Source: an archaeon (lineage in GTDB: Archaea; Thermoproteota; Nitrososphaeria; Nitrososphaerales; Gagatemarchaeaceae). From it: a stretch of 64,000 nucleotides of DNA. This document shows positions 1 through 64,000 of this stretch, piece after piece (within the stretch, counting starts at the first letter, position 1; each line of letters begins with the position of its first letter). The notes under the pieces were generated by a model. It did no database searches and had not been told where the DNA came from. It worked only from the letters and a program-made list of their open reading frames with translations. The stretch is from positions 10,981-74,980 of the forward strand of contig JAKAUC010000007.1 in NCBI GenBank assembly GCA_021827865.1, read 5' to 3'. The position numbers and the translations under genes were made by a program.

Positions 1-533
1 AACTCCATGAACGACACCGAACCGGAGCTGTAGATGGCGGAGTTGTTCACCGGTGCCCCCCTGGGTCTCAGGACCGAAATATCCGTCCCGACCCCCCCAC
101 CGAAGCTGTATGTCCGAGCGGCCTCCTTGCACCAGTCGAATATCGCTTCGATTGAGTCCTCTTTGATCTTGAAGAAGTAGCAGTTCAGGAGCGTCGACTT
201 CCTGGTCTGCCCCGCGCCGAAAAGAATCCTCCCTCCGGGGACGAAACGGTAGTTCTCAAGGAGCCAGTAGAACCTGTTGGCCCATTCCTTCTTCTTGTCC
301 TCGTCCTTCTCGGGCGAGGCGAGCTCTTTCGCGACCCTGCGCCACATGTCAGCCGGGACCTTCTCAACCTGTTGGCCCGTTGCGTCTCTCAATGCGTACT
401 TCTCGTAGAAGACCCGGGCGCGCAGCTCGTCTCCTCCGAACGCCGCCAAAGTCTCCGAGGGGAGTCTGACCTCCCCTTTCATCTCCTCTCCTACATCCGG
501 AGAGTCGCGTGGTTGTTCAACTATCGACGTCAT
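1..533 (-). CDS. nrdJ: Adenosylcobalamin-dependent (class II) ribonucleotide reductase, N-terminal part; the gene runs off the left edge
   Basis: My own minus-strand translation from the ATG at 533-531 gives MTSIVEQPRD...RVFYEKYALRD...RFVPGGRILFGAG...LLNCYFF...FGGGVGTDISVLRPRGAPVNN. It is open to position 1. It is absent from the ORF track because there is no stop in the window. Confidence 0.8.
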   Translation of the reverse strand, partial: MTSIVEQPRDSPDVGEEMKGEVRLPSETLAAFGGDELRARVFYEKYALRDATGQQVEKVPADMWRRVAKELASPEKDEDKKKEWANRFYWLLENYRFVPGGRILFGAGQTRKSTLLNCYFFKIKEDSIEAIFDWCKEAARTYSFGGGVGTDISVLRPRGAPVNNSAIYSSGSVSFME

Positions 534-560
534 AACCTTAGCCTGCACCCTGTGGCTTGC

Positions 561-570
561 GATATATAAT
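561..570 (-). promoter_or_regulatory. TATA-like box (TTATATAT on the minus strand) about 30 nt upstream of the nrdJ ATG
   Basis: This AT-rich octamer is the only AT-rich element in the 152-bp spacer. Its spacing fits an archaeal short-leader or leaderless promoter. Confidence 0.45.
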
Positions 571-574
571 TCCG

Positions 575-592
575 ACTCGGCTTATTCCGAGT
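575..592. promoter_or_regulatory. Perfect inverted repeat ACTCGG-N6-CCGAGT abutting the nrdJ TATA box in the BRE position; operator or upstream-gene terminator hairpin
   Basis: Read directly: actcgg cttatt ccgagt. Confidence 0.35.
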
Positions 593-685
593 TAACCACC
601 AAGGAGGGTACTCGCCTTTTTCTCGACGACATGAGACGTTCGACTGTGAACTGATGTTGACAAGAAGGAAGTGCGAACTGATTAG

Positions 686-2773
686 CTAGCCCGCCGTCGA
701 ATACTGCGTCATCGCGACGGACTTGCACCTCTGGCACCTGCCTGCGTTCTGTGGCAGCTTCGCGCCGCAATTTCTGCAGACCGATATGACCCTGTCCACC
801 TTGAAGTAGGATAGTTTGGGCGACGCGTTGAGGATGAGGTTGTAGATCCCCCTCACTTCGTCCGAAGATCCGTCCAGGGTGATGGAGACCCCTCCGCGCA
901 GCCCTGTGGAGAGCTTCGTCACGTAGTCCATCTTCTCCGGGTTCTCAAGGTCGGCCAGGAGAAGCCTGGGGGCCTGGGTATACGCCCCTCTCATGAGAGG
1001 CTGGATGTTCGCCTTCCCATACTTCTCAGCATCAAGGCTCGCGAGCCTCGACGCGCCGTCCAAGTCCAGCATCGCAGCTCCAAGCCTGTCAATCTTGGTC
1101 GACTTGTCGTCTGCCACCTGGGTGGCTGTCCCCACTATCTTGTCTGCGAGCTCGTATCGCGAGGCCGTTGTCGGGTCCCGTATCAGACTGGCAAGGGTCT
1201 CCTCGAAGCCGACAAAATTCATGATGAGCGGCATCGTGTCAGAAGTCACGGCATCCGAACCGGACGCCAGCGAGGGAAGGAGGCCCCTCTTCAACGCTCT
1301 CTCAATCAGCCTCCTCCTCGTCGAAAGTGCGTCCGCCGCCACTCCGATGAGGAGGGCCAGCTTGGCCCGGAAGTATGTCTCGTCTTGGTTGGAGTCATAG
1401 GCGAGCCTGGGGAGGTTAAGGCTGAGCCCGTGGAGCACGTTGATGTTGTCCGCCTGGGACTCCTGAGAGAGCACGTTGGCGTTCAGCCCGAGAAAGCTCC
1501 TACGCTGGTCAGAGGAGAAGAACGCTATCCTCCCTCCGTTGAAGATGATTGACGCGGCATCCTTCAAAGTCTTCGTATCGTCCACCCTGCTGGGCTTTGC
1601 CAGAAGAATCCTGATGTCAGGCCTCGGGGTCTCTTCGACGTAGCTCCTGTAGGCGCCGAGGGCCGCGTCTAGGGTCTTGTCCAGGACTTCGCGGCCGACG
1701 TCGTCGTGCTTGTATGGATTGAGGTCGATGCTGATGGCCGGACCGGTCGCCCCGGCAACTGGCGACCCGATGGTCTCATAGAACCTCAGGAAGAGCGATT
1801 CGAGCTCCCTCTTCCCCTTGGATCTGCAGTACGGGCCGATAAACTGAAGGAAGTTCCGGAAGGTCACTTCGTCAGAAGCTTCCCTCGTGAGCATGGAAGC
1901 CATGTTGAGCACGATGTTGAGCGCCTTTTCGGCATTCTCGGGGCTCGGTATCATGGAGGCGTTGAGTATCTTCCCCCTCGGGTTGAGCCCTGCGGACCTC
2001 ATAGACAGAAGGTCGACGAACACTGCGTCGGGCGAGAGCCCCCAGGACCCCGCGTTCGTGATGTGGATGTCGCCGGAGAGGTGAGCGTCCGCCACGTCCC
2101 TCGGGAGCTGTTCCAGCAGGAGATATTCGGAGAAGACCTGCTTCCCAGTCTGGTGAATCAGCGACTCGACGTTGCCCCCGTCGTCCCCTGCCTTCCCCAA
2201 AAGTTGGGTGACGTCGTAGATGGGCATCCCAAGTCTGGTGAGCTTGTGCCTGTACTCCTCCATGCTGTGCTCCACGAGGAGCGCGTTGACTATCTCGCGT
2301 ATGAGAGGGGCGGTCAGATACTGGGTCTGGAACTTGTAGAGCCTTGACTCAGTCTCACTCGTGATCTTCTGGGCCAGCTCCACCGGCATCCCTGCCTCCT
2401 TCACAAGTGACTGGAGTATCTTGTTGGCATTGAACTCCTCCATCGTCTGGTGCGAGGTCCGGACATACAGCTTCCCGCTCTCTACGAGCGACTGCTCTTC
2501 GATCTGCCTGGTGAGGTTGAGCACAAGCCTCCCCAGGTTGGTCACTGTGTACTTCCTCTCCTGCCTGTTGAGCTGGATGAGCAGCTGCTTCACGAGCTTT
2601 CGCAGGTGGTAGGCGAACTTCCCAGACTCCTTCTTCGACTTGAACCCGGCCAGCGTCTTCAGGGCGCTGTAGGTCAGGGGTCCCTTGATGTTCAGTATCC
2701 TCAGAATCTCGAGCCTCTGCGGAGACGCGATCACACTATAGATCGTCTTGACCCTGCGAGGAGCGGCCTGCAA
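686..2773 (-). CDS. wHTH (ArsR-like) + ATP-cone-like + anaerobic RNR (NrdD)-like protein with a C-terminal Zn ribbon but no glycyl-radical motif
   Basis: N-terminal ASPQRLEILRILN...YSALK... is an ArsR-type wHTH. KLYVRTSHQTMEEFNANKILQSLV... is ATP-cone-like. HLSGDIHITN and GLSLNLPRLA are NrdD-like motifs. The end CRNCGAKLPQNAGRCQRCKS is a Zn ribbon. The track ORF (to 2914) overlaps tRNA-Pro, so the start was moved to the in-frame TTG at 2773 (or the GTG at 2734), downstream of a TATA-like element. Confidence 0.7.
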   Translation of the reverse strand: MQAAPRRVKTIYSVIASPQRLEILRILNIKGPLTYSALKTLAGFKSKKESGKFAYHLRKLVKQLLIQLNRQERKYTVTNLGRLVLNLTRQIEEQSLVESGKLYVRTSHQTMEEFNANKILQSLVKEAGMPVELAQKITSETESRLYKFQTQYLTAPLIREIVNALLVEHSMEEYRHKLTRLGMPIYDVTQLLGKAGDDGGNVESLIHQTGKQVFSEYLLLEQLPRDVADAHLSGDIHITNAGSWGLSPDAVFVDLLSMRSAGLNPRGKILNASMIPSPENAEKALNIVLNMASMLTREASDEVTFRNFLQFIGPYCRSKGKRELESLFLRFYETIGSPVAGATGPAISIDLNPYKHDDVGREVLDKTLDAALGAYRSYVEETPRPDIRILLAKPSRVDDTKTLKDAASIIFNGGRIAFFSSDQRRSFLGLNANVLSQESQADNINVLHGLSLNLPRLAYDSNQDETYFRAKLALLIGVAADALSTRRRLIERALKRGLLPSLASGSDAVTSDTMPLIMNFVGFEETLASLIRDPTTASRYELADKIVGTATQVADDKSTKIDRLGAAMLDLDGASRLASLDAEKYGKANIQPLMRGAYTQAPRLLLADLENPEKMDYVTKLSTGLRGGVSITLDGSSDEVRGIYNLILNASPKLSYFKVDRVISVCRNCGAKLPQNAGRCQRCKSVAMTQYSTAG

Positions 2774-2790
2774 TCTGACCAGGACGTCGA

Positions 2791-2810
2791 GGTCAAAAGT
2801 ATTTAACGCT
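2791..2810 (-). promoter_or_regulatory. TATA-like element (GTTAAATACTTTT on the minus strand) between tRNA-Pro and the NrdD-like gene
   Basis: AT-rich box about 25-30 nt upstream of the candidate TTG start at 2773. Confidence 0.35.
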
Positions 2811-2845
2811 ATGATAACTCGATTTAATACGCGCTTTTGATTGGA

Positions 2846-2953
2846 TGGGGTCGCCCGGATTTGAACCGGGGGTCTCAAGCGGCCTCGGCCCCCCAGCCAC
2901 GACTGATGGGACACCCAAGGCTTGAAGCCTAGACCAGACTAGCCGACGACCCC
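2846..2953 (-). tRNA. tRNA-Pro(UGG) with a 32-nt intron at the canonical 37/38 position (about 2882-2913)
   Basis: Hand fold. Acceptor GGGGTCG/CGACCCC, discriminator A. D stem GGCT/GGCT with G:U pairs. Anticodon stem CAAGC/GCTTG, loop CTTGGG|intron|C. Variable loop AGACC. T arm CCCGG-TTCAAAT-CCGGG. Confidence 0.8.
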
Positions 2954-2981
2954 GACCTTCCTCGGTCCAATCCTGAGATAG

Positions 2982-3587
2982 TTATGGGTTCTGGGGAGAT
3001 GATGGCCTTCCCCTTGAGACGAAGCGGTTCCCTCGTTCGAAGAACCTCCACCTTGTTGACCTCCCAGCCGACACGCCCACTCTGGGGCTTGTCCCGATTT
3101 CTCTGGCCATCCGGCCGTGCTCCAAGAAGATCCTGTCTGACATGACCAAGTCTTCTCCGTCCAGTTCCTTGCCTATGCCCAGGGCCTTCGTCAGGTTTCC
3201 AGGGCCCGAGGCCAGTCTGTCGACTGCAATTGGCCCCCTATTCTTCACCATCACTGCGATTCCCTCTTCCGGTTCAATCGCCCTCAGCAGTACCGCGCCC
3301 GGGGTTCCAGTAGGCTCCGTGGTGACGTTAAGGCAGAAGTGCATGCCCATGGTGAAGTAGACGTAGGCATGCCCCGGCGGTCCGAACATCACGCCGTTCC
3401 GGGATGTCTTCCCTCTGTACGCGTGACTTGCAGGGTCCTTCGGGCCCCTGTATGCCTCAGTCTCGACGACTATCCCTGATATCCTCCTGCCGCGTATAAC
3501 CCTGACAAGGCGGCACCCGACCAGGTCACTTGCCACCTCGGGGGTGTACCGGCAGAAGAACTCCCTCGGGATAACGCTCCGCTTCAA
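2982..3587 (-). CDS. mpg: DNA-3-methyladenine glycosylase (AAG/Mpg family)
   Basis: IVVETEAYRGPKDPASHAYRGKTSRNGVMFGPPGHAYVYFTMGMHFCLNV is the typical Mpg core. Confidence 0.85.
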   Translation of the reverse strand: MKRSVIPREFFCRYTPEVASDLVGCRLVRVIRGRRISGIVVETEAYRGPKDPASHAYRGKTSRNGVMFGPPGHAYVYFTMGMHFCLNVTTEPTGTPGAVLLRAIEPEEGIAVMVKNRGPIAVDRLASGPGNLTKALGIGKELDGEDLVMSDRIFLEHGRMAREIGTSPRVGVSAGRSTRWRFFERGNRFVSRGRPSSPQNP

Positions 3588-3759
3588 ACTCGCCCGGGTT
3601 CCGTCTTCTTCCGTTAATTAACCAGAGCGGGGTGTCCGACATGCGATGAAAATCCTGGCCGACCTCCAGCTCCGCTCGAAGTTCGCGATGGCCACCAGGC
3701 AAGGCCATGGACCTTGAGCACCTCGCGTCAAGGAAGGGGAAGGTAAGGGTGAAGCCTGA

Positions 3760-4656
3760 CTACGGCGTGTACGGCGTCCCTGAAATGGGGTAGCCGACCA
3801 TGCTGCCCCTCCCCATCCTGGTGTAGACCGGGAGTGCAGCGAGGTAGAATCCGAGAAACAGCGCGTACCCTATCCAGTTGTGGACCCCCCAGAACGCTGA
3901 AGCTCCGTCAACGTACCCCACCCACATCAGAAGCAGTATCCTGAGGGAATTGAGAAGTGTTAGGATGGCTATCCCGGCGACTGCGACTATGGCCGTCGAC
4001 CGTAGGTCCTTCTTCATGTCCATGTGCATGAGCGCGAGGAGACCGACGAAAGTGGTTATCGAGATGATGCTCGAGCAGCCAGGCGCAACGTAACCGGCTA
4101 CAACGTCTCCAGTTCTAGAAAACAGCTGGAACTGGGTACCCTGCCAAACCACTGGCAGGCCTGCCAGGCCGACGAACCTCGAAGCGAGGACCGACGACGC
4201 GTAGGCCAAGGGCTCGCCGAAGGCCCACTGAAGCACAAACGGGGCTCCTATCCCAGCCGAGTAGATGGCGGCGTAGGGGAGCAGGATTCTCTTCGTCAGG
4301 GGGTTGACCACCAGGGAGGAAGCGTAGAGCGTCAGGACGACGGCGACTCCCGCTGTTTCCACGGTCTGGGCCGTTAGAGGCTCGCCCAGCCATAGCAACA
4401 CCAGAATCCCTGCGCCCAGGGCTCTTATCCGGAGCTGGGTCGTGGCCCCTCCTTCGGCCGCAAGCACATCCCGGAGCTCGTTCCATCTCAGCGCGAAGAT
4501 GAGGGTGAGCAGCGCGGCGAAAGGGATAGCTGGGAAGACGCTGCCGAACGTGTCTCCCAGTGACTGGTCCAGAAGGCTGAGGAAATTTGGCGCGGTGGCC
4601 AGGCAGAGGGCCGTTCCCGCCCCAATCCAGACGACAAGCCTGACAGCGGCCTTCAA
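3760..4656 (-). CDS. Archaeosortase/exosortase-family polytopic membrane transpeptidase
   Basis: Multi-TM protein with PGCSSI (active-site Cys context), NSLRILLL (Arg) and HNWIGY (His). It sits adjacent to a cargo-like gene. Confidence 0.7.
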   Translation of the reverse strand: MKAAVRLVVWIGAGTALCLATAPNFLSLLDQSLGDTFGSVFPAIPFAALLTLIFALRWNELRDVLAAEGGATTQLRIRALGAGILVLLWLGEPLTAQTVETAGVAVVLTLYASSLVVNPLTKRILLPYAAIYSAGIGAPFVLQWAFGEPLAYASSVLASRFVGLAGLPVVWQGTQFQLFSRTGDVVAGYVAPGCSSIISITTFVGLLALMHMDMKKDLRSTAIVAVAGIAILTLLNSLRILLLMWVGYVDGASAFWGVHNWIGYALFLGFYLAALPVYTRMGRGSMVGYPISGTPYTP

Positions 4657-4669
4657 CTGTCCGCCACTT

Positions 4670-5317
4670 TCACCTGGTGACCGCAGGCACGCCCCGGACG
4701 GATGCCCTCTTCATCACCAGGTACGCCGAGACTATCGCCAAGACGAAGACGCCTAGCAGGGCCGCCTGGAACGGGAACACAGGTATCCCGCCGCCCCCCT
4801 TGGTGGAGCTGGTGCTAGAAGCCGAGGTGGTGGCGCTGGAAGAGGTCGAGACGGTCGTGGTGCTCGATGTCGATGTAATCTGGGAACTTGAGGTGTTGGA
4901 AGTGCTCGAGGTGGTGGATGTGACTGCGGTCGGCGTGTATTGGAATGTCGCCTCGGCACTGACTTGCGGAGGATAGGCTCCCCAGGTGGCGTTTACGGAA
5001 TACGTCCCTGCAATCCAGCCCGAGTTCCCGCCGGCGACTAAAGTGTAGTTGTAGAGACCAGTGGAGGCCCCGACCGGAGCCTCCCCCGGCGCGACGACTG
5101 CTCCGTGCGGGTTGATTATCTCCAAGAAGACGGCGGTGTTCGGCCCGGGGGGTGGTGACACCTTCCCTGAGATCTGGATCGCCTGTCCGTACACATACGA
5201 GGGCTTGTCAGTCGAGACAGTCAGCGTGTAGGACGTCTGGGCCATCGCTCCCTGGGCAGCGAGGACGAAGGCCAAGAAAAGCAGCAATGCGGAAGCTGCG
5301 TGGCGCCTGTGGGTCAC
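4670..5317 (-). CDS. Secreted Ser/Thr-rich surface protein with a C-terminal sorting-signal-like tail (putative archaeosortase substrate)
   Basis: Signal peptide ALLLFLAFVLAAQGAMA, a beta-rich domain and a long S/T linker. Then GGGGIPVFPFQAALLGVFVLAIVSAYLVMKRA, which is motif + TM + basic tail. Confidence 0.7.
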   Translation of the reverse strand: MTHRRHAASALLLFLAFVLAAQGAMAQTSYTLTVSTDKPSYVYGQAIQISGKVSPPPGPNTAVFLEIINPHGAVVAPGEAPVGASTGLYNYTLVAGGNSGWIAGTYSVNATWGAYPPQVSAEATFQYTPTAVTSTTSSTSNTSSSQITSTSSTTTVSTSSSATTSASSTSSTKGGGGIPVFPFQAALLGVFVLAIVSAYLVMKRASVRGVPAVTR

Positions 5318-5386
5318 GATTGCCTTCAGCCGCCGACTCTCTATATAATTGTAACATGATGAACGCCCAGTCTAGGAGTTGGTGCG

Positions 5387-5517
5387 TGGGGGTAGTCGGA
5401 TTTGAACCGACGGTCTACAGGTTTCTTAGGCAGCTCCAATGTCAAGTCATCCACGTTTCCGTGTCAGCCATTGGTGTCACTGGAGCCTGTCGCCCTGCCT
5501 GGCTGGGCTATACCCCC
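5387..5517 (-). tRNA. tRNA-Trp(CCA) with a 57-nt intron (about 5423-5479) carrying a K-turn / box C'-D'-like element
   Basis: Hand fold. GGGGGTA/TACCCCC, D arm GCCC-AGCCAGGCA-GGGC, anticodon stem ACAGG/CCTGT, loop CTCCAG|intron|A, T arm GTCGG-TTCAAAT-CCGAC. The intron contains CUGA-CACG-GAAA-CGUG-GAUGA and UUGGAGC, which is antisense to the anticodon loop. Confidence 0.85.
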
Positions 5518-5563
5518 AACACGACCGCCGGGCCAACTGCAGGTGCCTTTAGAGTTTCCGAGG

Positions 5564-5842
5564 TCAGCCAGTGAGGCTCCACGGCTTCCCGCCATGGACA
5601 ACATTCTCCGGCAGCCTGGCGCTCCATTTCTCGAGGAAGCTCATGTCCTCCTTCCTGTTTCTCAGGTTGTCTGGGAGCATGACCGGAATCTCGTCGATGA
5701 TGGGGTAGTACCTCCCGCACTGAGAGCACAGCAGGACGCCATCGACCACGACGTCGGGCTCCCGGACGCCGAACTCGATCATCTCCAGCGGATAGTGCTT
5801 GTCCATGGGACAGGCGAGTATGTCGAGGAGCTTCTTCTGCAT
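5564..5842 (-). CDS. Trm112-family small zinc-binding methyltransferase activator
   Basis: MQKKLLDILACPMDK...LLCSQCGRYYPIIDEIPVML is the classic Trm112/UPF0434 pattern. Confidence 0.8.
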   Translation of the reverse strand: MQKKLLDILACPMDKHYPLEMIEFGVREPDVVVDGVLLCSQCGRYYPIIDEIPVMLPDNLRNRKEDMSFLEKWSARLPENVVHGGKPWSLTG

Positions 5843-5921
5843 CCCCCCGCATGCTTCAAATCATGTAAAAAACGCTTGGTGGGCCAGGAAACGTTAATCT
5901 ACCGCGGCGGGACCCCTCACT

Positions 5922-6040
5922 TCAGCCGGCCATAGCGCGTGGGTCCGACCCAGACTCGTTCCGATCCTGGCAGTCAAACCGCGCGTCGCCCCGGTGCTAC
6001 TGACTTCCGAGAGGAGTCGGGAAGCCGAGGTGCCGGCGCC
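5922..6040 (+). rRNA. 5S rRNA, stand-alone; ends approximate to within about 5 nt
   Basis: GCCGGCCATAGCGCGTGGG...GTTCCGATCCTGGCAGTCAAACCGCGCG...CTACTGACTTCCGAGAGGAGTCGGGAAGCCGAGGTGCCGGC. The terminal helix GCCGGC/GCCGGC and the CATAGC, TTCCGA, ACTG and GGGAAGC blocks match archaeal 5S as I remember it. Confidence 0.8.
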
Positions 6041-6123
6041 TTCTTCTAAAAATCCCAGTTTTCATTGAAGATATCCTACAGAACATTTAAGTCCGGGTTT
6101 ACGGCGTCGGACTTCGTAATTTC

Positions 6124-7248
6124 ATGTCTGTTCTTGAGGGTGGAATTCTTCAGGTGTTTGGAGGCGCCAACGTCTCCGACCTTGTCACCCTCGTGTGGAT
6201 TGCATTCTTCGCGCTCACCTTCCTCTATCAGACCAGGATACAGTCCTACTTGGCCCTGAGCGAGATAAGCCGTGGTCTCAACAAGCTCAGGGTGATGAAG
6301 GACAAGGCGAGAAAGGACGCGATAGACTACTTGGTGGACGTCGGCAAAGCGCCGAGCGACCCCACTCAGAGAGTGGACCAGTTCCTCGATTACGTCACCA
6401 TCATGCCCGTGGACATGGACCCGGCCGGCATCGTAGGGAAGATCGACCACGTAGTGACGACCAACAACGACAGGGTCAGGACTGAGGTTGGCGCACTGCT
6501 CAACCAGAACAATCCGGTCACCGTCTCAATCAGCGAGAACCTGCTAGAGGTCGCCACTTCCCTCAACCAGATTCACAAAATCGTCCGCCACTACTACCTC
6601 CTGGGGAAGAAGACCAATTCGTACTTCACCCTCGTCCAGCTGCAGATGCTCATGCCGATGATAATCCAGGAGGCAGACGCCCTCCTCAACGCGGTCGACT
6701 CTTTCAAGCTGGGACAGCCTGTCGGGGACGGGATTGGCCCGGTCGTGGTTTCCAGGTTAATGGCCGGGAACGAAAAGCGCGTCGTAGCCAAAGACACCAT
6801 GATGGCGATTACCGAGTACAAGGGGCGGAAGCTCTACGTCCTGAAAGCTGACGGCCCCATGGCCTACGTGGGGCAGCCGGGGGTGGCCATCCAGAAGATC
6901 GTCACGGAGATGGGCGTCAAACCGAGCGCCATAGTGATGATCGATGCGGCCCTGAAGCTCGAAGGGGAGAAGACAGGGGAGATAGCGGAAGGTGTCGGCG
7001 CCGCGATCGGTGGCATCGGGGTGGAGAAGTTCCAGATTGAAGAGGCAGCCACCAAGGCCAAGGTTCCGCTGTATGCCATTCTCGTGAAACAGAGCCTCCT
7101 TGAGGCGATCACGGTGATGAGGAAGGAGATTGCCGAAGCGGCGGACAAGGTCACGCAGGTGCTGAACAGGGTCATCGAAGAGAAGACGAAGGAAGGGGAC
7201 GACGTGGTGGTCGCCGGAATAGGCAACACGCTGGGTGTAGCGCAATGA
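6124..7248 (+). CDS. Conserved archaeal membrane-anchored protein (DUF1512-like), function unknown
   Basis: 374 aa with an N-terminal TM segment (LVTLVWIAFFALTFLY). Size and architecture match what I recall for the archaeal DUF1512 family. The assignment is from memory only. Confidence 0.5.
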   Translation: MSVLEGGILQVFGGANVSDLVTLVWIAFFALTFLYQTRIQSYLALSEISRGLNKLRVMKDKARKDAIDYLVDVGKAPSDPTQRVDQFLDYVTIMPVDMDPAGIVGKIDHVVTTNNDRVRTEVGALLNQNNPVTVSISENLLEVATSLNQIHKIVRHYYLLGKKTNSYFTLVQLQMLMPMIIQEADALLNAVDSFKLGQPVGDGIGPVVVSRLMAGNEKRVVAKDTMMAITEYKGRKLYVLKADGPMAYVGQPGVAIQKIVTEMGVKPSAIVMIDAALKLEGEKTGEIAEGVGAAIGGIGVEKFQIEEAATKAKVPLYAILVKQSLLEAITVMRKEIAEAADKVTQVLNRVIEEKTKEGDDVVVAGIGNTLGVAQ

Positions 7249-7448
7249 TGAGTTCAGTTCCGGGGCCAGACAAGAAGACGAAGCTGCTGGTTTACACTAT
7301 CGAGGAATGTCCCGCCTGTGGACAGAAGACCAAACGCGCGTTCGCTGTCGGCGACTACGTGACAAAGGAGGCAGCGAAATGCGCGAAGTGCGGGAACCCT
7401 ACTCGGATAGGCTTGGTCTACGCCGAGAGCATGAAACCATCAGGTTAG
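7245..7448 (+). CDS. Small 4-Cys zinc-ribbon protein
   Basis: CPACGQKT...x22...CAKCGNPT. The ATGA overlap with the upstream gene suggests translational coupling. Confidence 0.55.
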   Translation: MMSSVPGPDKKTKLLVYTIEECPACGQKTKRAFAVGDYVTKEAAKCAKCGNPTRIGLVYAESMKPSG

Positions 7449-8342
7449 GACCACAAGGCCGCCCTCGTCGAGCGCCATCGTGTGCTCGAACTGAGCCACC
7501 GGGCTTCCAGAGGCCTCCACCAATGTCGGGTACGCCCTAACGATTTTCTTTGCGACAAGCCGTTCGACCATCCCAGCGACCTTCCGAGCGCCCAGCTCCG
7601 CCGCGTACCACCGCGGGGTGAACGGGAGGGTCTTGCGCTCGGCCCATACCATGTCAGCTAGCGCATCCAGCTCAGGCACGCCGGTCTTCTTCCTGGCCAC
7701 AATCGAGAAAATCGTCTTCGACGAGCCGTCGACGACGTAGCCTGCCGCGGTCCCGAAGGTGAGGAAAGGCTCGATGGCGAACACCTCTCCTTTCTTGAGA
7801 GGCTGCACGCCTGGCGTGAACAGGTTGGGTATGCTCTTCCCGGCGTGGACGACGTACCTATCCACGGTATGCCCGGTTAGGTTCTCTATCGTCTTGAATC
7901 CGAAGCGGGCCGCTTCCCTGTGGATCTCTCTCCCGATCTCGCCCGCTCGCTGGTCCCTCCTTGCTGTCGCTATGGCTGCCTCCAGGGACCTCCCAGTCGC
8001 TTCAAGGAGGAGGTTGTATTCCGGGTTATAGGTGACGCTCACCGAAGTGTCGGTGACATACCCGTCGACGTGGACCCCGAAATCCACCTTCACCAGGTCC
8101 CCCTCCCGAAAGACGGAGTCGTCTCCCTCCTGGGGGGCGTAGTGGGCGGTCACCTCGTTGACCCCGATTCCCGTAGGAAATGCCAGCCGGCCCCCGCGCG
8201 ACTCCACTTCCCGTTTCACAAAGTCGCAGATTTCGATGTACCCGACGCCAGGCTTGACAGCCGATCTCACCAACGACTTCACCTCGCCGGTGATTTTCCC
8301 TGACTTTCTGTACTCGTCCGGAATCAGCCCCAAATCTCTCAC
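7440..8342 (-). CDS. map: Methionine aminopeptidase, type 2 (archaeal)
   Basis: VTAHYAPQ...VKVDFGVHVDGYVTDTS...GHTVDRYVVHAGKSIPN...FAIEPF...AQFEHT. Confidence 0.9.
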   Translation of the reverse strand: MRDLGLIPDEYRKSGKITGEVKSLVRSAVKPGVGYIEICDFVKREVESRGGRLAFPTGIGVNEVTAHYAPQEGDDSVFREGDLVKVDFGVHVDGYVTDTSVSVTYNPEYNLLLEATGRSLEAAIATARRDQRAGEIGREIHREAARFGFKTIENLTGHTVDRYVVHAGKSIPNLFTPGVQPLKKGEVFAIEPFLTFGTAAGYVVDGSSKTIFSIVARKKTGVPELDALADMVWAERKTLPFTPRWYAAELGARKVAGMVERLVAKKIVRAYPTLVEASGSPVAQFEHTMALDEGGLVVLT

Positions 8343-8417
8343 AAATCCTTTATTCCGTTACGGGGTCAGCAGGTGTGCACGTGGTATTCAAATGATTTGC
8401 CGGGCGGCCCTCCATCC

Positions 8418-8918
8418 ATGAAGTTCAGGACAGTCGCGACAGGGGGCACATTCGATCACGTCCACCGAGGGCACCTCGCCCTCCTCTCTAGGAGCTTCGA
8501 TGTGGGTGATCGCGTGGTGATAGGGGTCACGTCGGACGCGTTCGCGCTGAAGGAAGGCAAGAACCCCGACCAGAGTTACGAGGAACGTATCCTCGCCTTG
8601 AAGGAGCTAATCGAGAGGAAGTTCCCCGGCAGAGACTATCTGATTGCGAAGCTCGATGACTACTTCGGCCCCGGCATAGAGTCTCCGGAGGTGGAAGCCA
8701 TCGTCGTTAGCCGGGAGACCGCACAGCGGGTGCACATCGCGAACGCGCTCAGGGAGGGCAAGGGATACCCTCCGCTCGAAGTGGTCGTCGTAGACTATGT
8801 CTTGGCTGAAGACTCGAAACCAATCTCGTCCACCAGGATCAGGCTGGGGGAGATCGACTCAGAGGGGAGTCTCACGAGGGGACACGCGGGGGATGTAGAA
8901 GAGCCGCCTCCCGAGTAG
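8418..8918 (+). CDS. coaD: Phosphopantetheine adenylyltransferase, archaeal type (cytidylyltransferase fold)
   Basis: MKFRTVATGGTFDHVHRGHLALL...VIGVTSD...ISSTRIR. The ATG at 8418 is preferred over the track start at 8373. Confidence 0.75.
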   Translation: MKFRTVATGGTFDHVHRGHLALLSRSFDVGDRVVIGVTSDAFALKEGKNPDQSYEERILALKELIERKFPGRDYLIAKLDDYFGPGIESPEVEAIVVSRETAQRVHIANALREGKGYPPLEVVVVDYVLAEDSKPISSTRIRLGEIDSEGSLTRGHAGDVEEPPPE

Positions 8919-8948
8919 TTAAATCAGAACGCCTGCAGGCGAGTCAAT

Positions 8949-10079
8949 GTGGAAAAGGACAGGCTTGATCCGTGGGGCACGAGCGTAATCAAGGACTACG
9001 CCCGGCTGCAGTCTGAGTTCGGGATCGAGCCCCTCGCCCCCCTCGTACCACGTTTCAAGGCGCCGAGTCATCATATCAGCAGAGGGATCGACTTCGGGCA
9101 GAGAGATCTGGCCAGGGTACTCGACGCCGTCGACAACCACAAACCCTACGCCGTGATGAGCGGCATCAAACCCGATGGGGTCTTCCATCTGGGGAACAAG
9201 ATGACAGCCGACGACATGGTCTATTTCCAGTCTCTCTCGAAGAAAGGGACCGTCTACTACTCGATAGCTGACGTGGAAGCATACGCCGACAACGGCCTTT
9301 CGTTCAATGAGTCGTCCAAGACCGCGGTCAGGAACGTGGCCGACATACTCGCGCTGGGGCTCGATCCCGACCGTGCGGTTGTGTACAAGCAGAGCGAGGA
9401 GATGAGGGTGATGAGGATGTCGACTATCTTCTCTCGTGCCGTGACGAACAACATGATGAAAGCTATCTACGGCGAACGCCAGCTGGGGCTCTACATGTCG
9501 GCTCTCATACAGGCCGGGGACATCCTCATGCCCCAGCTCCCGGAGTTCGGCGGGCCAAAGCCAGTCCTCGTCCCGGTCGGAGCGGACCAAGACCCACACA
9601 TCAGGCTATCGCGGGACATCGCCAATCGCTATCGCTCCGAGTTCGGGTTCATCCCACCATCGGCAATCTACCACAGGCTCGAACTGGCCCTCACCGGGGG
9701 CCAGAAGATGTCAAAGCGGGACCCCGAATCAGGTTTCACCTTGGACGACACCTCTGCGGACGCGTCTAGGCGCATCAGGGCTGCTTTCACCGGGGGGAGG
9801 GACACCGTCGAAGAGCAGCGAAGGCTCGGAGGAAGGCCCGACATATGCCCTGTCTACGACCTCTACCGGTTCCATTTCGCAAAGGACGACGAGCATGTCC
9901 AGAGGGTCGACCACGAATGCACCAAGGGTATACGCCTGTGCGGCGAATGCAAGCAGGAAGTGATAGTGACTGTCAAGACGTTCTTGGACGAGCACCATCG
10001 GAAACGCGACTCATTGATGAAGGACGCGGAGGAACTCTTGGCCAAGAACAGAGACTACCTCTCCTCCAGGGGGAAGTGA
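8949..10079 (+). CDS. trpS: Tryptophanyl-tRNA synthetase (archaeal/eukaryal type) with a C-terminal 4-Cys motif
   Basis: Class I motifs GVFHLGN (HIGH-like) and KMSKR. GTG start. Cys motif CPVY...x23...C-x6-C-x2-C. Confidence 0.85.
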   Translation: MEKDRLDPWGTSVIKDYARLQSEFGIEPLAPLVPRFKAPSHHISRGIDFGQRDLARVLDAVDNHKPYAVMSGIKPDGVFHLGNKMTADDMVYFQSLSKKGTVYYSIADVEAYADNGLSFNESSKTAVRNVADILALGLDPDRAVVYKQSEEMRVMRMSTIFSRAVTNNMMKAIYGERQLGLYMSALIQAGDILMPQLPEFGGPKPVLVPVGADQDPHIRLSRDIANRYRSEFGFIPPSAIYHRLELALTGGQKMSKRDPESGFTLDDTSADASRRIRAAFTGGRDTVEEQRRLGGRPDICPVYDLYRFHFAKDDEHVQRVDHECTKGIRLCGECKQEVIVTVKTFLDEHHRKRDSLMKDAEELLAKNRDYLSSRGK

Positions 10080-10086
10080 GTTTAGA

Positions 10087-11568
10087 TTGTCGACCGCTCT
10101 CCATCCCATCGAACGAAAGATACTTTCGGCCCTGGCGCCCCTGGGGTCTGCACCCTTCGAGGCGCTGGTCGCAGCCACTTCGCTGAACGTGGACCAAGTC
10201 AGGCGGGCCCTCCAGTGGCTCACATCGAAGGGGCTCGTCACAATCGGAGGCTCGGTGGAAGGAAGGTTGGAGCTCGTCAGAGAACCCCCGGAACTGGACC
10301 TGCTCCGCAAGGTCGGTCAGTCGACCGCGCCAGCCACCATCGGCCAGCTTCGGGGCGAATTCGGGTCCCCCGAGGAGTTCTCTGCAGCCTTCGGCAGGGC
10401 AAGGGGGTCGGGCTGGATCTCGGTGGAAGGGGGGGCGGCGCCTGTCGTGCGGCTGGTCGACACCGCGGGGGCAGAACCCCTACGTTCCCTCGTCCGCGCG
10501 GTCGCCTCGGGCAAGGCTGAGCGCGATTTCACCAAAGAAGAGTCGGCGCTCGTTACCGACCTGTTGAAACGTGGGATTGTCAGGCGCATCGAGACGCGCA
10601 CGACCACCGTCGCAATCACCGACGAAGGGAGGCGCTCTTCCTCACCAACAGAGAGCGAAGATTTCATCGACAGGCTGACCCCCAACATTCTAGCGTCCGG
10701 AGAATGGCGAGGCAGAAAGCTGCGCCCCATCGACGTCGAAGCGAAAGCCCCCCGCTATTTCCCGGGTCGGCGCCATCCCGTCCGCGACTTCATCAGGGAG
10801 GTGAGGGAGGTCTACGTCTCAATGGGCTTCACCGAACTCCAAGGGGACAGCGTCCATCCAGCCTTCTGGAACTTCGACGCCCTGTTCATTCCCCAGGACC
10901 ACCCGGGGAGGGATATGCAGGACACCTTCTACCTGGATGGGCTGGCAGACAGGACGCTCAGCCGCTCCGGGGTGGTGGCTAGGGTGGCCTCGGCCCACGA
11001 AGACGGCTGGACGACCGGGAGCAGGGGCTGGGGATATCGCTGGCGCATCGAGGAGGCGCGGCGACTGGTGCTCAGGACCCACAACACGGTGCTCTCCGTG
11101 CGGGCGCTGTCCGAGTCACAGGAAAAGGAAACGAGGGTCTTCGCCGTGTCGAAGGTTTACAGGAATGAAAACCTGGATTACAAGCATCTCGCAGAGTTCT
11201 ATCAGATGGATGGGATAATGGTGGGGAAGGGCCTAAACGTGAGACACCTCATGGGGTTCCTGGCTGAGTTCTACAAGAAGCTCGGGATGGCTGACGTGAA
11301 GCTCTGGCCCACCTACTTCCCTTACACCGAGCCCTCCCTGCAGATTGTCGGCTTTTCAAAGGCGTTCAAGAGCTGGATTGAGCTTGGCGGGTCCGGCGTG
11401 TTCCGCCCCGAGGTCACTCAACCGCTCGGCGTCAAGGTTCCGGTCCTCGCCTGGGGCCCTGGAATTGAGAGGTTGATGCTAATGAGGTTCGGCCTGGAGG
11501 ACATGCGCACCCTGTACGGTTCGGACCTATCATGGCTCAGGAACAGGGGAGAGCTTGCCGGTAGTTAG
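10087..11568 (+). CDS. pheS: Phenylalanyl-tRNA synthetase alpha subunit (archaeal, N-terminal wHTH repeats)
   Basis: Class II core ...FRNENLDYKHLAEFYQMDG...GSGVFRPEV...AWGPGIERL. TTG start. Confidence 0.9.
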   Translation: MSTALHPIERKILSALAPLGSAPFEALVAATSLNVDQVRRALQWLTSKGLVTIGGSVEGRLELVREPPELDLLRKVGQSTAPATIGQLRGEFGSPEEFSAAFGRARGSGWISVEGGAAPVVRLVDTAGAEPLRSLVRAVASGKAERDFTKEESALVTDLLKRGIVRRIETRTTTVAITDEGRRSSSPTESEDFIDRLTPNILASGEWRGRKLRPIDVEAKAPRYFPGRRHPVRDFIREVREVYVSMGFTELQGDSVHPAFWNFDALFIPQDHPGRDMQDTFYLDGLADRTLSRSGVVARVASAHEDGWTTGSRGWGYRWRIEEARRLVLRTHNTVLSVRALSESQEKETRVFAVSKVYRNENLDYKHLAEFYQMDGIMVGKGLNVRHLMGFLAEFYKKLGMADVKLWPTYFPYTEPSLQIVGFSKAFKSWIELGGSGVFRPEVTQPLGVKVPVLAWGPGIERLMLMRFGLEDMRTLYGSDLSWLRNRGELAGS

Positions 11569-13189
11569 GCTGGAGCTTACGCGCTTCACCAAGATGGTAG
11601 GGACCGGCAGGAAGGAGATCCTTGACCGCCTCCCGTACATCGGCCTCGACATAGAGAGCTCGGACAGCAAGTCGGTGCGTGTGGAGTATAGCCCCAACAG
11701 GCCTGACCTCGGGACGGACTTTGGGATCGCGCGCGCCCTCAGGGGGCTGCTCGGGACGGAGACGGGGCTCCCCGAGTTCCGGACCAAACCCACGGGCATC
11801 AAGGTCGCCGTCGACCCGAGACTCTCTAAGGTCAGGCCGTACATCGCCTGCTGCGTCGCAACAGGGCTCGACCTCGACGACGAAGATGTCCGACAGTTAA
11901 TCTCACTCCAGGAAGACCTTCACAACGGCCTAGGACGGAAACGGAGGACCGTGGCTATCGGGCTTCACGACCTCGATGCGGTGTCGCCCCCGCTATCCTA
12001 CCGGGGGGTTCCGTCGACGTTCAAGTTCCTGCCCCTGGGCGCCGACAAGCCGTCCTCCATCCGCTCCATCCTGTCCGACACCTACGAAGGGAGGGCCTAC
12101 GGGCACGTCTTCGGAGACAGCGACGTCTTCCCAGTGATCTCCGACTCGAAAGGGACGGTCATGTCTTTCCCACCGATAATCAACGGCAACGCCACCCGGG
12201 TGACGACCAAGACCAAGAGGATGTTCGTCGACGTCACGAGCACCGGCCAGAAGGCAGGGGACGACGTGCTCGCGATTCTGGCTACGACTCTCTCCGAGGC
12301 AGGGGGTAAGCTGGGAACGGTCGCAGTGCGGTATCCAGACAAGACCAGGGCTACGCCCGACCTATCCCCGACCGTGCTCCCTCTCGACCTCGGATTGGTT
12401 AATTCTGTCGTCGGACTCGACCTTCCGCGCCGGGAGATACTCGCCTGCCTCGCCAGGAGCAGGATGGGCGTGAGGGGGAGTAAGGCCGTGGGACCCAGGT
12501 ACAGAGTCGACCTGCTCCACCCGGTGGACGTGGCCGAGGAGGTAGCCCTGGGTTATGGGATCGACCGCATCGGGCCAGTGTATCCGCCGAGCAAAGCCCC
12601 CGGGGCGTTCAACCCATTCGAAGAGTTCCTCGACTCGGTGTCTACTGTAATGGCTGGGGCGGGAATGATAGAAACGATGACCTACGAGCTGACCGACCGG
12701 AGAACCCTCTACGACCATTTCGAGCGGCCATCCTCGGAGATGGTGACGGTCCAGAACCCGAAGAGCCTCGACCACTCGATGCTCAGAGACGCCCTCGTCC
12801 CCGCCCTGATGGCGGTCCTGTCTGGAAATGTGAAGTCTGACTACCCCCAGCGGGTCTTCGAGATAGGCAGGACGTACGCCCGGACACGGGACGGCGTCAA
12901 AGAATCCTGGCACCTCGGCTGCCTGGTGGCCCATTCACAGTCCTCTTACACAGAGGCGAAGATGTACCTGGAAGCGGCCTGCAGGGTGGTGGCCGGACTG
13001 GAGGTCGCCACGCGGGCGGCCGAACACTGGGCGTTCTCGCCCGGCCGGTGCGCGTCCATCGCCGTGAAGGATCACGGGCTGGGGTACGTCGGGGAGCTCA
13101 AGCCCGGCGCCATCGACGCCTTCGGAGTCGGGGTCCCTGTGTCAGGGTTCGAAATTGACCTGTCGAAGCTCTACGAACTGCTAAAATAG
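11555..13189 (+). CDS. pheT: Phenylalanyl-tRNA synthetase beta subunit (archaeal)
   Basis: MPVVRLELTRF...RPDLGTDFGIARAL.... 544 aa. Overlaps the pheS end, so the two genes are coupled. Confidence 0.9.
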   Translation: MPVVRLELTRFTKMVGTGRKEILDRLPYIGLDIESSDSKSVRVEYSPNRPDLGTDFGIARALRGLLGTETGLPEFRTKPTGIKVAVDPRLSKVRPYIACCVATGLDLDDEDVRQLISLQEDLHNGLGRKRRTVAIGLHDLDAVSPPLSYRGVPSTFKFLPLGADKPSSIRSILSDTYEGRAYGHVFGDSDVFPVISDSKGTVMSFPPIINGNATRVTTKTKRMFVDVTSTGQKAGDDVLAILATTLSEAGGKLGTVAVRYPDKTRATPDLSPTVLPLDLGLVNSVVGLDLPRREILACLARSRMGVRGSKAVGPRYRVDLLHPVDVAEEVALGYGIDRIGPVYPPSKAPGAFNPFEEFLDSVSTVMAGAGMIETMTYELTDRRTLYDHFERPSSEMVTVQNPKSLDHSMLRDALVPALMAVLSGNVKSDYPQRVFEIGRTYARTRDGVKESWHLGCLVAHSQSSYTEAKMYLEAACRVVAGLEVATRAAEHWAFSPGRCASIAVKDHGLGYVGELKPGAIDAFGVGVPVSGFEIDLSKLYELLK

Positions 13190-13363
13190 AGATGGACCTC
13201 GTCCGGGGCAGACGGCTTTCGTTCTAAAGCGCGCCAAACGGCCACCTGCGAAGGCGGAAACGCTTTGATGAGCGGATGGTTTACCCAGGCGTGCGACAGA
13301 CGGAAGCCGTTTGCCCGTTGAAGAGGCTCGGTGATGCTCCCCGCTTAAAGCTGGGCATGATCC

Positions 13364-13915
13364 GTGCTGTCAGAGACGGGCAACATTTCCCTGAAGAGAG
13401 ATGAAAACAATCTGAGTGAGAGACGCGAGAGGGCGTACGAGGACTTCGGGCGATTCCTCTCCGACTTCGTACGCGACCTCAACGACAAGTCGGAAGAGGG
13501 GTGGTCGCTGCTGGTGGAAGGGCCGCGGGACTCCCTGGCCCTGAGGAGGCTCGGCTACAGGGGACGAGTCTTGATGATTTCAGTCTTGGGGAGATGTGGC
13601 GCCGCAGCGCTCAGAGGCGTGGGGAGGGTGGTCATCCTTACAGACTTGGACAGGGAAGGCGCCTCCCTCGCTTCGAAGTACCTCAGGCTCCTGGTCCATG
13701 AAGGCATCGAGACGTCGCTAAGCGAGCGGAGAAGGCTCAAGCCGGCGTCGCGCGGCGTCTTCCTACACATCGAGAACCTGGGGCGATTTTCTGAGTCAGG
13801 CGGCGCCCGCCTCGAGCACGACGGCCCTCCGCGTGAAACCGAGGGCCCCCAGAGGAGCAGCGCCCTCGGCCCATTGAGGAGGCGCGCGGCAAGACGCATC
13901 CGTCCCCCCCGATGA
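13364..13915 (+). CDS. Small Toprim-domain protein (RNase M5-like, COG1658-type)
   Basis: LLVEGPRDSLALRRLG...VVILTDLDREG are the Toprim E and DxD motifs. The start is uncertain and the C-terminus is low-complexity. Confidence 0.6.
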   Translation: MLSETGNISLKRDENNLSERRERAYEDFGRFLSDFVRDLNDKSEEGWSLLVEGPRDSLALRRLGYRGRVLMISVLGRCGAAALRGVGRVVILTDLDREGASLASKYLRLLVHEGIETSLSERRRLKPASRGVFLHIENLGRFSESGGARLEHDGPPRETEGPQRSSALGPLRRRAARRIRPPR

Positions 13916-14022
13916 GAACCAGAAAACACGAAGTTTATATCCCCGACAAATTTGGTGGGAGCCAATTAACGATTAACACCGTTAAGGACGAGTGAAACAG
14001 ACAATGGTCGGAGAGAAAGAAA

Positions 14023-15195
14023 TTGCCAGATTCAGGTATAGTAAAGTATCTAGTCAGACTGAGGTTTGAAGTAGACGGGGTCGTTGAAAGGGCCGACGTG
14101 ATCGGGGCGATCTTCGGCCAGACCGAGGGTCTCTTCGGCCCTGAGATGAACCTGAACGAGCTTCAGAAGAGCTGGAAGGTCGGCAGGATAGAGATCAACC
14201 TGGAGTCGAAGAACGACCGGACGAGGGGAGAAGTGATTATCCCGATGTCCACCGACATCGGTACAGCTGCTCTCATCGCCGCGGCGGTCGAAAGCGTGGA
14301 CAAGGTCGGACCATGCAGCGCCCACTTCACCGTGGGAAACATCGAAGACGTGAGGGCAGTCAAGCGCAAACAGATTGTCGACAGGGCGAAGCTGATTGTA
14401 AGGGACTGGAGTTCCAAGACCTCCAGCGAAGGGGAGAACCTCCTCAAGGATGTCACCGAATCCACAAAGAGGGCGAAGGTGATCAACTACGGACTGGAGA
14501 ACCTTCCGGCCGGCCCAGGGGTATATTCCTCCGAGCTGATCTACCTGGTCGAAGGTAGAGCCGACGTGGTCCTGTTCCTGAGGGCGGGCATCGAAAACGT
14601 GGTCGCACTCGAAGGTACCAGCATCCCCGACTCCATAATAGAACTTGGCAAGAAGAAGAGGCTGATAGCGGTCCTGGACGGCGACAGGGGAGGGGATCTC
14701 ATCGAGAAGGAGCTCGGCCAGGTCATGCACGTCGAGAAGGTAATCCATGCGCCTCAGGGGAAGGAGGTTGAGGACCTCACCCCGATAGACGTGATCAACA
14801 TGCTGAAAGCGGAGAAGGTCGATGCGGCGCAGCTGAACCCAAGGAGACAGAGACCTGTCGAGAGCGCTCCTCCGCCCCAGCCGGAAGAACCGGACGAGCC
14901 CGTAGTTGCGAAGACCAGAGAACTATATCCTAACCTCAACGGTACGCTCGAGGCGATACTCCTCGACCAAGGGCTGCAGGAGGTCGGGAGGTTTCCCATC
15001 AGTGAACTGGTCCAGAAGATGGAGGGCGCCAGCGGGGCCCTGTATCTTATCTTCGACGGGATAGTGACCCAGAGGCTGGTCGAGTCTGCGACGCGCGTGG
15101 GGGTCAAAGGGATCATCGGGCACCGCACAGGCGAGCTCGGCCAAGTCCCGGAGGACGTCAGGATTGGGACTTTCAGGGACCTGGGGCTCGAGTAG
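14023..15195 (+). CDS. dnaG: Archaeal DnaG (Toprim primase-like, exosome-associated)
   Basis: KYLVRLRFEVDGVVERADVIGAIFGQTEGLFG...LVEGRADV...VLDGDRGGD. TTG start. Confidence 0.9.
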   Translation: MPDSGIVKYLVRLRFEVDGVVERADVIGAIFGQTEGLFGPEMNLNELQKSWKVGRIEINLESKNDRTRGEVIIPMSTDIGTAALIAAAVESVDKVGPCSAHFTVGNIEDVRAVKRKQIVDRAKLIVRDWSSKTSSEGENLLKDVTESTKRAKVINYGLENLPAGPGVYSSELIYLVEGRADVVLFLRAGIENVVALEGTSIPDSIIELGKKKRLIAVLDGDRGGDLIEKELGQVMHVEKVIHAPQGKEVEDLTPIDVINMLKAEKVDAAQLNPRRQRPVESAPPPQPEEPDEPVVAKTRELYPNLNGTLEAILLDQGLQEVGRFPISELVQKMEGASGALYLIFDGIVTQRLVESATRVGVKGIIGHRTGELGQVPEDVRIGTFRDLGLE

Positions 15196-15204
15196 CCTGG
15201 TCCG

Positions 15205-16260
15205 TTGAAAGTCAGCGACTTCAACCCCAAGCACGGTTACTGTTCACTTACAATAGAGTCGGCAGAGGATCTCTGGACCATGAGACGGCTCATCGCGAAG
15301 GGGGACGTGGTGGTCACGAGGGGGTCCCGGGTGGTCAAGAGGGAAGAGGAGTATTCCAGGCCGGACAAGGGGGAGCGTGTCAAGGTCACCCTGGCGCTGG
15401 CGGTGGACGAGGTCCACCTGGACAGCAGCATCGAGAGGATCAGGGTGAAGGGGACAATCATCGAAGCCAGCGACGAAAGCGTGACGAAGGTGGGCTCGCA
15501 TTCGGTCACACTGTCTCCGGGCCACTCCATGACGCTCAGGAAGAACCACTGGTCGCAGCTCGACATCCAGCTGGTCCGCTCCTCCGGGCCGTCGTACTCC
15601 AGGTTCGTCCTGGTGGCCGTCGACAGACGCGAGGCGGGAATCGGCCTCCTCAGCGGCTCGCATCTTTCGGTCGTCACTACCATCGAGTCGGGCCTGGGTG
15701 GGAAGATGGGGGAGGAGCGCAGCCCCCGTCCTTATCTCTCCAAGGTGGCTGAGGCCGTCTCTCAGTTGTCTCAGCATGGGGACAGGGTGATCGTGGCAGG
15801 CCCTGGCAACTTCAAGAACTCGGTGGCGAACCAGATCAATGAGGCTCTGAAGTCCGAGGATGTGAGGGTGGTCGATGGCCCTGACCTGACGGGAGGAGAC
15901 GGCATTAGGGCCATGATCAAGTCACCGCCCTTCCAGGCCCTGGCCAAGGGGTCAGTGGCCGTTGAAATGCAGCAGCTTGTGAGTGAAATCGTGAAGAGGA
16001 TTTCCATGGGAGACCCGAAGGTTGCCTACGCACTCCCGAGGGTGGCAAAAGCCGCCGCAGCGGGGGCCGTGGAAGCGTGCGCGGTCTCGGACGACGTCTT
16101 CTCGCTCGGGGTGGATGAGTCTCAGCTGGTCGGCGCCCTGAACGAGATAGAGGCGAAGGGCGGAAAGGTGTTCCTTGCCGACTCCTCGATGGAGTTCGGC
16201 AAGCAGGTCTCTTCGTTCGGGGGCATCGCCGCCCTCCTCAGGTACGCCCTCAGAGCTTGA
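15205..16260 (+). CDS. pelA: Pelota (mRNA surveillance / ribosome rescue factor)
   Basis: MKVSDFNPKHGYCSLTIESAEDLWTMRRLIAKGDVV.... 351 aa with an eRF1-like C-terminus. TTG start. Confidence 0.9.
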   Translation: MKVSDFNPKHGYCSLTIESAEDLWTMRRLIAKGDVVVTRGSRVVKREEEYSRPDKGERVKVTLALAVDEVHLDSSIERIRVKGTIIEASDESVTKVGSHSVTLSPGHSMTLRKNHWSQLDIQLVRSSGPSYSRFVLVAVDRREAGIGLLSGSHLSVVTTIESGLGGKMGEERSPRPYLSKVAEAVSQLSQHGDRVIVAGPGNFKNSVANQINEALKSEDVRVVDGPDLTGGDGIRAMIKSPPFQALAKGSVAVEMQQLVSEIVKRISMGDPKVAYALPRVAKAAAAGAVEACAVSDDVFSLGVDESQLVGALNEIEAKGGKVFLADSSMEFGKQVSSFGGIAALLRYALRA

Positions 16261-16516
16261 CGAGCCACGGGACCACGAACTCGGAGATTATCGCCAGCGC
16301 GACGCCCCCCTTGATCAGGTCCTTCCCCAGCCTCTGGGCGACATGGGAGTAGTATAGGAGGATGCCGACCACGAGGAGCGAGACGTAGACGATCCGCATC
16401 AGGTCAATCACCGTTGTGTCGACGACCGAAAGGAGGAAAGTCATGGACGAAGTGAACTGCTGAGCAAACTGTTGTATCTGGGATTCGATCCCGCCCGGAG
16501 GCTGGATGCTTGACAT
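16250..16516 (-). CDS. Small two-TM membrane protein, unknown function
   Basis: 88 aa with two hydrophobic helices. Sits in a plausible gap between convergent genes. Confidence 0.4.
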   Translation of the reverse strand: MSSIQPPGGIESQIQQFAQQFTSSMTFLLSVVDTTVIDLMRIVYVSLLVVGILLYYSHVAQRLGKDLIKGGVALAIISEFVVPWLVKL

Positions 16517-16597
16517 CAGGAGATTACTGGAATTTCGTATTTAACGCGCCACCCCTCGCCGTCACTTGGCGACACCCTGCCGCCCTCCTACAAGGCA

Positions 16598-17878
16598 TCA
16601 GCCGAATATGTACACGTAGAAGTATGGTCCGACTATTATCGCGAGAAGGAAGAGCAGCACTGCCATGGTGGCCGCCATGGTGATCCTCATGGCGCCTGCC
16701 TCGGACAGGCGGCCTCTCCCCAGGGCCCCGACCCCGACCCCGAAGGCCTGGCCTCCGTCAAGCGGGAAGATCGGAAGGGAGTTGAAAATTGCGAGGTTGA
16801 AGTTGAGGAAGAACAACCAGTAGAGCACGTTGGCAATGGGGACGAGGGCGCCTCCCAAAGGAGAGGTGTAGAACACCGAGTCGGAGTTTGAGAACGGCAC
16901 CGCCTGCTGGCAGTTCCCTATGTTGAGCGTCGGGATGCATCCGATGTACAGAATGGGGTTGCCGAAGATGTCGGTGTAGCCGGAGACCGCAGAGCGGAGG
17001 CTCCCCTCCGAGACCGAGTTCACTCCGATGTAGGGGTAGCTCGCTAGCGTCTGGTTAGTGCTCGTGTCTATGATTTGCTGGCAGCAGACGAGCTTGATGT
17101 TATTGATCTCCATGACCTGCCCGTCCCTGTAAATCGTGAAGTTGATCGACTCCCCCGCGGTCAGACTCGTGTTCGGGCCCAGTACCATGTCCAAGTTGGT
17201 TATCGGCTTCCCGTTGACGGCGGTCACTATGTCTCCAGGGTGCACCCCACTGTCATAGGCTGGTGTCCCCTGGCCTACCCCAGTTATCCCAGCGCCGCTG
17301 GCCACCGGGGACATGGTGCTGACAATCCCAACGAGCAGCAGCAGGCAGAGCACCGCTAGCACCATGTTGGTCCCTGCCCCCGCCGCAAGGACCCTGGCCG
17401 AGTGCCTCTTCGGCGCCTGCTTGATGGCCGACTCCTCGATGTCGACGAAGGCGCCGATCGGTATCACGAAGAAGAGCAAGATGAGCCCCGAGTTCTTCAC
17501 TGGGATGCCTAGACTCCGGGCTATGACCCCATGGGCGCCCTCGTGCACAACCATCCCTATGACCAGGGCAATCCATCCATACAGGATTGGAATATACGGG
17601 TTCAGCCCCGGTATCCCAAGGTTGACCAGAGGACCGAGGCTCACGATGTTCTGGGCTATCTGTGGGCCCCTCGACGAGATCAGCCCCCTGAACACGCTGA
17701 TGAAGATGAAGAACGCCACCGCCGCCGAAACTGGCATGAGGTAGAGCAAGACCCAGCTGACGGGCTTGGAAATACGACTGCGCCCCATGCTGTCCATGGC
17801 AGAGAGAAACCTCCTCGTCCTGAGCATCAGTATGACCCCATAGTGAAGTTCGAACCTCTTGAAGCCCTCCTGCTCCAT
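16598..17878 (-). CDS. Site-2 protease family (M50) membrane metalloprotease with a PDZ domain
   Basis: HEGAHGVIA (HExxH), PDZ-like GVHPGDIVTAVNGKPI, and NSLPIFPLDGG. Confidence 0.85.
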   Translation of the reverse strand: MEQEGFKRFELHYGVILMLRTRRFLSAMDSMGRSRISKPVSWVLLYLMPVSAAVAFFIFISVFRGLISSRGPQIAQNIVSLGPLVNLGIPGLNPYIPILYGWIALVIGMVVHEGAHGVIARSLGIPVKNSGLILLFFVIPIGAFVDIEESAIKQAPKRHSARVLAAGAGTNMVLAVLCLLLLVGIVSTMSPVASGAGITGVGQGTPAYDSGVHPGDIVTAVNGKPITNLDMVLGPNTSLTAGESINFTIYRDGQVMEINNIKLVCCQQIIDTSTNQTLASYPYIGVNSVSEGSLRSAVSGYTDIFGNPILYIGCIPTLNIGNCQQAVPFSNSDSVFYTSPLGGALVPIANVLYWLFFLNFNLAIFNSLPIFPLDGGQAFGVGVGALGRGRLSEAGAMRITMAATMAVLLFLLAIIVGPYFYVYIFG

Positions 17879-17950
17879 CTCGAAGGCGCCGAGGGCGTTC
17901 TCGCTTTAAGCGTTGATAGCTTAAATCGAAGCCGCCCCGGTTTCAGTCGA

Positions 17951-18907
17951 ATGGGCGGATGTTCGGGCTGCGGAGGGAAGCCCTTCTACACAAGACGCTA
18001 CTCCGGCGAGGTACTTTGCGTCTCATGCTTCAACGACTCCATCGTGGAGAAGACCCGCAGGACCGTCTCGAAGTACAAGATGATACGGCCGCGGGAGAAG
18101 GTAGCGGTCGCTGTCTCTGGTGGAAAGGACAGCCTTTCGCTGCTCAAGGTGCTGACAGGGCTCTACGCGCCGAAGAGGAACAGCATGGTGGCGGTCTCGG
18201 TGGACGAGGGGGTCGCCGGGTACAGGGACGAGGCACTGTCGCACGCCCATTCCCTTGCGAATGAGCTCGGCGTCGAGCACTTGGTCGTCTCATACAAGGA
18301 GATGCTCGGGTTCTCGCTGGATGAAGCCCTGGACTGGAAGGGCGAGCGCGAAGCGTCCTCCTGCAGCTTCTGCGGGGTCTTCAGGCGAAGGGCCATCGAT
18401 GTGGCTGCGCTCAAGGTCGGGGCGTCGGTGGTGGCTACGGCCCACAACCTCGACGACTTCGTCCAGACGTTCATGATGAACCTCATGCACGGCGACGTCA
18501 CCCGACTCGGATGGCTCGATCCAAACCACTCGGACGGCTCGTTCTCCGTAAGGAGGGTCAAACCCTTCATGGAGCTGTACGAGGAGGAGGTCGCCCTCTA
18601 CGCCCACCAGGTGGGTGTCCCATTGCAGAGCGTGAGCTGCCCCTACATGCACGAAGGGCTCAGGAGTGAGGTCAGGGACTACCTCAACATGATGGAGGCG
18701 AATCACCCGGGGCTCAAGAACGTCATGCTGCGCAGCGGCCTCGACGTGATCTCCCACTACTCAGGCTCTCGGGAAAGGCAATCCGTTCCCTGCGCACAGT
18801 GCGGGAAGCCCTCGTCCAGCGGCCTTTGCGGCGTATGCAGGATGAAGGCGGCAGTGGAGGAACACGTTAAAAGCCGCGCTCAACCAACGGCGTTCGGCGG
18901 TGGGTAG
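17951..18907 (+). CDS. PP-loop ATPase, tRNA 2-thiolation protein (TtuA/NcsA family)
   Basis: N-terminal CSGCG...CVSCF, SGGKDS PP-loop, C-terminal CAQCG...CGVCR. The ATG at 17951 is used because the track extension to 17531 is antisense to the S2P gene. Confidence 0.8.
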   Translation: MGGCSGCGGKPFYTRRYSGEVLCVSCFNDSIVEKTRRTVSKYKMIRPREKVAVAVSGGKDSLSLLKVLTGLYAPKRNSMVAVSVDEGVAGYRDEALSHAHSLANELGVEHLVVSYKEMLGFSLDEALDWKGEREASSCSFCGVFRRRAIDVAALKVGASVVATAHNLDDFVQTFMMNLMHGDVTRLGWLDPNHSDGSFSVRRVKPFMELYEEEVALYAHQVGVPLQSVSCPYMHEGLRSEVRDYLNMMEANHPGLKNVMLRSGLDVISHYSGSRERQSVPCAQCGKPSSSGLCGVCRMKAAVEEHVKSRAQPTAFGGG

Positions 18908-19216
18908 GGCCGGGATGGTAGCCGTATCCCAGAGTGCTGAAACCGGCTTCATGCAGCGGCCAGCAACCCTCGGGTAAAGCCATCTTCCCCGTCACCCGCG
19001 CCGGGCTGGGGAGACGAACTCACGCCGGGGTGGGCGGTCATGAGGGGCAGCCCTCTCGAAGGAGAGGGCCTGACTCTTGATTGCCGAACCGGGCGAGATC
19101 CGGGAGGGAGCAGCCCTATGGCGACGTGGCCACGCTGCCTCGTCTACGTGGGGGATCCCTGGCCCGACGAGATGGGGGCGGAGAGTGATGGTGAGCTCCG
19201 GGGGATCTACCGCCGC
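18896..19216 (+). ncRNA. ffs: Signal recognition particle RNA (archaeal 7S/SRP RNA), about 320 nt
   Basis: The 5' GGCGGTGGGTAGGGCC pairs with the 3' ...CTACCGCC. The conserved helix-8-like block GATCCGGGAGGGAGCAGCC resembles the CCCGGAAGGGAGCA I recall from methanogen SRP RNA. A T-run follows (cacgttttt). Confidence 0.65.
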
Positions 19217-19254
19217 TCACGTTTTTAACACTCCGAAATCGCTGGTCACCTCGC

Positions 19255-19392
19255 GCAGGGGTAGCCTAGAGTCCTGGACGGGGAGCCTGGTAAGGCGCAG
19301 CCAGATGGGCGCAAGCTTGCTAAGCCTGTGTCTCTAACGGGACTCGTGGGTTCGAATCCCGCCTAAGGCGGGCGATAGTCCCACCCCCTGCG
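19255..19392 (+). tRNA. tRNA-Ser(GCU), class II, interrupted by three introns (D-loop about 19270-19285, anticodon stem 29/30 about 19301-19314, T-arm about 19358-19379)
   Basis: Hand fold. Acceptor GCAGGGG/CCCCTGC with discriminator G. After removing 16+14+22 nt the arms are as follows: D arm GCCT-AGCCTGGTA-AGGC; anticodon arm CAGGC-TTGCTAA-GCCTG; long variable arm TGTCTCTAACGGGACTC; T arm GTGGG-TTCGAAT-CCCAC. The mature length is 86 nt. Confidence 0.65.
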
Positions 19393-19464
19393 CTCTCCTC
19401 TCCTTGGGACCATCACCCACGCCCCCACGAGGCTTCTTTCAGCGGCTCGCTTCTGCCGACAGGG

Positions 19465-20742
19465 TCAGCCCAGCTCTCGTCCCGCGTACCCGGCCTTCGA
19501 CCTCAACTCTTCCTCGATCCGCAGTAGCTCGTTGTACTTCGCCACCCTCTCGCCCCTCGCGGGAGCACCCGTCTTGATGAAGTCCGCCCCGAAAGCAGTC
19601 GCCAGGTGCGCTATGAACGGGTCTTCGGTCTCCCCTGACCGGTGTGAGACCACGGGGGTCCACCCCGCCGCGCGGGCAAGGCCGATGGCATCCTCGGTCT
19701 CGGACACTGTGCCTATCTGGTTCAGCTTGATCAGGACGGCATTGGTTGCCTTCTTCTCGATGCCCAACTTTATCCTCGCAACGTTGGTCACATAGATGTC
19801 GTCCCCGATGACTTTGGTGCTGCGTCCCAGTCTCTTCGTGATCGATGCGAAGTCGTCGAAGGCCTCCTCATGGAAGGGGTCCTCAATGGTGAGCAGGCCG
19901 AACTCGTCCCTCAGCCGGGCGTAGTGGTCTTCGAGGGCTTCACCGCTCATCGCATGGCCGTCCAGCGTGTACCTTCCGCTCTTCTCGTCATAGAATGTGG
20001 AAGCTGCAGCGTCAATGCCCAGCTTGACCTCCTTCTCGCTGTAGCCGGAGGCTGAAACGGCTTTGCGGATGGACCCCAGGGCTTCGCGTGTAAGCCTGAA
20101 CGGGGGGGCGAAGCCGCCTTCGTCGCCTACATTGATGGCCCCCCTGCCATGCTCCGACACGAGGATCGCCTTCAGGGAGTGGTAGACCTCCGACCCCATC
20201 CTGATCGCCTCAGCGCACGACGACGCCCCCACCGGTTCGATGAGGAACTCCTGCACAGCCAGGTCGTTGCCTGCGTGCTCCCCGCCGTTGATCACGTTCA
20301 TCATGGGCACGGGGAGAATGTACCGGCCTGACTTCCTCAGCTGGACGAAGAGGCTCACTCCATTCGAGTTGGCGGCTGCCTTCGCCGAAGCCATGGAGAC
20401 GGCAAGTATCGCGTTGGCTCCCAGCTTGCTCTTGTCCGGAGTGCCGTCCAACGAAATCATCTTGTGGTCCAGGCGCCGCTGGTCGTCGACGCGAAGACCC
20501 ACGACGCCGCGGCGGAGCGCGCCTCTGACGTTGCCCACCGCCTTCGCCACGCCCATCCCATGGAACCTCTCCCCCCCGTCTCTGAGCTCGAGCGCTTCGT
20601 GCCTCCCCTTCGACGCCCCAGAGGGGACGCTCGCCCTCCCCATGGCGCGGCCTGACTCAACCTCGGCCTCGACGGTGGGGTTTCCGCGCGAATCTAGGAC
20701 CTGCCTCGCCCTGACGTCCAGGATGTTTGTCTTGACTGCCAT
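19465..20742 (-). CDS. eno: Enolase (phosphopyruvate hydratase)
   Basis: ILDSRGNPTVE...SGASKGRHEALELRD...IKLNQIGTVSET...SHRSGETED. Confidence 0.95.
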   Translation of the reverse strand: MAVKTNILDVRARQVLDSRGNPTVEAEVESGRAMGRASVPSGASKGRHEALELRDGGERFHGMGVAKAVGNVRGALRRGVVGLRVDDQRRLDHKMISLDGTPDKSKLGANAILAVSMASAKAAANSNGVSLFVQLRKSGRYILPVPMMNVINGGEHAGNDLAVQEFLIEPVGASSCAEAIRMGSEVYHSLKAILVSEHGRGAINVGDEGGFAPPFRLTREALGSIRKAVSASGYSEKEVKLGIDAAASTFYDEKSGRYTLDGHAMSGEALEDHYARLRDEFGLLTIEDPFHEEAFDDFASITKRLGRSTKVIGDDIYVTNVARIKLGIEKKATNAVLIKLNQIGTVSETEDAIGLARAAGWTPVVSHRSGETEDPFIAHLATAFGADFIKTGAPARGERVAKYNELLRIEEELRSKAGYAGRELG

Positions 20743-20834
20743 GAATCCCCCTGGAGGCGCGGACCAGGGCGTTAAAACCTAGTTCCCGGCGCGAAGCTCC
20801 AAGCTTATTACACGTCGAAAACTCGCACGAAAAC

Positions 20835-20925
20835 GGGCCGGTCGTCTAGCATGGTTAGGACGTCGCCCTTACACGGCGAAACGCTCCGCGCGCCAGGGTC
20901 GGTGGTTCGAATCCGCCCCGGCCCA
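20835..20925 (+). tRNA. tRNA-Val(UAC) with a 16-nt intron in the variable loop (about 20881-20896)
   Basis: GGGCCGG/CCGGCCC, D arm GTCT-AGCATGGTTA-GGAC, and an intact anticodon arm TCGCC-CTTACAC-GGCGA. There are 21 nt before T arm GGTGG-TTCGAAT-CCGCC where 5 are expected. Confidence 0.75.
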
Positions 20926-20991
20926 TATTAGCAAATCCCAGCAAAGTCGACCTCGAACGGTTATCTATCCAGAGGCCCCGCCTAGGCACAG

Positions 20992-21483
20992 ATGCCCAAC
21001 TTCAGGTACATCAGCTGGTCCGAGTACGGCAACCTGGCCGAGGCCCTGGCCGAGAAGGTCAGAGCCAACGGGAAGCGTTACGACCTCGTCGTTGGCATAG
21101 CCCGAGGGGGCATCCCCGTGGCCATGGTCGTGTCAGACCACCTGAACGTCAAGATAGACTTTGTGAACGTGAAGTCCTACAACGACATCGGCAAGCGGAC
21201 CGCCCCACGGATTCTCTCCACCCTCGTGGAGGGGGTCGAAGGCAAGGACGTGCTGCTCGTCGACGACCTCGTCGACCAAGGCGACACCATGGTCTTCCTC
21301 AAAAAGTACCTCAGCGACCAGAAGCCGAAGTCGCTGGAGACCGCCGTGATGTTCAAGAAGCCTTGGAGCAAGGCTGAGCCGGACTACTACCTCGAGACGG
21401 TGTCAGAGTGGATCGTCTTCCCCTTCGAGCTGGGGGAGGTGGGGAGACAGCGGGCCTCCCTGGACGCTCAGCCTAGAGAGTGA
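20992..21483 (+). CDS. Purine phosphoribosyltransferase (hypoxanthine/xanthine-guanine PRT-like)
   Basis: VVGIARGGIPVA and the PRPP motif VLLVDDLVDQGDTM. Confidence 0.75.
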   Translation: MPNFRYISWSEYGNLAEALAEKVRANGKRYDLVVGIARGGIPVAMVVSDHLNVKIDFVNVKSYNDIGKRTAPRILSTLVEGVEGKDVLLVDDLVDQGDTMVFLKKYLSDQKPKSLETAVMFKKPWSKAEPDYYLETVSEWIVFPFELGEVGRQRASLDAQPRE

Positions 21484-22714
21484 GCAGCAGGTAGACGTTC
21501 AGGGCCAGGATGGTCCCCCCCACGGCCAAGGCAATGAGGGTGGTGGACTTCCTGTTGACGAACTCGCCCATAAGCTCCTTCTTGGCTGTGTAGTATAGCA
21601 GGGGAACCATGGGGAGAGGGATCATGATGCTCAGTATCACTTGACTGTACACCAGGAGCGAAAGCGGGCTAAGGCCCGCGACTATGGCCGCGACCGTGGG
21701 GAACACGTTGATGACCCTGGTGACTATCCTCCTGAAGTAGGGGTTGATCTTCATCCCCAGCATCCCTTCCATAATCGCCTGGCCCGCCAGAGTCCCCGTG
21801 GTGGACGACGCAATCCCAGAGGACAGGAGCGTCACTCCGAATACGATCCCAGCCAGCGGGCCGTAGAGCCCGTCCATTACCTTCGCCGCCCCCGTGACCG
21901 TCAGCGCGTTGATGTCAGTGTTACCGATGCAGCCATACACGGGACAGAGAGCCTTTCCAGCGACTACCAGTATGGCCGCATTCACCAGCGCTGCCACCGT
22001 CAGAGTGACGACGCACTCGGTCAGATGGAGCTTCCTCACTCTCCTCTTCTCTTCGAGGGTGCTCTCCTTGAGTTTCTCCTTTGTAAGATGCGAGTGGAGG
22101 AACAACGCGTGAGGCATGACCGTGGCCCCGACTATCCCGACCACGAAGGGGATATTCTCCCTATTCAGCGTCGGGACGAAGGTGTGCCTGACTATGTCGG
22201 CCAGGTTGGGACCAAAGACGTAGAGTTCATAGAGGAAGCCGACGCTGATAACAGAGACGAAGAGCATGAACGCATACTCTATCACCCTGAACCTCCTCGA
22301 AGCGAAAGCGAGGATGATCAGTACGTCGAATGCTCCCAGCACCGCCGCGTATAGCAGCGGGATGCCGAAGAGAATGTTGAGAGCGAGGACCGTGCCTAGG
22401 TACTCGGCCAAGTCGGTAGCGGCCGCAGCGGCCTCGGCAGCCAGCCAGTACGTGAGCCTGTAGTACCTCGAGTGCAACGACCCCCTCAGGAGCTCCATCA
22501 GGCTCCGCCCGGTGGCGATTCCCAGCTTCCCCGAGAGGTACTGGAGCTCCATTGCCATGAGGCTGGCCATCCAAACCGTCCAGACGAGCTCGTTCCGGAA
22601 GAGAGCGCCACTCTGAATGGCCGTCCCATAGTTCCCCGGATCCATGTAGGCCATGCTCACGATGAGCGCTGGCCCAAGGTAGGCGAAGAACTCGCGGGCT
22701 GAACTCCACCTCAT
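21473..22714 (-). CDS. mntH: NRAMP-family divalent metal (Mn2+/Fe2+) transporter
   Basis: GPALIVSMAYMDPGNYGT...VMPHALFLHS.... About 11 TM segments. Confidence 0.9.
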   Translation of the reverse strand: MRWSSAREFFAYLGPALIVSMAYMDPGNYGTAIQSGALFRNELVWTVWMASLMAMELQYLSGKLGIATGRSLMELLRGSLHSRYYRLTYWLAAEAAAAATDLAEYLGTVLALNILFGIPLLYAAVLGAFDVLIILAFASRRFRVIEYAFMLFVSVISVGFLYELYVFGPNLADIVRHTFVPTLNRENIPFVVGIVGATVMPHALFLHSHLTKEKLKESTLEEKRRVRKLHLTECVVTLTVAALVNAAILVVAGKALCPVYGCIGNTDINALTVTGAAKVMDGLYGPLAGIVFGVTLLSSGIASSTTGTLAGQAIMEGMLGMKINPYFRRIVTRVINVFPTVAAIVAGLSPLSLLVYSQVILSIMIPLPMVPLLYYTAKKELMGEFVNRKSTTLIALAVGGTILALNVYLLLTL

Positions 22715-22746
22715 CCTCGGCGTCGACGGAGTGGTGGCTACTTAAA

Positions 22747-22762
22747 GTTAGATAAATCTAAC
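22747..22762. promoter_or_regulatory. Perfect palindrome GTTAGAT-AA-ATCTAAC in the mntH / DtxR-family regulator divergent spacer (putative metalloregulator operator)
   Basis: Read directly. The TTAG/CTAA half-sites resemble the DtxR/IdeR consensus. Confidence 0.5.
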
Positions 22763-22854
22763 AAAACTAAGCACACCTCACAAATGTCCATCCATGAAAC
22801 TCGTGGGCACCCGAGAATCTTTTTATCGGGAGCTCAGGGTTCCGACCCACGGGC

Positions 22855-23292
22855 ATGGCGGCGCTGCTGCAGTCGAAGCGGGACATCTCGCGGCTGGAGG
22901 ACTATCTGGAGGCAATCTACAACCTCAACTCCGAGAAGGGGTATGTCAACGCAGCTGACGTCTCCGAGAAGCTAGGGGTGAGACCGCCGACGGTGTCCAG
23001 CATGGTGCGGAACCTCACGCGGAAGGGCTTCCTCGAGCACGAGAGGTATCGAGGGATGAGCCTCACACCTGCCGGGGAGAAAGTGGCGAAGTCTGTAATC
23101 AAGAGGCACCGGGTCATCTCTGGTTTCATCTCCATGCTCGGGGTAGATGAGCAGACCGCATACGTCGACACTGAAGGGATAGAGCATCACGTGCATCCCA
23201 GCACCCTGAGGCGGCTCGAAAGGCTCGCCGAGTACCTCCGCGAGAATCCCCAGACGCTAAGGGCGATACAAGACTTCGTGGAAGAGAAATAG
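22855..23292 (+). CDS. DtxR/MntR-family metal-dependent transcriptional repressor
   Basis: RLEDYLEAIYNLNSEKGYV...LGVRPPTVSSMVRNLTRKGFLEHERYRGMSLTPAGE...RHRV. Confidence 0.85.
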   Translation: MAALLQSKRDISRLEDYLEAIYNLNSEKGYVNAADVSEKLGVRPPTVSSMVRNLTRKGFLEHERYRGMSLTPAGEKVAKSVIKRHRVISGFISMLGVDEQTAYVDTEGIEHHVHPSTLRRLERLAEYLRENPQTLRAIQDFVEEK

Positions 23293-23296
23293 CGGC

Positions 23297-23902
23297 TCAG
23301 GCGCCCTGGGCGTCCACCAGCACCGAGCTGAGAACCCGGTGGGTCAGGCCCCAGACGACGTAGTCCCCCACCAGGTACGCCGGCATCTCCATGGTCCTCC
23401 CCTGGGACTCGAACTTGTGCACGGATCTGGCGCGGGGGGCGTAGAACTCCTGGACCCCAACCCAGCGGTAGGATGCCACCTCGTCGTTGGGCTTGACCTC
23501 CACCCCAACCTTCAGCTCGAAGACGGCGGGGACCACCTCCATCGTCCCGGTGTGCGTAGTCGTAGCCTTCCCATATCCAAGGAACTCCGCCCTGGCGCCG
23601 AGGTCGATCCCTACCTCTTCGAACGTCTCTCGCATCGCGGTGTCGCGGTGGGTCCTGTCATTGATAGAGGCCTTCCCGCCAGGCAGCGCTATCTGGCCGG
23701 ACCAGGGGTCCCCGGGTCGCTCTGCCCTCTTGATGAGGAGGACGCTGGCAGGCTCCCCCGCACGAAGTATCACCGCAACCGAAGCCGAGCTCAGTCCCTT
23801 CGAGGCGGGTTCGCCCTTGACGAGGTTCATGGCGACCTTCGAAATGAAATCGTCCAAGGCACTGCTTCTCTCCTCCAATTTTAAATATACAGCGTGACCC
23901 AC
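23297..23902 (-). CDS. NUDIX hydrolase (CoA pyrophosphatase-like)
   Basis: Nudix box LPGGKASINDRTHRDTAMRETFEEVG. Confidence 0.75.
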   Translation of the reverse strand: MGHAVYLKLEERSSALDDFISKVAMNLVKGEPASKGLSSASVAVILRAGEPASVLLIKRAERPGDPWSGQIALPGGKASINDRTHRDTAMRETFEEVGIDLGARAEFLGYGKATTTHTGTMEVVPAVFELKVGVEVKPNDEVASYRWVGVQEFYAPRARSVHKFESQGRTMEMPAYLVGDYVVWGLTHRVLSSVLVDAQGA

Positions 23903-23910
23903 AGGCTGAG

Positions 23911-24279
23911 TTGCCTGATATCATGTCCCATGAATCTAGTCGGACCGAACTCACCGTAAAACTGACTGAAGAGAACTTCGACGATGCTGTCTCTGGGCCC
24001 ACGCCCGTGTTCGTGGACTATTGGGCCGTATGGTGCGGGCCGTGCAGGATCATGGACCCTGTGGTTGAGAAGCTTGCGGCGAAGTACTTTGGAAGAGTGC
24101 TCTTCGGGAAGGTGAACGTCGACGAAGAGATGAACATCTCTTCCCGATTCCAGGTCTTCTCCATCCCGACGTTCATGATATTCAAGAACGGGCAGCCGAT
24201 GGACGCGGTCATCGGGGCCGTGGGAGAGGCATCTCTGGAGAAGCTCATCACCGGCGCCATCGGCACCGGGACCCCATGA
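23911..24279 (+). CDS. trxA: Thioredoxin
   Basis: VDYWAVWCGPCRIM...FSIPTFMIFKNGQ. Confidence 0.9.
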   Translation: MPDIMSHESSRTELTVKLTEENFDDAVSGPTPVFVDYWAVWCGPCRIMDPVVEKLAAKYFGRVLFGKVNVDEEMNISSRFQVFSIPTFMIFKNGQPMDAVIGAVGEASLEKLITGAIGTGTP

Positions 24280-24280
24280 C

Positions 24281-25039
24281 CTAGGTCACCCTGGTCCCAT
24301 CTGTCAGGAATATGTCTGCCTCTTCGAGGCTTATCGACCTCGAGGATAGGACGGGCCCGAACTCGAACGACCTGCTCCTGTTGATAGGCTGTCCGCCGAC
24401 CAGCCTGTTGAAGGGGGGCATCACCGTCAGCCTACCCTTCCCCCGGAGCTTGGAGGGGTACCCTGCCCCCTCCATCAGCTTGGCGACGTCGTAGTCAGCG
24501 GTCACCCACACCGACTCCCTCGTCCTGGCGCCCATGCCGTCACGCATCTCGTAGGTGAAGTGGGAGTGGCCTATGACGAGGTTCCTCGTCGCAATGGCTT
24601 CCTCCGAGGGCCAGGCATGCCCGTGGGCAACCCCGATCTGCTTCCGCCCCTCGCCCAAGGTGGTCCCCTGAGACCTGTCCAGTTTCACGCGCGGGGGGAG
24701 GACCGTCTTGATGTTCCCGTCGTGGTTCCCCGGGACGACCTCCACGACCTCGAAGAGGTCCAGCATGGTGTCGAAGAACCACGGGACCGCCCCCCAGTCT
24801 ATGTCCTCCACCTTGCCGACCGTGTGCTTGACGTCTCCCAACACGACCAGCCTTGTTGTCGAATACTCCTCAGCAGCCCGCTTCACCCTCTCAACCATCC
24901 TCACCGAGTAGGCGGGTAGGCGGAAGCCTTTCTTCGCCATCTCCTTCTCCAGGCCGAGGTGCAGGTCGGATATCAGCAGGGTCTTGCTCTCGGCCGTAGA
25001 GAACACTAGCGCGGCTTCTCCGGGGACTATCTTCAGCAA
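24281..25039 (-). CDS. Calcineurin-like metallophosphoesterase (MPE / SbcD-like; Lhr- or ligase-associated type)
   Basis: ISDLHLG...VLGDVKH...VPGNHDG...HGH...GHSH metal-binding motifs. Confidence 0.8.
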   Translation of the reverse strand: MLKIVPGEAALVFSTAESKTLLISDLHLGLEKEMAKKGFRLPAYSVRMVERVKRAAEEYSTTRLVVLGDVKHTVGKVEDIDWGAVPWFFDTMLDLFEVVEVVPGNHDGNIKTVLPPRVKLDRSQGTTLGEGRKQIGVAHGHAWPSEEAIATRNLVIGHSHFTYEMRDGMGARTRESVWVTADYDVAKLMEGAGYPSKLRGKGRLTVMPPFNRLVGGQPINRSRSFEFGPVLSSRSISLEEADIFLTDGTRVT

Positions 25040-25040
25040 G

Positions 25041-25724
25041 CTACGCTATCAGCGGGAGGACCTGGCTCCCCACGAAGTTCTTGAACTCCGACAGCTCCAT
25101 CTTGCTGAACCCCGTCAGGATGCAGTTCCTCGTGAGCCCGAACACGTAGCCGTACTCCCTGCTCTTGAAGACGATGTACCACAGCTTCCCATGAGTAAGG
25201 TAGTCGGTGTAGAGGCTCGTGTTGCCCAGTTCAGCGCCATAGAGGGACAGCTTGGTGATGTTAGGCAGGTCGACGTCCGAATAGAATATCACCTTGGTGT
25301 CGTCGAAGTTCGCCTCATGGAACTTCCGTAAGGTCTCCGGGTCGATCCTGGCCTCGACCACCTGACCAAGGCTCATGAACACCGCCTTGCTCATCTCGTT
25401 CGCTATGTTGTTAGCTCGGTTTTTCTTGTCGTAGACAGTGAGGAACATCCTATCCTTGTACATTCCGAAGGAGAAAGGCGCTTCATAGGTCCTGGGGACC
25501 GGGACCGACTCGCCCCTGTGGGGGACCACGAAGACGGAGTCAAATGAGAACTTCCCCTCGAGTGACCCCTTGCCGACCCCCAGGTCTGTTATCTCTGACA
25601 CGAGCTTGAACTCCTTCCCCTCTACGCTCGTCTCCGTCTCTATCCTGAACGACTTCAACTTCTCCGCGAGGGTGTCGATCTCGTAGTTCTCCCTCACGAG
25701 GAAGACCTTGCCTGCTAGCACCAA
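25041..25724 (-). CDS. Hypothetical protein (227 aa) embedded between Lhr and MPE; no motif recognised
   Basis: Clean ORF. It lies 36 nt downstream of the Lhr stop and its stop abuts the MPE start. Confidence 0.6.
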   Translation of the reverse strand: MVLAGKVFLVRENYEIDTLAEKLKSFRIETETSVEGKEFKLVSEITDLGVGKGSLEGKFSFDSVFVVPHRGESVPVPRTYEAPFSFGMYKDRMFLTVYDKKNRANNIANEMSKAVFMSLGQVVEARIDPETLRKFHEANFDDTKVIFYSDVDLPNITKLSLYGAELGNTSLYTDYLTHGKLWYIVFKSREYGYVFGLTRNCILTGFSKMELSEFKNFVGSQVLPLIA

Positions 25725-25760
25725 CCCGTCCTGACCTCCACGAATCCTGTTATTGGGCTT

Positions 25761-28700
25761 TCAGCTCCCCCAGTACTGCCTGGTCGTGACGAACCGAATC
25801 TTAGCTTCGAGCAGGTCCCTGTAGAACGCCTCCTCGTCATCATGCATCTCGGCTAGGATCCTGGACGCGGTCTGCGGGCCGATGCCATAGACGGTCTGGG
25901 CGACGACCGCCTTCCTTCCGTACGACAGGACCAGGTCGGCCCCCCGCCTGGCCCGCGAAAGCTCAGAGCGCTCCTCTTCGTTCAGCTGGGTCCTGGCCTC
26001 TCTCTTCTTGATCAGTTCGGAGAGCTTGGCCGTCCCACAGTAACATGGAGCCAGGAGCCCTGACCCGCAGCTTCCGCACCGGGGCTCCTCAGGAACTTCG
26101 CCCACTGTGGTCTGGCCTTGGTCCGAGCCACACTTCACGCAAAGGAGGCTCACCTCGGTCCCGAATATGGTCGCCTTCAGCCTCTGGTAGGACGACTTCC
26201 CCAGTGAGTCGGGGGCAACGGCCTCGGGAACCTCGAGGTACCGATAGAGGAGACTGTAGGCGATGGGGGTGGGCCTCTCACCCGCTTGGAAGGTCTCAAC
26301 CGCTATCTTGCCGCCGGCCACCGCCATGAGAATCTCCTTCGAGTGACCCATGTCAATCAGGTCCCTCCCGGTCTCCTGCAGGGCCTCCTCGAAGATGGGG
26401 GTCTTTTCGAAGCGGGTAGGGAGGGAGCAGAGGTTGGGGTGGGCAATCAATTTGCCCCGCTTCAGCGCTCCGAACCTCTCGGCCACGAACTTCACTCGAG
26501 CAGGGAAGGGGAAGTTCCTCTGGGCGGCGACCGCATAGGTCCTCTCGAGCTCCTCGGGGGTCAGGCGCATCAGCTCCGTGGCAATCGCCTCAAGGTCCAG
26601 CTCCCCAGTCTCCGTGGTGAGCTCCATCAGAAGCCTGTATCCGTCGAGCCACCAGACTCTCACCAGTCCCCGCCTAGACAGGATCTCTTCGAACACATAG
26701 GCGAACGTCCTGTTGACCGACTCCCCGAAGCAGAGATGGACGATCAGGTACCGGCCGAAACCTTCGAAGAGGACCAGCCTATCCGATGGGACCGACGCTC
26801 CCATCTTCTTCTGCTCGGCGATCTGGTCCACAACGAGGGCCCGCGCAGCCGTGTCCCCGGGGATGTGCCCCTCGACCCTCTCGACCGCGTCTTGACCCGC
26901 GTCCAGCGCGTCTGAGACCTCCCTTCTCAGGCTGCCGGTCTCCACGGCGAGCTCGTATGGAATCGGCAGCATCTCGCCGTCCCACCCGGGGACGGCGGCG
27001 AGCGGGTCTTCAACGGGGGTCACATAGATCTTCCTGTCCTCGGCTATCTGTTCCACCTGCCACACCCGCCCCTTGATCACGAAGTGTATGCCGACCTTCG
27101 CCTTCAGAAGGACGAACTCCTCGCCCAGTATGCCCACGGTCTGGTTGGTGGACACGTCCACGACAAGGTATCTGGTCTCGTCGGGGATCATCGACAGGTT
27201 CTCGTAGTAGTACTCCCTAGTCAGTCTGGTCCTGGACAGCGTCGTGCCGTCGAATCTGAGCTTCCGGAGCTCTGCGAGATAGCCCACGGTTCTGAGGAAT
27301 GCGTCGTCTTGGAGGCCCTCGAACGGGGCTGCTTTCCTCACCTCCGCCAGCATCCTACTTGCCTCCATCGTCTCGAAGTCCATGAGGTACCCTGCGACCT
27401 GGTGGGCAAGCACGTCCAGGGAGTTCGAGTATGGCCTGGTGGGCTCGATCCTCTTCTGGGCGGCCGAGCGGATGCTGGCGGTGGACTCCATGATGTCATC
27501 CGCCGAGACCGTGACGAGGACGCCCTTGGAGACCCTCCCGAGCCTGTGGCCGCTCCTGCCGACGCGCTGCACGAGGCTTGTGACCTGCCTTGGTGACATG
27601 TACTGGACCACCAGGTCCACAGACCCCACATCGATGCCCAGCTCCAGGGTGCTGGTGCAGACCAGAGCCTTCAGCTCTCCGGCCTTGAACGCCTGCTCCA
27701 CCCGCTCTCGCTCCTCCCTGGGCAGCGACCCGTGATGGACCCCGACGTCCTTCCTGAGCCTGGCCAGCTTCTCTCCAAGCATCTCGGCGAGGGTCCTGCT
27801 GTTGACGAAGATGAGGGTCGAAGTGTGGCCGTCGATCAGGGCGTTGATCCGGGTGAGCCTGGCCGCCAGGTCGGGCGCCGAGTATGTCTCCTTGGCGGCT
27901 GACTGGCTCGCTGGGTCGGGGACCGGGTACTCGATGGCGAAGGCGAATTCCTTGGGCGCATCAGCCTTCACGATCTTAACGCTCCGGTTTCCGAAGAGGA
28001 ATTTGGCCGCCACCGCTGGAGTCCCGACGGTGGCGGAGAGCGCGACCAGCTGGAAGTCGGGAGCCACCTTCCGGAGCCGCTCCAGCCCTACGCAGAGCTG
28101 CACCCCTCGCTTGCTCTCTACCAGGTTGTGGAGCTCATCCACTACCACTGCCTTCAGGTGCGACAAGTTGTCCCTCATCCTCCGGCCCGGGAGTATCGCC
28201 TGCAATGTCTCCGGGGTGGTTACCAAGACGTCAGGGGGGTGCGTCGACTGCTTCGACCTCTGGGACTGGGGGGTGTCCCCATGCCTGACGTCGACCGTGA
28301 GCCCTAGCCTGGCGCACCAGGCTTGTAACCGCTTCAGCATGTCGCGGTTCAGGGCTCGCATGGGGGTGATGTACAGCAGCGAAATCCCGTCCCCGTGACC
28401 TTCAGACAACAGCCTGCTCAGCAGCGGAAGCATTGCGGCTTCGGTCTTCCCGGAACCTGTGGGGGCTACCACGAGGACGTCTCCCCCTCGAGAGACGAGG
28501 GGCCATGCCTCGATCTGGGGGGGCGTGGGCTCAACCATCCCCGTGTCTGCCAGGAACCCCCTCACGGCTGGAGCGAGAGCTTCGAACGCGGTCCGAGCAG
28601 ACAACAACGGTGAGAGGACCGCCACCCGATTTAAGGTGTCACGAGAGAGGGGTCGGTGAAACTGTATTCCGGCCTCCCGGGGGGCAATGTCTAAAAGCGC

Positions 28701-28769
28701 CCGGGGCCCGCGCAGGCTCGAAGCTTGTCCCGAGGCGTCAGAGAGGTCTCCCAGGAGAGGCCGTCTCAT
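25761..28769 (-). CDS. lhr: Lhr-type DExH helicase (Lhr-core + DEAD-associated domain) with a C-terminal Zn ribbon and HhH
   Basis: APTGSGKTEAAMLP, VVVDELHNL, SATVG, HHGSL, QRVGRSGHR, DVLAHQVAGYL, CVKCGS...CGSCGS, YGIGPQTASRIL. The true start is probably downstream of 28769, for example the GTG near 28625, because the first 45-50 codons overlap the divergent gene. Confidence 0.85.
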   Translation of the reverse strand: MRRPLLGDLSDASGQASSLRGPRALLDIAPREAGIQFHRPLSRDTLNRVAVLSPLLSARTAFEALAPAVRGFLADTGMVEPTPPQIEAWPLVSRGGDVLVVAPTGSGKTEAAMLPLLSRLLSEGHGDGISLLYITPMRALNRDMLKRLQAWCARLGLTVDVRHGDTPQSQRSKQSTHPPDVLVTTPETLQAILPGRRMRDNLSHLKAVVVDELHNLVESKRGVQLCVGLERLRKVAPDFQLVALSATVGTPAVAAKFLFGNRSVKIVKADAPKEFAFAIEYPVPDPASQSAAKETYSAPDLAARLTRINALIDGHTSTLIFVNSRTLAEMLGEKLARLRKDVGVHHGSLPREERERVEQAFKAGELKALVCTSTLELGIDVGSVDLVVQYMSPRQVTSLVQRVGRSGHRLGRVSKGVLVTVSADDIMESTASIRSAAQKRIEPTRPYSNSLDVLAHQVAGYLMDFETMEASRMLAEVRKAAPFEGLQDDAFLRTVGYLAELRKLRFDGTTLSRTRLTREYYYENLSMIPDETRYLVVDVSTNQTVGILGEEFVLLKAKVGIHFVIKGRVWQVEQIAEDRKIYVTPVEDPLAAVPGWDGEMLPIPYELAVETGSLRREVSDALDAGQDAVERVEGHIPGDTAARALVVDQIAEQKKMGASVPSDRLVLFEGFGRYLIVHLCFGESVNRTFAYVFEEILSRRGLVRVWWLDGYRLLMELTTETGELDLEAIATELMRLTPEELERTYAVAAQRNFPFPARVKFVAERFGALKRGKLIAHPNLCSLPTRFEKTPIFEEALQETGRDLIDMGHSKEILMAVAGGKIAVETFQAGERPTPIAYSLLYRYLEVPEAVAPDSLGKSSYQRLKATIFGTEVSLLCVKCGSDQGQTTVGEVPEEPRCGSCGSGLLAPCYCGTAKLSELIKKREARTQLNEEERSELSRARRGADLVLSYGRKAVVAQTVYGIGPQTASRILAEMHDDEEAFYRDLLEAKIRFVTTRQYWGS

Positions 28770-30731
28770 CTTACCACAGTAAAGGAGATCATCCTGGAGA
28801 ATTTCATGAGTTACGAGTATGCCCGGATACCCCTCCGCGAGGGCTTGAACCTGGTAGTCGGTCCCAACGGGGCCGGCAAGTCCTCGGTCCTCCTCGCCAT
28901 TTCCGTAGCGTTCGGGCAGGCGTACACCGAAAGGTCAAGGAAGCTCTCAGACCTCATCAGGCGCGGTAAAGACATCGCCCGGGTTTCTCTCATCTTCGAC
29001 AACTCCCAGAAGGCGGGGCGGAGGCCGATTCCCTACTCGAAGTCGGACACCTTCATGCTCAGCAGGTACCTGAGGCGCGACGGTTCGTACTGGTTCGAGG
29101 CGGACTACAAGGAGATAGACAAGAGCGAGGTCGTGAGGCTCCTCAGCGAGTTCGGCATCAACCCAGACAACCTGCTCATCATCATGCACCAGGGGATGAT
29201 AGAGGAGCTGGGCGCCGTCACCCCCCAGGAGCGCCTGAGGATGGTCGAAGAGGCGGTCGGGTTCTCCGAGTACAGGCAGAGGATCACGTTGGCCGAGCAG
29301 GAGCTGGGCGGACTGGTGGGAGAGGAGAGCTCCCTCCTCCAACTCATAGACAACGCCAACCAGGCCCTCGAATACTGGAAGCAGGTGTACGACCGCTACC
29401 AGGAGAAGCGGAGGCAAATCGAACACAGAGACCTCCTGACCAAGGAGCTTCTGTGGAGCACTGAGAACAAGCTCAGCAAGGCACTACAGGGCGCCGAGGA
29501 GAAGATTGCTTCGAAGACGAAGGCCCTTGAAGACCTGAAGTCGCAGCAGACCGAGGTCTCTTCCGACGCCGAGCAGACCCACCAGACGCTCCTGGACAAG
29601 CAGGTGGAACTGCGCAAGCTCTACTATGCCCTCGTGCGGGCGGAGTCGGAGAAGGCGAAGGACGAGTCGGCTCGCGACGCCTACCGGTCGATAAAGGACG
29701 ACCTCTCAGGGCTGTCAACCACGATTGACGAGCTCCTGTCAAAAGGGGGGGACAGGAGCGCGAAGAGGCTCAAGGAGCTCGCCGCGTACATCGAGCAAAA
29801 GAGCCTATCGGCCGAAGAGGATGCCCAGCGCCGCAAGACGGAGCTGGACAGAGAAGTCTCTTCCCTGCAGCCTGACATCACCAAGACCGAGGACCTCATC
29901 AGGCGCGCTACCGACAGCTACGTGTCCTTCAAAGTCAAGGCTGAGGTACTCTCGTACCGCATCAGAGTGACGGAGTCTGACCTCCACGACCTCGAGAGGA
30001 CTGCTAGAGAGTACAAAGCGGAGCTGGACAAACTGGCTCCGGACCTCGAAAGGGCGGGGGGCAGGATGGAGACAGCGCGCCAGCCCTATGAAGTCTCAGA
30101 GGAGCTGAAGCTTGTGTCCGCCCACATCCAAAAGATGCAGGACGTGCCCGACGACGCGGAGAAAATCTACAACGACTACTCTGGCAACATCGAAGAGCTG
30201 AAGGCGAAGCTCGCAATGCTCCAGGAGAACAAGAAGTCCATGCTCTCGGAGCTGGACTCGCGTAAGGGCATCTGGAGGAAAGCCATGGAAGATCTGGTTG
30301 AAACTGTGGATCCATCCTATCAGGCGGTCCTGTCCGCAACGGACGCCAGCGGCTTCATAAAGTTCGAGCAGGCTGACACCATCGAAGACGCCGGCCTCGA
30401 CCTATACGTCGGGTTCAGGGGGGGCGCCCCCACCACCCTCGATCCGTTCACCCAGAGCGGCGGGGAGCGGTCGGTGGCCCTGATGGCTTTCATCCTGTCC
30501 CTCCAGGCGAGGATAGTCTCCCCCCTGAGGGCGATGGACGAGTTCGACATACATATGGACCCCAAGAACAGGGAAGCGATGTTCAAGATGATTCTGTCGC
30601 AGATGAAGCAGAGGGAGGCCTCACAATACATCGTAATCACCCCGTCGATACTGACGGTGTTCGACAGGAGCGCCCACGTCATCACGGTCCAGGCGGTCCA
30701 CGGCTCGTCCGAGGTCAAGGAGCTGAAGTAA
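28725..30731 (+). CDS. SMC-superfamily ATPase, short coiled coil, no hinge or zinc hook; Smc5/6-like head motifs
   Basis: ILENFMSYEY, Walker A GPNGAGKSS, Q-loop IIMHQG, signature QSGGERS, Walker B AMDEFDIHMD, C-terminal QYIVITPSIL. About 330 aa of heptad-rich sequence separates the head halves. Confidence 0.8.
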   Translation: MSRGVREVSQERPSHLTTVKEIILENFMSYEYARIPLREGLNLVVGPNGAGKSSVLLAISVAFGQAYTERSRKLSDLIRRGKDIARVSLIFDNSQKAGRRPIPYSKSDTFMLSRYLRRDGSYWFEADYKEIDKSEVVRLLSEFGINPDNLLIIMHQGMIEELGAVTPQERLRMVEEAVGFSEYRQRITLAEQELGGLVGEESSLLQLIDNANQALEYWKQVYDRYQEKRRQIEHRDLLTKELLWSTENKLSKALQGAEEKIASKTKALEDLKSQQTEVSSDAEQTHQTLLDKQVELRKLYYALVRAESEKAKDESARDAYRSIKDDLSGLSTTIDELLSKGGDRSAKRLKELAAYIEQKSLSAEEDAQRRKTELDREVSSLQPDITKTEDLIRRATDSYVSFKVKAEVLSYRIRVTESDLHDLERTAREYKAELDKLAPDLERAGGRMETARQPYEVSEELKLVSAHIQKMQDVPDDAEKIYNDYSGNIEELKAKLAMLQENKKSMLSELDSRKGIWRKAMEDLVETVDPSYQAVLSATDASGFIKFEQADTIEDAGLDLYVGFRGGAPTTLDPFTQSGGERSVALMAFILSLQARIVSPLRAMDEFDIHMDPKNREAMFKMILSQMKQREASQYIVITPSILTVFDRSAHVITVQAVHGSSEVKELK

Positions 30732-30735
30732 CTTC

Positions 30736-31494
30736 TTGGAACAGACCAAGCTCGACGACTACCTCAGGGTGATAGAGCTATGCCGCGACGTCGAGACCAG
30801 CAGCGCGAACCCCTTCGACGTGGACATAAGGGAGAAGATACTGCTGTTGAAGCAGAGGCTCCCGGAGCTCAAGCTCCTGGACGAACTGTTGGTGGACTCG
30901 GAGGCGATGCTCGAGCTGGCGCAGATAGTGAAGCTTCAGGACCAGTGGCTGAAGTCGAGAGCTTCGGCTCTCTTCATCGACCCTCTTCTCATCCAGCTCA
31001 AGGTGAAGCTCCTCTCCAAGGAAGCCCTCACCGAGGCGTTCGTCAGGAGCTGGCACCCGATAGCCCAGGTGGACCAGCTGTCTCCCAGGGGGCTGGAGAA
31101 GGCCTTCGTCTACTGGCGCGAGCTAATCCCGCTCTCTGAGAGGTTCAAAGACCAGTTCGGGAACTACGGAGTCAGGCCGGGGACGGTCGATTACGCCGAC
31201 CTGGTCAGCACCGGCGTCTTCACCAGGGAGGAGTTCGAGGTCGAACTGACCCAGTTGTACGAAGAGCTCCTGAGGGAGTCCAACGGAGACTGGGTCGACT
31301 ACCGCCAGTTCATCGGGGTCGAAAGCTTCGAGATGAAGGTCAGGAGGGCATACCTCCTCGCGTTCCTCATCAGCGAAGGGAGGGCCCTCCTGAAGACCGA
31401 GCCTCTCACGGGAAGAATCTGGACCATGGCCCTGGCCGAGAAGACGAAGGGGACTCCGAAGTCTGTCGCGATATCGATAACGGGCGAGAATTGA
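30736..31494 (+). CDS. Kleisin-like (ScpA-like) subunit
   Basis: N-terminal NPFDVDIREKILLLKQRL...MLELAQIVKLQDQWL and C-terminal winged-helix-like VRRAYLLAFLISEGRALLKTEPLTGRIW resemble the ends of ScpA. Only a 4-nt gap follows the SMC-like gene. Confidence 0.6.
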   Translation: MEQTKLDDYLRVIELCRDVETSSANPFDVDIREKILLLKQRLPELKLLDELLVDSEAMLELAQIVKLQDQWLKSRASALFIDPLLIQLKVKLLSKEALTEAFVRSWHPIAQVDQLSPRGLEKAFVYWRELIPLSERFKDQFGNYGVRPGTVDYADLVSTGVFTREEFEVELTQLYEELLRESNGDWVDYRQFIGVESFEMKVRRAYLLAFLISEGRALLKTEPLTGRIWTMALAEKTKGTPKSVAISITGEN

Positions 31495-32054
31495 TGGAGT
31501 CGGACACCGCTGACAGGGCGCTTCTGGAGAGGAAGGTCAGGCGGGCCTTCCAGGTCTTAGTCCTCCAGCGTGGGCGTAACCCCGGCGTCAAGGGGTGGGA
31601 GATGAAGCGGTACCTGGGGAGGGACTACCGCAAGATCATCGGAGTCCTCTCAGAAGACGTCGCACCCATGGGCCTCGAGGTGTTCGAGGTGAAGGGCGTC
31701 GACGGGACCGACGATTCATCCCGCTTCCTCCTGAGGTTCAAGGAGCCTCCTACCGTCACGGAGGCGGAAACGTCGGGCATCAGGATAGACGACCTGGCTG
31801 TCCTCGCGGCAACCATCGCCTTCGTCAACTCCAAGACCGGCCGTGTCGCCAGGCGCGAGGTCGAGCAGTTCCTCAGGGAGAAGTTCCCCAGGTGGAGGAT
31901 CGACTACTCGCTCGACCGGTACGTGAAGCGCGGCTACCTAGAGCAGGACGAACGGACCATGGTGCACATAGGCTGGAGGACCAGAGCGGAGGTGGACGAG
32001 AAGACTCTCATGACGCTGATACTGTCGCGCGCTCAGGAAGCGGCGAAGAAGTAG
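31491..32054 (+). CDS. Tandem winged-helix kite-like subunit (ScpB / Nse3-MAGE-like)
   Basis: LERKVRRAFQVLVLQRG...GWEMKRYLGRDYRKIIGVLSEDVAPMGLEVFEVKG...SRFLLRF, then a second WH (VARREVEQFLREKFP...YVKRGYLEQDE). Its start overlaps the stop of the kleisin gene (TTGATG). Confidence 0.55.
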   Translation: MMESDTADRALLERKVRRAFQVLVLQRGRNPGVKGWEMKRYLGRDYRKIIGVLSEDVAPMGLEVFEVKGVDGTDDSSRFLLRFKEPPTVTEAETSGIRIDDLAVLAATIAFVNSKTGRVARREVEQFLREKFPRWRIDYSLDRYVKRGYLEQDERTMVHIGWRTRAEVDEKTLMTLILSRAQEAAKK

Positions 32055-34900
32055 CGCCTGCGCAGCGCCTCCCTCTCTCCTTCGATGATGAGTTCAACGA
32101 CATCCGTCCCTTCCTTCCTCATCTTCGCGGCCAGCGCTGCAGCTTCTGCCAGCCTTATCCCCCTCCCGGCCAGGATCATGTCAGCGGCGTGACCGTACTC
32201 CTTCCTCAGCTCCGACGACTTTCTGAGCGCCTCGACCACCTTCAGCTTGGCTCCGGTAAGAGCCGCCCTGCTCCTGGCCTTCATGGCCAGCGAGAAGACG
32301 TTCTCATAAGAGTCGGTCGAGAGCCCCAACCTAGGCTTCCCGCACGCGGGGCAGCTCTCGAGCCCCTCTAGGTCTGCGACCTTTCTAAGCTCCAGGAAGT
32401 TCCAGCAGCTGGTGCAGACCGCCACGAGGAACGTCTCGTTGACCCTTGCCCTGGTCGACTGCTTCAGGAGGGCCCTCAACCGCTCTGGTGAGACTATCTC
32501 TCCACGTCTGCTGATCTCCTCCACCCCGATTCTGGCGATGGGGGTGAGCCCCTCGTACTCTACCAGCTTCACGTCAATCGCGCCTGCGTTAATCTTCTCG
32601 ATCACGTCGGCAGCCGCCGAGAGGTCGAAGTCGTCGTGGAAAATCATGCTCATCGCCTCTTCGTAGACGGGGGTGTCCCTGAGGGCTTCGATGATCCCGG
32701 CGATGGAGACACTTGCGTAGTCTGCGTCCTTGGCTATGGCGCCGCACTTCTTGCCCGCGTGGATGAGGCGCCGCTTGAAGATCCCGCTCCTCTCTACGGC
32801 TTTCTCAGTCGCTGCCTTCAGGTCGAGCTTGTGGAGCTCCTCGACCACCGAAAGGACGACGGCGGGCGTCACCTCGGCCTCGATCACAATCCGGTAAGGG
32901 TCCTGGTGGACGGCTACCGACTGCCCTATCCGTTCGGAAATGAGGTGACCGAGGACCCTGGCCAGCAGCCTGTTCACCCTGTGCCCGAAGGCCGCCTGTA
33001 TGACCAGGTACTTGTCCCACTTCTCGATGGTCACAAGCCTCTCTGAGGGTATGGGGAGCTTCGCAGCCTGCTGCTCCGCGACCTCCTTCAAGGATTCCTG
33101 GAGGGCGTCCTTGGAGGCCGGGTAAGTCCTGGCCAGCTCGTCCAGGTATTCAGCCTCTCCACCCTTCTCCAACTCCTCGGCGTACCTCCTTCGTACGGAC
33201 CCTACCTCTGCCGCGACCTCCATCGGGACAGGTATCTCATCTCCCACCCAGTGGGGGACTGCACCCGTCGGATCATCCTCTGACCTCACGTATACCTTGT
33301 TCCCGTAGATCTGCTCTACCTTCCAGCACCTCCCCGCCTCCACGAACTTGACACCGACCTCCCCGTACTCCGACACGAACGCCTCGTCCAAGGTGCCGAC
33401 GAACGTGTCCCCTTCGATGACCAGGTACTGCTTCTCGTCCGGAATCATCGAGAGGTTGTCGAAGTAGTACTGGAACAGCGGCTTGACGTCCCTGGCGCGG
33501 AAGACCTTCCCGTCCGATTCACTGTAGTAGGCCAGGCGGGGATAGCGCTCCCGCATGTAGGTGAGCACCTTCTTCATCCTCTCCCCGTCGAGTTCCGCAT
33601 AGGCATAGCTCCTCTTGAAGAAGGCCACCAGGTCGTCGAAGTTCCAGTTCCCCTGCTCGATGAGCAGCCCGGCGACCTGGTGTATGGCCACGTCGTAGGG
33701 GTTGAAGATCGGCTCGAGGGGTTCCAGCTCGCCCATCACCGCCTTCCTGCAGAGCACGGCGGCTTCCAGCGTGTCGTCAGAGTCCTGGGTGATCACCAGC
33801 CCATTGGAGACCTCACCCACCCTGTGCCCGCTGCGTCCTACCCTCTGAATCAGCCTGGTCACCTGCCTCGGGGAGTTGTACTGAATCACATACTCAAGGA
33901 ACCCTATGTCTATGCCGAGCTCGAGGCTGCTCGTGCATATTACTCCGAGCAGCTTCCCATCCTTGAGGCTCCTCTCGACGGCTTCCCTGGTCGCCTTGGA
34001 CAGCGAGCTGTGGTGGACCGCTATGGCGAATCCTGGATCCCACACCCTGAATCGACTCGACAGCGCCTCGGCCTCCGACCGCGTGTTCGTGAAAATGAGG
34101 ACTGACCTGTATTTCTCCACCAGCTCCCTGACGGTCCTGAGCCTGGCCGCGACTTCGGGGTAGGAGTATATGGCATCGGCGAGGATCCTGTCGTCCCCCG
34201 TCGCCCTGGGGGCCACCACCTTCAGCGACAGGCTCTTCTCAACCGGGACGCGCACCACCTCGCATTCTCTCCCGTTCCCCACTAGGAACTGAGCGACCTT
34301 CTCCGGGGAGCCGACGGTGGCCGACAGACCGACTACCTGGAACTCCTTCTCTGCCACGTCCCTCAGCCTCTCGAGCCCGACGCTCAGTTGGCTCCCTCTC
34401 TTGTCCTCCGAGAGCTCGTGCACCTCGTCCACCACCACCCACCTCAGCTTCGCCAGGTTCTGCCTGATCCTCCTCCCCACGAGCATGATCTGGAGGGTCT
34501 CCGGCGTCGTGATGAGTATGTCGGGCGGGGCCAGGCTCAGGTTGGTCCTCTCTGCCTGGCTACTGTCTCCGTGCCTCACTCCCAGCCTGATGTCGAAGCG
34601 CTTGCACCACCACTGCATCCTGTCGAGCATGTCCCTGTTGAGAGCTCGGAGCGGGGTGATGTACAACAGTTTCGTCCCCTTCTCTCTCGTCTCGCCCTCG
34701 CGGATGATGGCGTCAAGAATCGGAAGCAGGGCCGCTTCAGTCTTCCCAGTCCCCGTCGGGGCCATGAGGAGCGCATTCTTTCCTTTCATCACTATGGGGA
34801 GGAGCTTCGCCTGGGGGTCGGTGGGGGAGTCGAATCCCCGTTCCTTCAAGGCTGCGAGCAGGGGAGGCGAAAGGAACTGGAAGACGTTCTGCCCTTGCAC
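32033..34900 (-). CDS. lhr: Second Lhr-type DExH helicase paralogue (Zn ribbon + HhH-like tail)
   Basis: APTGTGKTEAALLP, VVVDEVHEL, SATVG, HHSSL, QRVGRSGHR, DVAIHQVAGLL, CTSCWN...CPACGK. Confidence 0.85.
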   Translation of the reverse strand: MQGQNVFQFLSPPLLAALKERGFDSPTDPQAKLLPIVMKGKNALLMAPTGTGKTEAALLPILDAIIREGETREKGTKLLYITPLRALNRDMLDRMQWWCKRFDIRLGVRHGDSSQAERTNLSLAPPDILITTPETLQIMLVGRRIRQNLAKLRWVVVDEVHELSEDKRGSQLSVGLERLRDVAEKEFQVVGLSATVGSPEKVAQFLVGNGRECEVVRVPVEKSLSLKVVAPRATGDDRILADAIYSYPEVAARLRTVRELVEKYRSVLIFTNTRSEAEALSSRFRVWDPGFAIAVHHSSLSKATREAVERSLKDGKLLGVICTSSLELGIDIGFLEYVIQYNSPRQVTRLIQRVGRSGHRVGEVSNGLVITQDSDDTLEAAVLCRKAVMGELEPLEPIFNPYDVAIHQVAGLLIEQGNWNFDDLVAFFKRSYAYAELDGERMKKVLTYMRERYPRLAYYSESDGKVFRARDVKPLFQYYFDNLSMIPDEKQYLVIEGDTFVGTLDEAFVSEYGEVGVKFVEAGRCWKVEQIYGNKVYVRSEDDPTGAVPHWVGDEIPVPMEVAAEVGSVRRRYAEELEKGGEAEYLDELARTYPASKDALQESLKEVAEQQAAKLPIPSERLVTIEKWDKYLVIQAAFGHRVNRLLARVLGHLISERIGQSVAVHQDPYRIVIEAEVTPAVVLSVVEELHKLDLKAATEKAVERSGIFKRRLIHAGKKCGAIAKDADYASVSIAGIIEALRDTPVYEEAMSMIFHDDFDLSAAADVIEKINAGAIDVKLVEYEGLTPIARIGVEEISRRGEIVSPERLRALLKQSTRARVNETFLVAVCTSCWNFLELRKVADLEGLESCPACGKPRLGLSTDSYENVFSLAMKARSRAALTGAKLKVVEALRKSSELRKEYGHAADMILAGRGIRLAEAAALAAKMRKEGTDVVELIIEGEREALRRRYFFAAS

Positions 34901-35042
34901 CGCTCACCGTCTCCTTGGGTCGTCTGGGCGCGGCGTCAAGAACTGTGGGAAACTCCTCGGCCTCCTCCAATAAGTTTGCGGTCGGCCAGTCGTCAGAAAA
35001 GCGTCGGCTGCGAAAGTGAGCTGTGGCGTGAGTATCGCCTTA

Positions 35043-35068
35043 AATAACGGACTATAACATACGTTATT
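35043..35068. promoter_or_regulatory. Inverted repeat AATAACG-N12-CGTTATT immediately upstream of the HTH regulator ATG (35078)
   Basis: Read directly in the AT-rich spacer cttaaataacggactataacatacgttattgaaaagacgATG. Confidence 0.35.
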
Positions 35069-35077
35069 GAAAAGACG

Positions 35078-35512
35078 ATGACCCGCCTCATCAGCCCCTA
35101 TGAGATAGTCGCGAAGTCAGCCCTCCCCGCCCTGAGGGCCATGGTGGCGAGAAGGCTGCAGGAGGAGTACCGTCTCACCCAGCAGGAGGTCGCGAAGCGC
35201 CTCGGGGTCACCCAGGCCTCAGTGAGTAACTACGCGAGAAAGACGAGGGGGGTCATGGTCAACCTCGAGGGCGACCCGACCGTGACGAAGGCCGCGGACA
35301 AGATAGCCAAGGAGCTCTCCTTGGACCATCCCGACACCAGAGAGGCGCTCCGGTCGATGACCGAGGTCCTCGACTACATCAGGTTCAACAAGATGATGTG
35401 CCTCCTGCACGGCGACCTTGAGCCCGACTTCAAGGTGGAAGGCTGCTACGCCTGCGAAGGCACCTTTTCCGTAAAGGATTTTGACAGGCTGAAGTTGCTC
35501 GTCAGCAGCTGA
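35078..35512 (+). CDS. HTH (Cro/XRE-like) transcriptional regulator with a Cys-containing C-terminal domain
   Basis: LTQQEVAKRLGVTQASVSNYARKTRG is a helix-turn-helix. The C-terminus is MMCLLHGD...EGCYACEG. Confidence 0.6.
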   Translation: MTRLISPYEIVAKSALPALRAMVARRLQEEYRLTQQEVAKRLGVTQASVSNYARKTRGVMVNLEGDPTVTKAADKIAKELSLDHPDTREALRSMTEVLDYIRFNKMMCLLHGDLEPDFKVEGCYACEGTFSVKDFDRLKLLVSS

Positions 35513-35514
35513 AA

Positions 35515-36441
35515 TTGCTAGCCGATCCCAAGCCAAGTTGGCTCACTGTAAAACCTCCCATCGGGGAGAACTACGACGACCTGAAGGCCCTCTTCGGCCG
35601 CTTGAACCTGCACACGGTCTGCGAGGAAGCCCACTGTCCGAACGTCCACGAATGCTGGGGGGGCGGGACGGCCACCCTGATGCTGATGGGGGACGTCTGC
35701 TCGCGGGCATGCCGGTTCTGCATGGTCACCCCGGGGAAGCCCCAGGGGGTCCTGGACGAGCTCGAGCCAGAGAACGTCGCATTCGCCCTTTCCCAGATGG
35801 GCCTGACCTACGTAGTGCTGACCTCTGTAGACAGAGACGACCTGCCTGACGGCGGGGCTTCCCACATCGCCCGCACGGTCAAGCTCGTGAAGGAGGAGAA
35901 CCCGGGGATGCTCGTCGAAGTCCTGATCCCAGACTTCCAGGGGGACCTCGACGGCCTGAGGGCTGTCGTCGAAGCGCGACCCGACGTCATAGCCCACAAC
36001 ATCGAGACCACTATTTCTCTCACCCACAGGGTGAGGGACCCGCGGGCGAACTACTGGCAGTCGCTCTCGGTCCTGCGGAACGTGAAGAAGCTGGACCCTG
36101 GCGTCTACACCAAGTCGTCCATAATGGTGGGCCTCGGGGAGTCAGAGGAGGAGGTATACCAGGCGATGACGCACCTGAGGCAGGCGGACGTGGACTTCCT
36201 CACGGTGGGACAGTACCTCCGCCCTTCCGCGCGCCACCTTAAAGTGGCCGATTACGTCGACCCCATACACTTCGGACGATACAGAGCCATGGGTGAAGAA
36301 CTCGGGTTCTTGTACGTCGCCTCGGGCCCGCTGGTGAGAAGCAGCTACCGCGCGGGGGAATTCTTCATCAGGACGGCCATCCAAAGGAACAGTAGAGCCC
36401 ACCAATCTTATATGGGCGCCGGAATCAGAAAAAATCCTTGA
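35515..36441 (+). CDS. lipA: Lipoyl synthase
   Basis: CEEAHCPNVHECW...MLMGDVCSRACRFC carries the two Fe-S cluster motifs. TTG start. Confidence 0.9.
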   Translation: MLADPKPSWLTVKPPIGENYDDLKALFGRLNLHTVCEEAHCPNVHECWGGGTATLMLMGDVCSRACRFCMVTPGKPQGVLDELEPENVAFALSQMGLTYVVLTSVDRDDLPDGGASHIARTVKLVKEENPGMLVEVLIPDFQGDLDGLRAVVEARPDVIAHNIETTISLTHRVRDPRANYWQSLSVLRNVKKLDPGVYTKSSIMVGLGESEEEVYQAMTHLRQADVDFLTVGQYLRPSARHLKVADYVDPIHFGRYRAMGEELGFLYVASGPLVRSSYRAGEFFIRTAIQRNSRAHQSYMGAGIRKNP

Positions 36442-38588
36442 CCGAAGAAGATTCCATGAAGAGGTCTGGCACCGACGCGGTACCACGAATCTTCAGCGAG
36501 TCTGATTTCAAGTTCGCCACTCCCGAAGAGTTTCTCTTTCAGAGGCTATCCCCCGACGGAGGCATCCGCGGGAAGGACCCAAACCTCTCACCGGATACTC
36601 TGAAACGGATCTACGAGCAGCTTGTTTTCGGCCGCCTCTTCGACGACAAGGCGACCAACCTCTCGACCCTCAGGGAGATCGGGACCTATGCGCCCGGCAA
36701 GGGGCAGGAGGCGGCGCAGATTGGGCCGGTCAACGCCCTGGAGCGGGGAGATTGGTACGTCCCCATGTACAGAGACTCCGCGGGTATGCTGGCCTTCGGG
36801 ATGCCCCCAGTCAAGCTGCTGCAGTACTGGGGCGGGGACGAGAGGGGGATGCAGACGCCCGGGGACCTGAACATGCTCCCGCTGGCCGTTCCAGTTGCCA
36901 CCCAGCTCCCTCACGCCGCGGGGCTCGCGATGGCGAAGCGCCTGCAGGGGGAGAAGTCAGTTGTATTCGTGGTCACCGGGGACGGCGGCACCTCCAAGGC
37001 GGACTTCCACGAAGCGATGAACATAGCCGGGGTCTACGACCTGCCAGTCATATTCGGGGTGGAGAACAACCAGTGGGCCCTCTCCGTCAGGAGGGGCGCC
37101 CAGACGGCGTCGAAGACCATCGCCCAGAAGGCAGTCGCCTACGGCTTCGAAGGGATCCTCGTCGACGGCAACGACGTCATCGCGTCCTATGAGGCTACCA
37201 AGTACGCGGTCGACAAGGCAAGGAGGGGCGGGGGACCCACCCTGATCGAGTACTCTACCTACAGGCTCGGCCCGCACACGACCGCCGAGCTTGTCTCCAA
37301 CAAGCTGAAGGCTCCGGATGAGGTCGCTGAATGGGAGCGGAGGAGCCCCATCGTCAGATTCGAGAAGTACCTGAGGTCGCGCGGCCTGCTGGACGACAAG
37401 ACGAAGGAGGCTGTCGCTGCCGCCGCCCAGGACAAGATGAACGAGGCGATAGCTGCCTACAGGGCGACCCCCCCCGTGGACCCGGAGGCGATATTCGACT
37501 ACACCTACTCCTCACTCACCCCAGTCCTCGCCATGGAGAAGGCCGAGTTTCTTGGGGGACAGTCTGGCCCAGCGGCTTCGGCGCCCGAGCCGTCGGCCAC
37601 CGGCGGGAAGCCGGGGATAAACATCAGGAACGCGGTCAACATGGCCCTCAGGGAGGGCCTGCGGCGCGACAGCAGGCTGGTGATATTCGGGGAGGACGTG
37701 GCAAAGAACGGCGGCGTCTTCCAGGTGACGCGCGGGCTTTTTGACGAGTTCGGCCCCAGCAGGGTCTTCGACACCCCCCTGGCCGAGCTCAGCATAGCTG
37801 GCATATTCGTGGGCCTCTCTATCGGCGGCATGGTCCCCGTGGCCGAGTTCCAGTTTGACGGCTTCACTTTCCCTGCCTTCGACCAGATCTTCAGTCACAT
37901 AGCCAGGATGAGGAACAGGACCAGAGGGAGGTTCGCACTCAGGGGTGTCATCCGATTCCCCTATGGGGCAGGCATACGACCCCCAGAGCTCCACTCTGAA
38001 TCCCCCGAAGCCTACTTCGCCCACACGCCGGGGCTGAAGGTCGTAGTCCCCTCCACCCCATATGACGCCAAAGGCCTCCTCGCATCCGCCCTGACCGACC
38101 CGGACCCGGTGGTGTTCATGGAGCCCAAGAAGATCTACGACTCCCCCAAGGCCGACGTCCCTGAGGAGGAGTACCGCATCCCCATAGGCAAGGCAAGTGT
38201 GGTAAGGCAGGGCAACGACGTCACGCTCGTCTCCTACGGCGCGATGATGGTCCCCACCGCACAGGCGGCGGAGGCGCTTCAGAGCGAGAGGTCTGTCTCG
38301 GCCGAAGTGGTCGACCTGCGAACCGTCTCCCCCATCGACTTCGAAACCGTGGTGGGATCGGTGCAGAAGACCGGAAGGCTCGTCGTCGTCCACGAAGCGC
38401 CCCGCAATGTCGGGATAGGGGCGGAGGTAGCGGCCACCGTGGCTGAGAGGGCCCTGGACTACCTGAAGGCGCCCGTCAGGAGGGTGACCGGCTACGACAT
38501 ACCCGTACCCCTGGCCAAGCTCGAGGACAACTATATCCCGAGCAAGGAACGCGTCATGAAGGCGGCCCTCGACGTGGTCGGCTACTGA
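36438..38588 (+). CDS. 2-oxoacid dehydrogenase E1 component, fused alpha + beta subunits (TPP-dependent)
   Basis: The alpha part has VVFVVTGDGGTSKADFHEAMN...VENNQWALS. The beta part has INIRNAVNMALRE...VFGEDV...GGVF...DTPLAE...RFPYGAGIRPPELHS. It is one continuous 716-aa frame. Confidence 0.85.
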   Translation: MTEEDSMKRSGTDAVPRIFSESDFKFATPEEFLFQRLSPDGGIRGKDPNLSPDTLKRIYEQLVFGRLFDDKATNLSTLREIGTYAPGKGQEAAQIGPVNALERGDWYVPMYRDSAGMLAFGMPPVKLLQYWGGDERGMQTPGDLNMLPLAVPVATQLPHAAGLAMAKRLQGEKSVVFVVTGDGGTSKADFHEAMNIAGVYDLPVIFGVENNQWALSVRRGAQTASKTIAQKAVAYGFEGILVDGNDVIASYEATKYAVDKARRGGGPTLIEYSTYRLGPHTTAELVSNKLKAPDEVAEWERRSPIVRFEKYLRSRGLLDDKTKEAVAAAAQDKMNEAIAAYRATPPVDPEAIFDYTYSSLTPVLAMEKAEFLGGQSGPAASAPEPSATGGKPGINIRNAVNMALREGLRRDSRLVIFGEDVAKNGGVFQVTRGLFDEFGPSRVFDTPLAELSIAGIFVGLSIGGMVPVAEFQFDGFTFPAFDQIFSHIARMRNRTRGRFALRGVIRFPYGAGIRPPELHSESPEAYFAHTPGLKVVVPSTPYDAKGLLASALTDPDPVVFMEPKKIYDSPKADVPEEEYRIPIGKASVVRQGNDVTLVSYGAMMVPTAQAAEALQSERSVSAEVVDLRTVSPIDFETVVGSVQKTGRLVVVHEAPRNVGIGAEVAATVAERALDYLKAPVRRVTGYDIPVPLAKLEDNYIPSKERVMKAALDVVGY

Positions 38589-38650
38589 ATAGGCTCCCCA
38601 CGAGCTGGCTGCACAGTTTTTAACCCTCCACCGGGTCGCCCGTATCTGTC

Positions 38651-39865
38651 TTGGAGTTCAGACTGCCGGACCTCGGCGAAGGCATCACCGAGGGAGAGGT
38701 CATCAAGTGGATGGTGAAGGAAGGGGACCAGATCAAGGAAGACCAGCCCATCGTCGAAGTGATGACGGACAAGGTGAACGTCCAGATTCCATCCCCCAGG
38801 AGCGGGAGGGTGTCAAAGCTACTGGTCAAGGAAGGAGACGTGGCAAAGGTTGGCCAGACGATTCTGGTGATAGACGATGGGAACGCCAGCGCTCCGGCGG
38901 TCCCCCCAGTAGCGGCTCCCCCCAAGGCCGCGCCAGCGCAGGCGGCTGCCCAGTCACAGCAGGCACCCCCAGCCCCTGCCCAATCCGTCCTCGCTACTCC
39001 GGCCACGAGAAGGCTGGCGAGGGAGCTTGGCGTGGACATCGCGAGGGTCCACGGGTCGGGGCCACAGGGGAGGGTGACCGATGAGGACATCAGGACGTCA
39101 GCGTCGAGGCCGGCCGCGACCGCCGCAGCCCTCCAGTCGCTTCAGCCGACCAGGGGGGGCCCCGGAGAAGAGCTCATCCCACTGAGGGGCCTGAGGAGGA
39201 CCATATCCGACAGAATGGTGAAGTCCCAGAGGACGACAGCTCAGGTCACCCACGTCGACGAGGCGGACATGACTGAACTCGTGCTGCTGAGAGAGGCGCT
39301 CAGGGGGAGCGCCGATAAGAGGGGGGTGCGCCTGACCTACCTCCCGTTCATAATCAAGGCGCTGGTGCCCGCCCTCAAGGAGTTCCCATACGTCAACTCT
39401 TCGCTGGACGAACAGGCCGGGAACATCGTCCTGAAGAAGTACTACAACATCGGGATCGCGACAGACACCGAGCAGGGGCTCGTCGTACCTGTCGTGAAGG
39501 ACGTGGACAGGAAGGACATATTCGAGCTCGCAGGGGAGATTGCCAAGCTCTCTGAGAAGGCCAGGACCGGGCAGCTTGGGCTCGATGACGTCCGGGGCTC
39601 CACTTTCACCATCACCAACGTCGGGGCGATAGGCGGACTCTTCGCCACACCCATCATCAACCTCCCTGAGGTCGCTATCCTGGGGCTCCACAAGATAGCC
39701 AAGCGACCGGTCGTCCGCGACGGTAAGATAGAAGTCAGAGACACCACCTACCTTTCACTGTCGTTCGACCACAGGGTGATAGACGGCGCCTATGCGGCAA
39801 GGTTCACCTCGAGACTGATCGAGACGATACAGGACACGAAGAAGCTGCTGGCCGAAGTCCTCTAG
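38651..39865 (+). CDS. Dihydrolipoamide acyltransferase E2 (lipoyl domain + PSBD + catalytic domain)
   Basis: LPDLGEGITEGEV..W.VKEGD...VMTDKV, ATPATRRLARELGVD, SLSFDHRVIDGA. Confidence 0.9.
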   Translation: MEFRLPDLGEGITEGEVIKWMVKEGDQIKEDQPIVEVMTDKVNVQIPSPRSGRVSKLLVKEGDVAKVGQTILVIDDGNASAPAVPPVAAPPKAAPAQAAAQSQQAPPAPAQSVLATPATRRLARELGVDIARVHGSGPQGRVTDEDIRTSASRPAATAAALQSLQPTRGGPGEELIPLRGLRRTISDRMVKSQRTTAQVTHVDEADMTELVLLREALRGSADKRGVRLTYLPFIIKALVPALKEFPYVNSSLDEQAGNIVLKKYYNIGIATDTEQGLVVPVVKDVDRKDIFELAGEIAKLSEKARTGQLGLDDVRGSTFTITNVGAIGGLFATPIINLPEVAILGLHKIAKRPVVRDGKIEVRDTTYLSLSFDHRVIDGAYAARFTSRLIETIQDTKKLLAEVL

Positions 39866-39914
39866 CAGGGCGCCTCCCAGCAACGTTTAAGCCCGTAGAC
39901 AGCGGCGACCCCGT

Positions 39915-41318
39915 TTGTCCATGATAGAGGCAGACGTCGCCATAATCGGAGGAGGACCCGGGGGCTATGTCTGCGGCATCAGGTCCGCCCAGCTCGGCCT
40001 GAAAACTGTGGTCATAGAAGCCGACAGGCTCGGAGGGGAGTGCCTGAACTACGGGTGCATACCATCGAAGTCCCTCATAACGGTCTCCAAGCTTGTCGAC
40101 AAGATCAAGGAGGCTGAGAAGTTCGGCCTGAGGGCCTCCAGCGTCTCCGTGGACTTCGCCCAGCTGCAGAAGTGGAAGTCCGAGGTCGTCTCGAAGCTCG
40201 TCAGCGGGGTGGAGGGGCTGCTGCGTGGCTACCGGGCCTCGGTAATCTTCGGCGTGGCCGAAGTGGTGTCGAAGGACCGCCTGGTGGTGACCACCGCCCA
40301 GGGAAAGGAGGACGTCTCGTTCAGGAGCCTGGTGATCGCCACCGGGACCAGGACGTCGAGCCTGCCTGGCCTAGAGTTCGACGGCGACTTGGTGATCAGC
40401 TCGAAGGAGGGGCTCGAACTCAAGGGCGCTCCCGGCCGACTGCTGATAGTGGGGGGAGGCGCCATAGGGCTGGAGTTCGCCTCGTTGTTCCAGAAGCTCG
40501 GGAGCCAGGTCACGGTCGTCGAGATAATGGACCAGCTCCTGCCGGGGAGCGACCCCGAGATCGTAAGGACCGTCCATAGGAAGCTTGAGGCAAGGGGCGG
40601 GAAGGTCCACCTGAAGTCGAAGGTCGCGCGAGTCGTGAAGAAGGGGTCCGAGGCCGAAGTCGAGATAGAGACCCCCGAAGGGACGCTGACCGTCGTGGCG
40701 GACAAGATCCTGGTGAGCGTCGGGCGGAAGCCCAGGATAGAGAATCTCAACCTCGCAGCCATCGGCGTGCAGACCGACCCGAGGGGGTACATACTCACCA
40801 ACGAGAAGATGCAGACGAACGTCCCTGGCGTCTATGCCATCGGGGACGTGAGAGGCCCCCCTCTCCTGGCGCACAAGGCCTCCAAGGAGGGGATCGTGGC
40901 AGCGGAGTGCATCTCGGGCCTTCCATCTGCAGCGGACTGGAAGGTCATCCCAGACGCGGTCTTCTGTGACCCCGAGGTCGCCAGCGCGGGCCTGACAGAG
41001 GCCAAGGCCATCGAGGCAGGATACAAAGTGAAGCGGAGCAGGTTTCAGTTCGCCGCCCTGGGGAGGGCCCTCTCGGCAGGGGAGCCCGAGGGGTTCGTCA
41101 AGGTCGTCTCGAACGAGGAGGACGGCCTTGTCCTCGGCGTCCAGATCGTCGGGCCTGAGGCTTCGAACCTGATAAGCGAGGCGGCTCTTGCCATAGAGAT
41201 GGGAGCCACCGTGGAGGACATCGCCCTTACGGTCCACCCCCACCCCACTCTGCCGGAAGCGATCATGGAAGCGGCGGAGTCCGCCGCCGGCCACCCGATC
41301 CACCAGCTCAAGGCATGA
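39915..41318 (+). CDS. lpdA: Dihydrolipoyl dehydrogenase E3
   Basis: IIGGGPGGYV...GGECLNYGCIPSK...VHPHPTLPEA. Confidence 0.9.
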   Translation: MSMIEADVAIIGGGPGGYVCGIRSAQLGLKTVVIEADRLGGECLNYGCIPSKSLITVSKLVDKIKEAEKFGLRASSVSVDFAQLQKWKSEVVSKLVSGVEGLLRGYRASVIFGVAEVVSKDRLVVTTAQGKEDVSFRSLVIATGTRTSSLPGLEFDGDLVISSKEGLELKGAPGRLLIVGGGAIGLEFASLFQKLGSQVTVVEIMDQLLPGSDPEIVRTVHRKLEARGGKVHLKSKVARVVKKGSEAEVEIETPEGTLTVVADKILVSVGRKPRIENLNLAAIGVQTDPRGYILTNEKMQTNVPGVYAIGDVRGPPLLAHKASKEGIVAAECISGLPSAADWKVIPDAVFCDPEVASAGLTEAKAIEAGYKVKRSRFQFAALGRALSAGEPEGFVKVVSNEEDGLVLGVQIVGPEASNLISEAALAIEMGATVEDIALTVHPHPTLPEAIMEAAESAAGHPIHQLKA

Positions 41319-41953
41319 GCTGCTTCCTCTTCGACTTCGGCACCATGGAGTACGGCGAAGCTCTGGAGCTTCAGAGAGAGCTAGCCGCCAAGAGAGCCAG
41401 GGGGGAGATCCCCGACTCCCTGGTCCTGGTCGAGCATCCACACGTGGTCACCCTGGGCCGGAAGACCACCCCTGACAACTTCAGGCCCCAGAAGATACCC
41501 ATCTTCCAGGTGGAGCGCGGCGGCGACGCAACCTACCACGGCCCAGGTCAGCTGGTCGGATACCCAATCTTCCTCCTGAAGGACCACGACGTCCGCCGTC
41601 ACGTCCGGGGCATCGAAGAGGCGGTCATCAGGACTGCAGCGGCGTACGGCGTCGACGGGGAGAGGCTGGAGGGGCACCCCGGCGTCTGGGTGGGGGGGAA
41701 GAAGCTCGCGTCCATCGGGGTGGCGGTCACGGACTGGGTCTCCTACCACGGGTTCGCGCTGAACGTCAACACCGACCTGAGCTACTTCGAGCTAATCAGG
41801 CCCTGCGGCCTCGACCCCTCAACCATGACCTCGATGCAGAAGATCCTGGGGAGGCCGCTCCCCTTCGAAGAGGTGAAGCCCCGCTTCGTCAGGGAGTATT
41901 CAGCCGTCACCGGCGCGGAGTTCTCTCACCAACGCCTGGTGAGCCGTGGTTAG
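41315..41953 (+). CDS. lipB: Octanoyltransferase (lipoate-protein ligase B)
   Basis: VEHPHVVTLGR...ERGGDATYHGPGQLVGYPI...KKLASIGV. ATGA overlap with E3. Confidence 0.85.
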   Translation: MSCFLFDFGTMEYGEALELQRELAAKRARGEIPDSLVLVEHPHVVTLGRKTTPDNFRPQKIPIFQVERGGDATYHGPGQLVGYPIFLLKDHDVRRHVRGIEEAVIRTAAAYGVDGERLEGHPGVWVGGKKLASIGVAVTDWVSYHGFALNVNTDLSYFELIRPCGLDPSTMTSMQKILGRPLPFEEVKPRFVREYSAVTGAEFSHQRLVSRG

Positions 41954-41991
41954 GCGACAAGATTTTAGCGCACCGCCCTGCGGCGGCGTCC

Positions 41992-43593
41992 ATGCCCAAG
42001 AAGTCCTCATCTTCCGGGAGGAAGCCCGCCCGCAAGGTCACCTATGTCACTCTCTTCGCCGACGAGAGCCTAAACCCGAAGTATGAGGCCGCCCTGAAGC
42101 GGCTCGAGGGGAGGCTGGGCCAGAGCCACCCGATGCACATAGGCGGGAAAGAGGTCTGGTCTGAGGCCGGAGAGTTCGAGGTCCGGAGCCCCATGGACAC
42201 TTCAATAGTCGTCGGCAAGTTCCAGGTCGGGACGAGGGAGCACGCGAGAGCTTCCATCGCGGCGGCGAAGAAGGGGTTCGAGGTCTGGAGCGCGAAGACG
42301 TGGCAGGACAGGGTACGCGCCTTCGACAGGTACGCGAAGCTTGTGGACGAAAGGAAGTTCGACATCGCGGCTGCGATAACCTACGAGGTGGGGAAGAACA
42401 GGCTGGAAGCGCTTGCCGAGTGCTGGGAAGCCATGGATGCGGTCAAGTTCTACGCCGGGACCATGCGAAGGGAGAAGGGATACTCCATCAGGATGGGGCC
42501 GGGGGGCCCCGGAGAGCGCAACACCGACGTCCTGAAGCCTCACGGCGTGTGGCCCATCATATCACCTTTCAACTTCCCGTTCATGCTCGCGAACGGGATG
42601 GCCATGGGTGCCCTGATGACTGGGAACTCGGTGATACTGAAGCCGACGAGCGCGGCGCCCCTCACCGGGCTGATGCTCTACCGGCTCTACATAGACTCGG
42701 GGGTCCCTGCGGGGGCGGTCAACTACGTGACAGGCCCGGGCGAGAACTTCGAGGACGAATTCGTCTCCAACCAAGACGTCGACGGGATTGCTTTCACCGG
42801 CTCGAGGGACGTCGGGATGAGGCTCTTCAGGCGCTTCCACACGGAGCAGCCTTACCCCAAGCCGATCCTCATGGAAATGGGGAGCAAGAACCCGACCATC
42901 GTCACGGCTAAGGCTGACATCCCAAAGGCGGTGGAAGGCACTGTCCGGGCCGCCTTCGGCTACGGAGGCCAAAAGTGCAGCGCGACCTCCCGCGTCTACG
43001 TCCAGAAGGAGGTGAAGGACAGGTTCCTCGCCGCGCTGAAGGAGAGGGTGGAGAAGGTGGCGGTGGGCGACCCCAGGGAAAAGGGGACGTTCATGGGGCC
43101 GGTCATCAACGCCAAGGCGGTGGATACCTTCAGGAAGGCGGTCGACGACGCGAAGCAGGCTGGGGCCCGGATGGTCACCGGGGGGAGCGTCCTGGAAGGG
43201 GGGAAGGAGCAGGCCGGCTTCTATGTCTCTCCCACCGTCGTGGCCGACCTCCCCGAGGAGAGCAGGCTCGTCAAGGACGAGCTGTTCGTACCATTCGTGG
43301 TCGTGAACGGCTTCTCCGGGCTCGACGAAGCGCTTCAAAGGGCGAATTCGACTGACTACGGCCTCACCGCCGGGATATTCACCAAGGACAAGAAGGAGAT
43401 CAAGAAGTTCTTCGACGGGATAAAGTTCGGCGTGACATACGCGAACAGGAGCGGAGGGTCGACCACGGGCGCCTGGCCGGGCGCGCAGTCGTTCACCGGC
43501 TGGAAGGCCAGCGGGGTGACGGGGAAAGGGGTGGGGAGCCCCTATTACCTGCTGACTTTCCTCAGGGACCAGTCGCAGACCGACGTCGTCTAG
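41992..43593 (+). CDS. Aldehyde dehydrogenase family, 1-pyrroline-5-carboxylate dehydrogenase-like
   Basis: ISPFNFPF, FTGSRDVG, EMGSKNP and GQKCSA are ALDH motifs. Length and C-terminus resemble RocA/PruA. Confidence 0.7.
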   Translation: MPKKSSSSGRKPARKVTYVTLFADESLNPKYEAALKRLEGRLGQSHPMHIGGKEVWSEAGEFEVRSPMDTSIVVGKFQVGTREHARASIAAAKKGFEVWSAKTWQDRVRAFDRYAKLVDERKFDIAAAITYEVGKNRLEALAECWEAMDAVKFYAGTMRREKGYSIRMGPGGPGERNTDVLKPHGVWPIISPFNFPFMLANGMAMGALMTGNSVILKPTSAAPLTGLMLYRLYIDSGVPAGAVNYVTGPGENFEDEFVSNQDVDGIAFTGSRDVGMRLFRRFHTEQPYPKPILMEMGSKNPTIVTAKADIPKAVEGTVRAAFGYGGQKCSATSRVYVQKEVKDRFLAALKERVEKVAVGDPREKGTFMGPVINAKAVDTFRKAVDDAKQAGARMVTGGSVLEGGKEQAGFYVSPTVVADLPEESRLVKDELFVPFVVVNGFSGLDEALQRANSTDYGLTAGIFTKDKKEIKKFFDGIKFGVTYANRSGGSTTGAWPGAQSFTGWKASGVTGKGVGSPYYLLTFLRDQSQTDVV

Positions 43594-43998
43594 CTAGAAC
43601 GGAAGAAGGAAGAGCGCGGCAGCCACGGTCAGGTCGATGGGCCACCACGCCGGAATCTCCATCTTACCCAACCTGAAGCTCCCCATCAGGGTAGTGGTCC
43701 AGTCCTTCTTGGAGACAGGGCTCCGCCTCCAGGCGAAGTACACGATGTCTTCGAGCACTGCAAGAAAGAACGTGTTCCCCGCCCAGGCTGTGAGCGAAGT
43801 GGAGTATGAAACGATCACGAAGAGGGGGAGGAGCAGATAGAGGTGGTAGGGGGATATCTCCCAGAAGACGGGCTTCTCAACGAAGCCCTCAGCCGTCTTC
43901 GTCCAGTCCCGCTCGTACCTGTTGACATACCTGTACTCTATCCCGGCATAGACTATTCCGAAGGCTACGACCCTGATGAAGGCCGCAGGGTCGAACAA
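43594..43998 (-). CDS. Membrane protein, unknown function, directly downstream of rps19
   Basis: 134 aa with about 4 hydrophobic segments. Its start lies 1 nt after the S19 stop. Confidence 0.5.
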   Translation of the reverse strand: MFDPAAFIRVVAFGIVYAGIEYRYVNRYERDWTKTAEGFVEKPVFWEISPYHLYLLLPLFVIVSYSTSLTAWAGNTFFLAVLEDIVYFAWRRSPVSKKDWTTTLMGSFRLGKMEIPAWWPIDLTVAAALFLLPF

Positions 43999-43999
43999 G

Positions 44000-44395
44000 T
44001 CACTTCAATGGCACGTAAAGGCTCGAGCGGCTTGCGCCAATGCCCGGCGTACCGTGGACGACCTTCTTGTTCGTGATCACATATTCCCCCAGGTACCTGC
44101 CGATCATCTCCGGCTTGACTTCGAGGGGGACAAACTCCCTTCCGTTGTGGACGGCTATGGTGAGCCCAACCATGGTCGGGAGGATAATCATGTCCCTGGC
44201 GTGGGTCTTGATCTGGCCCTGGAGCTTCCCTTCCTTGGTCGCCCTGGCGTCTTCGAGGAGCTTCCGCTTGTCTTCGGAAACCCCGCGGTTGAGAGAGCGC
44301 CTCGCCCTTGACGGCAGAAGCTCGAGCAGCGCCTCGGTCGACATCGAGTTGAGCTCCTCGATGGTCCTCCCTCTGTACCTGAACTCCTTCGGCAT
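44000..44395 (-). CDS. rps19: 30S ribosomal protein S19
   Basis: FRYRGRTIEEL...TKEGKLQGQIKTHARDMIILPTMVGLTIAVHNGREF. Confidence 0.95.
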   Translation of the reverse strand: MPKEFRYRGRTIEELNSMSTEALLELLPSRARRSLNRGVSEDKRKLLEDARATKEGKLQGQIKTHARDMIILPTMVGLTIAVHNGREFVPLEVKPEMIGRYLGEYVITNKKVVHGTPGIGASRSSLYVPLK

Positions 44396-45136
44396 CTACT
44401 TCGAGACCTCCGCGCTGGCCCTGGCCAATCTCTTCCTTCCCGTCTTCCTCGGCGCTATTAATCCTACCTTCCTTCCAGGCGGAGCGTTCCTGGAGGTGCT
44501 GGTCGACTTGCCCGGATGCTGGTGCCTGCCGCCCCCGAACGGGTGGTAGACCACCGCCATAGCAATCCCTCTCATGCGCGGGTAGACCCGCCCCGAAGCC
44601 CTCATGGCGTGGTGCCTCGCCCCGGCCGTCAGAAACGGCTTCTCCCTCCTTCCACCCCCGGCTACCTCACCGATGGTGGCCCTGCAGACATCGCTCACCA
44701 TGATGTTCTTACCGGACGGCAGCTTGATGATGGCCCTTCCGTTCGCCTTCGAGAAGAGGACGGCCGACGTCCCCGACGCCCGGACCAGCCTCCCCCCATC
44801 TCCCCTTCGAATCTCGATGTTGCATACGCGGGTCCCTTCCGGAATCCTGGAGAGCGGCATGATGTTCCCTCCGCTGACCTGTGAAGTGGGTCCCACCGTC
44901 ACCTGCTGCCCCACTGACATCCCCGCGACGGCTGGGACGTAGGTGTACCTGTTCCTGTCGAGCTTGAGCTGAGCCAGGGGCGCGCTCCTGCCCCGCTCGT
45001 CCAGAATCGCGGTCACGGTCGCCTGTCCATCGGCCCCTTCCTTCGGGTACCGGACGGGCGCGATCTTCCCTTTGATGGGCGCCCTGAACTGTATCCCTGC
45101 CTTTCCCCGCCTCCGCTGTAGTATCCTCTTGCCCAT
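44396..45136 (-). CDS. rpl2: 50S ribosomal protein L2
   Basis: GKRILQRRRGKAG...MRGIAMAVVYHPFGGG. Confidence 0.95.
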   Translation of the reverse strand: MGKRILQRRRGKAGIQFRAPIKGKIAPVRYPKEGADGQATVTAILDERGRSAPLAQLKLDRNRYTYVPAVAGMSVGQQVTVGPTSQVSGGNIMPLSRIPEGTRVCNIEIRRGDGGRLVRASGTSAVLFSKANGRAIIKLPSGKNIMVSDVCRATIGEVAGGGRREKPFLTAGARHHAMRASGRVYPRMRGIAMAVVYHPFGGGRHQHPGKSTSTSRNAPPGRKVGLIAPRKTGRKRLARASAEVSK

Positions 45137-45139
45137 CTC

Positions 45140-45406
45140 TTACACCAGCCCCATCTTGGTGGCGAGTTCCGCCGCCTTCCCCGCCTCGACCAGCCTGACG
45201 AACGCCTTCTTTCCCCTGGTCGTCCTCGAAGTGTTCACAGCGTCCACCTTGACTTCGTAGAGGGCCTGGACGGCATTGGCTATCTGCGTCTTGGTCACCC
45301 TGTCTTCTACCACGAAGCACAGCTTGTTCTCGCGCTCTATCTGGTCGAAGGTCCGCTCCGTCACATAGGGCCTCTTCAGAATCTTCTGGGCGTCCTCGAG
45401 CCTCAC
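45140..45406 (-). CDS. rpl23: 50S ribosomal protein L23
   Basis: ILKRPYVTERT...KLCFVVEDRVTKTQIANAVQALYEVKV. Confidence 0.9.
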   Translation of the reverse strand: MRLEDAQKILKRPYVTERTFDQIERENKLCFVVEDRVTKTQIANAVQALYEVKVDAVNTSRTTRGKKAFVRLVEAGKAAELATKMGLV

Positions 45407-46201
45407 CTAGGAGCCAACCCCCTTCACCTTGGAACCCAGCGCGCTGAGCGCCGACTCGGTCCAAATAGTTAGCCTTCCGGGGACCCCTCCCGGCGCAAGG
45501 TCCAACACGCTCAGGCTCTCGACCCTGGTGACTCCGACCCCCGGTATCCCACCGGCCGCCTTCCCGACTCCCCGGTCGTTGGTCACCACGATCAGTGGCC
45601 CCACGCGGGTCCTGTACGCCCTCCCCCTCAGGCGCCTCTTCCCCGAGTTGCGCTTGACATGGGAGTCTACCCTCTGGAGCTCGTCCTTCAGCTCGACCTT
45701 CTCAAGGAACGAAACCAACTCAACGGTCTTCTCCACGGTCTCGATGTCGTCGGCGACCACCATGGGGAGTGAGATCTTTGCAACCCTGTGCCCCCTGGCC
45801 TTGACCGCATCCACGTTGGCGGTAAATGCAATCGCCGAGTTGGTGGCGAGCCTGTTCTCCTTCTTGTTCACGCCGAGGTGAATGACCTTCTCAGACCTCG
45901 GCGGATGAGGCAGCCTCCCCTTCACCACGCTCGCTACCCCGGCCGCGAGCCCACTCTTCGAGTACCTCTCCCCCTTCACTCTGGGGATTCTGGACTGACC
46001 AGTGCCCGTAGGTGGGTTGTGGGTCTCCGCTGTCGTCCTTTCACCGGCCATCGGATCCCTCCCTTTCGGCTGGAGGTGGTGCGACCCCACCAGCCAGAAC
46101 ATGCGCTTCACCAGGTCAGGCCTAAGCTGCGTGGAGAACACTGCGGGGACCTCAACCTCACCCGACGTCTTCCCGTTCAGGTCGAGGACTATTGCCTTCA
46201 T
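45407..46201 (-). CDS. rpl4: 50S ribosomal protein L4
   Basis: 264 aa, ...PKGRDPMAGERTTAETHNPPTGTGQSRIPRV.... Position between L3 and L23. Confidence 0.9.
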   Translation of the reverse strand: MKAIVLDLNGKTSGEVEVPAVFSTQLRPDLVKRMFWLVGSHHLQPKGRDPMAGERTTAETHNPPTGTGQSRIPRVKGERYSKSGLAAGVASVVKGRLPHPPRSEKVIHLGVNKKENRLATNSAIAFTANVDAVKARGHRVAKISLPMVVADDIETVEKTVELVSFLEKVELKDELQRVDSHVKRNSGKRRLRGRAYRTRVGPLIVVTNDRGVGKAAGGIPGVGVTRVESLSVLDLAPGGVPGRLTIWTESALSALGSKVKGVGS

Positions 46202-47151
46202 CTGTTCCTCGCCATCGTGCTCACTTCGACCACCTGGGGTGGGTTCTGGTTCTTCGTGAATCCTCTCGCCCTCATCCTGACCATGACGAACCTGCGCGCC
46301 GGCCCGGGGACAGAGCCCCTCACCACCGCGTAGTCCCCGGCTACGTTGCCGAAGTGCTCGAATCCCCCGTTGGGCGTCACCGGCTTCGCCGACGCATTCC
46401 CGACCAACAGAATCCTCTTCCCGGTTTCAGTCCTCTGATGGAAGCCCATCTGCCCTGCCCTGGCGATGGTGTACATCACGGCAGCCGGGTGCCAGGGCCC
46501 GATCACTCCCACCGCCCTGACGCTCTTTCTGGACTTGTGCTGCTTCCTCTTGACTCCGAACCTAGTGATGGGGCCCTCGAAGCCTTTGCCCTTCGTGATG
46601 CCGAGGACGTCCACGTACATCCCGGCCTTGAACATGTCAGTGAACTTCACCTTCTTACCTATCAGGCCGAGGACGAACTCCGCCTGTCCCTTGAGATCCC
46701 CTCCGGACACCCCCACCTCCATGACGATGGGCTTCTTTTGCGACAGCCCCACGTCGCGGGGGATGGACGACACAAGCGCGGCCACCCTGCTCACGCTTTC
46801 GATGGGCAGCTTGTCGGGCGTCGTCTGGTTTGCCTGCTTGACGTCAGCGATCGCCATATCCTGGCCGTTCTCGTGCTTGTAGAGCCTCAGCCCCACCACC
46901 TGGGAGTCCGGGAGAGCCAGGACGCTGGAGATGTTGAATAGAGGCTTCCCGAAATTGGGGGTCTTGGCCCTGTCATCCACTGTAATCACGTGGGCAGTAC
47001 CTGCCTTGTAGCCAGGAAATCCCAGAAGAGTCGGCTTCTCCGACTCTACCTTGGGCCAGGTCCTTACCCTTGGTACGAGGCTCTTGGCGCGCCCTCTCGG
47101 CCTGTATGCGAGACTTCCCCGACGAGGCGCAGAATGCTTCCTATGACCCAA
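46198..47151 (-). CDS. rpl3: 50S ribosomal protein L3
   Basis: MGHRKHSAPRRGSLAYRPRGRA...GITKGKGFEGPITRFGV...AGQMGFHQRTE. Confidence 0.95.
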   Translation of the reverse strand: MGHRKHSAPRRGSLAYRPRGRAKSLVPRVRTWPKVESEKPTLLGFPGYKAGTAHVITVDDRAKTPNFGKPLFNISSVLALPDSQVVGLRLYKHENGQDMAIADVKQANQTTPDKLPIESVSRVAALVSSIPRDVGLSQKKPIVMEVGVSGGDLKGQAEFVLGLIGKKVKFTDMFKAGMYVDVLGITKGKGFEGPITRFGVKRKQHKSRKSVRAVGVIGPWHPAAVMYTIARAGQMGFHQRTETGKRILLVGNASAKPVTPNGGFEHFGNVAGDYAVVRGSVPGPARRFVMVRMRARGFTKNQNPPQVVEVSTMARNR

Positions 47152-47198
47152 ATCACGCCAAACCTTCCTTTTCCTAGGGCCCGTTTTACGGTTCGCAC

Positions 47199-48023
47199 TT
47201 AAGCTTTCCCGACTGAGACGACCCCCACGAGTCCCAAGCCTGCGGAGATTGCCTCCTCAGTCCTCACCGTCTCCACGTGCTGCTCCGGGTAGAGGTTCAC
47301 CACGAAGTCCACTTCGTCCTTCAGCTTCTGCCCGAAGATCTCGTAGAGCCCCCTGGACGGAGGGCCGAAGATCAGCTTGACCCCGTTCGCACCATTTATG
47401 GCCCGCCCGAGGGGCCCGAAGACGCTCCCCAGGGGCATTCCGAGGCGCGAGGTGGCGACCTTGACTTCGAACCTCTCGTCCTCCAACACGCCGGCGCAAG
47501 TCTTCTCTTCCACGCTGTACCCCCAATATGCCCCCGCCTCCTCCCTGGCCACCGTCGCCGCGGCAAGGGGCTTGACTGCGACGATCTTCACTGTGACGCG
47601 TCTCCCCACCGGGAACTTCCCATCCAGCCTCGCGCTGGCATCCAGTCCGAGGTCCACCGTCCCATCGTCGTTGGTCACGCCATCCCTGACGTCTCCCACG
47701 GCCACCCGGTCGAGAGGGACCCTCGCCTTATGGGATGGGATCCTGAGCGGCGGGAGGATGCCCGCGTACTTCAGAGATTCATCGAGGGGGTAGAGCCTTC
47801 GTCTCAGGTACTGGGGCGTCTCGAGATACTCGAGCACCTTGCGGACCAGCGGTCCCTCCCCTCCTCCTCTGGGGTCTCGGAATACCTCAATGACGTCCAC
47901 CCCGTATATTGCACAGGCCCTGGCAATCGTCCCCAGCTTCGCCGTCTTCTCTCTGGGCGACTCCTTCTCCTCAAGGACTGTGTCTGGGATAGAGATGGCC
48001 AGCTTCTTGCCGAGAAAGGCCAT
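47199..48023 (-). CDS. SPOUT-superfamily putative RNA methyltransferase (COG2106-like), the usual archaeal neighbour of rpl3
   Basis: LAISIPDTVLEEKESPREKTAKLGTIARACAIYGVDVIEVF. Also in the conserved position upstream of L3. Confidence 0.65.
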   Translation of the reverse strand: MAFLGKKLAISIPDTVLEEKESPREKTAKLGTIARACAIYGVDVIEVFRDPRGGGEGPLVRKVLEYLETPQYLRRRLYPLDESLKYAGILPPLRIPSHKARVPLDRVAVGDVRDGVTNDDGTVDLGLDASARLDGKFPVGRRVTVKIVAVKPLAAATVAREEAGAYWGYSVEEKTCAGVLEDERFEVKVATSRLGMPLGSVFGPLGRAINGANGVKLIFGPPSRGLYEIFGQKLKDEVDFVVNLYPEQHVETVRTEEAISAGLGLVGVVSVGKA

Positions 48024-48084
48024 GCGTCTTCGGTCGCTGCGCCGGATAATTCAGTCTTCCCCGCGCGGGTCCCATGCAAAGCAG

Positions 48085-49416
48085 ATGAACCGACGCGCTC
48101 AGGGGGGACTCATGGCGGCGGGATCAAGGCCGGGGAAGGACAGATGGCTCTACAGCACCTTCCCCGTCTCGGTGGCCACGGGCCCGCTGGGTACCATGGT
48201 GCTCCTCTACCTGATAGCACAGAACGGGCAGGCGCTGGGGACCATCTACGGCGGACTGGCGACGGCGGTCTACAACGGCATCAGCATACCCGCGGCTCTG
48301 TTCTGGGGGATCACCATCGACAGGTTGCACAAGCGGAGGGCCCTGATAGCGTTGAGCTATGCACTGACGGCCGCGGCGCTGGCGTCTTTCTTCTTCGGAG
48401 ACTCCGCTGCCGGGACGATCATGCGATACGGAATCATCTCCTTCGTCTCCTTCGCGTCGGCGACCCCTCTGAACCTCCTGATCATGGAGACGGAGCAGAA
48501 GAGTAGGTGGGCGAGCGCCTTCGCGAAACTCTCCATGGTTTCGAGCGTGGGCAACGTCGTCGGCTTGGTGGTCAGCACCCTGTGGACCGACGTCCTTCCC
48601 AGCCAGCTCGTCTTCCTCTTCGTCCCGATGGGGGCCCTGTCCCTGACTTCGTCGGTGATGGCCCTCCTGATGATCAAGGAGCCTGCCTTCGTGCTGGAGA
48701 GGGAGACCGTGGCGGCGAGGAGGCCGAGCTTCTTCTCCCGGCTCCTGGCCAACCCTGTCTTCTTCGTCGTCATCCCCTCCCTCTCCGACTTCAAGCGCGC
48801 TTTCCGCGGACTGCGTTCGACCCTGACCAGGGGCGCCCCGCTGTTCTACATCTCCACCATCCTCTTCTACGCGTCAAGCGGACTGTTCAACACTTCATTC
48901 GTCCCCGCCATGCACCTCTTCTCGCTCCCCGACCAAGACGTCTTCGCCGTCGTCCTGGTGGGGATGGCCGTCCAGACCCTGGCTTTCAGAGTGTCCGGGC
49001 GTTATGTGAGCACTCGGAGCCTCGTGACATCTTCGGTCCAAGGGCTCGTCCTCAGAGGATGGATGTATCTGGGGCTTGGAGTGGCCGCACTGCTGCTTAC
49101 TGGCCCCTTGTTTCTGATACCTGCCCTCATCCTATACCCTGTGGCCGGCGGGGTGGCCTTCGCCGTGTATTACACGTCGGCGAACACCATGATGTTCACA
49201 TCGGTGCAGAGCAGGTCGGCGGGCGCTGCCCTGGGGGTCTACTCCGCGGTGGTGGGGATCGCCTCCATGGCCGGTTCCTTCGCCTCAGGCTTCGTCTCCG
49301 TGTACGACGGGTACTATACGACGTTCATACTGGCGGCGTTGCTGCTCTTCGCAGCCGTAGGGGTCGTAGGGCGCCTCCCGACACCCTCGAGCCCTGACGA
49401 GAGCGCCCTCCAGTGA
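48085..49416 (+). CDS. MFS-type transporter
   Basis: About 12 hydrophobic segments. The ATG at 48085 (or 48112) is preferred because the track extension to 47839 is antisense to the SPOUT gene. Confidence 0.7.
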   Translation: MNRRAQGGLMAAGSRPGKDRWLYSTFPVSVATGPLGTMVLLYLIAQNGQALGTIYGGLATAVYNGISIPAALFWGITIDRLHKRRALIALSYALTAAALASFFFGDSAAGTIMRYGIISFVSFASATPLNLLIMETEQKSRWASAFAKLSMVSSVGNVVGLVVSTLWTDVLPSQLVFLFVPMGALSLTSSVMALLMIKEPAFVLERETVAARRPSFFSRLLANPVFFVVIPSLSDFKRAFRGLRSTLTRGAPLFYISTILFYASSGLFNTSFVPAMHLFSLPDQDVFAVVLVGMAVQTLAFRVSGRYVSTRSLVTSSVQGLVLRGWMYLGLGVAALLLTGPLFLIPALILYPVAGGVAFAVYYTSANTMMFTSVQSRSAGAALGVYSAVVGIASMAGSFASGFVSVYDGYYTTFILAALLLFAAVGVVGRLPTPSSPDESALQ

Positions 49417-49472
49417 CCCCCGGTCGCAGACCCGACCCGGCGCCGGCCGACACAAACCTTAAGTTAGCCATC

Positions 49473-49489
49473 ACCTAACCACGTTAGGT
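49473..49489. promoter_or_regulatory. Palindrome ACCTAAC-CAC-GTTAGGT upstream of the DtxR-like regulator gene (putative operator)
   Basis: Read directly. Flanking TTAGCC and TCTAA elements give a DtxR/IdeR-box-like region. Confidence 0.5.
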
Positions 49490-49499
49490 AGAATCTAAG

Positions 49500-49916
49500 A
49501 TGAGCCCAGGACTCAGCAGGAGAGAGTTGGACTGCGTCGAGGCGGTGTACTCCCTCTCTTCGAACGGCTGGCCGGCAAGGGTGAAGGACGTCGCTGGCAG
49601 GATGAGGGTGACCCCGCCGACTGCCGTCCAGTTCTTGGCAAAGCTGATCGACACGGACCTGGTCGAGAAGGGGCCGAGCGGGTACAAGCTCACGAAGAGC
49701 GGCGTCGAGTGCCTCAACGGGGCGACCAGGACACACAGGATCTTCGAGACCCTGCTGGTGAGGAACGGCTTCCCCCTGGAGGACGCTTGCAAAGTCTCAT
49801 CTTCGCTCACCGGCACGATAGACGAAACCGCCCTGGAGAAGCTTTGCTCTCATATGAGCCACCCTGACAAGTGCCCTCACGGAATGCCAATCCCCGGAGG
49901 CGCCAAGCATGTTTGA
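49500..49916 (+). CDS. DtxR-family metal-dependent regulator (short form)
   Basis: LDCVEAVYSLS...ARVKDVAGRMRVTPPTAVQFLAKL...LVEKGPSGYKLTKSG...THRIFE...CPHG. Confidence 0.75.
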   Translation: MSPGLSRRELDCVEAVYSLSSNGWPARVKDVAGRMRVTPPTAVQFLAKLIDTDLVEKGPSGYKLTKSGVECLNGATRTHRIFETLLVRNGFPLEDACKVSSSLTGTIDETALEKLCSHMSHPDKCPHGMPIPGGAKHV

Positions 49917-50820
49917 CCTGAACGCCCTCCTGCACCCCGCCTCAGGCCTCGCCGTCCCTGTTGTCCTGGGGATCGCCCTGATCCTTGGGATGCTCCACGG
50001 GCTGACGCCCGACGAGCACACTTGGCCGATTACGTTCAGCTACTCCGTGGGCAGCTACAGCACCAGGGGCGGCATGCGGGCGGGGTTCATGTTCTCCGGA
50101 GGGTTCACTGTCCAACGGACCATACTGGCAGCTCTCGGCTTCGCCGGCCTCGCCGCGGTCTACGAGACTTACAACCTCGACGGGTACGTCTACGTGCTGG
50201 TAGGCATAGGCATGCTCCTCGCGGGGTACTACCTCCTGAGGGGCACGGACGTGCACCTCCCTCTGGACAGGCTTCTGGGCGGCAAGGAGCACCACACGAC
50301 CAAGGCGGAGCGGCTCCCCATGCACGAGTCCGAGGAGACAGCCAAGCCTGTGCCGCTGAAGATGGCCACCGCTCACGGTTTCATCGCCGGCTGGGGGATA
50401 GGAGCCTATGCTAGCATAATCGTGTTCATACTCGCGCCACAGATGCCCAACATATTCTACGCCGCCCTGGTCGGCACCTTCTTCGGGATAGGGACCATGT
50501 TCATGCAGATAATCATCGGTTCAATCTTCGCCAACATAATGAGGGTCAAGAAGCTCACTGTCGAGCAGATAAAATACATCGGCAGGTCTGCGGCCGCAAG
50601 AACCCTCTACCTTGGCGGTCTCGCGTTCGCTGCCATCGGCGCGCTGATAGTGGCCTTCCCTTTCATTGATACCATGGCCGTAGGCACGGGTAACCCCATA
50701 CCCAACCTGTCCTCCGTCGGCATCTCTTCAGTACTGGTCCTCCTCACGGTGGGGGTGATCGGATTCGGGAACCTCTACCTTGGGTACAAAGAAATCACGA
50801 GCCCTTCTCGCGCTGGGTAA
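49909..50820 (+). CDS. Polytopic membrane protein, putative metal transporter (NicO/UreH-like)
   Basis: LHGLTPDEHTWPI resembles the H-x3-P-x-H metal motif of Ni/Co transporters. The gene is coupled to the DtxR-like gene by an 8-nt overlap. Confidence 0.45.
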   Translation: MFDLNALLHPASGLAVPVVLGIALILGMLHGLTPDEHTWPITFSYSVGSYSTRGGMRAGFMFSGGFTVQRTILAALGFAGLAAVYETYNLDGYVYVLVGIGMLLAGYYLLRGTDVHLPLDRLLGGKEHHTTKAERLPMHESEETAKPVPLKMATAHGFIAGWGIGAYASIIVFILAPQMPNIFYAALVGTFFGIGTMFMQIIIGSIFANIMRVKKLTVEQIKYIGRSAAARTLYLGGLAFAAIGALIVAFPFIDTMAVGTGNPIPNLSSVGISSVLVLLTVGVIGFGNLYLGYKEITSPSRAG

Positions 50821-50829
50821 GCACAAAAG

Positions 50830-50932
50830 TGGACCGGGGGGGATTCGGACCCCCGACCTCTCCCAGTCTGGATTTCTTTGCCAAGGGACTGGACGGAGCG
50901 ACCTGTATCCTACCAGACTAGACGACCGGCCC
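50830..50932 (-). tRNA. tRNA-Ala(GGC) with two introns (16 nt at 27/28, about 50889-50904; 13 nt next to the anticodon loop, about 50865-50877)
   Basis: Hand fold. Acceptor GGGCCGG/CCGGTCC with G3:U70 and A73. D arm GTCT-AGTCTGGTA-GGAT. After removing 16+13 nt the anticodon arm is CTCCC-TTGGCAA-GGGAG. Variable loop AGGTC. T arm GGGGG-TCCGAAT-CCCCC. Mature length 74 nt. Confidence 0.6.
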
Positions 50933-50998
50933 TCAATTCCGGGCCTGGGAGCGCGCCGTTAAAAGAGTTGGAGGCGCTGAGGGGAAGAGCCGCTTGGT

Positions 50999-52129
50999 TT
51001 AGCCTCGTATCTCCTTCAGGACCCGCCCGTAGGCGTACCAAGCATCCTTGGGTCCTGCCTTCTCGTCGATGAGCCCGAAGTGGTTCTCCTGAGGAGGGAA
51101 AGACGTCCAGGAGGTGTCCAGGTACCGCCATATGCCGATCCCAATCACCCCGTCGAGCGAGTGAGCCTCCTTCAGCGCCTGGCACACGTAGTCGGCCTGC
51201 TTCTCCTTGCTGTAGCCTAGCGCAGACGGCCCGCTGGGGTATCCTGTCTCTGCTATCATGACAGGCTTCTCGGCAACCCGGGCGAAGTCGCGCGCCCTCC
51301 TCACCACCGAAGCGTCGACGGGCTCCGACGACTTGTAGTTGGGATAGAAGTCGAGGCCCAGGACGTCGCAGAACTTCGCGTACTCGGCGACGTCGAGCCT
51401 CCCTTCGTCGGCCTCGAGGTTCACCATGGTAGACGCTCTCGGGTCCTCCAAGTGCACGGCATCGTTCAGCGTCCTGAGGAGGGCATCCCTGAATCCACTC
51501 CCTTCCAGCCAGGATGCGCCCGAGCGCCATCCTCCGGCCTCATGCATCGCCCACCAGTCCGGCTCGTTCTCTATCTGCCAGGTACTGATGTCCCCCCTGT
51601 AGTGCCTAACCAAGAGCCTGGCGTGCAGCTGCGCCCTCTTCAGGTACTCGTCTGGCCCCGCGTCAGGGCTCAGCCCCGCCGGGAGGAACCTGCTATAGCC
51701 ACAGGCGAGGACCGGGAGGACGGATATCCCCTGCGCCTTCAGCGCCTTCACCAAGCCGTCCATCGGCCACTTCTCATACCCTGCATCTAGCGTCGAGCCC
51801 AGGGTGCCGAGAGGGAGAGGGACCGGCTCGAAGAACCTCCAGGGGAACCAGCATCTGACGAAGTCGGCCCCGATCGACTTCAAGCTATCCGCGAGGGCTA
51901 GAGACGCTCTGTCGGCCTCGTCCTGAGGGATTGGCTGGTGGTGCAGAGCGATGGTCGCCTCCTCCGTCCTCTCGAACCCACCCCTCTCCCTCAGGCTCAG
52001 GGAGAGCAGGTGCGGGAAAATGATCGACTTCGGCTCCTGGGCGCCGGCGTACCTCCAGGGGTCGTCCAAGTTTATCCCGAAAGAGAACCTCCGATCTGGG
52101 CCCATGGCGGCGACTCGCGGCCACTTCAC
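50999..52129 (-). CDS. Clan GH-A (TIM-barrel) glycoside hydrolase
   Basis: WQIENEPDWW (NEP acid/base) and IAETGYPS (nucleophile Glu) have the spacing typical of GH-A. The family is unresolved. Confidence 0.6.
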   Translation of the reverse strand: MKWPRVAAMGPDRRFSFGINLDDPWRYAGAQEPKSIIFPHLLSLSLRERGGFERTEEATIALHHQPIPQDEADRASLALADSLKSIGADFVRCWFPWRFFEPVPLPLGTLGSTLDAGYEKWPMDGLVKALKAQGISVLPVLACGYSRFLPAGLSPDAGPDEYLKRAQLHARLLVRHYRGDISTWQIENEPDWWAMHEAGGWRSGASWLEGSGFRDALLRTLNDAVHLEDPRASTMVNLEADEGRLDVAEYAKFCDVLGLDFYPNYKSSEPVDASVVRRARDFARVAEKPVMIAETGYPSGPSALGYSKEKQADYVCQALKEAHSLDGVIGIGIWRYLDTSWTSFPPQENHFGLIDEKAGPKDAWYAYGRVLKEIRG

Positions 52130-52184
52130 TTACGGGTTTCCTCGACCAAAAAGGCGTATTACCCATGAGCCTCGCAGCACAAAC

Positions 52185-52859
52185 ATGGATATTCCCATCA
52201 GAACCGGGACAGCGACGGATCTCACCCACACCATCAAGAACGGGATGACCATCTACGTGGGCGACGCTGTTCCAAGGGTGTCGAAGTTCAAGACGCTCGC
52301 GAAGGACGGCGTGAACCTCTCGGTCATCACCCTGGGGTCGCACACGGGGACCCACGTTGACGCTCCCGCCCATTTCGTCAAGGGGGGGCGGCCCTTGGAC
52401 GAACTTTCAGTGGATGCCTTCGTCGGGGAGGCGGCGGTGCTCGACCTCTCAGGGGTCGAGGCCGGGTCGGCTATCCGCGCCTCGCATCTCGATGCGCACG
52501 CAGGTGAAGTAAGGAAGGGGGACATCGTCCTCATCAACACCGGCTACGGCAGGAGGTGGAACGACCCCCGCGCGAGGCGACGGTACACCTACCTGGGCGG
52601 CGACGCCGCGGAGTGGCTCGTGAAGAAGAAGGTGAAGGCGGTGGGCATCGATTATCTTTCGGTCGAGGGATTCGGCGCGCCTAAACCAGTGGCACATGTC
52701 ACCCTGCTCTCGCACGGGATTCCAATCATAGAATCCCTGAATGGGAACATCTCTTCCCTCGGGCGTAGGGTCTTCTTCGTCTGCCTTCCAATCAAAGTCG
52801 GGGGGTGCGACGGCGCCCCCGCCAGGGCAATGGCCTACCAACTGGAGGGCGGGCGTTGA
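52185..52859 (+). CDS. Cyclase-family metal hydrolase (kynurenine formamidase-like)
   Basis: GSHTGTHVDAPAHF motif. The ATG at 52185 is preferred because the upstream track extension is antisense to the GH gene. Confidence 0.7.
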   Translation: MDIPIRTGTATDLTHTIKNGMTIYVGDAVPRVSKFKTLAKDGVNLSVITLGSHTGTHVDAPAHFVKGGRPLDELSVDAFVGEAAVLDLSGVEAGSAIRASHLDAHAGEVRKGDIVLINTGYGRRWNDPRARRRYTYLGGDAAEWLVKKKVKAVGIDYLSVEGFGAPKPVAHVTLLSHGIPIIESLNGNISSLGRRVFFVCLPIKVGGCDGAPARAMAYQLEGGR

Positions 52860-53740
52860 CGCTGAGGCTCCGGGGCATAATCTCGCCGATGCCTACACCG
52901 TTCGACGGGAGCGGGAGCGTCGACGAGAAGAGGCTGAGGGAACTCACAGATTACCTCATCCAGGGAGGCATCGACGGACTCTTCCCTCTGGGGACGACTG
53001 GGGAATTCGCCCTCATGGACAGGGCGGAGCGGAAGCGCGTGCTCGAAGTCGTCGCCGACAGGGCGGACTCGAAGATCCCGGTCCTCGCGGGGGTCTCGGA
53101 CCCTTCGCCTAGGAACGCCATCGCCTTCGCGAAGGATGCCGAGGACGCTGGAGCAGACGCGGTCGTGGCCACCGCACCATACTTCTACCGGACGAGTGAG
53201 GAGGGGTTGTACCTTCACTTCAAGATGATCCATGAGGGAATCGGCCTCCCGCTCATCTTGTACAACATCCCAGAGTGGACCCACAACTACGTCCCTCCCT
53301 CCATAGTCTCTCGATTGGCCGACGAGGGGGCAATCATCGGGATAAAGTACACCGAATACAACATGCTCAACCTGACCGACTTCATAGAGTCGGTCGGTAG
53401 CAAGATCGCCGTGTTCACCGGCTCCGATGCGATGGCCTTCGCGTGTCTGGAGGCAGGCGGGGCCGGCGCAGTCATCAGCGTGTCCAACGTCGCGCCCAGG
53501 ACCGCGTCGAGCATATTCGACCTGGTCGAAGCTTCGAAGTTCAAGGAGGCTCTGTCAGTCCAGAAGTCCTTGCTCCGAGTCATACAAGCGGTGGGGCTAG
53601 GCTACTTCCCGGCAGGGCTCAAGGAGGCCATGAAGGTCGCGGGCTTTCCAGTGGGCGACGTGAGGCGGCCGCAGACTCCGCTCACCGAAGGAGAGAAGAA
53701 GGATGTAGCGAGGCTGATGGGAACGGCGAGGTTGAAATAG
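52856..53740 (+). CDS. DapA/NAL-family aldolase, probable 2-keto-3-deoxygluconate aldolase
   Basis: IISPMPTPFD...GIDGLFPLGTTGEF...GIKYT.... 294 aa, as in crenarchaeal KDG aldolase. The TTG start overlaps the upstream stop (TTGA). Confidence 0.7.
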   Translation: MTLRLRGIISPMPTPFDGSGSVDEKRLRELTDYLIQGGIDGLFPLGTTGEFALMDRAERKRVLEVVADRADSKIPVLAGVSDPSPRNAIAFAKDAEDAGADAVVATAPYFYRTSEEGLYLHFKMIHEGIGLPLILYNIPEWTHNYVPPSIVSRLADEGAIIGIKYTEYNMLNLTDFIESVGSKIAVFTGSDAMAFACLEAGGAGAVISVSNVAPRTASSIFDLVEASKFKEALSVQKSLLRVIQAVGLGYFPAGLKEAMKVAGFPVGDVRRPQTPLTEGEKKDVARLMGTARLK

Positions 53741-53775
53741 GTGGAGCAGCCCGAGCGTACAAGAAGGCGAGCAAG

Positions 53776-54960
53776 ATGAGAATCTCAAGTTTTGAAGTTT
53801 TCACCCTAGGCGAACCGGGCAAGGCGGGAGGCGCCACTTGGGCTGGGATATCCATCATCCTGAGGCTCACCACCTCGAACGGCCTTGTCGGATACGGGGA
53901 GGCCGTCCCGACCTTGAGAGTCAGGCCAGTGGTGGAGTCCCTCCGAGAGGTTGGGCGCCTGTACAAGGGCAAGGACCCGGCCGACCTCGAGCTCAACCAG
54001 CACGAATGGCACAAACACGACTTCTACCTCCCTGTCTCCTTCGAATCTACCACCGCCCTCAGCGCCTTCGACATCGCCTGCTGGGACATCCTCGGGAAGC
54101 AACACGGCGTGCCGGTGCACAAGCTCCTGGGAGGGTCCTTCAGGGAGTCGGTGCGCATGTACTCCAACGGATGGTATTCTGATTGTGTGACGCCAGAGCA
54201 GTTCGCGAGCCGAGCCAAGAAGTACGCGGCCATGGGCTACACAGGGCTGAAGTTCGACCCGTTCGGGAGGTACTACGACTGGATTGACGCGCCGGGTCTC
54301 GAGCTCGCTTACGAGAGGGTGAAGGCTGTGAAGGAGGCGACCAAAGGGAGGGTGGAACTCCTCATCGAGCACCATGGCCGGTTCAACCCCAACTCCGCCA
54401 TCATGGCTGCCCGGAAACTCGAGCCTCTCGACCCTCTCTTCGCCGAAGAGCCGATTCACCCAGACAACGTGGAGGCGCTCAGGAAGTACAGGTCATCGAC
54501 CAAGATCCGCGTCGCCCTCGGCGAGAGGATACTCACCAAGGAGCACGCTGCCTACGTCTGCTCAAACCATCTCACAGACTTCCTACAGGCGGACATAACA
54601 AACATCGGAGGGATCACGCAGGCGAAGAAGGTGAGCGCCATAGCGGAGGCCTACGGAGTGGAGATGGCCTTCCACAACGCCTTCGGCCCGATTCAGAACG
54701 CCGCGACCCTCCAGGTGGACGCCACGATACCCAACTTCCTGATCCAAGAGTCGTTCTACGACGTATTCCCAGAGTGGAAGCGGAAGCTCGTGAAAGACGG
54801 GACCCCAGTTCTGGACGGGCACTCTAGGGTGCCGAGCGGTCCCGGTCTCGGCGTTGATGTAGACGAGCGAGTGTTGAAGGAGCACGCCTTCGACGGTCAG
54901 GAGACCTTCGACCCAGACGAGCCAGTCTGGATAGTGAAGGACACCTGGAAGAAGGCCTAG
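53776..54960 (+). CDS. Enolase-superfamily gluconate (sugar-acid) dehydratase
   Basis: MRISSFEVFTL...ATWAGISIILRLTTSNGLVGYGEAVPTLRV...HEWHKHDFYLPVSFESTTALSAFDIACWDILGK. This closely parallels the Sulfolobus gluconate dehydratase N-terminus as I remember it. Confidence 0.75.
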   Translation: MRISSFEVFTLGEPGKAGGATWAGISIILRLTTSNGLVGYGEAVPTLRVRPVVESLREVGRLYKGKDPADLELNQHEWHKHDFYLPVSFESTTALSAFDIACWDILGKQHGVPVHKLLGGSFRESVRMYSNGWYSDCVTPEQFASRAKKYAAMGYTGLKFDPFGRYYDWIDAPGLELAYERVKAVKEATKGRVELLIEHHGRFNPNSAIMAARKLEPLDPLFAEEPIHPDNVEALRKYRSSTKIRVALGERILTKEHAAYVCSNHLTDFLQADITNIGGITQAKKVSAIAEAYGVEMAFHNAFGPIQNAATLQVDATIPNFLIQESFYDVFPEWKRKLVKDGTPVLDGHSRVPSGPGLGVDVDERVLKEHAFDGQETFDPDEPVWIVKDTWKKA

Positions 54961-54963
54961 GAT

Positions 54964-56307
54964 TCAGGCGCGTATCGCTATCATCACGTCGTTGACATTT
55001 GTCCCGGTGGGGCCGGTCATGACGAGGTCGCCCAGCGCCTCGAAGAACGGGTTCGAATCGTTGTCGCCCAGGTGTCGGCGTGGGTCGAGGCCCAGCTCCC
55101 TGGCCCTCTCAACGGTAGTCGAGTCAGCGTATGCACCCGCGGCCTTCGTCGACCCGTCGACTCCGTCTGTACCGAAGGACACCACCGCGACACCTGATGT
55201 GCCTTCAAGGCGGATGGCTGCGGCCAGGGCCAGCTCCTGGTTCCTCCCCCCCTTCCCACTTCCCCTGACCGTTACCGTCGTCTCGCCCCCCCAGACCTCG
55301 GCCGTGTGCCTCCCAGGCCTCGAGAGCGCCTGACGCGCCAGCCTGGCGCCCACAACTCTCGCCTCTCCGGTGACCGCTCCCGCCAGGCGCACCCTGTACC
55401 CCGAACTTTGCAGGGAAGCCTTGGCCGCTATGCATGCAGCCGAGTTGGTCCCCACCAGGAAATTTGCGACATTCCTGAAGATGGGGTCTCCCGGTTTCGG
55501 GGTCTCGCTGATGGCCCCCACCGTCCCTGAGGTGATCAGCTCTCTTACAGAGGCGGGCACCTTCTGCCACACTCTCCGGGCCTTGAGGACCTTCGCCGCG
55601 TCGACGAATGTAGTGGGGTCCGCAACGGTCGGGCCCGATGCCACGGAGCTCAGGTCGTCCCCTACGACATCTGAGATTATCAGTCCGATGACTTGCGCGC
55701 CACCTGTCGCTTCGACCAGCCTCCCCCCCGCTATCTGGGAAAGGTGCTTCCTCACGCAGTTCACCTCCCCTATCGCCGCCCCGGCCTTCAAGAGAAGGCC
55801 GGTGGTCCTCTCGAGCTCTCCCATGGCAAGCCCTTCGGGGGGCGCCGGCATCAACGCCGAGCCGCCACCGGAGAGAAGGGCTATCACCAGGTCCCCCTCC
55901 GCCACTCCGTTCAACGCGTGGAGCATACGTTTCACCCCTCTCAACCCCTTCACTGACGGGAGCGGGTGGGTCGACATCGCGAACTGTATCCTCTCCAGCT
56001 TGGGGAGGAAAGTCTGGTAATCGGGGACCACCACGACCCCGCGGTCCACCCTCCATCCCAGCATGCGCTCCAGCTCCGCAGCCATCAGCCCCGACGCCTT
56101 CCCTCCTCCAACCACCACGACCTTGCGGAAGTGGGCCAGGTCTCGCGCGACGCCGCCGACCTCTAGCGAGCCCCCTCGGACTTTCACGGCCCTCCTCACG
56201 AGCAGTGCGGGATCAGCAGCGTCCAGGGCGGCCTTTACCGCGATGAGCGCGTCCCTTCTGACGCCGCGCGCCCCCTCGATGGCCGTCTTCAGGCCTCCGG
56301 TCACCAC
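54964..56307 (-). CDS. Glycerate 2-kinase (MOFRL family)
   Basis: VVGGGKASGLMA...GGETTV...GKGGRNQE...GTDGVDG...TGPTGTNVND. Confidence 0.8.
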   Translation of the reverse strand: MVTGGLKTAIEGARGVRRDALIAVKAALDAADPALLVRRAVKVRGGSLEVGGVARDLAHFRKVVVVGGGKASGLMAAELERMLGWRVDRGVVVVPDYQTFLPKLERIQFAMSTHPLPSVKGLRGVKRMLHALNGVAEGDLVIALLSGGGSALMPAPPEGLAMGELERTTGLLLKAGAAIGEVNCVRKHLSQIAGGRLVEATGGAQVIGLIISDVVGDDLSSVASGPTVADPTTFVDAAKVLKARRVWQKVPASVRELITSGTVGAISETPKPGDPIFRNVANFLVGTNSAACIAAKASLQSSGYRVRLAGAVTGEARVVGARLARQALSRPGRHTAEVWGGETTVTVRGSGKGGRNQELALAAAIRLEGTSGVAVVSFGTDGVDGSTKAAGAYADSTTVERARELGLDPRRHLGDNDSNPFFEALGDLVMTGPTGTNVNDVMIAIRA

Positions 56308-56342
56308 AATCCGACGCCACCACGCCTCAAGATGTAAATACG

Positions 56343-57845
56343 ATGGCGAGGCGCTCGCTCTCCAAGTTGCCTTCCAATCCTGGGACGATGTTCATCGACG
56401 GCGAGTGGGTCCACGGCACGCGCGAGGAAACGATAGACGTCGTAAACCCCGCGACCGAGCGCTCCTTCGCAAAGGTCCCCCGGGGTTCCAGAGAGGACGC
56501 CAAGAGGGCCCTTGACTCGGCCGCGGACGCACAGAAGGGGTGGGAGATGCTCCCTCCTCTGGAGCGCGCCTCTTACTTGAAGAAGATGGCCGCGCTCATC
56601 AGAGCCAAGAGCGAGCAGCTGGCATTGGTGCTCACATCGGAGCAAGGCAAGCCGCTCTTCGAAGCGAGGCTAGAGGTGGAAGGCTCGGCGGCCCACTTCG
56701 AGTATTACGCGGAGTTCGCCCGCAGGATCGAAGGGGACGTCCTCCCCAGCGACAACCCGGCTCAGACCGTCATGATTCTCAGGCTTCCGATAGGCGTTGT
56801 CGCAGCAATCACCCCCTGGAACTTTCCCTCGGCCATGGTGGCGAGGAAGCTGGCACCTGCCCTCGTCACTGGCAACACCGTCGTGGTCAAGCCGTCGAGC
56901 AACACCCCCCTCAGCGCCATCGAGATCGTCAAGATCGCCGAGCAGGCGGGGATACCAAAGGGGGTCGTTAACCTCGTCACCGGGGACGGCTCCGAGGTGG
57001 GGGACGAGCTCTGCGGAAGCAGGAAGACCGGCCTGGTGACCATGACCGGCAGCACGGAGGCTGGCAGGAAGATAATGCAGCGGGCTTCGGCCCAAATGGG
57101 CAAGCTCATCCTAGAGCTCGGCGGGAAGGCTCCCCTCATCATATGGCGGGACGCCGACCTGGAGTGGGCCCTGAGATGCGCACTGTGGGCAAGGTACTGG
57201 AACTGCGGCCAGACCTGCATAAGCGCCGAGAGGATGTACCTGGACAGGGAGGTGAAGCCGAAGTTCATGTCGAAGTTCGTGGAGTTGACAAAGGGACTCA
57301 GGATAGGGGATCCTGTGTCAGCGGGGACGGACCTTGGTCCAATGGTGAGCGCCCGCGAGAGGGAGACGAGCGAGGAGTTCATAGAACTGGCCAGGAGCGA
57401 GGGGTCCTCCGTTGAGTCTGGCGGGTTACGCCCGCCCTCGATGCCCAAGGGATGGTACCTCGAGCCGACGATAATCGACGACGTCGGCCAGGACTCGCCG
57501 CTCGTGCAGAAGGAGATCTTCGGGCCAGTCGTACCGGTGCTAGAGGTCGAGTCCTTCGACCAGGCTATCGAACTGGCAAACGACTCCGAATACGGGCTGG
57601 CATCCTATGTTTTCACCCGAGACAACCGCAATGTGATGAAAGCGATGCATGAGATCAAGTTTGGTGAGACATACATCAACCAGGTGGGACCTGAGCAACT
57701 CCAGGGGGCGCACACAGGCTTCAGGATGTCTGGCCTCGGCGCCGAGGGCTCCCGGCATGGGCTGGAGCTTTATACCCAGATGAAGACGTGCTACGTAGAC
57801 TGGAGCGACAAGCCTGCGCTGCCGTACCTGTTCCCCTATACCTGA
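56343..57845 (+). CDS. NAD(P)+ aldehyde dehydrogenase, probable glyceraldehyde dehydrogenase
   Basis: ITPWNFP, MTGSTEAG, ELGGKAP and GQTCIS motifs, in ED-cluster context. Confidence 0.75.
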   Translation: MARRSLSKLPSNPGTMFIDGEWVHGTREETIDVVNPATERSFAKVPRGSREDAKRALDSAADAQKGWEMLPPLERASYLKKMAALIRAKSEQLALVLTSEQGKPLFEARLEVEGSAAHFEYYAEFARRIEGDVLPSDNPAQTVMILRLPIGVVAAITPWNFPSAMVARKLAPALVTGNTVVVKPSSNTPLSAIEIVKIAEQAGIPKGVVNLVTGDGSEVGDELCGSRKTGLVTMTGSTEAGRKIMQRASAQMGKLILELGGKAPLIIWRDADLEWALRCALWARYWNCGQTCISAERMYLDREVKPKFMSKFVELTKGLRIGDPVSAGTDLGPMVSARERETSEEFIELARSEGSSVESGGLRPPSMPKGWYLEPTIIDDVGQDSPLVQKEIFGPVVPVLEVESFDQAIELANDSEYGLASYVFTRDNRNVMKAMHEIKFGETYINQVGPEQLQGAHTGFRMSGLGAEGSRHGLELYTQMKTCYVDWSDKPALPYLFPYT

Positions 57846-57851
57846 GCCACC

Positions 57852-58928
57852 ATGAAAGCGATAACGGTCACGCCAGGCACGCCAGGTTCGGTCTCGCTGA
57901 GGGACGTCCCAGACCCCACACCGAGGACTGGCCAGCTTCTGCTCAGGGTCCAGAAGGTAGGGATCTGCGGCACAGACATGGACATCGTAAACGGGTTCTA
58001 TGGAGAAGCCCCGGCGGGGTCTCCCTACCTGATTCTTGGCCACGAATCGCTGTCCAGGGTGGAGCGCGCGGGGCCGGGCTGCGAAGGATTCAACGAAGGC
58101 GACCTGGTGGTGCCCACCGTCCGCCGAGGCTGCCCGGAGAACTGCCTTAACTGCAGGAGCGGGGAGTCTGACATGTGCCTCACCGGGCACTATGAGGAGC
58201 ACGGGATCAAACGCCTCCATGGGTTCGCCAGTGAACTCGCCCTGAGCGACTCGCGGTACGTAGTCAAACTCCCCGAGTCCTTGTCGGAGGTGGGGATCCT
58301 ACTTGAGCCGCTTACGATTGTGGAAAAGGGGGTGCAGCAGGCGTTCCGCATTCAGAACGCGCGGATGAAGTGGGAGCCGAGCACCGCTCTTGTCCTCGGC
58401 TCCGGGCCCGTGGGCCTTCTGGCGACCGCGCTTCTGAGGCAGATGGGTCTGGACGTGACCGCCGTCGCTCGGAAGCCCGCAGGCACCCCCAAGGCTAGGC
58501 TGGCGGCCTCCACCGGCGCGACCTACGTCGACGTCAGGGACGTACCGCTGTCTTCCATGGAAGGCAAGTTCGACATTGTCTTCGAAGCGACAGGCTCGAC
58601 AGCAGTGGCCCTGGAGGCCCAGAACCTCTGCGACACCAACGGCGTGGTATCGTTCGTAGGAATCTACAAGTCACAGGCTGGGACCGAGGATGCTGGAAAG
58701 GTGTTCACCAACCTCGTACTGGGAAACCGCGTATACTTCGGGTCTGTCAACGCCAACATCTCTTACTTCAGTAAGGGAGCGACTGACCTGGTGAACATCA
58801 GGAAGAAGTGGGCCGGCTTTCTGGAGGGAATCCTGACGAACAAGGTCCCCCTGGATAAGGCGGAGTCTGCCTACGGGCCCAAGGGGGAAGGGGACGTCAA
58901 GACAATCCTCGAAATGGGATCAGGGTGA
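57852..58928 (+). CDS. Zn-dependent MDR-family glucose 1-dehydrogenase-like
   Basis: VGICGTDMDIV...ILGHE... and the structural-Zn Cys cluster CPENCLNCRSGESDMC. 358 aa. Confidence 0.75.
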   Translation: MKAITVTPGTPGSVSLRDVPDPTPRTGQLLLRVQKVGICGTDMDIVNGFYGEAPAGSPYLILGHESLSRVERAGPGCEGFNEGDLVVPTVRRGCPENCLNCRSGESDMCLTGHYEEHGIKRLHGFASELALSDSRYVVKLPESLSEVGILLEPLTIVEKGVQQAFRIQNARMKWEPSTALVLGSGPVGLLATALLRQMGLDVTAVARKPAGTPKARLAASTGATYVDVRDVPLSSMEGKFDIVFEATGSTAVALEAQNLCDTNGVVSFVGIYKSQAGTEDAGKVFTNLVLGNRVYFGSVNANISYFSKGATDLVNIRKKWAGFLEGILTNKVPLDKAESAYGPKGEGDVKTILEMGSG

Positions 58929-59107
58929 CTGGCGAACTTCATGCCGCCTGGGTCCGGCAGGGTTGCTCGCAAAACACCAGTTGTCGGCCCGGTTCTACTG
59001 TGGTGAAACGTAAATACCAGTCGGTGGTGCGACCCCGAGAGCGGACACTTGCATAGACAGAAGCGCGAAGCAACCATTCCATCGCTGGCGGGCAATATCG
59101 AAGCAGG

Positions 59108-61033
59108 TTGCCGCGTCCCTGTACTGACTGCCGGGATAGGTCTCTAGACCGCGTCAGGGTGTCTCAACAAACGACAGAGAAAGAAGCGGCGCAGTGGGGG
59201 CGCGGGCAGAAGTCGTTCTCTTTGCCTTCGTCTGAAGAATACAAGCCGATCTCCGGGTATGGAATCATAGGGAACACAAGAACGGCGGCCCTGGTCGGAT
59301 ATGACGGTTCGATTGACTGGTGCTGCATGCCCAAGTTCAGCTCTCCGAGCATTTTTGCTGCCATCCTCGACAGAGGGAAGGGAGGTCGTTGGGCGATACA
59401 GCCGGCTGCAACCGCCACCTCGACCCAGTCATATCTGGAGGACACGAACATACTGAGGACCGAGTTCCGGACGGCGACCTCGAGAGTCATCTTGACCGAT
59501 TTCATGCCCTGCTCCGTCACCCAGGAAGCTTGGTCTGCACCACCGGAGATCCACAGGACCGCGCAGTGCCTCAGCGGCACGATGAGGCTTAGGCTCGAAT
59601 TCAAACCTGTCTTCAACTATGGCTACGTGACGCCCAAGTTCAAACCGACCGCGTTCGGTGTCAGGGTGAGGAGCAGGAAAGAGGAGGTCGTTCTGTCGAG
59701 CTCCGTCCCACTCCAGGTGTCAGAGTCAGGCGCGTCGGCGGAGTTCACCGTCTCCCAGGGAGAAAAGAAGGCATTCGTGCTGAGCTACGGCGAAGACGAG
59801 CCGCGGAAGGTGCAGGAGTACCACACCGAAAGGCAGCGGGCAAAGTCCGAGGTGTTCTGGATGGACTGGGCGTCGATGCTGAGGTATAGGGGGAGGTGGA
59901 GAGACGCCGTGGTGAGGTCTGCCCTGACCCTGAAACTTCTCATCTACTCGCCGACCGGGGCCATGGTCGCCGCGCCGACCACCTCTCTTCCAGAGTCTGT
60001 GGGGAACGGAAGGAACTGGGACTACAGGTACTCATGGCTCCGCGACTCCGCCAGCGCCCTCTGGGCCTTCCACAACATCGGCTACAAGAGCGAAAGCGAA
60101 GCGTACCTGCGCTGGCTGATAGACAACAATCCCTCACTGGACATGGACCTCAGGCTGATGTATGACATCGATGGGGGGAGCGACATGAAGGAGAGGGTCC
60201 TTGACCAGCTCGAGGGTTACAAAAAATCCCGCCCCGTAAGGGTGGGCAACCAGGCTGTCAACCAGGTACAGTATGACGCCTATGGGTACATGCTCGACGC
60301 CCTCTACTTCTCGTCCAGGCACGGCCGCCAGGTGGACGACGAGATGTACTTCAGGTTCGTAAAACCTCTTGCAGACTTCATCGTAGAGCACTGGTCCGAG
60401 CCTGGGAACGGGATCTGGGAGATTAGGGACGGACAGCAACACTATGTCTACACCAAGGCGTGGTGCTACGCGGGCCTGCAGAGGGCGGTGAAGATAGCCG
60501 AGGCAACGGGCCACGACGACGAGATACCGTCATGGAAGGCGGTCATGAGGCAGATCAAGGAGGAGGTCATCCGCGAAGGATGGAACGCGGAGAAGAACTC
60601 TTTTGTCTTGTACTACGGGTCGGAACACTTGGACGCCGCGACCCTGATGCTCCCGCTCATAGGCTTCCTGCCTGTCAACGACGAGAAGATGCGGGGGACA
60701 ATCGAAGCTGTCAGAAGGGAACTGTCAGAGGGGGCGCTCGTCTACAGGTACAAGGCGGATGACGGCCTCAAAGGGGAGGAGGGCGCCTTCCTCCTGTGCG
60801 GTTTCTGGCTCGTAGCCTGCCTTGCTCGGCTCGGCAGGGTCGAAGAGGCAACGAAGAACTTCGAAGAGCTATTGACCCACGCGAACCACCTCGGTCTGTA
60901 TCCTGAGGAGGTCGCCCCCAAGTCTGGAGAGGCGCTTGGCAACTTCCCACAGGCGTTCAGCCACATGGGGCTGATACTCGCTGCCAAGGAGCTGGAAGAC
61001 GCCATCCTGAGGACCGAGAAGCCTCCGGAGTAA
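59108..61033 (+). CDS. GH15-family glycoside hydrolase (glucoamylase/trehalase-type)
   Basis: ISGYGIIGNTRTAALVGYDGSIDWCCMPKFSSPSIFAAIL...NWDYRYSWLRDSA...GLYPEE. The start is uncertain (TTG 59108 or GTG near 59159). Confidence 0.8.
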   Translation: MPRPCTDCRDRSLDRVRVSQQTTEKEAAQWGRGQKSFSLPSSEEYKPISGYGIIGNTRTAALVGYDGSIDWCCMPKFSSPSIFAAILDRGKGGRWAIQPAATATSTQSYLEDTNILRTEFRTATSRVILTDFMPCSVTQEAWSAPPEIHRTAQCLSGTMRLRLEFKPVFNYGYVTPKFKPTAFGVRVRSRKEEVVLSSSVPLQVSESGASAEFTVSQGEKKAFVLSYGEDEPRKVQEYHTERQRAKSEVFWMDWASMLRYRGRWRDAVVRSALTLKLLIYSPTGAMVAAPTTSLPESVGNGRNWDYRYSWLRDSASALWAFHNIGYKSESEAYLRWLIDNNPSLDMDLRLMYDIDGGSDMKERVLDQLEGYKKSRPVRVGNQAVNQVQYDAYGYMLDALYFSSRHGRQVDDEMYFRFVKPLADFIVEHWSEPGNGIWEIRDGQQHYVYTKAWCYAGLQRAVKIAEATGHDDEIPSWKAVMRQIKEEVIREGWNAEKNSFVLYYGSEHLDAATLMLPLIGFLPVNDEKMRGTIEAVRRELSEGALVYRYKADDGLKGEEGAFLLCGFWLVACLARLGRVEEATKNFEELLTHANHLGLYPEEVAPKSGEALGNFPQAFSHMGLILAAKELEDAILRTEKPPE

Positions 61034-61040
61034 TCGCGCA

Positions 61041-62387
61041 TCAGCGGTATCCTGCGGCCGTCTCTTCTAGCACAGCTCTTACGTCCTTGGATGCGTCACC
61101 CACGAGGCACCTTCTCACCGTCACCGCCCCGTTATCACCGAGATGCTCGCCACCTGACCCAATGGCCCGGAGCGCCCCCTCGGCAAGCCCTTCATCGTCG
61201 CCAGGCTTGAAGGTGTACCCGTTCGACCCTCCGATCACCAGCTCCGACACCCCCGCCCCCTCGCTTACCACCGCCGGCTTCTTGTTGATCCAGCCTTCAA
61301 GGACCGTGATGCCGAACCCTTCGATTCTGGAGGGCAGCAATACTGCCGAGGCCAGGGAGTAGGCCGCCCTGACTTCCTCCGCGGATGCGTATCCCAAGAA
61401 TACGGTCTTGTCGCTGATTTTGAGCCTCTTGGCCGTCTTGATGAGGTGCTCCTTCCAGAGCGCCCCCTTGTCCCTCCCCAACCCGCCGGCGCTGCTCGAG
61501 GAGAAGCTCCCATTGCCGATCAGCAGAAGCCTGACCTTGGCCCTGTTCTTCATCCTGGCAAGTGCTCGGATGGCGACGTCCTGGGACTTGATAGGGTCCA
61601 TCCGTGCGACAGTTAGAAGGAGCTTCTCCCCTGGCTTCAGACCAATCCTCTCACTCAGTGCCGCCTTCGCCGCGGAGGAGGGCGCCTTCCACTCCGTCTC
61701 GTCTATGTATGGATAGAGCTGGTGAGCGTGTCCTCGGTAACCTGTCTTTACCAGCCCCTCAAGGTCCTTCTTCGTGCTGACTATGACCGAGTCAAAGCCC
61801 TCGAGCGCCCTCCGTACAAATCCCCCCAGGTGCCCGAGGTTCTCAGGCCTGAAGGGGACGTGCCACCGAAGCACTGCAGGTGCGGAGATCCCGATTAGCT
61901 GCCCCGTCTGTATGAGCTGGAAGTCATGGATGTAGAAGATGTCGACATCTCCGACGTAGTGGAATATCTTCTCGGTGTTGGCCCAGTTGTAATGTACATA
62001 CCCGAGGTATTCGTTCCTGTTGAATGGCCGGTCCCCAAGCCCATGTATGGTAGACCAGAACCCTTCCTTGAAGGAGCCGTAGTCTCTGAGGTAGCGCTGT
62101 CCGAGCTCCACGTGCGAGACGAGAATGTCGTCGAGCTTCACTTGCGGAGGGTACTTGATTCCGAGGCTAATCCAAACGGAGTCCTTAGCAAATCCGGCCT
62201 TCGTAAGGTGCGAAAGGAGCGGGAGCACCATCGACGTGACTCCGCCTGGGGCGTAGACGTAGTCGACCCCCCGCTGCAGCGACTTCAGGTCGACCGGGTC
62301 GTCCAGCTCACCATATTTCTTCTGGAGCTCGGAGTAATCGAGCCTGAACCTTATCGGCGGGGTCTGAGTGTTAATGCAGATTCTCAT
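61041..62387 (-). CDS. GT-B retaining glycosyltransferase (GT4-like; TreT / sugar-phosphate synthase-like)
   Basis: IHDFQLIQ...LRWHVPF...ARMDPIKSQ...LPSRIEGFGITVLEGW. Confidence 0.7.
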   Translation of the reverse strand: MRICINTQTPPIRFRLDYSELQKKYGELDDPVDLKSLQRGVDYVYAPGGVTSMVLPLLSHLTKAGFAKDSVWISLGIKYPPQVKLDDILVSHVELGQRYLRDYGSFKEGFWSTIHGLGDRPFNRNEYLGYVHYNWANTEKIFHYVGDVDIFYIHDFQLIQTGQLIGISAPAVLRWHVPFRPENLGHLGGFVRRALEGFDSVIVSTKKDLEGLVKTGYRGHAHQLYPYIDETEWKAPSSAAKAALSERIGLKPGEKLLLTVARMDPIKSQDVAIRALARMKNRAKVRLLLIGNGSFSSSSAGGLGRDKGALWKEHLIKTAKRLKISDKTVFLGYASAEEVRAAYSLASAVLLPSRIEGFGITVLEGWINKKPAVVSEGAGVSELVIGGSNGYTFKPGDDEGLAEGALRAIGSGGEHLGDNGAVTVRRCLVGDASKDVRAVLEETAAGYR

Positions 62388-63064
62388 GAAGGCCGACTCC
62401 CGCTCCCGCCAAAAAGACCTCTAATGGCTTCCATGGACCCCTCTCCATCGCTACCATCCGCGACGTAATCAGCCCTTCGCTTGAGTTCATCCACTGAATT
62501 CCCGAGCGCAATTCTGAACCCAGAGACACCGAACATGGGCAGGTCGTTCTCCCCGTCCCCGATGCACGCGGTCCTCTCGGGCGCAAGATGAAGCGTCTTC
62601 AAGACAGCCAAGAGCCCGGTTCCCTTGTCCACCCCGACGGGGACTATCATCAGTCTGTCCTTGTTTACCTGGACACTGGCCAGTCGCGAAACCACGCTTC
62701 GCGCGAGGTCAAGGTTCTCAATGGAGGATGAGATTATCACTTCTTCGCATCCCTCTTCGAACCGGCTCAGAACCCGTCTTCTTTCTTCCGCCCACCCGTC
62801 GGGGATCTGTCGTTCTCTGGCCGCCCCCACTGCGAGCAACGCCCCGTTTTCTGCGACGGTGGCGTCGAACAAGCCATCCCCGGTGATCCTCATAGCCTCG
62901 CCAGTGCATCTCCCAGTGGCCAGTATCAGCTTCGTGCCGTTTGCCCTCAGCCTCCTCATCGCCTCCACCAACGCGGGCTTCAGCCGCTCCCCTCCAGATG
63001 TGAGCGTACCGTCCAAGTCAGTCGCGAGGGCGTCGATTCGTAGTTCCCCGACCTGCCTCTTCAT
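62384..63064 (-). CDS. HAD-IIB (Cof/SPP/MPGP-type) sugar-phosphate phosphatase
   Basis: LATDLDGTL...ILATGR...IGDGENDLPMF. ATGA overlap with the downstream GT gene. Confidence 0.75.
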   Translation of the reverse strand: MKRQVGELRIDALATDLDGTLTSGGERLKPALVEAMRRLRANGTKLILATGRCTGEAMRITGDGLFDATVAENGALLAVGAARERQIPDGWAEERRRVLSRFEEGCEEVIISSSIENLDLARSVVSRLASVQVNKDRLMIVPVGVDKGTGLLAVLKTLHLAPERTACIGDGENDLPMFGVSGFRIALGNSVDELKRRADYVADGSDGEGSMEAIRGLFGGSGSRPS

Positions 63065-63165
63065 ACGTTAGGAATCCGCCGGGTGCCTGCACTTATCTCT
63101 TTGTATATCAAATCGTTATGATATGTCGAAGTCTTAAATAGACGCAGCTCCAGAAATCGCTTGGT

Positions 63166-63585
63166 ATGCCTCTGACATTAGATGAAGTAAAGTCGAAGGG
63201 GAGGCTCGTTGCCGACAACGACAGGTACCGGGTCCGCGACTACGACCTCGGCGACCTGACGGTCTCCTTGACTGAATTGAAGAAAGGCCAGGGAACCCGA
63301 GGCCACATGCACAGCTCCAATGCCGAAGTCTATTTCTTCACTGGTGGAAGGGCAGAAATGGAAATAGGCGGTGAGAAGTTCGACATCGACGAAGGCGTCG
63401 TCCTCATCCCAAAGGGTGAGTTCCACAGGGTACAGAACAGGTCCAGGGACTCGGAGTTGGCTTTCATATCCGTCTTCCCGGGGAAGCGAAAGGATTCGAA
63501 CGCCCTGTACTCCAGAGACAGAGGGGGAGGCGAGGCCGCCAGGGGCCGAACCATCCAATACCGTGGGGCGTCCGGCATAACCTAG
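63166..63585 (+). CDS. Cupin-domain protein
   Basis: GTRGHMHSSNAEVYFFTGGRAEMEIGGEKFDIDEGVVLIPKGEFHRVQN. Confidence 0.65.
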   Translation: MPLTLDEVKSKGRLVADNDRYRVRDYDLGDLTVSLTELKKGQGTRGHMHSSNAEVYFFTGGRAEMEIGGEKFDIDEGVVLIPKGEFHRVQNRSRDSELAFISVFPGKRKDSNALYSRDRGGGEAARGRTIQYRGASGIT

Positions 63586-63710
63586 GCGCGGAGAGGTCAG
63601 GCTTGCCGCCCATCAGGGCCCCCGAAGACAAACGCAGCCGGAATGCGCACACAGCGACCAGCGCGCTCCCGCCGAAGGCGAGAAGAGAGAACCAGCAATC
63701 GCAGGCCAAG

Positions 63711-64000
63711 ATGAAACTGGTTGAGATAATCAAAGACAGCGAAGTGGCAAAACTGATCTCAGATCCCATGCGGAGGGGAATCTTGAACCTCCTTCGGCGA
63801 AGGGCCATGTCCCAGTCAGAACTGGCGGAGAGCCTGGGGCTTACAGACGGGACGGTGAACTACCACCTGGGTCTCCTTCGGGGCGCGGGATTCCTCAAAG
63901 TCGCCCGGGCGGAGATAGAAGAGCACGGCATCATGCAGAAGTTCTATGTCCCGACAGCGTACCTCTACCTTCCAGACGCGGAGTCATTGCCTCTGGAGGC
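63711..64000 (+). CDS. ArsR-family wHTH transcriptional regulator (3' end outside the window)
   Basis: My own translation gives MKLVEIIKDSEVAKLISDPMRRGILNLLRRRAMSQSELAESLGLTDGTVNYHLGLLRGAGFLKV.... It is open to the window end. Confidence 0.7.
   Translation, partial: MKLVEIIKDSEVAKLISDPMRRGILNLLRRRAMSQSELAESLGLTDGTVNYHLGLLRGAGFLKVARAEIEEHGIMQKFYVPTAYLYLPDAESLPLE

What the first reader, a model, noticed from the sequence alone, without database searches (positions are those of the whole stretch)
686..2773. Apparently catalytically dead NrdD homologue fused to wHTH + ATP-cone, directly upstream of class II RNR: candidate archaeal RNR regulator
The protein carries recognisable class III RNR blocks (HLSGDIHITN and LSLNLPRLA). 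Two essential radical elements appear to be missing. First, where NrdD has the thiyl Cys context (..GCRSFL..), this protein reads ..DQRRSFLGL... Second, after the C-terminal Zn ribbon (CRNCG...CQRCKS) only 12 residues remain (VAMTQYSTAG), with Q where the RVxGY glycyl-radical Gly would sit.

The N-terminus adds an ArsR-type wHTH and an ATP-cone-like module. The gene lies immediately upstream of, and on the same strand as, nrdJ. Bacterial NrdR is a Zn-ribbon + ATP-cone repressor of nrd genes, and archaea lack it. A DNA-binding, nucleotide-sensing pseudo-NrdD would be an attractive functional analogue.
Basis: partly seen in the sequence, partly recalled or inferred. Interest (0 to 1): 0.75.

Follow-up and report, generated by a model that had tools for sequence, protein, structure and literature searches.

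The report
Dead RNR enzyme turned gene regulator
An archaeal gene next to the cell's DNA-building-block enzyme encodes a copy of a different, oxygen-sensitive version of that enzyme; this copy has lost all its catalytic residues, gained a DNA-binding head, and most likely acts as a nucleotide-sensing switch for the neighbouring gene, in all ammonia-oxidising archaea and their relatives.

Summary
Window 686-2773 (minus strand) encodes a 695-aa protein made of a winged helix, an ATP-cone-like domain, an NrdD-fold core and a Zn ribbon.

**Lost catalytic parts.**
- It lacks both catalytic Cys residues, the Asn-x-Asn substrate flap and the glycyl-radical tail.
- It has only 5 Cys in total, 4 of them in the ribbon.
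- The losses and the stop position are conserved in over 100 protein clusters.

**Fold.** The AlphaFold model (pLDDT 90.8) matches only class III ribonucleotide reductases (RNRs) at the top (Foldseek E 6e-22).

**Distribution and linkage.**
- The gene occurs in at least 534 species genomes of Nitrososphaeria, including aerobic ammonia oxidisers.
- It sits directly upstream of class II nrdJ in 77 of 77 assessable loci, and also in one Bathyarchaeota locus.

**Conservation.** The winged helix and cone are 94-97% identical, against 64% for the core.

**Candidate operator.** GTCAA/TTGAC half-sites, about one helical turn apart, are the most enriched k-mer in both promoter regions: 5.9x versus other intergenic DNA, present in 138 of 154 regions.

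**Reading.** This is most likely an enzyme-derived, nucleotide-sensing transcription factor for nrdJ and for itself. It works like NrdR but is not a member of that family. DNA binding, the ligand and the sign of regulation are inferred, not shown.

No paper describing it was found. Databases call it "anaerobic RNR" or "ArsR regulator".

The parts
686..2773 (-). CDS of the wHTH / ATP-cone-like / pseudo-NrdD protein (695 aa, TTG start, TAG stop)
   Evidence: ORF and translation. Same length and ends in over 100 homologous clusters. Pfam and NCBIfam hits.
2519..2743 (-). Winged helix-turn-helix, aa 11-85 (recognition helix about aa 48-62, GKFAYHLRKL; wing aa 66-77)
   Evidence: PF24038 DUF7347 at 38.4 bits; HTH_20 at 24.3 bits. 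The AF2 model shows H-H-H-beta-beta with pLDDT 91-96. 97% mean identity across Nitrososphaerales relatives.
2252..2467 (-). ATP-cone-like domain, aa 103-174. The hairpin reads VRTS instead of V-x-K-R; E112, K118, I119 and T154 are kept.
   Evidence: PF03477 at 30.0 bits. 94% mean identity. The same 'VRTS' cone is the inner cone of true archaeal NrdDs P0265 and P0269.
794..2221 (-). NrdD-type barrel core, aa 185-660, without radical residues
   Evidence: PF13597 at 92.6 bits. TIGR02487 at 85 bits against a cut-off of 326. Foldseek top hits are all class III RNRs, E 6e-22 to 1e-13.
2024..2026 (-). A250, at the position of T4 NrdD Cys79
   Evidence: HMMER alignments to 1h78. MAFFT alignment with the true NrdD P0265.
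1499..1513 (-). Remnant of the finger loop, DQRRS (aa 421-425). R424 sits where the thiyl-radical Cys (T4 C290) belongs, and the loop is shortened.
   Evidence: The position is R or K in all 22 relatives.
716..787 (-). C-terminal Zn ribbon (C666, C669, C680, C683)
   Evidence: Zn-ribbon Pfam hits. The four Cys are invariant.
686..715 (-). Nine-residue stub (AMTQYSTAG) plus the stop codon, in place of the glycyl-radical domain
2800..2806 (-). TATA box of the gene's own promoter (TTAAATA). The start codon lies about 27 nt downstream, so the mRNA is probably leaderless.
   Evidence: Read from the sequence. Conserved as TTAAATAC in relatives.
2776..2796 (-). TTGAC half-site (2792-2796) between the TATA box and the start codon. 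In this window it forms a TGACC-N10-GGTCA palindrome that reaches the start codon.
   Evidence: the repeat finder I1. TTGAC directly after the TATA box is conserved in most loci of 62% identity or more. Enrichment tests.
646..661 (-). Distal composite site GTCAAC-ATCA-GTTCAC, about 80-95 nt upstream of the nrdJ TATA box
   Evidence: the DNA search found 2 hits in the window against 0.03 expected. The site is conserved as [TTGAC-N5-]GTCAA-N5-GTT(C/G/A)AC across clades.
631..640 (-). Conserved AACGTCTCAT element downstream of the distal site. In other clades it reads GTCTCA-TTGAC.
   Evidence: Alignment and marked sequences.
591..596 (-). Proximal half-site GTTAAC (GTCAAC in relatives), 22 nt upstream of the nrdJ TATA box
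575..592 (.). Present here but not conserved.
   Evidence: Sequence. Relatives differ in both arms.
562..569 (-). TATA box of nrdJ (TTATATAT)
   Evidence: Sequence. Conserved as ATATATA in relatives.
1..533 (-). 5' part of nrdJ (class II, B12-dependent RNR). It runs off the window and has no ATP-cone at its N-terminus.
   Evidence: Translation. tblastn to 76 loci. The full-length relative in L001 carries Ribonuc_red_lgN/lgC/TSCPD.
2846..2953 (-). tRNA gene with a 35-nt intron that bounds the promoter region upstream
   Evidence: Rfam RF00005 at 45.9 bits.

Best explanation
The gene encodes a one-component transcription factor built from a class III RNR catalytic subunit.

**Origin (inferred from the family alignment).** An archaeal NrdD with two cones lost its outer cone to a winged helix. 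It then lost the thiyl Cys, the second Cys and the Asn-x-Asn flap. In the Nitrososphaeria branch it also lost the glycyl-radical domain. It kept the NrdD fold, the Zn ribbon and the inner cone.

**Proposed working (inferred).**
- The protein dimerises like NrdD.
- Its two winged helices bind GTCAA/TTGAC half-sites spaced about 10-11 bp apart.
- One site lies between the TATA box and the start of its own gene, the usual position of an archaeal repressor, which would give autoregulation.
- A distal cluster and a proximal site lie upstream of the nrdJ TATA box; in some lineages a further site lies downstream of it.
- Nucleotide binding to the cone and/or to the former NrdD effector or substrate pockets repositions the cones, as ATP and dATP do in true NrdDs. 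Because each winged helix is joined to its cone by one long helix, this would change DNA binding and so match nrdJ transcription to the dNTP/NTP pool.

**Shown here:** pseudoenzyme status, architecture, fold, conserved synteny and a conserved motif.

**Inferred:** DNA binding by this protein, the ligand, dimerisation and the sign of regulation.
For: **Pseudoenzyme.**
- No Cys at the T4 C290 or C79 positions, a shortened finger loop, no NxN flap and no glycyl tail.
- Only 5 Cys, 4 of them in the ribbon.
- TIGR02487 scores 85 bits against a cut-off of 326.
- These features are conserved in all 22 aligned relatives and in nearly all of about 150 representatives at 50% identity.

**Fold.** AF2 pLDDT 90.8, pTM 0.81. 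The Foldseek top 36 hits are all NrdD structures.

**Selection.** The wHTH is 97% identical, the cone 94%, the core 64%.

**Linkage.**
- At least 534 species genomes carry the gene.
- nrdJ lies directly downstream on the same strand in 77 of 77 assessable loci.
- The same order occurs in a Bathyarchaeota contig.

**Motif.**
- GTCAA/TTGAC occurs 169 times against 39 +/- 6 in shuffles of the nrdJ-upstream spacers, and 87 against 18 +/- 4 in the 100 nt upstream of the gene itself.
- Its density is 8.2 per kb against 1.8 per kb in 235 other intergenic gaps of the same loci.
- It is the top 5-mer in an unbiased test (z = 32, 138 of 154 regions), and TGTCAA is enriched 12.7x.
- The positions are conserved while the flanks vary.

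**Lifestyle.** Orthologues occur in aerobic ammonia oxidisers such as Ca. Nitrosotenuis, where an O2-sensitive glycyl-radical RNR would be pointless.

**Mechanistic precedent.** ATP and dATP reposition NrdD cones (PMC12662201).
Against: - There is no experimental evidence for DNA binding or ligand binding.
- The cone lacks the Lys-Arg hairpin that contacts nucleotide phosphates in EcRNR and StNrdD (PMC12662201). It is the inner-cone type, and inner cones can be non-binding (PMC9669993).
- The T4 Q114 effector-contact position aligns with a variable residue (N/D/T/S/G at 290), so the specificity site may be degraded.
- The core evolves much faster than the N-terminus.
- The motif is short, and the loci are phylogenetically related, so the enrichment statistics overstate independence.
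- Some distant family members (P0174, P0222, P0271) are not next to an RNR gene.
- Another factor could be what binds the GTCAA sites.
Confidence: 0.55

Rival explanations
1. It is a transcription factor, but for a wider or different regulon (DNA replication, repair or the cell cycle). The position next to nrdJ is inherited gene order rather than a regulatory link, and it may not sense nucleotides at all.
For: - Distant family members are not adjacent to RNR genes.
- A DNA glycosylase gene is a conserved upstream neighbour.
- The cone lacks the canonical phosphate-binding hairpin.
Against: - The GTCAA sites are concentrated in the nrdJ-upstream spacer as well as in the gene's own promoter. They are rare in 235 other intergenic gaps of the same loci.
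- Linkage to nrdJ survives from 95% down to 41% protein identity and recurs in another phylum.
Confidence: 0.17
2. It acts at the protein level as a non-catalytic partner or allosteric subunit of NrdJ, or as a nucleotide buffer or sensor. The winged helix would mediate protein contacts rather than DNA binding.
For: - Tight co-location with nrdJ.
- The window-type NrdJ has no ATP-cone of its own.
- Pseudoenzymes often regulate their active relatives (general knowledge).
Against: - Nitrosopumilaceae NrdJ carries its own ATP-cone, yet these genomes keep the gene.
- Class II and class III RNRs are not known to form hetero-complexes.
- The ArsR-like recognition helix is nearly invariant.
- An operator-like motif sits at both promoters.
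Confidence: 0.13
3. It is still an enzyme: either an RNR that uses other residues, or a new activity on nucleotides.
For: - Databases name it anaerobic ribonucleoside-triphosphate reductase.
- The NrdD fold is retained.
Against: - All four defining catalytic or substrate elements are missing.
- No Cys is conserved outside the Zn ribbon.
- It scores far below the NrdD equivalog cut-off.
- It is universal in obligate aerobes.
- No activase-like radical-SAM gene is in the window; the only CxxxCxxC hit in a radical-SAM-like context is LipA-like.
- The core is the least conserved part.
Confidence: 0.03
4. It is a decaying pseudogene or an assembly artefact, for example a frameshift that hides the real C-terminus.
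For: None beyond the truncated look of the C-terminus.
Against: - The reading frame is intact over 695 codons.
- The stop position is identical in the relatives.
- There are hundreds of orthologues, with 94-97% identity in the N-terminal domains.
- The AF2 model is confident.
Confidence: 0.01

Closest known systems
NrdD, catalytic subunit of class III (glycyl-radical) ribonucleotide reductase (TIGR02487 / PF13597; structures 1H78, 4COI, 8P2S, 9D3X)
   Same: - Homologous over cone, barrel and Zn ribbon.
- Best structural match.
- Shares the LNLPR, (A)DAHxSGxIH and RLAxLD blocks.
- Shares the 'VRTS' inner cone and the YLTAPLIRE...YRHKLTRLGMPVYD linker with true archaeal NrdDs.
   Different: - No thiyl Cys, no second Cys, no Asn-x-Asn flap and no glycyl-radical domain.
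- The finger loop is shortened.
- The outer cone is replaced by a winged helix.
- It fails the equivalog cut-off (85 bits against 326).
- It is found in aerobes.
NrdR, the bacterial RNR-specific repressor (N-terminal Zn ribbon + ATP-cone)
   Same: - The logic is the same: a DNA-binding module fused to an RNR-type cone.
- It is encoded with, and presumably acts on, nrd genes, with repeated sites in helical phase near the promoter (NrdR facts from PMC9110341, PMC12176259).
   Different: - It is not homologous in its DNA-binding domain: a wHTH here, a Zn ribbon in NrdR.
- It carries about 500 aa of NrdD core that NrdR lacks.
- The cone lacks the K-R hairpin.
- The candidate sites (GTCAA/TTGAC) are unlike NrdR boxes.
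- It occurs in archaeal lineages where NrdR is rare.
Enzyme-derived one-component regulators: B. subtilis PurR (wHTH + inactive phosphoribosyltransferase fold), NrtR (Nudix-like + wHTH; PMC2330246), archaeal RbkR (riboflavin kinase + wHTH; PMC5397151)
   Same: - A DNA-binding winged helix is fused to an enzyme or pseudoenzyme of the very pathway it controls.
- These regulators were recognised by comparative genomics from synteny plus a conserved upstream motif.
   Different: - The sensor here is a whole radical-enzyme catalytic subunit with its allosteric apparatus, which has no precedent among these families.
- The regulated enzyme (class II) belongs to a different RNR class from the sensor's ancestor (class III).
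ArsR/SmtB and MarR-type winged-helix regulators
   Same: - The wHTH topology and an ArsR-like recognition helix (..F.YHL..L).
- NCBI names many orthologues 'ArsR family transcriptional regulator'.
   Different: - It scores below the ArsR/HTH_20 family cut-offs (24.3 against 27; 18.6 against 55).
- No metal-sensor module.
- About 600 extra residues.

Membership tests
NrdD (class III RNR catalytic subunit) | Sequence and structural homology to the NrdD barrel | tested here: met
   PF13597 at 92.6 bits. Profile against 1h78, E 1e-7. Foldseek E 6e-22, TM 0.58-0.69.
NrdD (class III RNR catalytic subunit) | Reaches the curated equivalog score (TIGR02487) | tested here: not met
   85 bits against a cut-off of 326.35. 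All other NrdD equivalog models are also far below their cut-offs.
NrdD (class III RNR catalytic subunit) | Thiyl-radical Cys on the finger loop (T4 C290, motif GCR) | tested here: not met
   R424 is at that position. The loop is deleted or shortened relative to the true NrdD. The position is R or K in all relatives.
NrdD (class III RNR catalytic subunit) | Second active-site Cys (T4 C79) | tested here: not met
   A250 here; A, T or S in relatives.
NrdD (class III RNR catalytic subunit) | C-terminal glycyl-radical motif (R-V/I-x-G-Y/F) and domain | tested here: not met
   The chain ends 12 residues after the last ribbon Cys. The stop is conserved.
NrdD (class III RNR catalytic subunit) | [quoted passage not shown] | tested here: not met
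   True archaeal NrdDs have ENANL(M/Q)YNPE. The window protein has DDGGNVE plus a 4-residue deletion.
NrdD (class III RNR catalytic subunit) | C-terminal four-Cys Zn ribbon | tested here: met
   C666, C669, C680 and C683 are invariant.
NrdD (class III RNR catalytic subunit) | Partner activase NrdG (radical SAM) in the genome | not testable with these tools
   Only 64 kb is available. There is no NrdG-like CxxxCxxC ORF in the window; the single radical-SAM-like hit is LipA-like.
NrdR repressor | N-terminal Zn-ribbon DNA-binding domain | tested here: not met
   The N-terminus is a wHTH (DUF7347). The only Zn ribbon is the C-terminal NrdD one.
NrdR repressor | Functional ATP-cone that binds ATP/dATP | tested here: inconclusive
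   PF03477 at 30.0 bits is above its cut-off. E112, K118 and I119 match E. coli E15, K21 and I22. The K9/R10 hairpin is replaced by T106/S107. This mapping comes from my own alignment; the residue roles come from PMC12662201.
NrdR repressor | Paired 16-bp NrdR boxes at nrd promoters | tested here: not met
   No such palindrome is present in 534-685. The conserved elements are GTCAA/TTGAC half-sites.
ArsR/SmtB family | Reaches the family model cut-offs (PF12840 HTH_20, NF033788) | tested here: not met
   24.3 bits against 27, and 18.6 bits against 55. Resemblance is at the fold level only.
Enzyme-derived one-component regulators (PurR / NrtR / RbkR type) | DNA-binding domain fused to an enzyme-fold sensor of the same pathway | tested here: met
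   wHTH plus NrdD fold in one conserved polypeptide.
Enzyme-derived one-component regulators (PurR / NrtR / RbkR type) | Conserved co-location with pathway genes, and a conserved motif upstream of them and of the regulator gene | tested here: met
   77 of 77 loci have nrdJ downstream. GTCAA/TTGAC enrichment and positional conservation.
Enzyme-derived one-component regulators (PurR / NrtR / RbkR type) | Effector-dependent binding of the protein to that motif | not testable with these tools
   This needs EMSA or footprinting with and without nucleotides.

The most novel reading that the evidence does not exclude
Archaea of the TACK and Asgard groups (Nitrososphaeria universally; also Bathyarchaeota and Thorarchaeota) control dNTP supply with a regulator made by converting an entire class III RNR catalytic subunit into a ligand-sensing transcription factor. 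The enzyme's own allosteric machinery (cone movement, effector pockets) would now drive a winged helix on and off GTCAA-type operators at nrdJ and at its own promoter. This would be an independently evolved counterpart of bacterial NrdR, and possibly a master switch that links the nucleotide pool to replication in ammonia-oxidising archaea.
Probability: 0.4. Interest if true: 0.85.

Novelty: new variant of a known kind. Interest (0 to 1): 0.72.

Why it matters
**A gap in archaeal biology.** RNR expression control in archaea is essentially unknown, and NrdR is rare there. This protein is present in every sampled lineage of Nitrososphaeria, including the globally abundant ammonia oxidisers. It would give a concrete, testable regulator, operator and target.

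**An unusual evolutionary route.** A radical enzyme was stripped of its chemistry but kept as a fold and allosteric sensor, and it now guards a different RNR class. Intermediate forms in Bathyarchaeota and Thorarchaeota still carry a glycyl-domain remnant.

**A practical annotation problem.** RefSeq and IMG label these genes 'anaerobic ribonucleoside-triphosphate reductase (formate)' in obligate aerobes and in many MAGs. That can mislead metabolic inference about anaerobic capacity.

Tried and rejected
- **First AF2 run.** On 22 close homologues it gave an unusable model (pLDDT 54.8). A 106-sequence alignment fixed this.
- **The 575-592 inverted repeat as operator.** Rejected: it is not conserved and is near chance.
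- **RNA element in the nrdJ leader.** No Rfam family, for example a cobalamin riboswitch, matches 520-700 even at E <= 1.
- **Longer ORF starting at 2914.** Rejected because it overlaps a tRNA.
- **A true class III RNR downstream of family member P0266 (L086).** The downstream NRDD ORF turned out to be a second pseudo-NrdD with no GCR and Gly replaced by Ala. It is therefore not evidence for linkage to class III RNR.
- **Mapping the NrdD specificity-site residues (T4 Q114/E181).** Unreliable: the registers differ between bacterial and archaeal NrdDs, so no claim is made beyond noting that the position is variable.
- **PDB sequence searches with the isolated wHTH and cone.** Only marginal hits to MarR and ArsR, E about 1.
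- **Second window match of GTCAA-N5-GTTVAC (29714-29729).** It lies inside an SMC/Rad50-like coding region and was not pursued.
- **Literature.** Ten full-text searches found no description of this family.
Full report
**1. What is in the sequence**

The finding lies on the minus strand.
- The mechanical ORF 686..2914 overlaps an intron-containing tRNA at 2846-2953. Rfam finds it at 45.9 bits; ARAGORN missed it.
More than 100 homologous protein clusters have exactly 695 residues and begin (M/L)QAAPRRVKTIY.
- A TATA box (TTAAATA, 2806-2800) lies about 27 nt upstream of the start, so the mRNA is probably leaderless.
- The stop is at 686-688. After a 152-nt spacer an ATG at 533 opens a class II RNR gene, nrdJ (..LNCYF..GGGVGTDISVLRPRGAPV..), which runs off the window.

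**2. Domains and missing chemistry**

Pfam finds three domains:
- a winged helix, DUF7347, at aa 11-85 (38.4 bits, cut-off 27.6);
- an ATP-cone at aa 103-174 (30.0 bits, cut-off 25.8);
- NRDD at 92.6 bits.

NCBIfam's NrdD equivalog TIGR02487 scores 85 bits against a cut-off of 326.

The evidence on catalytic positions comes from alignments to T4 NrdD and from a MAFFT alignment with a bona fide archaeal NrdD. That NrdD is P0265 with its intein removed; it carries ..AMGCRTRL.. and ..FSRITGYLQN... The window protein differs as follows.

| NrdD element | State in the window protein |
|---|---|
| Thiyl Cys (T4 C290) | R424, in a shortened finger loop |
| Second Cys (T4 C79) | A250 |
| Asn-x-Asn substrate flap (ENANLMYNPE in true archaeal NrdDs; role described in PMC12662201) | DDGGNVE plus a 4-residue gap |
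| Glycyl-radical motif | absent; the chain stops where it should begin |

The protein has only five Cys. Four form the Zn ribbon, and the fifth (C316) is not conserved. The better alignment puts QYSTAG opposite KFSRIT, with the stop just before the Gly. The conclusion is the same. The stop position (..QYSTA-x-stop) is identical in 22 relatives down to 63% identity, so a frameshift or sequencing error is excluded.

**3. Fold**

A first AlphaFold run on a shallow alignment failed (pLDDT 55). With 106 diverse family members (A2) the model reached pLDDT 90.8 and pTM 0.81.
- The topology is a canonical wHTH (three helices and a beta-hairpin wing), one long connecting helix (79-99), a cone, an alpha/beta barrel and the ribbon.
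- The 36 best Foldseek hits in the PDB are all class III RNRs: S. thermophilus, T. maritima, P. copri and T4 (E 6e-22 to 2e-13, TM 0.46-0.69). Class I RNRs and other glycyl-radical enzymes follow far behind.

**4. Distribution and context**

- The two wHTH peptides LAGFKSKK and ESGKFAYH recovered at least 534 species-representative genomes. The 80 best loci were listed, and the named ones among them are all Nitrososphaeria: Nitrososphaerales, Nitrosopumilaceae, Nitrosotalea, Nitrosomirales and the non-ammonia-oxidising Gagatemarchaeum.
- In 76 of the 81 loci held (80 plus L001), a tblastn search with the window's NrdJ N-terminus finds nrdJ directly downstream on the same strand.
- A 77th locus (L073) carries it too, as shown with a full-length query. 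The other four loci end at the contig edge.
- Orthologues in enriched aerobic ammonia oxidisers (Ca. Nitrosotenuis cloacae, chungbukensis, aquarius) are labelled 'anaerobic ribonucleoside-triphosphate reductase'.

An exhaustive search of clusters at 50% identity finds 211 clusters at E < 1e-30.
- Named members come from Bathyarchaeota and Thorarchaeota.
- Nearly all carry the wHTH and lack the GCR Cys.
- The longer members (740-780 aa) still have a glycyl-domain-like tail, sometimes with the Gly (SRISGML, GRISGRF). This suggests stepwise decay from a two-cone archaeal NrdD whose inner cone (VRTS...YLTAPLIRE...YRHKLTRLGMPVYD) is the one retained.
- A Bathyarchaeota member is again immediately upstream of nrdJ. 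Three other distant members are not next to an RNR gene.
- One member is followed by a second, wHTH-less pseudo-NrdD.

**5. Selection pattern**

| Region | Mean identity to the window protein, Nitrososphaerales relatives (A1) | Mean identity, broad family (A2) |
|---|---|---|
| wHTH | 97% | 47% |
| Cone | 94% | 60% |
| Core | 64% | 27% |
| Ribbon and tail | 67% | 31% |

The N-terminal modules carry the constrained function. The core is kept as a fold.

**6. Cis elements**

Alignment of the spacers and marked sequences show GTCAA/TTGAC-type half-sites at fixed places while the flanks vary. The variants include GTCAAC, GTTGAC, GTTAAC and GTTCAC.
- A distal cluster [TTGAC-N5-]GTCAA-N5-GTT(C/G/A)AC (window 646-661) is followed by a conserved (G)CGTCTCA element (631-640). 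In other clades that element continues into another TTGAC.
- A proximal GTCAAC/GTTAAC (591-596) lies 22 nt upstream of the nrdJ TATA box (562-569).
- In some lineages another copy lies between the TATA box and the ATG.
- In the gene's own promoter, TTAAATAC-(w)(w)-TTGAC places a half-site (2792-2796) between the TATA box and the start. In this window it forms a TGACC-N10-GGTCA palindrome. Clade D instead carries a GTCAA-N6-TTGAC palindrome upstream.

Statistics:
- 169 occurrences against 39 +/- 6 in dinucleotide shuffles of the nrdJ spacers, and 87 against 18 +/- 4 upstream of the gene. The excess holds in the subset below 55% identity.
- 8.2 per kb against 1.8 per kb in 235 other intergenic gaps of the same loci.
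- In an unbiased k-mer comparison GTCAA is the top 5-mer (z = 32, 5.9x, 138 of 154 regions), and TGTCAA the top 6-mer (12.7x).
- In the window itself GTCAA-N5-GTTVAC occurs twice against 0.03 expected.

Caveats: the loci are related by descent, and the motif is short. No Rfam family matches the leader.

**7. Mechanism proposed**

This section is inference.
- NrdD enzymes are dimers. Their cones swing between positions when ATP or dATP binds, and this controls the connector to the barrel (PMC12662201).
- Here the wHTH is attached to the retained cone through a single long helix. Nucleotide-driven cone repositioning in a dimer would therefore change the spacing or orientation of the two recognition helices, and with it the occupancy of half-sites about one helical turn apart.
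- A site between the TATA box and the start, as at the gene's own promoter, is a classical archaeal repressor position. Sites upstream of the BRE/TATA region, as at nrdJ, fit either activation or, with the lineage-specific downstream copies and possible looping, repression. The sign is open.
- Ligand identity is uncertain. The residues matching E. coli E15, K21 and I22 are kept (E112, K118, I119), but the K9/R10 phosphate hairpin is T106/S107, with R105 adjacent. This mapping is my own alignment; the residue roles come from PMC12662201. The effector-contact position equivalent to T4 Q114 is variable.

**8. Comparison with known systems**

- The protein works like NrdR but fails every NrdR membership feature except a cone.
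- It is a homologue of NrdD but fails all catalytic membership features and the equivalog cut-off.
- It fits the general kind of enzyme-derived one-component regulators: PurR, NrtR (PMC2330246) and archaeal RbkR (PMC5397151).
- The sensor type, a whole radical-enzyme subunit, has no precedent among those families, and the target is an RNR of another class.
- Ten literature searches found no description. Pfam lists the wHTH as a domain of unknown function.

**9. Verdict**

The operator, the cone type and the 'archaea lack NrdR' statement are corrected.
- Confidence that it is a non-catalytic NrdD derivative is about 0.95. Confidence that it is a transcription factor for nrdJ and for itself is about 0.6. 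Confidence that it senses nucleotides is about 0.45.
- Novelty: a new variant of a known kind. Interest: 0.72.

Noticed in passing
window 2846-2953 (-) and 5387-5517 (-): Two tRNA genes with introns; the one at 2846-2953 has a 35-nt intron. ARAGORN found neither. The first needed the permissive Rfam scan. The 3' end of that tRNA is conserved upstream of the gene in several relatives.
   Followed up: partly
L001 8208-13721; also L012, L020, L022, L026, L042: nrdJ of several relatives is interrupted by inteins. The L001 product is 1837 aa with Intein_splicing and LAGLIDADG hits, and the others give split tblastn hits. The true archaeal NrdDs P0265 and P0269 also carry inteins.
   Followed up: no
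L086 6001-10159: A tandem pair of pseudo-NrdDs next to pyrB/pyrI. One has the wHTH (P0266). The second is a 627-aa NRDD-like protein without the wHTH; it also lacks the GCR Cys and has Ala where the radical Gly belongs (SRSIAFYG).
   Followed up: partly
window 29714-29729 (-): The only other window match to GTCAA-N5-GTTVAC (GTCAATCGTGGTTGAC) lies inside an SMC/Rad50-like ORF (28725-30731). It may be chance or an intragenic site.
   Followed up: no
window 631-640 (-), and the same position in relatives: A conserved (G)CGTCTCA element lies about 10 nt downstream of the distal GTCAA cluster. In some clades it is fused to a further TTGAC. Its role is unknown: an extended half-site, or a site for a second factor.
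   Followed up: partly
orthologues P0299, P0301, P0357, P0362, P0381, P0386 (Ca. Nitrosotenuis spp.): RefSeq, UniRef and IMG name this protein 'anaerobic ribonucleoside-triphosphate reductase (formate)' in aerobic ammonia oxidisers. NCBI names other copies 'ArsR family transcriptional regulator'. The annotation is inconsistent, and the RNR name is probably wrong.
   Followed up: partly
protein P0165 (711 aa): A family member that keeps an SGCRL finger-loop Cys, and part of the wHTH, but has no glycyl motif. It may be an evolutionary intermediate.
   Followed up: no
window 2982-3587 (-); L001 5026-5544: A 3-methyladenine DNA glycosylase (Pur_DNA_glyco) gene is a conserved upstream neighbour of the regulator-nrdJ pair. 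The Trm112 and DUF1512 genes further on are also syntenic with L001.
   Followed up: no
L079 8268-10400, L048 6226-8300, compared with window 1-533: NrdJ of Nitrosopumilaceae-type lineages carries an N-terminal ATP-cone (64-75 bits). The window-type NrdJ (Nitrososphaerales) and the Bathyarchaeota NrdJ have none. The regulator is present in both situations.
   Followed up: partly

What the first reader, a model, noticed from the sequence alone, without database searches (positions are those of the whole stretch)
2846..50932. Every tRNA gene in the window is split by introns (5 of 5 genes, about 8 introns)
By my hand folds the counts are Pro (1, canonical), Trp (1), Ser (3), Val (1, variable loop) and Ala (2). 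Most euryarchaeal genomes have introns in only a few tRNAs and at 37/38. Such density and positional diversity suggest a lineage with a permissive splicing endonuclease and a history of intron gain. It also means standard bacterial-mode tRNA finders would miss or mis-type most tRNAs of this genome.
Basis: inference. Interest (0 to 1): 0.6.

Follow-up and report, generated by a model that had tools for sequence, protein, structure and literature searches.

The report
Intron-riddled tRNA genes, soil thaumarchaeon
All five tRNA genes in this stretch really are interrupted by eight short protein-spliced introns; this is a known archaeal feature, but this non-ammonia-oxidising soil thaumarchaeon carries it at unusually high density across its whole genome (about 1.2 introns per tRNA gene).

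Summary
Observation confirmed exactly. The window holds 5 tRNA genes with 8 introns: Pro(UGG) 1, Trp(CCA) 1, Ser(GCU) 3, Val(UAC) 1, Ala(GGC) 2. Removing them restores canonical cloverleaves. Seven of the eight have a bulge-helix-bulge (BHB) or relaxed BHB junction. Orthologues in up to about 20 related genomes keep the exons while the introns diverge or are absent.

It is a genome-wide trait, not a local one. An intron-aware scan recovered all 46 archaeal tRNA species (53 genes including 7 co-binned duplicates). The non-redundant set has 55 introns in 46 genes, 76% of genes are interrupted, and 4 genes have three introns. A co-binned sister species has a four-intron tRNA-Arg(CCU).

The organism is not euryarchaeal. 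It is a non-ammonia-oxidising thaumarchaeon, probably Group I.1c. It has the broad-specificity (alpha-beta)2 splicing endonuclease with the specific loop, plus RtcB ligase.

Multi-intron tRNAs and this enzyme type are already described for Thaumarchaeota. The kind is known; the density exceeds published thaumarchaeal (0.40 per gene) and Thermoproteales (0.84) averages. I found no intron sequence families. This scan has noted four- and five-intron tRNA genes before in other genomes.

The parts
2846..2953 (-). tRNA-Pro(UGG) gene, 76-nt mature, one intron
   Evidence: ARAGORN -i, parser score 75; paralogue Pro(CGG) has same exons with a different 34-nt intron at the same site
2882..2913 (-). Pro intron, 32 nt, canonical 37/38, strict hBHBh' (central helix 4 bp, outer helices 7 and 5 bp)
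5387..5517 (-). tRNA-Trp(CCA) gene, 74-nt mature, one intron
   Evidence: Rfam tRNA 56.3 bits with 61-nt insert; ARAGORN -i; parser; identical anticodon arm in all 15 relatives that parsed
5423..5479 (-). Trp intron, 57 nt, 37/38; 3' junction relaxed here (2 of 4 central pairs, 3 of 4 in most relatives); carries CTGA / CACG-GAAA-CGTG / GATGA k-turn-like core
19255..19392 (+). tRNA-Ser(GCU) gene, class II, G73, 86-nt mature, three introns; missed by ARAGORN and Rfam
   Evidence: parser score 64; in the 19 genus genomes parsed the mature sequence is near-identical (differences almost all in the variable arm) with 1, 2 or 3 of these introns; an 86-nt orthologue of clearly different sequence has none in two other families
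19270..19285 (+). Ser intron 1, 16 nt, D-loop 15/16, relaxed HBh' (3 of 4 central pairs, 3-bp intron helix)
   Evidence: absent in G006, which fixes the boundaries
19301..19314 (+). Ser intron 2, 14 nt, anticodon stem 29/30, central helix 4 bp
19357..19378 (+). Ser intron 3, 22 nt, T-loop 59/60, hBHBh' (3/4, 5, 6); 17-52 nt in relatives, absent in five
20835..20925 (+). tRNA-Val(UAC) gene, 75-nt mature, one intron; default finders report it as a tRNA with a long variable arm
   Evidence: co-binned orthologue on C15 has same exon frame and a diverged intron
20881..20896 (+). Val intron, 16 nt, variable loop 44/45, BHB 4/2/3; removal leaves AGGTC
50830..50932 (-). tRNA-Ala(GGC) gene with G3:U70 and A73, 74-nt mature, two introns; missed by ARAGORN and Rfam
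   Evidence: parser score 61; same two-intron layout in 16 relatives, one relative has only 37/38
50889..50904 (-). Ala intron 1, 16 nt, anticodon stem 27/28, HBh' (4-bp central helix with the D-stem 3' strand)
50866..50878 (-). Ala intron 2, 13 nt, 37/38, hBH (4-bp central helix, anticodon stem as outer helix); mature loop UUGGCAU

Best explanation
The five genes are functional tRNA genes carrying archaeal protein-spliced introns.

Mechanism. In each precursor, the exon next to the 5' splice site pairs with the 3' part of the intron to form a 4-bp helix flanked by two 3-nt bulges (a strict or relaxed bulge-helix-bulge). A heterotetrameric (alpha-beta)2 splicing endonuclease cuts both bulges. 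Its catalytic subunit carries the specific loop with the conserved lysine that lets it accept relaxed motifs at any tRNA position. RtcB joins the exons.

Scope. The high load is a property of the whole genome and of its genus of non-ammonia-oxidising soil Thaumarchaeota. Introns have been gained or lost species by species, mostly at a few hot spots (15/16, 29-31, 37/38, 44-46, 59/60).

Basis. Shown: the gene structures, motifs, enzyme genes and comparative pattern. Inferred: the cleavage and ligation themselves, and the direction (gain versus loss).
For: Gene structures:
- Removing the eight segments restores complete cloverleaves with the right identity elements (G3:U70 for Ala; long arm and G73 for Ser).
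- ARAGORN recognises 53 of 53 spliced sequences with the same anticodon.
- BHB scores: central helix 4/4 in 5 introns, 3/4 in 2, 2/4 in Trp.

Genome-wide scan:
- It gives exactly the 46 archaeal tRNA species, and only if the interrupted genes are counted. True genes found by the scan score >=55 (the four-intron Arg scores 52 and Gly(UCC) was parsed by hand). The best spurious parse scores 50. The reversed-genome control peaks at 48.

Comparative evidence:
- Ser(GCU) exons are near-identical in 19 genus genomes parsed, while the introns vary in sequence, in length (17-52 nt) and in presence.
- The same holds for Ala(GGC), Trp and Arg(CCU).

Enzymes:
- There are two EndA paralogues. One is 185 aa, matches the A. 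pernix catalytic subunit at E 3e-43, and keeps Tyr/His/Lys and the loop lysine (aligned to K44). The other is 181 aa with the catalytic His replaced (K44/CSL role from PMC5829648).
- RtcB is present.
Against: - There is no RNA evidence.
- The Trp 3' junction is weak in this genome (2 of 4 central pairs).
- Several 15/16 introns have only relaxed motifs (3/4 central pairs, no exon outer helix).
- The parse of Lys(CUU) is ambiguous between one and two introns.
- Gly(UCC) was parsed by hand and has C33.
- The assembly is a MAG with 7.5% contamination. The duplicates come from a second species.
Confidence: 0.9

Rival explanations
1. The introns spread recently by transposition of BHB-intron families between tRNA genes, as proposed for Thermoproteales. 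The density would then reflect mobile introns.
For: - Introns recur at a few positions in unrelated tRNAs: 12 at 15/16 and 6 at 59/60.
- Presence or absence differs between species of one genus.
- Arg(CCU) and Arg(UCU) share introns at 15/16 and 45/46 with some similarity.
Against: - All-against-all local alignment of the 68 introns gives no non-orthologous pair above shuffled controls (best 22 against a null maximum of 23).
- Shared 3' ends are explained by the need to pair with similar exon sequence.
- The Arg pair are near-identical paralogous tRNA bodies.
- The introns are so short (median 17 nt) that the test has little power.
Confidence: 0.15
2. The interrupted genes are decaying pseudogenes or assembly artefacts, and the working tRNAs lie elsewhere.
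For: The genome is a MAG with 20 contigs and 7.5% contamination. Some T-loops have C55, and one gene has C33.
Against: - No intron-free copy of these isoacceptors exists in a 99% complete genome. The 46-species set is complete only with them.
- The exons are conserved and the layouts shared across many independent assemblies, including single-contig genomes.
Confidence: 0.03
3. Some insertions are not removed but kept in the mature tRNA, for example Val with an extra arm as ARAGORN and Rfam model it.
For: ARAGORN and Rfam accept Val as a 91-nt tRNA with a long variable region.
Against: - Val is a class I tRNA.
- The 16-nt segment forms a 4-bp central helix with two 3-nt bulges.
- Removal leaves the standard AGGTC loop, and the segment diverges in the orthologue while the exons do not.
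- Insertions within stems (27/28, 29/30) cannot be tolerated.
Confidence: 0.03

Closest known systems
Multiple and non-canonical BHB introns in tRNA genes of Thaumarchaeota (tRNAscan-SE 2.0 survey, PMC8450103; review PMC4090602)
   Same: Same phylum, the same kind of short introns at non-canonical positions, the same (alpha-beta)2 endonuclease type. tRNAscan-SE 2.0 even has a Thaumarchaeota-trained BHB model.
   Different: Published figures for 11 genomes are 0.40 introns per gene overall, 0.69 in Nitrososphaerales, and no gene with three introns (Table S7). Here there are 1.20 per gene (55/46), 76% of genes are interrupted, four genes have three introns, and a four-intron gene occurs in sister species. 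The lineage is a non-ammonia-oxidiser not covered by that survey.
Multi-intron tRNA genes of Thermoproteales (Sugahara 2008; Fujishima 2010; figures as cited in PMC8450103 and PMC4090602)
   Same: Comparable density. Up to three introns per gene. Shared hot spots such as 29/30, 30/31, 45/46 and 59/60. Relaxed hBH/HBh' motifs. CSL-bearing (alpha-beta)2 EndA.
   Different: - Different phylum, and a probable mesophile from soil or peat rather than a hyperthermophile.
- Density is above the Thermoproteales mean (0.84) but below Pyrobaculum calidifontis (71/46).
- No intron sequence families were detected.
- The D-loop 15/16 site dominates the non-canonical positions.
Aeropyrum pernix (alpha-beta)2 splicing endonuclease with Crenarchaea-specific loop (PDB 3P1Z/3AJV; PMC5829648)
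   Same: The catalytic subunit aligns end to end (E 3e-43) without a gap in the loop region. It keeps the catalytic Tyr/His/Lys and the lysine aligned to K44. A second, non-catalytic paralogue is present.
   Different: The beta subunit is closer in sequence to M. jannaschii and M. kandleri EndA than to crenarchaeal beta subunits. Activity and quaternary structure were not tested.

Membership tests
Archaeal protein-spliced (BHB) tRNA introns | Removal of the segment restores a canonical cloverleaf with correct identity elements | tested here: met
   53 of 53 spliced sequences are recognised by ARAGORN with the same anticodon.
Archaeal protein-spliced (BHB) tRNA introns | Two 3-nt bulges separated by a 4-bp helix at the exon-intron junctions (strict hBHBh' or relaxed hBH/HBh') | tested here: met
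   Window introns have a central helix of 4/4 (Pro, Ser-2, Val, Ala-1, Ala-2), 3/4 (Ser-1, Ser-3) or 2/4 (Trp; 3/4 in most relatives).
Archaeal protein-spliced (BHB) tRNA introns | Exons conserved, introns free to vary or be absent among orthologues | tested here: met
   Ser(GCU); Arg(CCU); Ala(GGC) and Trp.
Archaeal protein-spliced (BHB) tRNA introns | Splicing endonuclease and RtcB-type ligase encoded | tested here: met
   Two PF01974 genes and RtcB at E 1e-169.
Archaeal protein-spliced (BHB) tRNA introns | Spliced mature tRNA and excised intron observed as RNA | not testable with these tools
(alpha-beta)2 EndA with specific loop (broad substrate range) | Two paralogous subunits, only one with the catalytic Tyr/His/Lys | tested here: met
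   The alpha subunit keeps ...YEHGPGIDHAPY...VRK aligned to A. pernix (the H is the residue mutated in 3AJV). The beta subunit has KKPAKY where M. jannaschii has DKEHSVY.
(alpha-beta)2 EndA with specific loop (broad substrate range) | N-terminal loop insertion with conserved lysine (K44 of A. pernix) | tested here: met
   PLGIPKPKDFEFDAP aligns without gaps to PLDVEKPRGADFEGP, and the Lys is conserved. The role of K44 is taken from PMC5829648.
(alpha-beta)2 EndA with specific loop (broad substrate range) | Heterotetramer that cleaves relaxed motifs in vitro | not testable with these tools
   Needs protein biochemistry.
Transposed intron families (Thermoproteales model, Fujishima 2010) | Near-identical intron sequences in different tRNA species or positions | tested here: not met
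   The best non-orthologous pair scores 22 against a shuffled maximum of 23. The test has low power for 13-22-nt introns.
Box C/D guide RNA inside the tRNA-Trp intron (haloarchaeal type) | Box C/D and C'/D' motifs with guides placing the 2'-O-methylation target 5 nt from box D | tested here: inconclusive
   A CTGA...GATGA core around a conserved hairpin, and CATTGGAGCTGC complementary to the anticodon loop, are conserved in the genus. The terminal boxes are poor in this genome, and I did not test the spacing rule rigorously.

The most novel reading that the evidence does not exclude
This genus of non-ammonia-oxidising soil Thaumarchaeota (probably Group I.1c / Gagatemarchaeaceae) may be the most tRNA-intron-dense lineage outside Thermoproteales.

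- It includes a tRNA-Arg(CCU) gene with four introns in at least four species. That is above the published maximum of three.
- Introns are present or absent species by species, with at least two other families of the order lacking those of tRNA-Ser.
- If so, intron gain could be dated and its mechanism studied in a probable mesophile.
Probability: 0.6. Interest if true: 0.6.

Novelty: new member of a known kind. Interest (0 to 1): 0.42.

Why it matters
- Annotation. Default tRNA finders miss or mistype 31 of the 53 genes. MAG quality scores and codon-usage inferences for this abundant acid-soil lineage are therefore unreliable unless intron-aware tools are used.
- Evolution. Very high tRNA intron loads have so far been tied to hyperthermophilic Thermoproteales. 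A comparable load in a soil thaumarchaeon, with introns differing between sister species, weakens any link to hyperthermophily. It also offers dozens of closely related genomes in which gain and loss can be mapped.
- Enzymology. The genus provides natural substrates with three or four relaxed motifs per precursor, useful for studying the order of cleavage and the limits of the (alpha-beta)2 endonuclease.

Tried and rejected
- Default ARAGORN and Rfam tRNA were insufficient: they found 1 and 2 of the 5 genes.
- My first parser run over 1281 T-arm anchors timed out. I rewrote it with an acceptor pre-filter.
- The strict BHB filter missed Ala(UGC), Leu, Ile, Gly and Ser(CGA). I relaxed it and extended it to T-arm introns through a vectorised genome scan.
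- Val and Lys(UUU) parsed as long-variable-arm tRNAs. I rejected this because they are class I tRNAs.
- The Trp gene can alternatively be read as anticodon CGA, through a good HBh' motif at 34/35. I rejected this for three reasons: the body is class I with A73, a separate class II Ser(CGA) gene exists, and all relatives keep CUCCAGA.
- ARAGORN -i hits at C20:281419 and the parser hits scoring <=50 (introns of 45-130 nt, mostly over 60 nt, inside coding DNA) were treated as false.
- Intron clustering found no families.
- The amoA Pfam search was negative, but its control rang nowhere, so this is only weak evidence.
- Infernal hit lengths in other families were too crude a proxy to compare intron loads.
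- I did not run a census of a second, clean genome of the genus.
Full report
**What is in the window**

The window is 61% G+C. It carries an archaeal SRP RNA and a 5S rRNA.

Standard finders see few of the tRNA genes:
- Default ARAGORN reports one tRNA, Val, with a long "variable arm".
- Rfam's tRNA model reaches its threshold for two: Val, and a gene with a 61-nt insert.
- ARAGORN with anticodon-loop introns allowed finds three: Pro, Trp and Val.
- A T-loop motif search pointed to two more loci, next to the SRP RNA and at about 50.85 kb. I read both by eye.

I then wrote a parser that builds a cloverleaf module by module: acceptor, D arm, anticodon arm, variable region, T arm. It allows up to three or four introns. 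Each intron must satisfy bulge-helix-bulge (BHB) geometry: a 4-bp central helix between the four exon bases that precede the 5' bulge and the four intron bases that precede the 3' bulge, plus outer helices.

| Gene | Window position | Intron(s) | Site | BHB (central / exon helix / intron helix) |
|---|---|---|---|---|
| Pro(UGG) | 2846-2953(-) | 2882-2913, 32 nt | 37/38 | 4/7/5, strict |
| Trp(CCA) | 5387-5517(-) | 5423-5479, 57 nt | 37/38 | 2/5/1, relaxed |
| Ser(GCU) | 19255-19392(+) | 19270-19285, 16 nt | 15/16 | 3/0/3 |
| | | 19301-19314, 14 nt | 29/30 | 4/7/1 |
| | | 19357-19378, 22 nt | 59/60 | 3/5/6 |
| Val(UAC) | 20835-20925(+) | 20881-20896, 16 nt | 44/45 | 4/2/3 |
| Ala(GGC) | 50830-50932(-) | 50889-50904, 16 nt | 27/28 | 4/0/2 |
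| | | 50866-50878, 13 nt | 37/38 | 4/4/1 |

The spliced products have the expected identity marks: G3:U70 and A73 for Ala; a long extra arm and G73 for Ser.

- The Val intron lies at 44/45 by BHB geometry, not 45/46.
- The mature Ala anticodon loop is UUGGCAU, not UUGGCAA.

**Is it real? Genome-wide census and controls**

The whole assembly is 1.94 Mb in 20 contigs, 99% complete with 7.5% contamination. I scanned it from two sets of anchors:
- all T-arm-like anchors without introns;
- a vectorised search for T arms split by a BHB intron, plus relaxed T arms.

True genes separate cleanly from noise. Those found by the scan score >=55 and have introns of 13-57 nt. Spurious parses score <=50, have introns of 45-130 nt (mostly over 60) and lie inside coding DNA. 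The same pipeline on the reversed, non-complemented genome gave three parses of 45 or more, with a maximum of 48.

After hand curation of five awkward genes the result is as follows:
- 53 genes covering exactly the 46 tRNA species of a standard archaeal set (44 anticodons, with three kinds of CAU), plus 7 duplicates.
- All 53 genes: 68 introns, 23 at 37/38 and 45 elsewhere. By introns per gene: 11 genes with none, 23 with one, 13 with two, 5 with three, 1 with four.
- Median intron length is 17 nt.
- Hot spots are 15/16 (12 introns), 59/60 (6), 44-46 (8) and 29-31 (7).
- Without the duplicates: 46 genes and 55 introns (19 canonical, 36 non-canonical), or 1.20 per gene. 35 genes (76%) are interrupted, and four have three introns: Ser(GCU), Tyr, initiator Met and Val(GAC).

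ARAGORN in no-intron mode recognises all 53 spliced sequences with the same anticodon. On the unspliced genes its default mode gets 22 right, 4 wrong and misses 27.

So the window is not special. All seven tRNA genes of its contig are interrupted, but with 79% of genes interrupted genome-wide, five of five is unremarkable.

**Comparative evidence**

- Ser(GCU), parsed. The 86-nt mature sequence is near-identical in 19 genomes of the same genus; differences lie almost only in the variable arm. The three inserted segments differ in sequence, in hairpin loops and in length; the third is 17-52 nt.
  - 14 genomes have all three introns.
  - 4 genomes lack the 59/60 intron.
  - 1 genome has only the 29/30 intron.
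  - Of ten other families of the order tried, three gave a parsable gene: two have an uninterrupted gene and one has only a 37/38 intron.
- Ala(GGC). The two-intron layout is found in 16 relatives. One relative has only 37/38.
- Trp. The 37/38 intron (57-63 nt) is kept in all 15 parsed relatives, with an identical mature anticodon arm and a better 3' junction in most of them (3 of 4 central pairs). Seven relatives add a 15/16 intron.

Exons frozen while the inserts drift or come and go is the signature of spliced introns, and it fixes the boundaries. It also shows intron turnover within the genus. The uninterrupted outgroups favour gain, but I built no rooted tree.

**A four-intron gene**

One duplicate, tRNA-Arg(CCU) on contig C9 (42116-42256), needs four removals to give a cloverleaf: 17 nt at 15/16, 16 nt at 30/31, 13 nt at 37/38 and 20 nt at 45/46. 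The product is then identical, 75 of 75 bases, to the mature sequence of the one-intron copy on C13.

The same gene occurs in other species of the genus:
- 100% identical in genome G022 and 99% in G043 (100% complete, 2% contamination).
- 87-89% identical in G018, G020, G051 and G052. G018 and G020 parse cleanly with the same four sites, diverged intron loops and a near-identical mature sequence. G051 parses with four introns but an aberrant D arm. G052 was mis-split by the parser into three.
- G044, G021 and G006 have three of the four introns.

The C9 and C15 contigs carry exactly G022's intron sequences, and C9 is syntenic with C13:591-641 kb. The duplicates therefore belong to a co-binned sister species, not to the window's organism.

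The literature I could search gives three as the maximum per archaeal tRNA gene (PMC8450103). Notes of this scan record four- and five-intron tRNA-Tyr genes in other, marine archaeal genomes. I did not check those.

**What organism, what enzyme**

A 1002-aa protein of the window has its closest relatives (78-90% identity) in MAGs labelled Thaumarchaeota, Nitrososphaerota or Nitrososphaerales, from soils and peat. No amoA was found, but the control was uninformative. The G+C content, habitat and bin names fit the non-ammonia-oxidising Group I.1c / Gagatemarchaeaceae (GC 54-62%, PMC10640624). That assignment is an inference. The organism is not euryarchaeal.

The genome has two EndA genes, each with both Pfam endonuclease domains:
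- The 185-aa protein matches the catalytic alpha subunit of Aeropyrum pernix EndA at E 3e-43. It keeps the catalytic Tyr, His and Lys. It aligns without gaps through the Crenarchaea-specific loop, including the lysine equivalent to K44.
- The 181-aa protein has lost the catalytic His.

This is the (alpha-beta)2 architecture. According to PMC5829648 and PMC4090602 it is general in the TACK archaea, including Thaumarchaeota, and its loop lysine confers cleavage of relaxed, non-canonical motifs. RtcB is present.

**Intron families**

All-against-all local alignment of the 68 introns gave high scores only for orthologous pairs between the two co-binned species. The best non-orthologous pair scores 22, against a maximum of 23 in shuffled sets. 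Recurrent 3' ends (…GAG, …AAG) follow from pairing with similar D-stem or anticodon-stem sequence. I therefore find no support for transposition, though 13-22-nt introns give the test little power.

**How it compares**

Table S7 of the tRNAscan-SE 2.0 paper gives these figures:

| Group | Introns per tRNA gene |
|---|---|
| 11 Thaumarchaeota | 0.40 (no gene with three introns) |
| Nitrososphaerales | 0.69 |
| Thermoproteales | 0.84 |
| Euryarchaeota | 0.08 |
| Pyrobaculum calidifontis | 71 introns in 46 genes |
| This genome | 1.20 |

The kind of feature, the enzyme and even the phylum are thus known. What is new is the degree, the lineage (a probable mesophile from soil) and the species-level polymorphism.

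**Limits**

- Lys(CUU) may have one or two introns.
- Gly(UCC) was parsed by hand.
- My counts come from my own parser, not from tRNAscan-SE.
- The direction of intron change is not rooted.

Noticed in passing
G000 contig C9:42116-42256 (outside the window); also L061 (G022), L063 (G043), L064, L066: tRNA-Arg(CCU) gene with four introns (15/16, 30/31, 37/38, 45/46). Its mature sequence is identical to the one-intron copy at C13:591189-591277. The four-intron layout parses cleanly in four species of the genus. Published maximum is three introns per tRNA gene.
   Followed up: yes
G000 contigs C9, C15 (and C2 or C4): The MAG contains a second, co-binned species. C9 repeats the order Arg-Leu-Glu-Met of C13:591-641 kb, and C15 repeats Val-Ser of the window's contig. 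Their introns are identical to those of genome G022. This accounts for the 7 duplicate tRNA genes and probably for the 7.5% contamination.
   Followed up: partly
window 5423-5479 (-): The tRNA-Trp intron has a CTGA / CACG-GAAA-CGTG / GATGA k-turn-like (C'/D'-like) core and CATTGGAGCTGC complementary to the anticodon loop. Both are conserved in the genus. Relatives have a better box-C-like TGATGA. A competing HBh' motif would cut at 34/35.
   Followed up: partly
window 50841-50851 (-); also C18:47575, C13:446484, C13:287628, C13:312787, C15:13438: Six tRNA genes read TCCGAAT/TCCGAGT in the T-loop. That is C at position 55, where U (pseudouridine 55) is almost universal. In Ala(GGC) this varies among species of the genus (TTCGAAT, TCCAAAT).
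   Followed up: no
G000 C13:726592-726705 (outside the window): The only tRNA-Gly(UCC) gene has a 39-nt D-loop intron and an anticodon loop CCUCCAA, that is C33 instead of the near-universal U33.
   Followed up: no
G000 C13:591189-591277 and C13:698299-698410: tRNA-Arg(CCU) and tRNA-Arg(UCU) have almost identical bodies, differing at four positions including the anticodon. In relatives they share introns at 15/16, 30/31 and 45/46. This suggests recent duplication or gene conversion with an anticodon switch.
   Followed up: no
window 51799-51912 (+): Weak sub-threshold match to the SAM riboswitch model (25.7 bits against a gathering score of 44.4, E 0.2). Probably chance.
   Followed up: no
window 18898-19392 (+): The SRP RNA (18898-19212) is followed within about 40 nt by the three-intron tRNA-Ser. 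The 5S rRNA (5922-6041) lies about 400 nt from tRNA-Trp on the opposite strand.
   Followed up: no

Follow-up and report, generated by a model that had tools for sequence, protein, structure and literature searches.

A probable three-intron tRNA-Ser(GCU) gene in Nitrososphaerota, with intron polymorphism among its orthologues

Transfer RNA genes with up to three introns are established in archaea and are commonest in Thermoproteales (PMC4033280, PMC3218864, PMC8450103). In that order (Pyrobaculum, Thermofilum, Caldivirga), the work of Sugahara et al. 2007/2008, to the extent that it is relayed in PMC4033280, PMC3218864, and PMC8450103, describes up to 3 short non-canonical introns per gene, located at D-arm, anticodon-stem, and T-loop sites, held in strict or relaxed bulge-helix-bulge (BHB) motifs, and subject to fast turnover. 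According to the tRNAscan-SE 2.0 paper, tRNA genes with multiple non-canonical introns also occur in some Crenarchaeota and Thaumarchaeota; the program has a separate thaumarchaeal BHB model, and 107 non-canonical introns were found in the thaumarchaeal genomes analysed (PMC8450103). The splicing endonuclease EndA assigned to Thaumarchaeota is of the (alpha-beta)2 type (PMC4090602, PMC5829648), and the relaxed motifs hBH, HBh', and BHL require an (alpha-beta)2 or epsilon2 enzyme (PMC4090602, PMC5829648, PMC4033280). In a related TACK lineage, Candidatus Caldiarchaeum subterraneum (Aigarchaeota), three multi-intron tRNAs coexist with a heterotetrameric EndA (PMC3082918), and the split and permuted tRNA genes of Nanoarchaeum, Caldivirga, and Thermofilum depend on the same BHB and EndA machinery (PMC3218864).

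Here we describe a tRNA-Ser(GCU) locus that resembles the Thermoproteales genes in the number, kind, and sites of its introns, in the mixture of strict and relaxed motifs, and in intron turnover. The locus lies in a window of 64 kb, by which we mean the whole stretch of DNA analysed. Its structural kind is already known; what it adds is the intron polymorphism across relatives and the presence of introns in all four tRNA genes of the window. Unlike the Thermoproteales, the host belongs to Nitrososphaerota and apparently comes from mesophilic soil or peat, not from a hyperthermophilic setting, and here, unlike in the cases described there, close relatives differ in the introns of a single orthologous gene, so that gain and loss are visible. 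The Thaumarchaeota with comparable genes (Cenarchaeum and others; PMC8450103) share with our host the phylum, the kind of intron, and the presumed (alpha-beta)2 EndA (PMC4090602, PMC5829648). The multi-intron tRNAs of Caldiarchaeum subterraneum are different ones, namely Leu-UAA, Gln-CUG, and Thr-GGU (PMC3082918). Unlike split or permuted genes, the four exons described here are collinear and contiguous in one gene, and neither trans-splicing nor permutation is needed. In the literature examined we found no explicit account of this Ser(GCU) gene or of any thaumarchaeal tRNA with three introns, and such an account may exist.

The host lineage was assigned from the neighbouring enolase gene, whose product is 100% identical to an NCBI protein labelled 'MAG: Nitrososphaerota archaeon' that is found on 16 contigs of up to 319 kb. 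All close enolase matches with a named source were Nitrososphaerota or Nitrososphaerales, and the syntenic loci were from Nitrososphaerales MAGs of peat and soil studies; the sample names suggest that the lineage is apparently mesophilic. Nitrososphaerota is the thaumarchaeal phylum of the kingdom Thermoproteati (TACK). The original prediction had supposed a host with Thermoplasmata-like metabolism and had regarded the triple introns as notable on that ground. Neither part is borne out, since the enolase and the syntenic loci all point to Nitrososphaerota or Nitrososphaerales, and multiple non-canonical tRNA introns are already documented for Thaumarchaeota (PMC8450103, PMC4090602, PMC5829648).

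The locus consists of four exons alternating with three inserts in the order GCAGGGGTAGCCTAG-AGTCCTGGACGGGGAG-CCTGGTAAGGCGCAG-CCAGATGGGCGCAA-GCTTGCTAAGCCTGTGTCTCTAACGGGACTCGTGGGTTCGAA-TCCCGCCTAAGGCGGGCGATAG-TCCCACCCCCTGCG, with the following features.

19255-19392, + strand: tRNA-Ser(GCU) locus, 138 nt, beginning GCAGGGG and ending CCCCTGC followed by G
19255..19269, + strand: exon 1, tRNA positions 1-15 (acceptor 5' strand, U8, A9, D-stem 5' strand, A14, G15)
19270..19285, + strand: intron 1, 16 nt, position 15/16 in the D-loop, motif HBh' (relaxed)
19286..19300, + strand: exon 2, positions 16-29 (remaining D-loop, D-stem 3' strand, G26, C27-G29)
19301..19314, + strand: intron 2, 14 nt, position 29/30 in the anticodon stem, motif hBH/BHL (relaxed)
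19315..19356, + strand: exon 3, positions 30-59 (remaining anticodon arm with anticodon GCU, then long variable arm, T-stem 5' strand, and T-loop U54-A59)
19357..19378, + strand: intron 3, 22 nt, position 59/60 in the T-loop, motif hBHBh' (strict)
19379..19392, + strand: exon 4, positions 60-73 (U60, T-stem 3' strand, acceptor 3' strand, discriminator G73)

Excision of AGTCCTGGACGGGGAG (16 nt), CCAGATGGGCGCAA (14 nt), and the 22-nt T-loop insert leaves 86 nt, which ARAGORN calls as tRNA-Ser(gct) with a canonical cloverleaf. In the spliced form, the acceptor, D, and T stems comprise 7, 4, and 5 bp, respectively. The features of a class II tRNA-Ser are present, namely the anticodon GCU, G73, and a long variable arm, whose 5-bp stem (GUCUC/GGGAC) closes a loop of 4 nt. 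The CCA is absent from the gene sequence after G73. The three inserts of 16, 14, and 22 nt had been placed correctly by the original prediction (15/16 in the D-loop, 29/30 in the anticodon stem, and the T-arm), and its 86-nt class II tRNA-Ser(GCU) with G73 and canonical arms agrees with the ARAGORN call.

Standard detectors were silent on the unspliced gene. ARAGORN, which had been proposed as a check on the prediction, returned no tRNA from the 138-nt locus in the default mode or with the intron option (-i), and recognized the gene only in its spliced sequence; the Rfam tRNA model gave no match to the unspliced locus (251-nt region) at the gathering score or at E<=10. Near-matches of the Rfam models sX4, snoR125, and tmRNA over the locus scored far below their gathering scores and are due to chance or to the T-arm only. 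We attribute the silence to the three introns and not to a missing gene. The Rfam tRNA score (RF00005) falls as introns are added: two intronless orthologues (L162 and L157, with 3 and 4 differences from the spliced window sequence) scored 63.8 and 59.2 bits, one-intron forms 43-53 bits, and the two-intron L001 38.3 bits, while the two-intron L084 and the three-intron window gene were below threshold.

To compare orthologues we parsed 114 complete tRNA-Ser(GCU) genes, of which 95 were unique. Ten loci were derived by synteny, with the enolase protein as the guide and no use of the tRNA sequence. A scan of a genome collection with enolase gave, among the matches listed, mostly bacterial loci, with only L001-L006 being relevant (L006 has the enolase without an adjacent tRNA-Ser), and closer relatives came from exact-protein look-ups. 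A pattern scan of metagenomes, allowing 0-30 nt at each of the first two intron sites, provided 103 further loci, in which the search pattern itself dictated 38 exon bases, so that exon conservation is informative only in the synteny-derived loci and in the unconstrained 48 bases.

In the 10 synteny-derived loci, where enolase is 66-85% identical to that of the window, the 86 exon positions show 0-2 differences from the window (exon 1 is the same in 10/10), compared to an identity of 64-100% for introns 1 and 2, 44-68% for intron 3 where present, and 62-89% for the 45-nt upstream flank. Intron 3 is missing in L001, L002, L004, and L084, and measures 17 to 43 nt in the others. At each of the three sites, a unique orthologue (n = 95) has the insert or lacks it precisely, and all eight combinations were found; written as presence (1) or absence (0) of introns 1, 2, and 3, the counts are 000 in 2, 001 in 2, 010 in 6, 011 in 2, 100 in 1, 101 in 2, 110 in 49, and 111 in 31. 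Acceptor pairs covary (3:70 is A-U, G-C, or C-G; 5:68 is G-C or A-U), and G73 is found in 114/114 genes. Since the orthologues hold the exons while the inserts vary or vanish, the locus is a real feature far beyond chance; this comparison of sequences shows the exons to be under purifying selection and suggests that gain and loss of each Ser(GCU) intron are still segregating among close relatives.

The surroundings of the gene are also shared by the relatives. The neighbouring features are as follows.

18898-19212, same strand as the tRNA: archaeal SRP (7S) RNA gene, Rfam 118 bits
19222..19228, + strand: TATA-like box TTTTTAA, centred ~30 nt upstream of the tRNA 5' end
19465-20742, - strand, opposite to the tRNA: enolase gene, its 3' end 72 nt from the tRNA

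The SRP RNA gene ends 42 nt before the tRNA starts, and the gene order enolase, tRNA-Ser, SRP RNA, TtuA-like gene is kept in the syntenic loci. In all relatives checked (L001-L005, L084, L093, L149, L157), the SRP RNA stands directly upstream of tRNA-Ser(GCU) on the same strand. Between these two genes every syntenic locus has a TTTTTAA, TTTTTAT, or TTTTAAA box at the equivalent site, which suggests that TTTTTAA is a probable archaeal promoter element.

These comparisons bear on two alternative readings of the locus. A decaying tRNA pseudogene with accumulated insertions could account for the failure of the standard tools to call a tRNA, the more so if another Ser(GCU) gene lies outside the 64-kb window analysed. 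We regard this as very improbable, because such a gene would hardly keep its exons at 0-2 differences among relatives whose enolases are only 66-85% identical, its acceptor-stem changes are compensatory, the SRP RNA adjacency and the TATA-like box are both conserved, and the inserts sit in well-formed splicing motifs and not at random sites. An assembly or chimera artefact, conceivable for a source that is evidently a metagenome assembly, has next to no probability: 31 unique sequences have the three-intron layout, and they derive from numerous assemblies and samples that are independent of one another (NCBI, ENA, JGI); this recurrence excludes it. A functional tRNA-Ser(GCU) gene with three introns is, on the evidence of sequence and with its splicing inferred, very probably what occupies positions 19255-19392. 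The three non-canonical introns originally proposed are upheld by the ARAGORN call of the spliced sequence, the junction motifs, and the presence or absence of each insert in the 95 unique orthologues.

To locate the splice junctions we listed all intron placements that leave the mature sequence unchanged and scored them for a BHB motif, defined by a 4-bp central helix (H) between two bulges of 3 nt in which the cut follows the second base. The best registers were 15/16, 29/30, and 59/60 in every orthologue. A check of the junctions for such motifs had been suggested with the prediction; the outcome was positive and strict at 59/60 and positive but relaxed at 29/30, whereas 15/16 has HBh' only. 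The three motifs use non-overlapping sequence and can therefore coexist, with no set order of splicing needed.

Intron 3 has the complete motif. The T stem GUGGG/CCCAC provides the outer helix h (5 bp), the bulges AA|U and AG|U have 3 nt each, and the inner helix h' is CCCGCC/GGCGGG (6 bp) closed by the loop UAA; the terminal hairpin is thus CCCGCC-TAA-GGCGGG, with a loop of 3 nt and not the TAAG first described. Helix H (UUCG/CGAU) consists of 3 bp and a U.U mismatch in the window and of 4 bp in 34/36 unique relatives, the intron strand H' being CGAA, CGGA, or CGAG as the complement of UUCG, and a T-loop with UCCG goes with CGGA. All 36 unique versions, 17-52 nt in length, are cut at A59|U60, and the first three h' pairs are formed in 35/36 with several pair types. 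The intron is missing in 58/95 unique orthologues, including L084 (enolase 85% identical). Precursor folding placed its motif within 0.6 kcal/mol of the minimum free energy. The earlier placement at 19358-19379 is compatible with the sequence, but the register of the motif is 19357-19378, one base 5'.

A separate observation concerns the T-loop itself, in which position 55 is C, and not the near-universal U (GGGUCCGAAU), in 7/95 unique tRNA-Ser orthologues (L002, L088, L094, L157, L172, and others). In those C55 genes that have the 59/60 intron, its strand of the central helix reads CGGA, which leaves the helix fully paired.

For intron 2, the 4 bp of helix H are formed by GCGC/GCGC, the 3' bulge AA|G measures 3 nt, and the outer helix is the 7-bp UGGUAAG/CUUGCUA, built from the D-arm 3' strand and the anticodon stem-loop. 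Both helices, H of 4 bp and h of 7 bp, are retained in 58/58 unique versions, the H' strand being GCGC or GCGU in all of them. The inner helix h' is weak (0-3 bp), with the consequence that the 5' cut falls two bases into the loop. When the 138-nt precursor was folded without constraints, the intron 2 motif came to within 0.1 kcal/mol of the minimum free energy, and the outer helices of introns 2 and 3 form with a probability of 0.8-1.0. Precise absence of intron 2 was seen in 7/95 unique orthologues.

Intron 1 is the least certain of the three. In the window, helix H (GCCU/GGGG) of this intron has 3 bp, its remaining position being a G.G mismatch. The 5' bulge reads AG|A, the inner helix h' (GUC/GAC) has 3 bp, and the exons form no outer helix (h). 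Folding of the 138-nt precursor left the motif outside the predicted minimum-energy structure, with a pair probability of 0.00 and a cost of +8.6 kcal/mol when it was forced, since the intron pairs preferentially with the variable-arm strand GGGACUC. The incomplete central helix, the lacking outer helix, and this zero thermodynamic probability would suit an arrangement in which EndA removes the 29/30 and 59/60 inserts only and the 16-nt D-loop insert is retained or removed otherwise. We judge this unlikely. Retention would produce a 25-nt D-loop, which would disturb the contacts of G18-G19 with the T-loop. The main arguments for an intron are that 12/95 unique orthologues lack the insert exactly at this junction and that its ends are conserved: among 51 unique versions of 15-20 nt with variable interiors, the first base is A in 48, the final AG is kept in all 51, and the ending GGGN-AG (H' being GGGN) in 50. 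Helix H reaches 4 bp in 14/51 versions, those with H' GGGC or GGGU, and the three h' pairs are present in 51, 44, and 36 of the 51, with the supporting changes GUCA/UGGC and GUCU/AGAC. Furthermore, HBh' is an accepted class of (alpha-beta)2 substrate (PMC4090602, PMC4033280). We retain three introns, the chief remaining doubt being whether intron 1 splices by the same route as introns 2 and 3.

Expression of the gene would begin with transcription from the TTTTTAA box or with read-through from the SRP RNA gene. EndA would then cut two bases into each bulge of the 138-nt precursor, and an RNA ligase would join the four exons into the 86-nt class II tRNA with G73. The mature tRNA would be charged by seryl-tRNA synthetase through its long variable arm and G73 and would read AGY serine codons. 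The host EndA is presumed, by analogy with the literature on the phylum, to be a broad-specificity (alpha-beta)2 enzyme; a phmmer search with an approximate M. jannaschii EndA query, which is a weak test, gave no match when run against ORFs from all six frames of the window and of ~0.8 Mb of related loci. The finding leaves the known mechanism of splicing unchanged.

The termini of the 59/60 introns repeat the adjacent tRNA sequence. Of the 36 unique versions, 28 open with TCCC and 13 with TCCCAC, which repeats the beginning of exon 4, while the 3' ends resemble the T-stem 5' strand GUGGG followed by CGAA. Many of these introns (L095, L138, L143, L152, L171, L176, L186, and others) were seen to open with an exact copy of the tRNA 3' end, TCCCACCCCC, and introns of the same set (L095, L138, L143, etc.) to finish in GGGUGGG-CGAA. 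With such a start and such an end, the precursor holds two tandem T-arm-like units, and as the T-loop UUCGAA is palindromic, a partial T-arm duplication would yield a bulge-helix-bulge automatically. The termini may thus reflect a local duplication around the palindromic UUCGAA, as their sequences suggest, and could equally have converged under the constraint of a symmetric motif.

Introns are not confined to the Ser(GCU) gene. All 4 tRNA genes in the 64-kb window carry them, six introns in total, and the other three genes are listed below.

2846-2953, - strand: tRNA-Pro(UGG), 108 nt, interrupted by a 32-nt intron at the canonical position 37/38 or directly adjacent to it
5387-5517, - strand: tRNA-Trp(CCA), with a 57-nt intron in the anticodon loop
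20835-20925, + strand: tRNA-Val(UAC), with a 16-nt non-canonical intron at 44/45

The Pro(UGG) gene was located by a T-arm and acceptor scan, with which ARAGORN -i agrees, and plain ARAGORN calls the 76-nt spliced form; the unspliced gene at 2846-2953 was not called by default ARAGORN, nor by Rfam even at E<=1. The Val(UAC) intron has the motif GGCG-AA|A...CGCC-AG|G with a perfect 4-bp H, and its removal gives a normal 75-nt tRNA, so the ARAGORN drawing of a 91-nt tRNA with a long variable loop was rejected in favour of a 44/45 intron. In most relatives this intron has 16-17 nt and a variable interior, and the L171 orthologue is precisely intronless. An ARAGORN -i survey of intron frequency in related loci was discarded as unreliable, having mis-assigned many loci (for example, with 28 'tRNA-Ala(cgc)' calls) and sampled one neighbourhood. 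Tentatively, the peat and soil Nitrososphaerales might form a second hotspot of tRNA introns, independent of Thermoproteales, with the 59/60 intron derived from a partial tandem duplication of the T-arm and 3' end; we regard this combined proposal as possible but doubtful.

Annotation that is not aware of introns would leave the genome seemingly without tRNA-Ser(GCU), on which alone the reading of AGY serine codons depends, and the Pro(UGG) gene at 2846-2953, overlooked by both default tools, carries a similar risk. Overlooked tRNA genes would skew inferences of completeness and codon usage for the MAG. The 95 orthologues, with all intron combinations on essentially identical exons, constitute an unusually clean natural series in which intron gain, intron loss, and the continued fit of introns to the splicing endonuclease can be studied, and they come from an apparently mesophilic lineage outside the well-studied Thermoproteales.

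Some minor observations were made on the window and its relatives. A SAM riboswitch model matched positions 51799-51912 (+) at 25.7 bits (gathering score 44.4; E = 0.2), probably by chance. The tRNA-Trp(CCA) intron holds GAUGA and CUGA elements, which we take to recall the box C/D guide RNA within euryarchaeal tRNA-Trp introns. Some tRNA-Val orthologues show UCCGAAU, and in the tRNA-Val region of L154 ARAGORN gives a truncated 80-nt Val(UAC) with the extra anticodon-stem sequence GTCAGGCCAAGCCCGTTAAGCCC, which may be an additional or differently placed intron.
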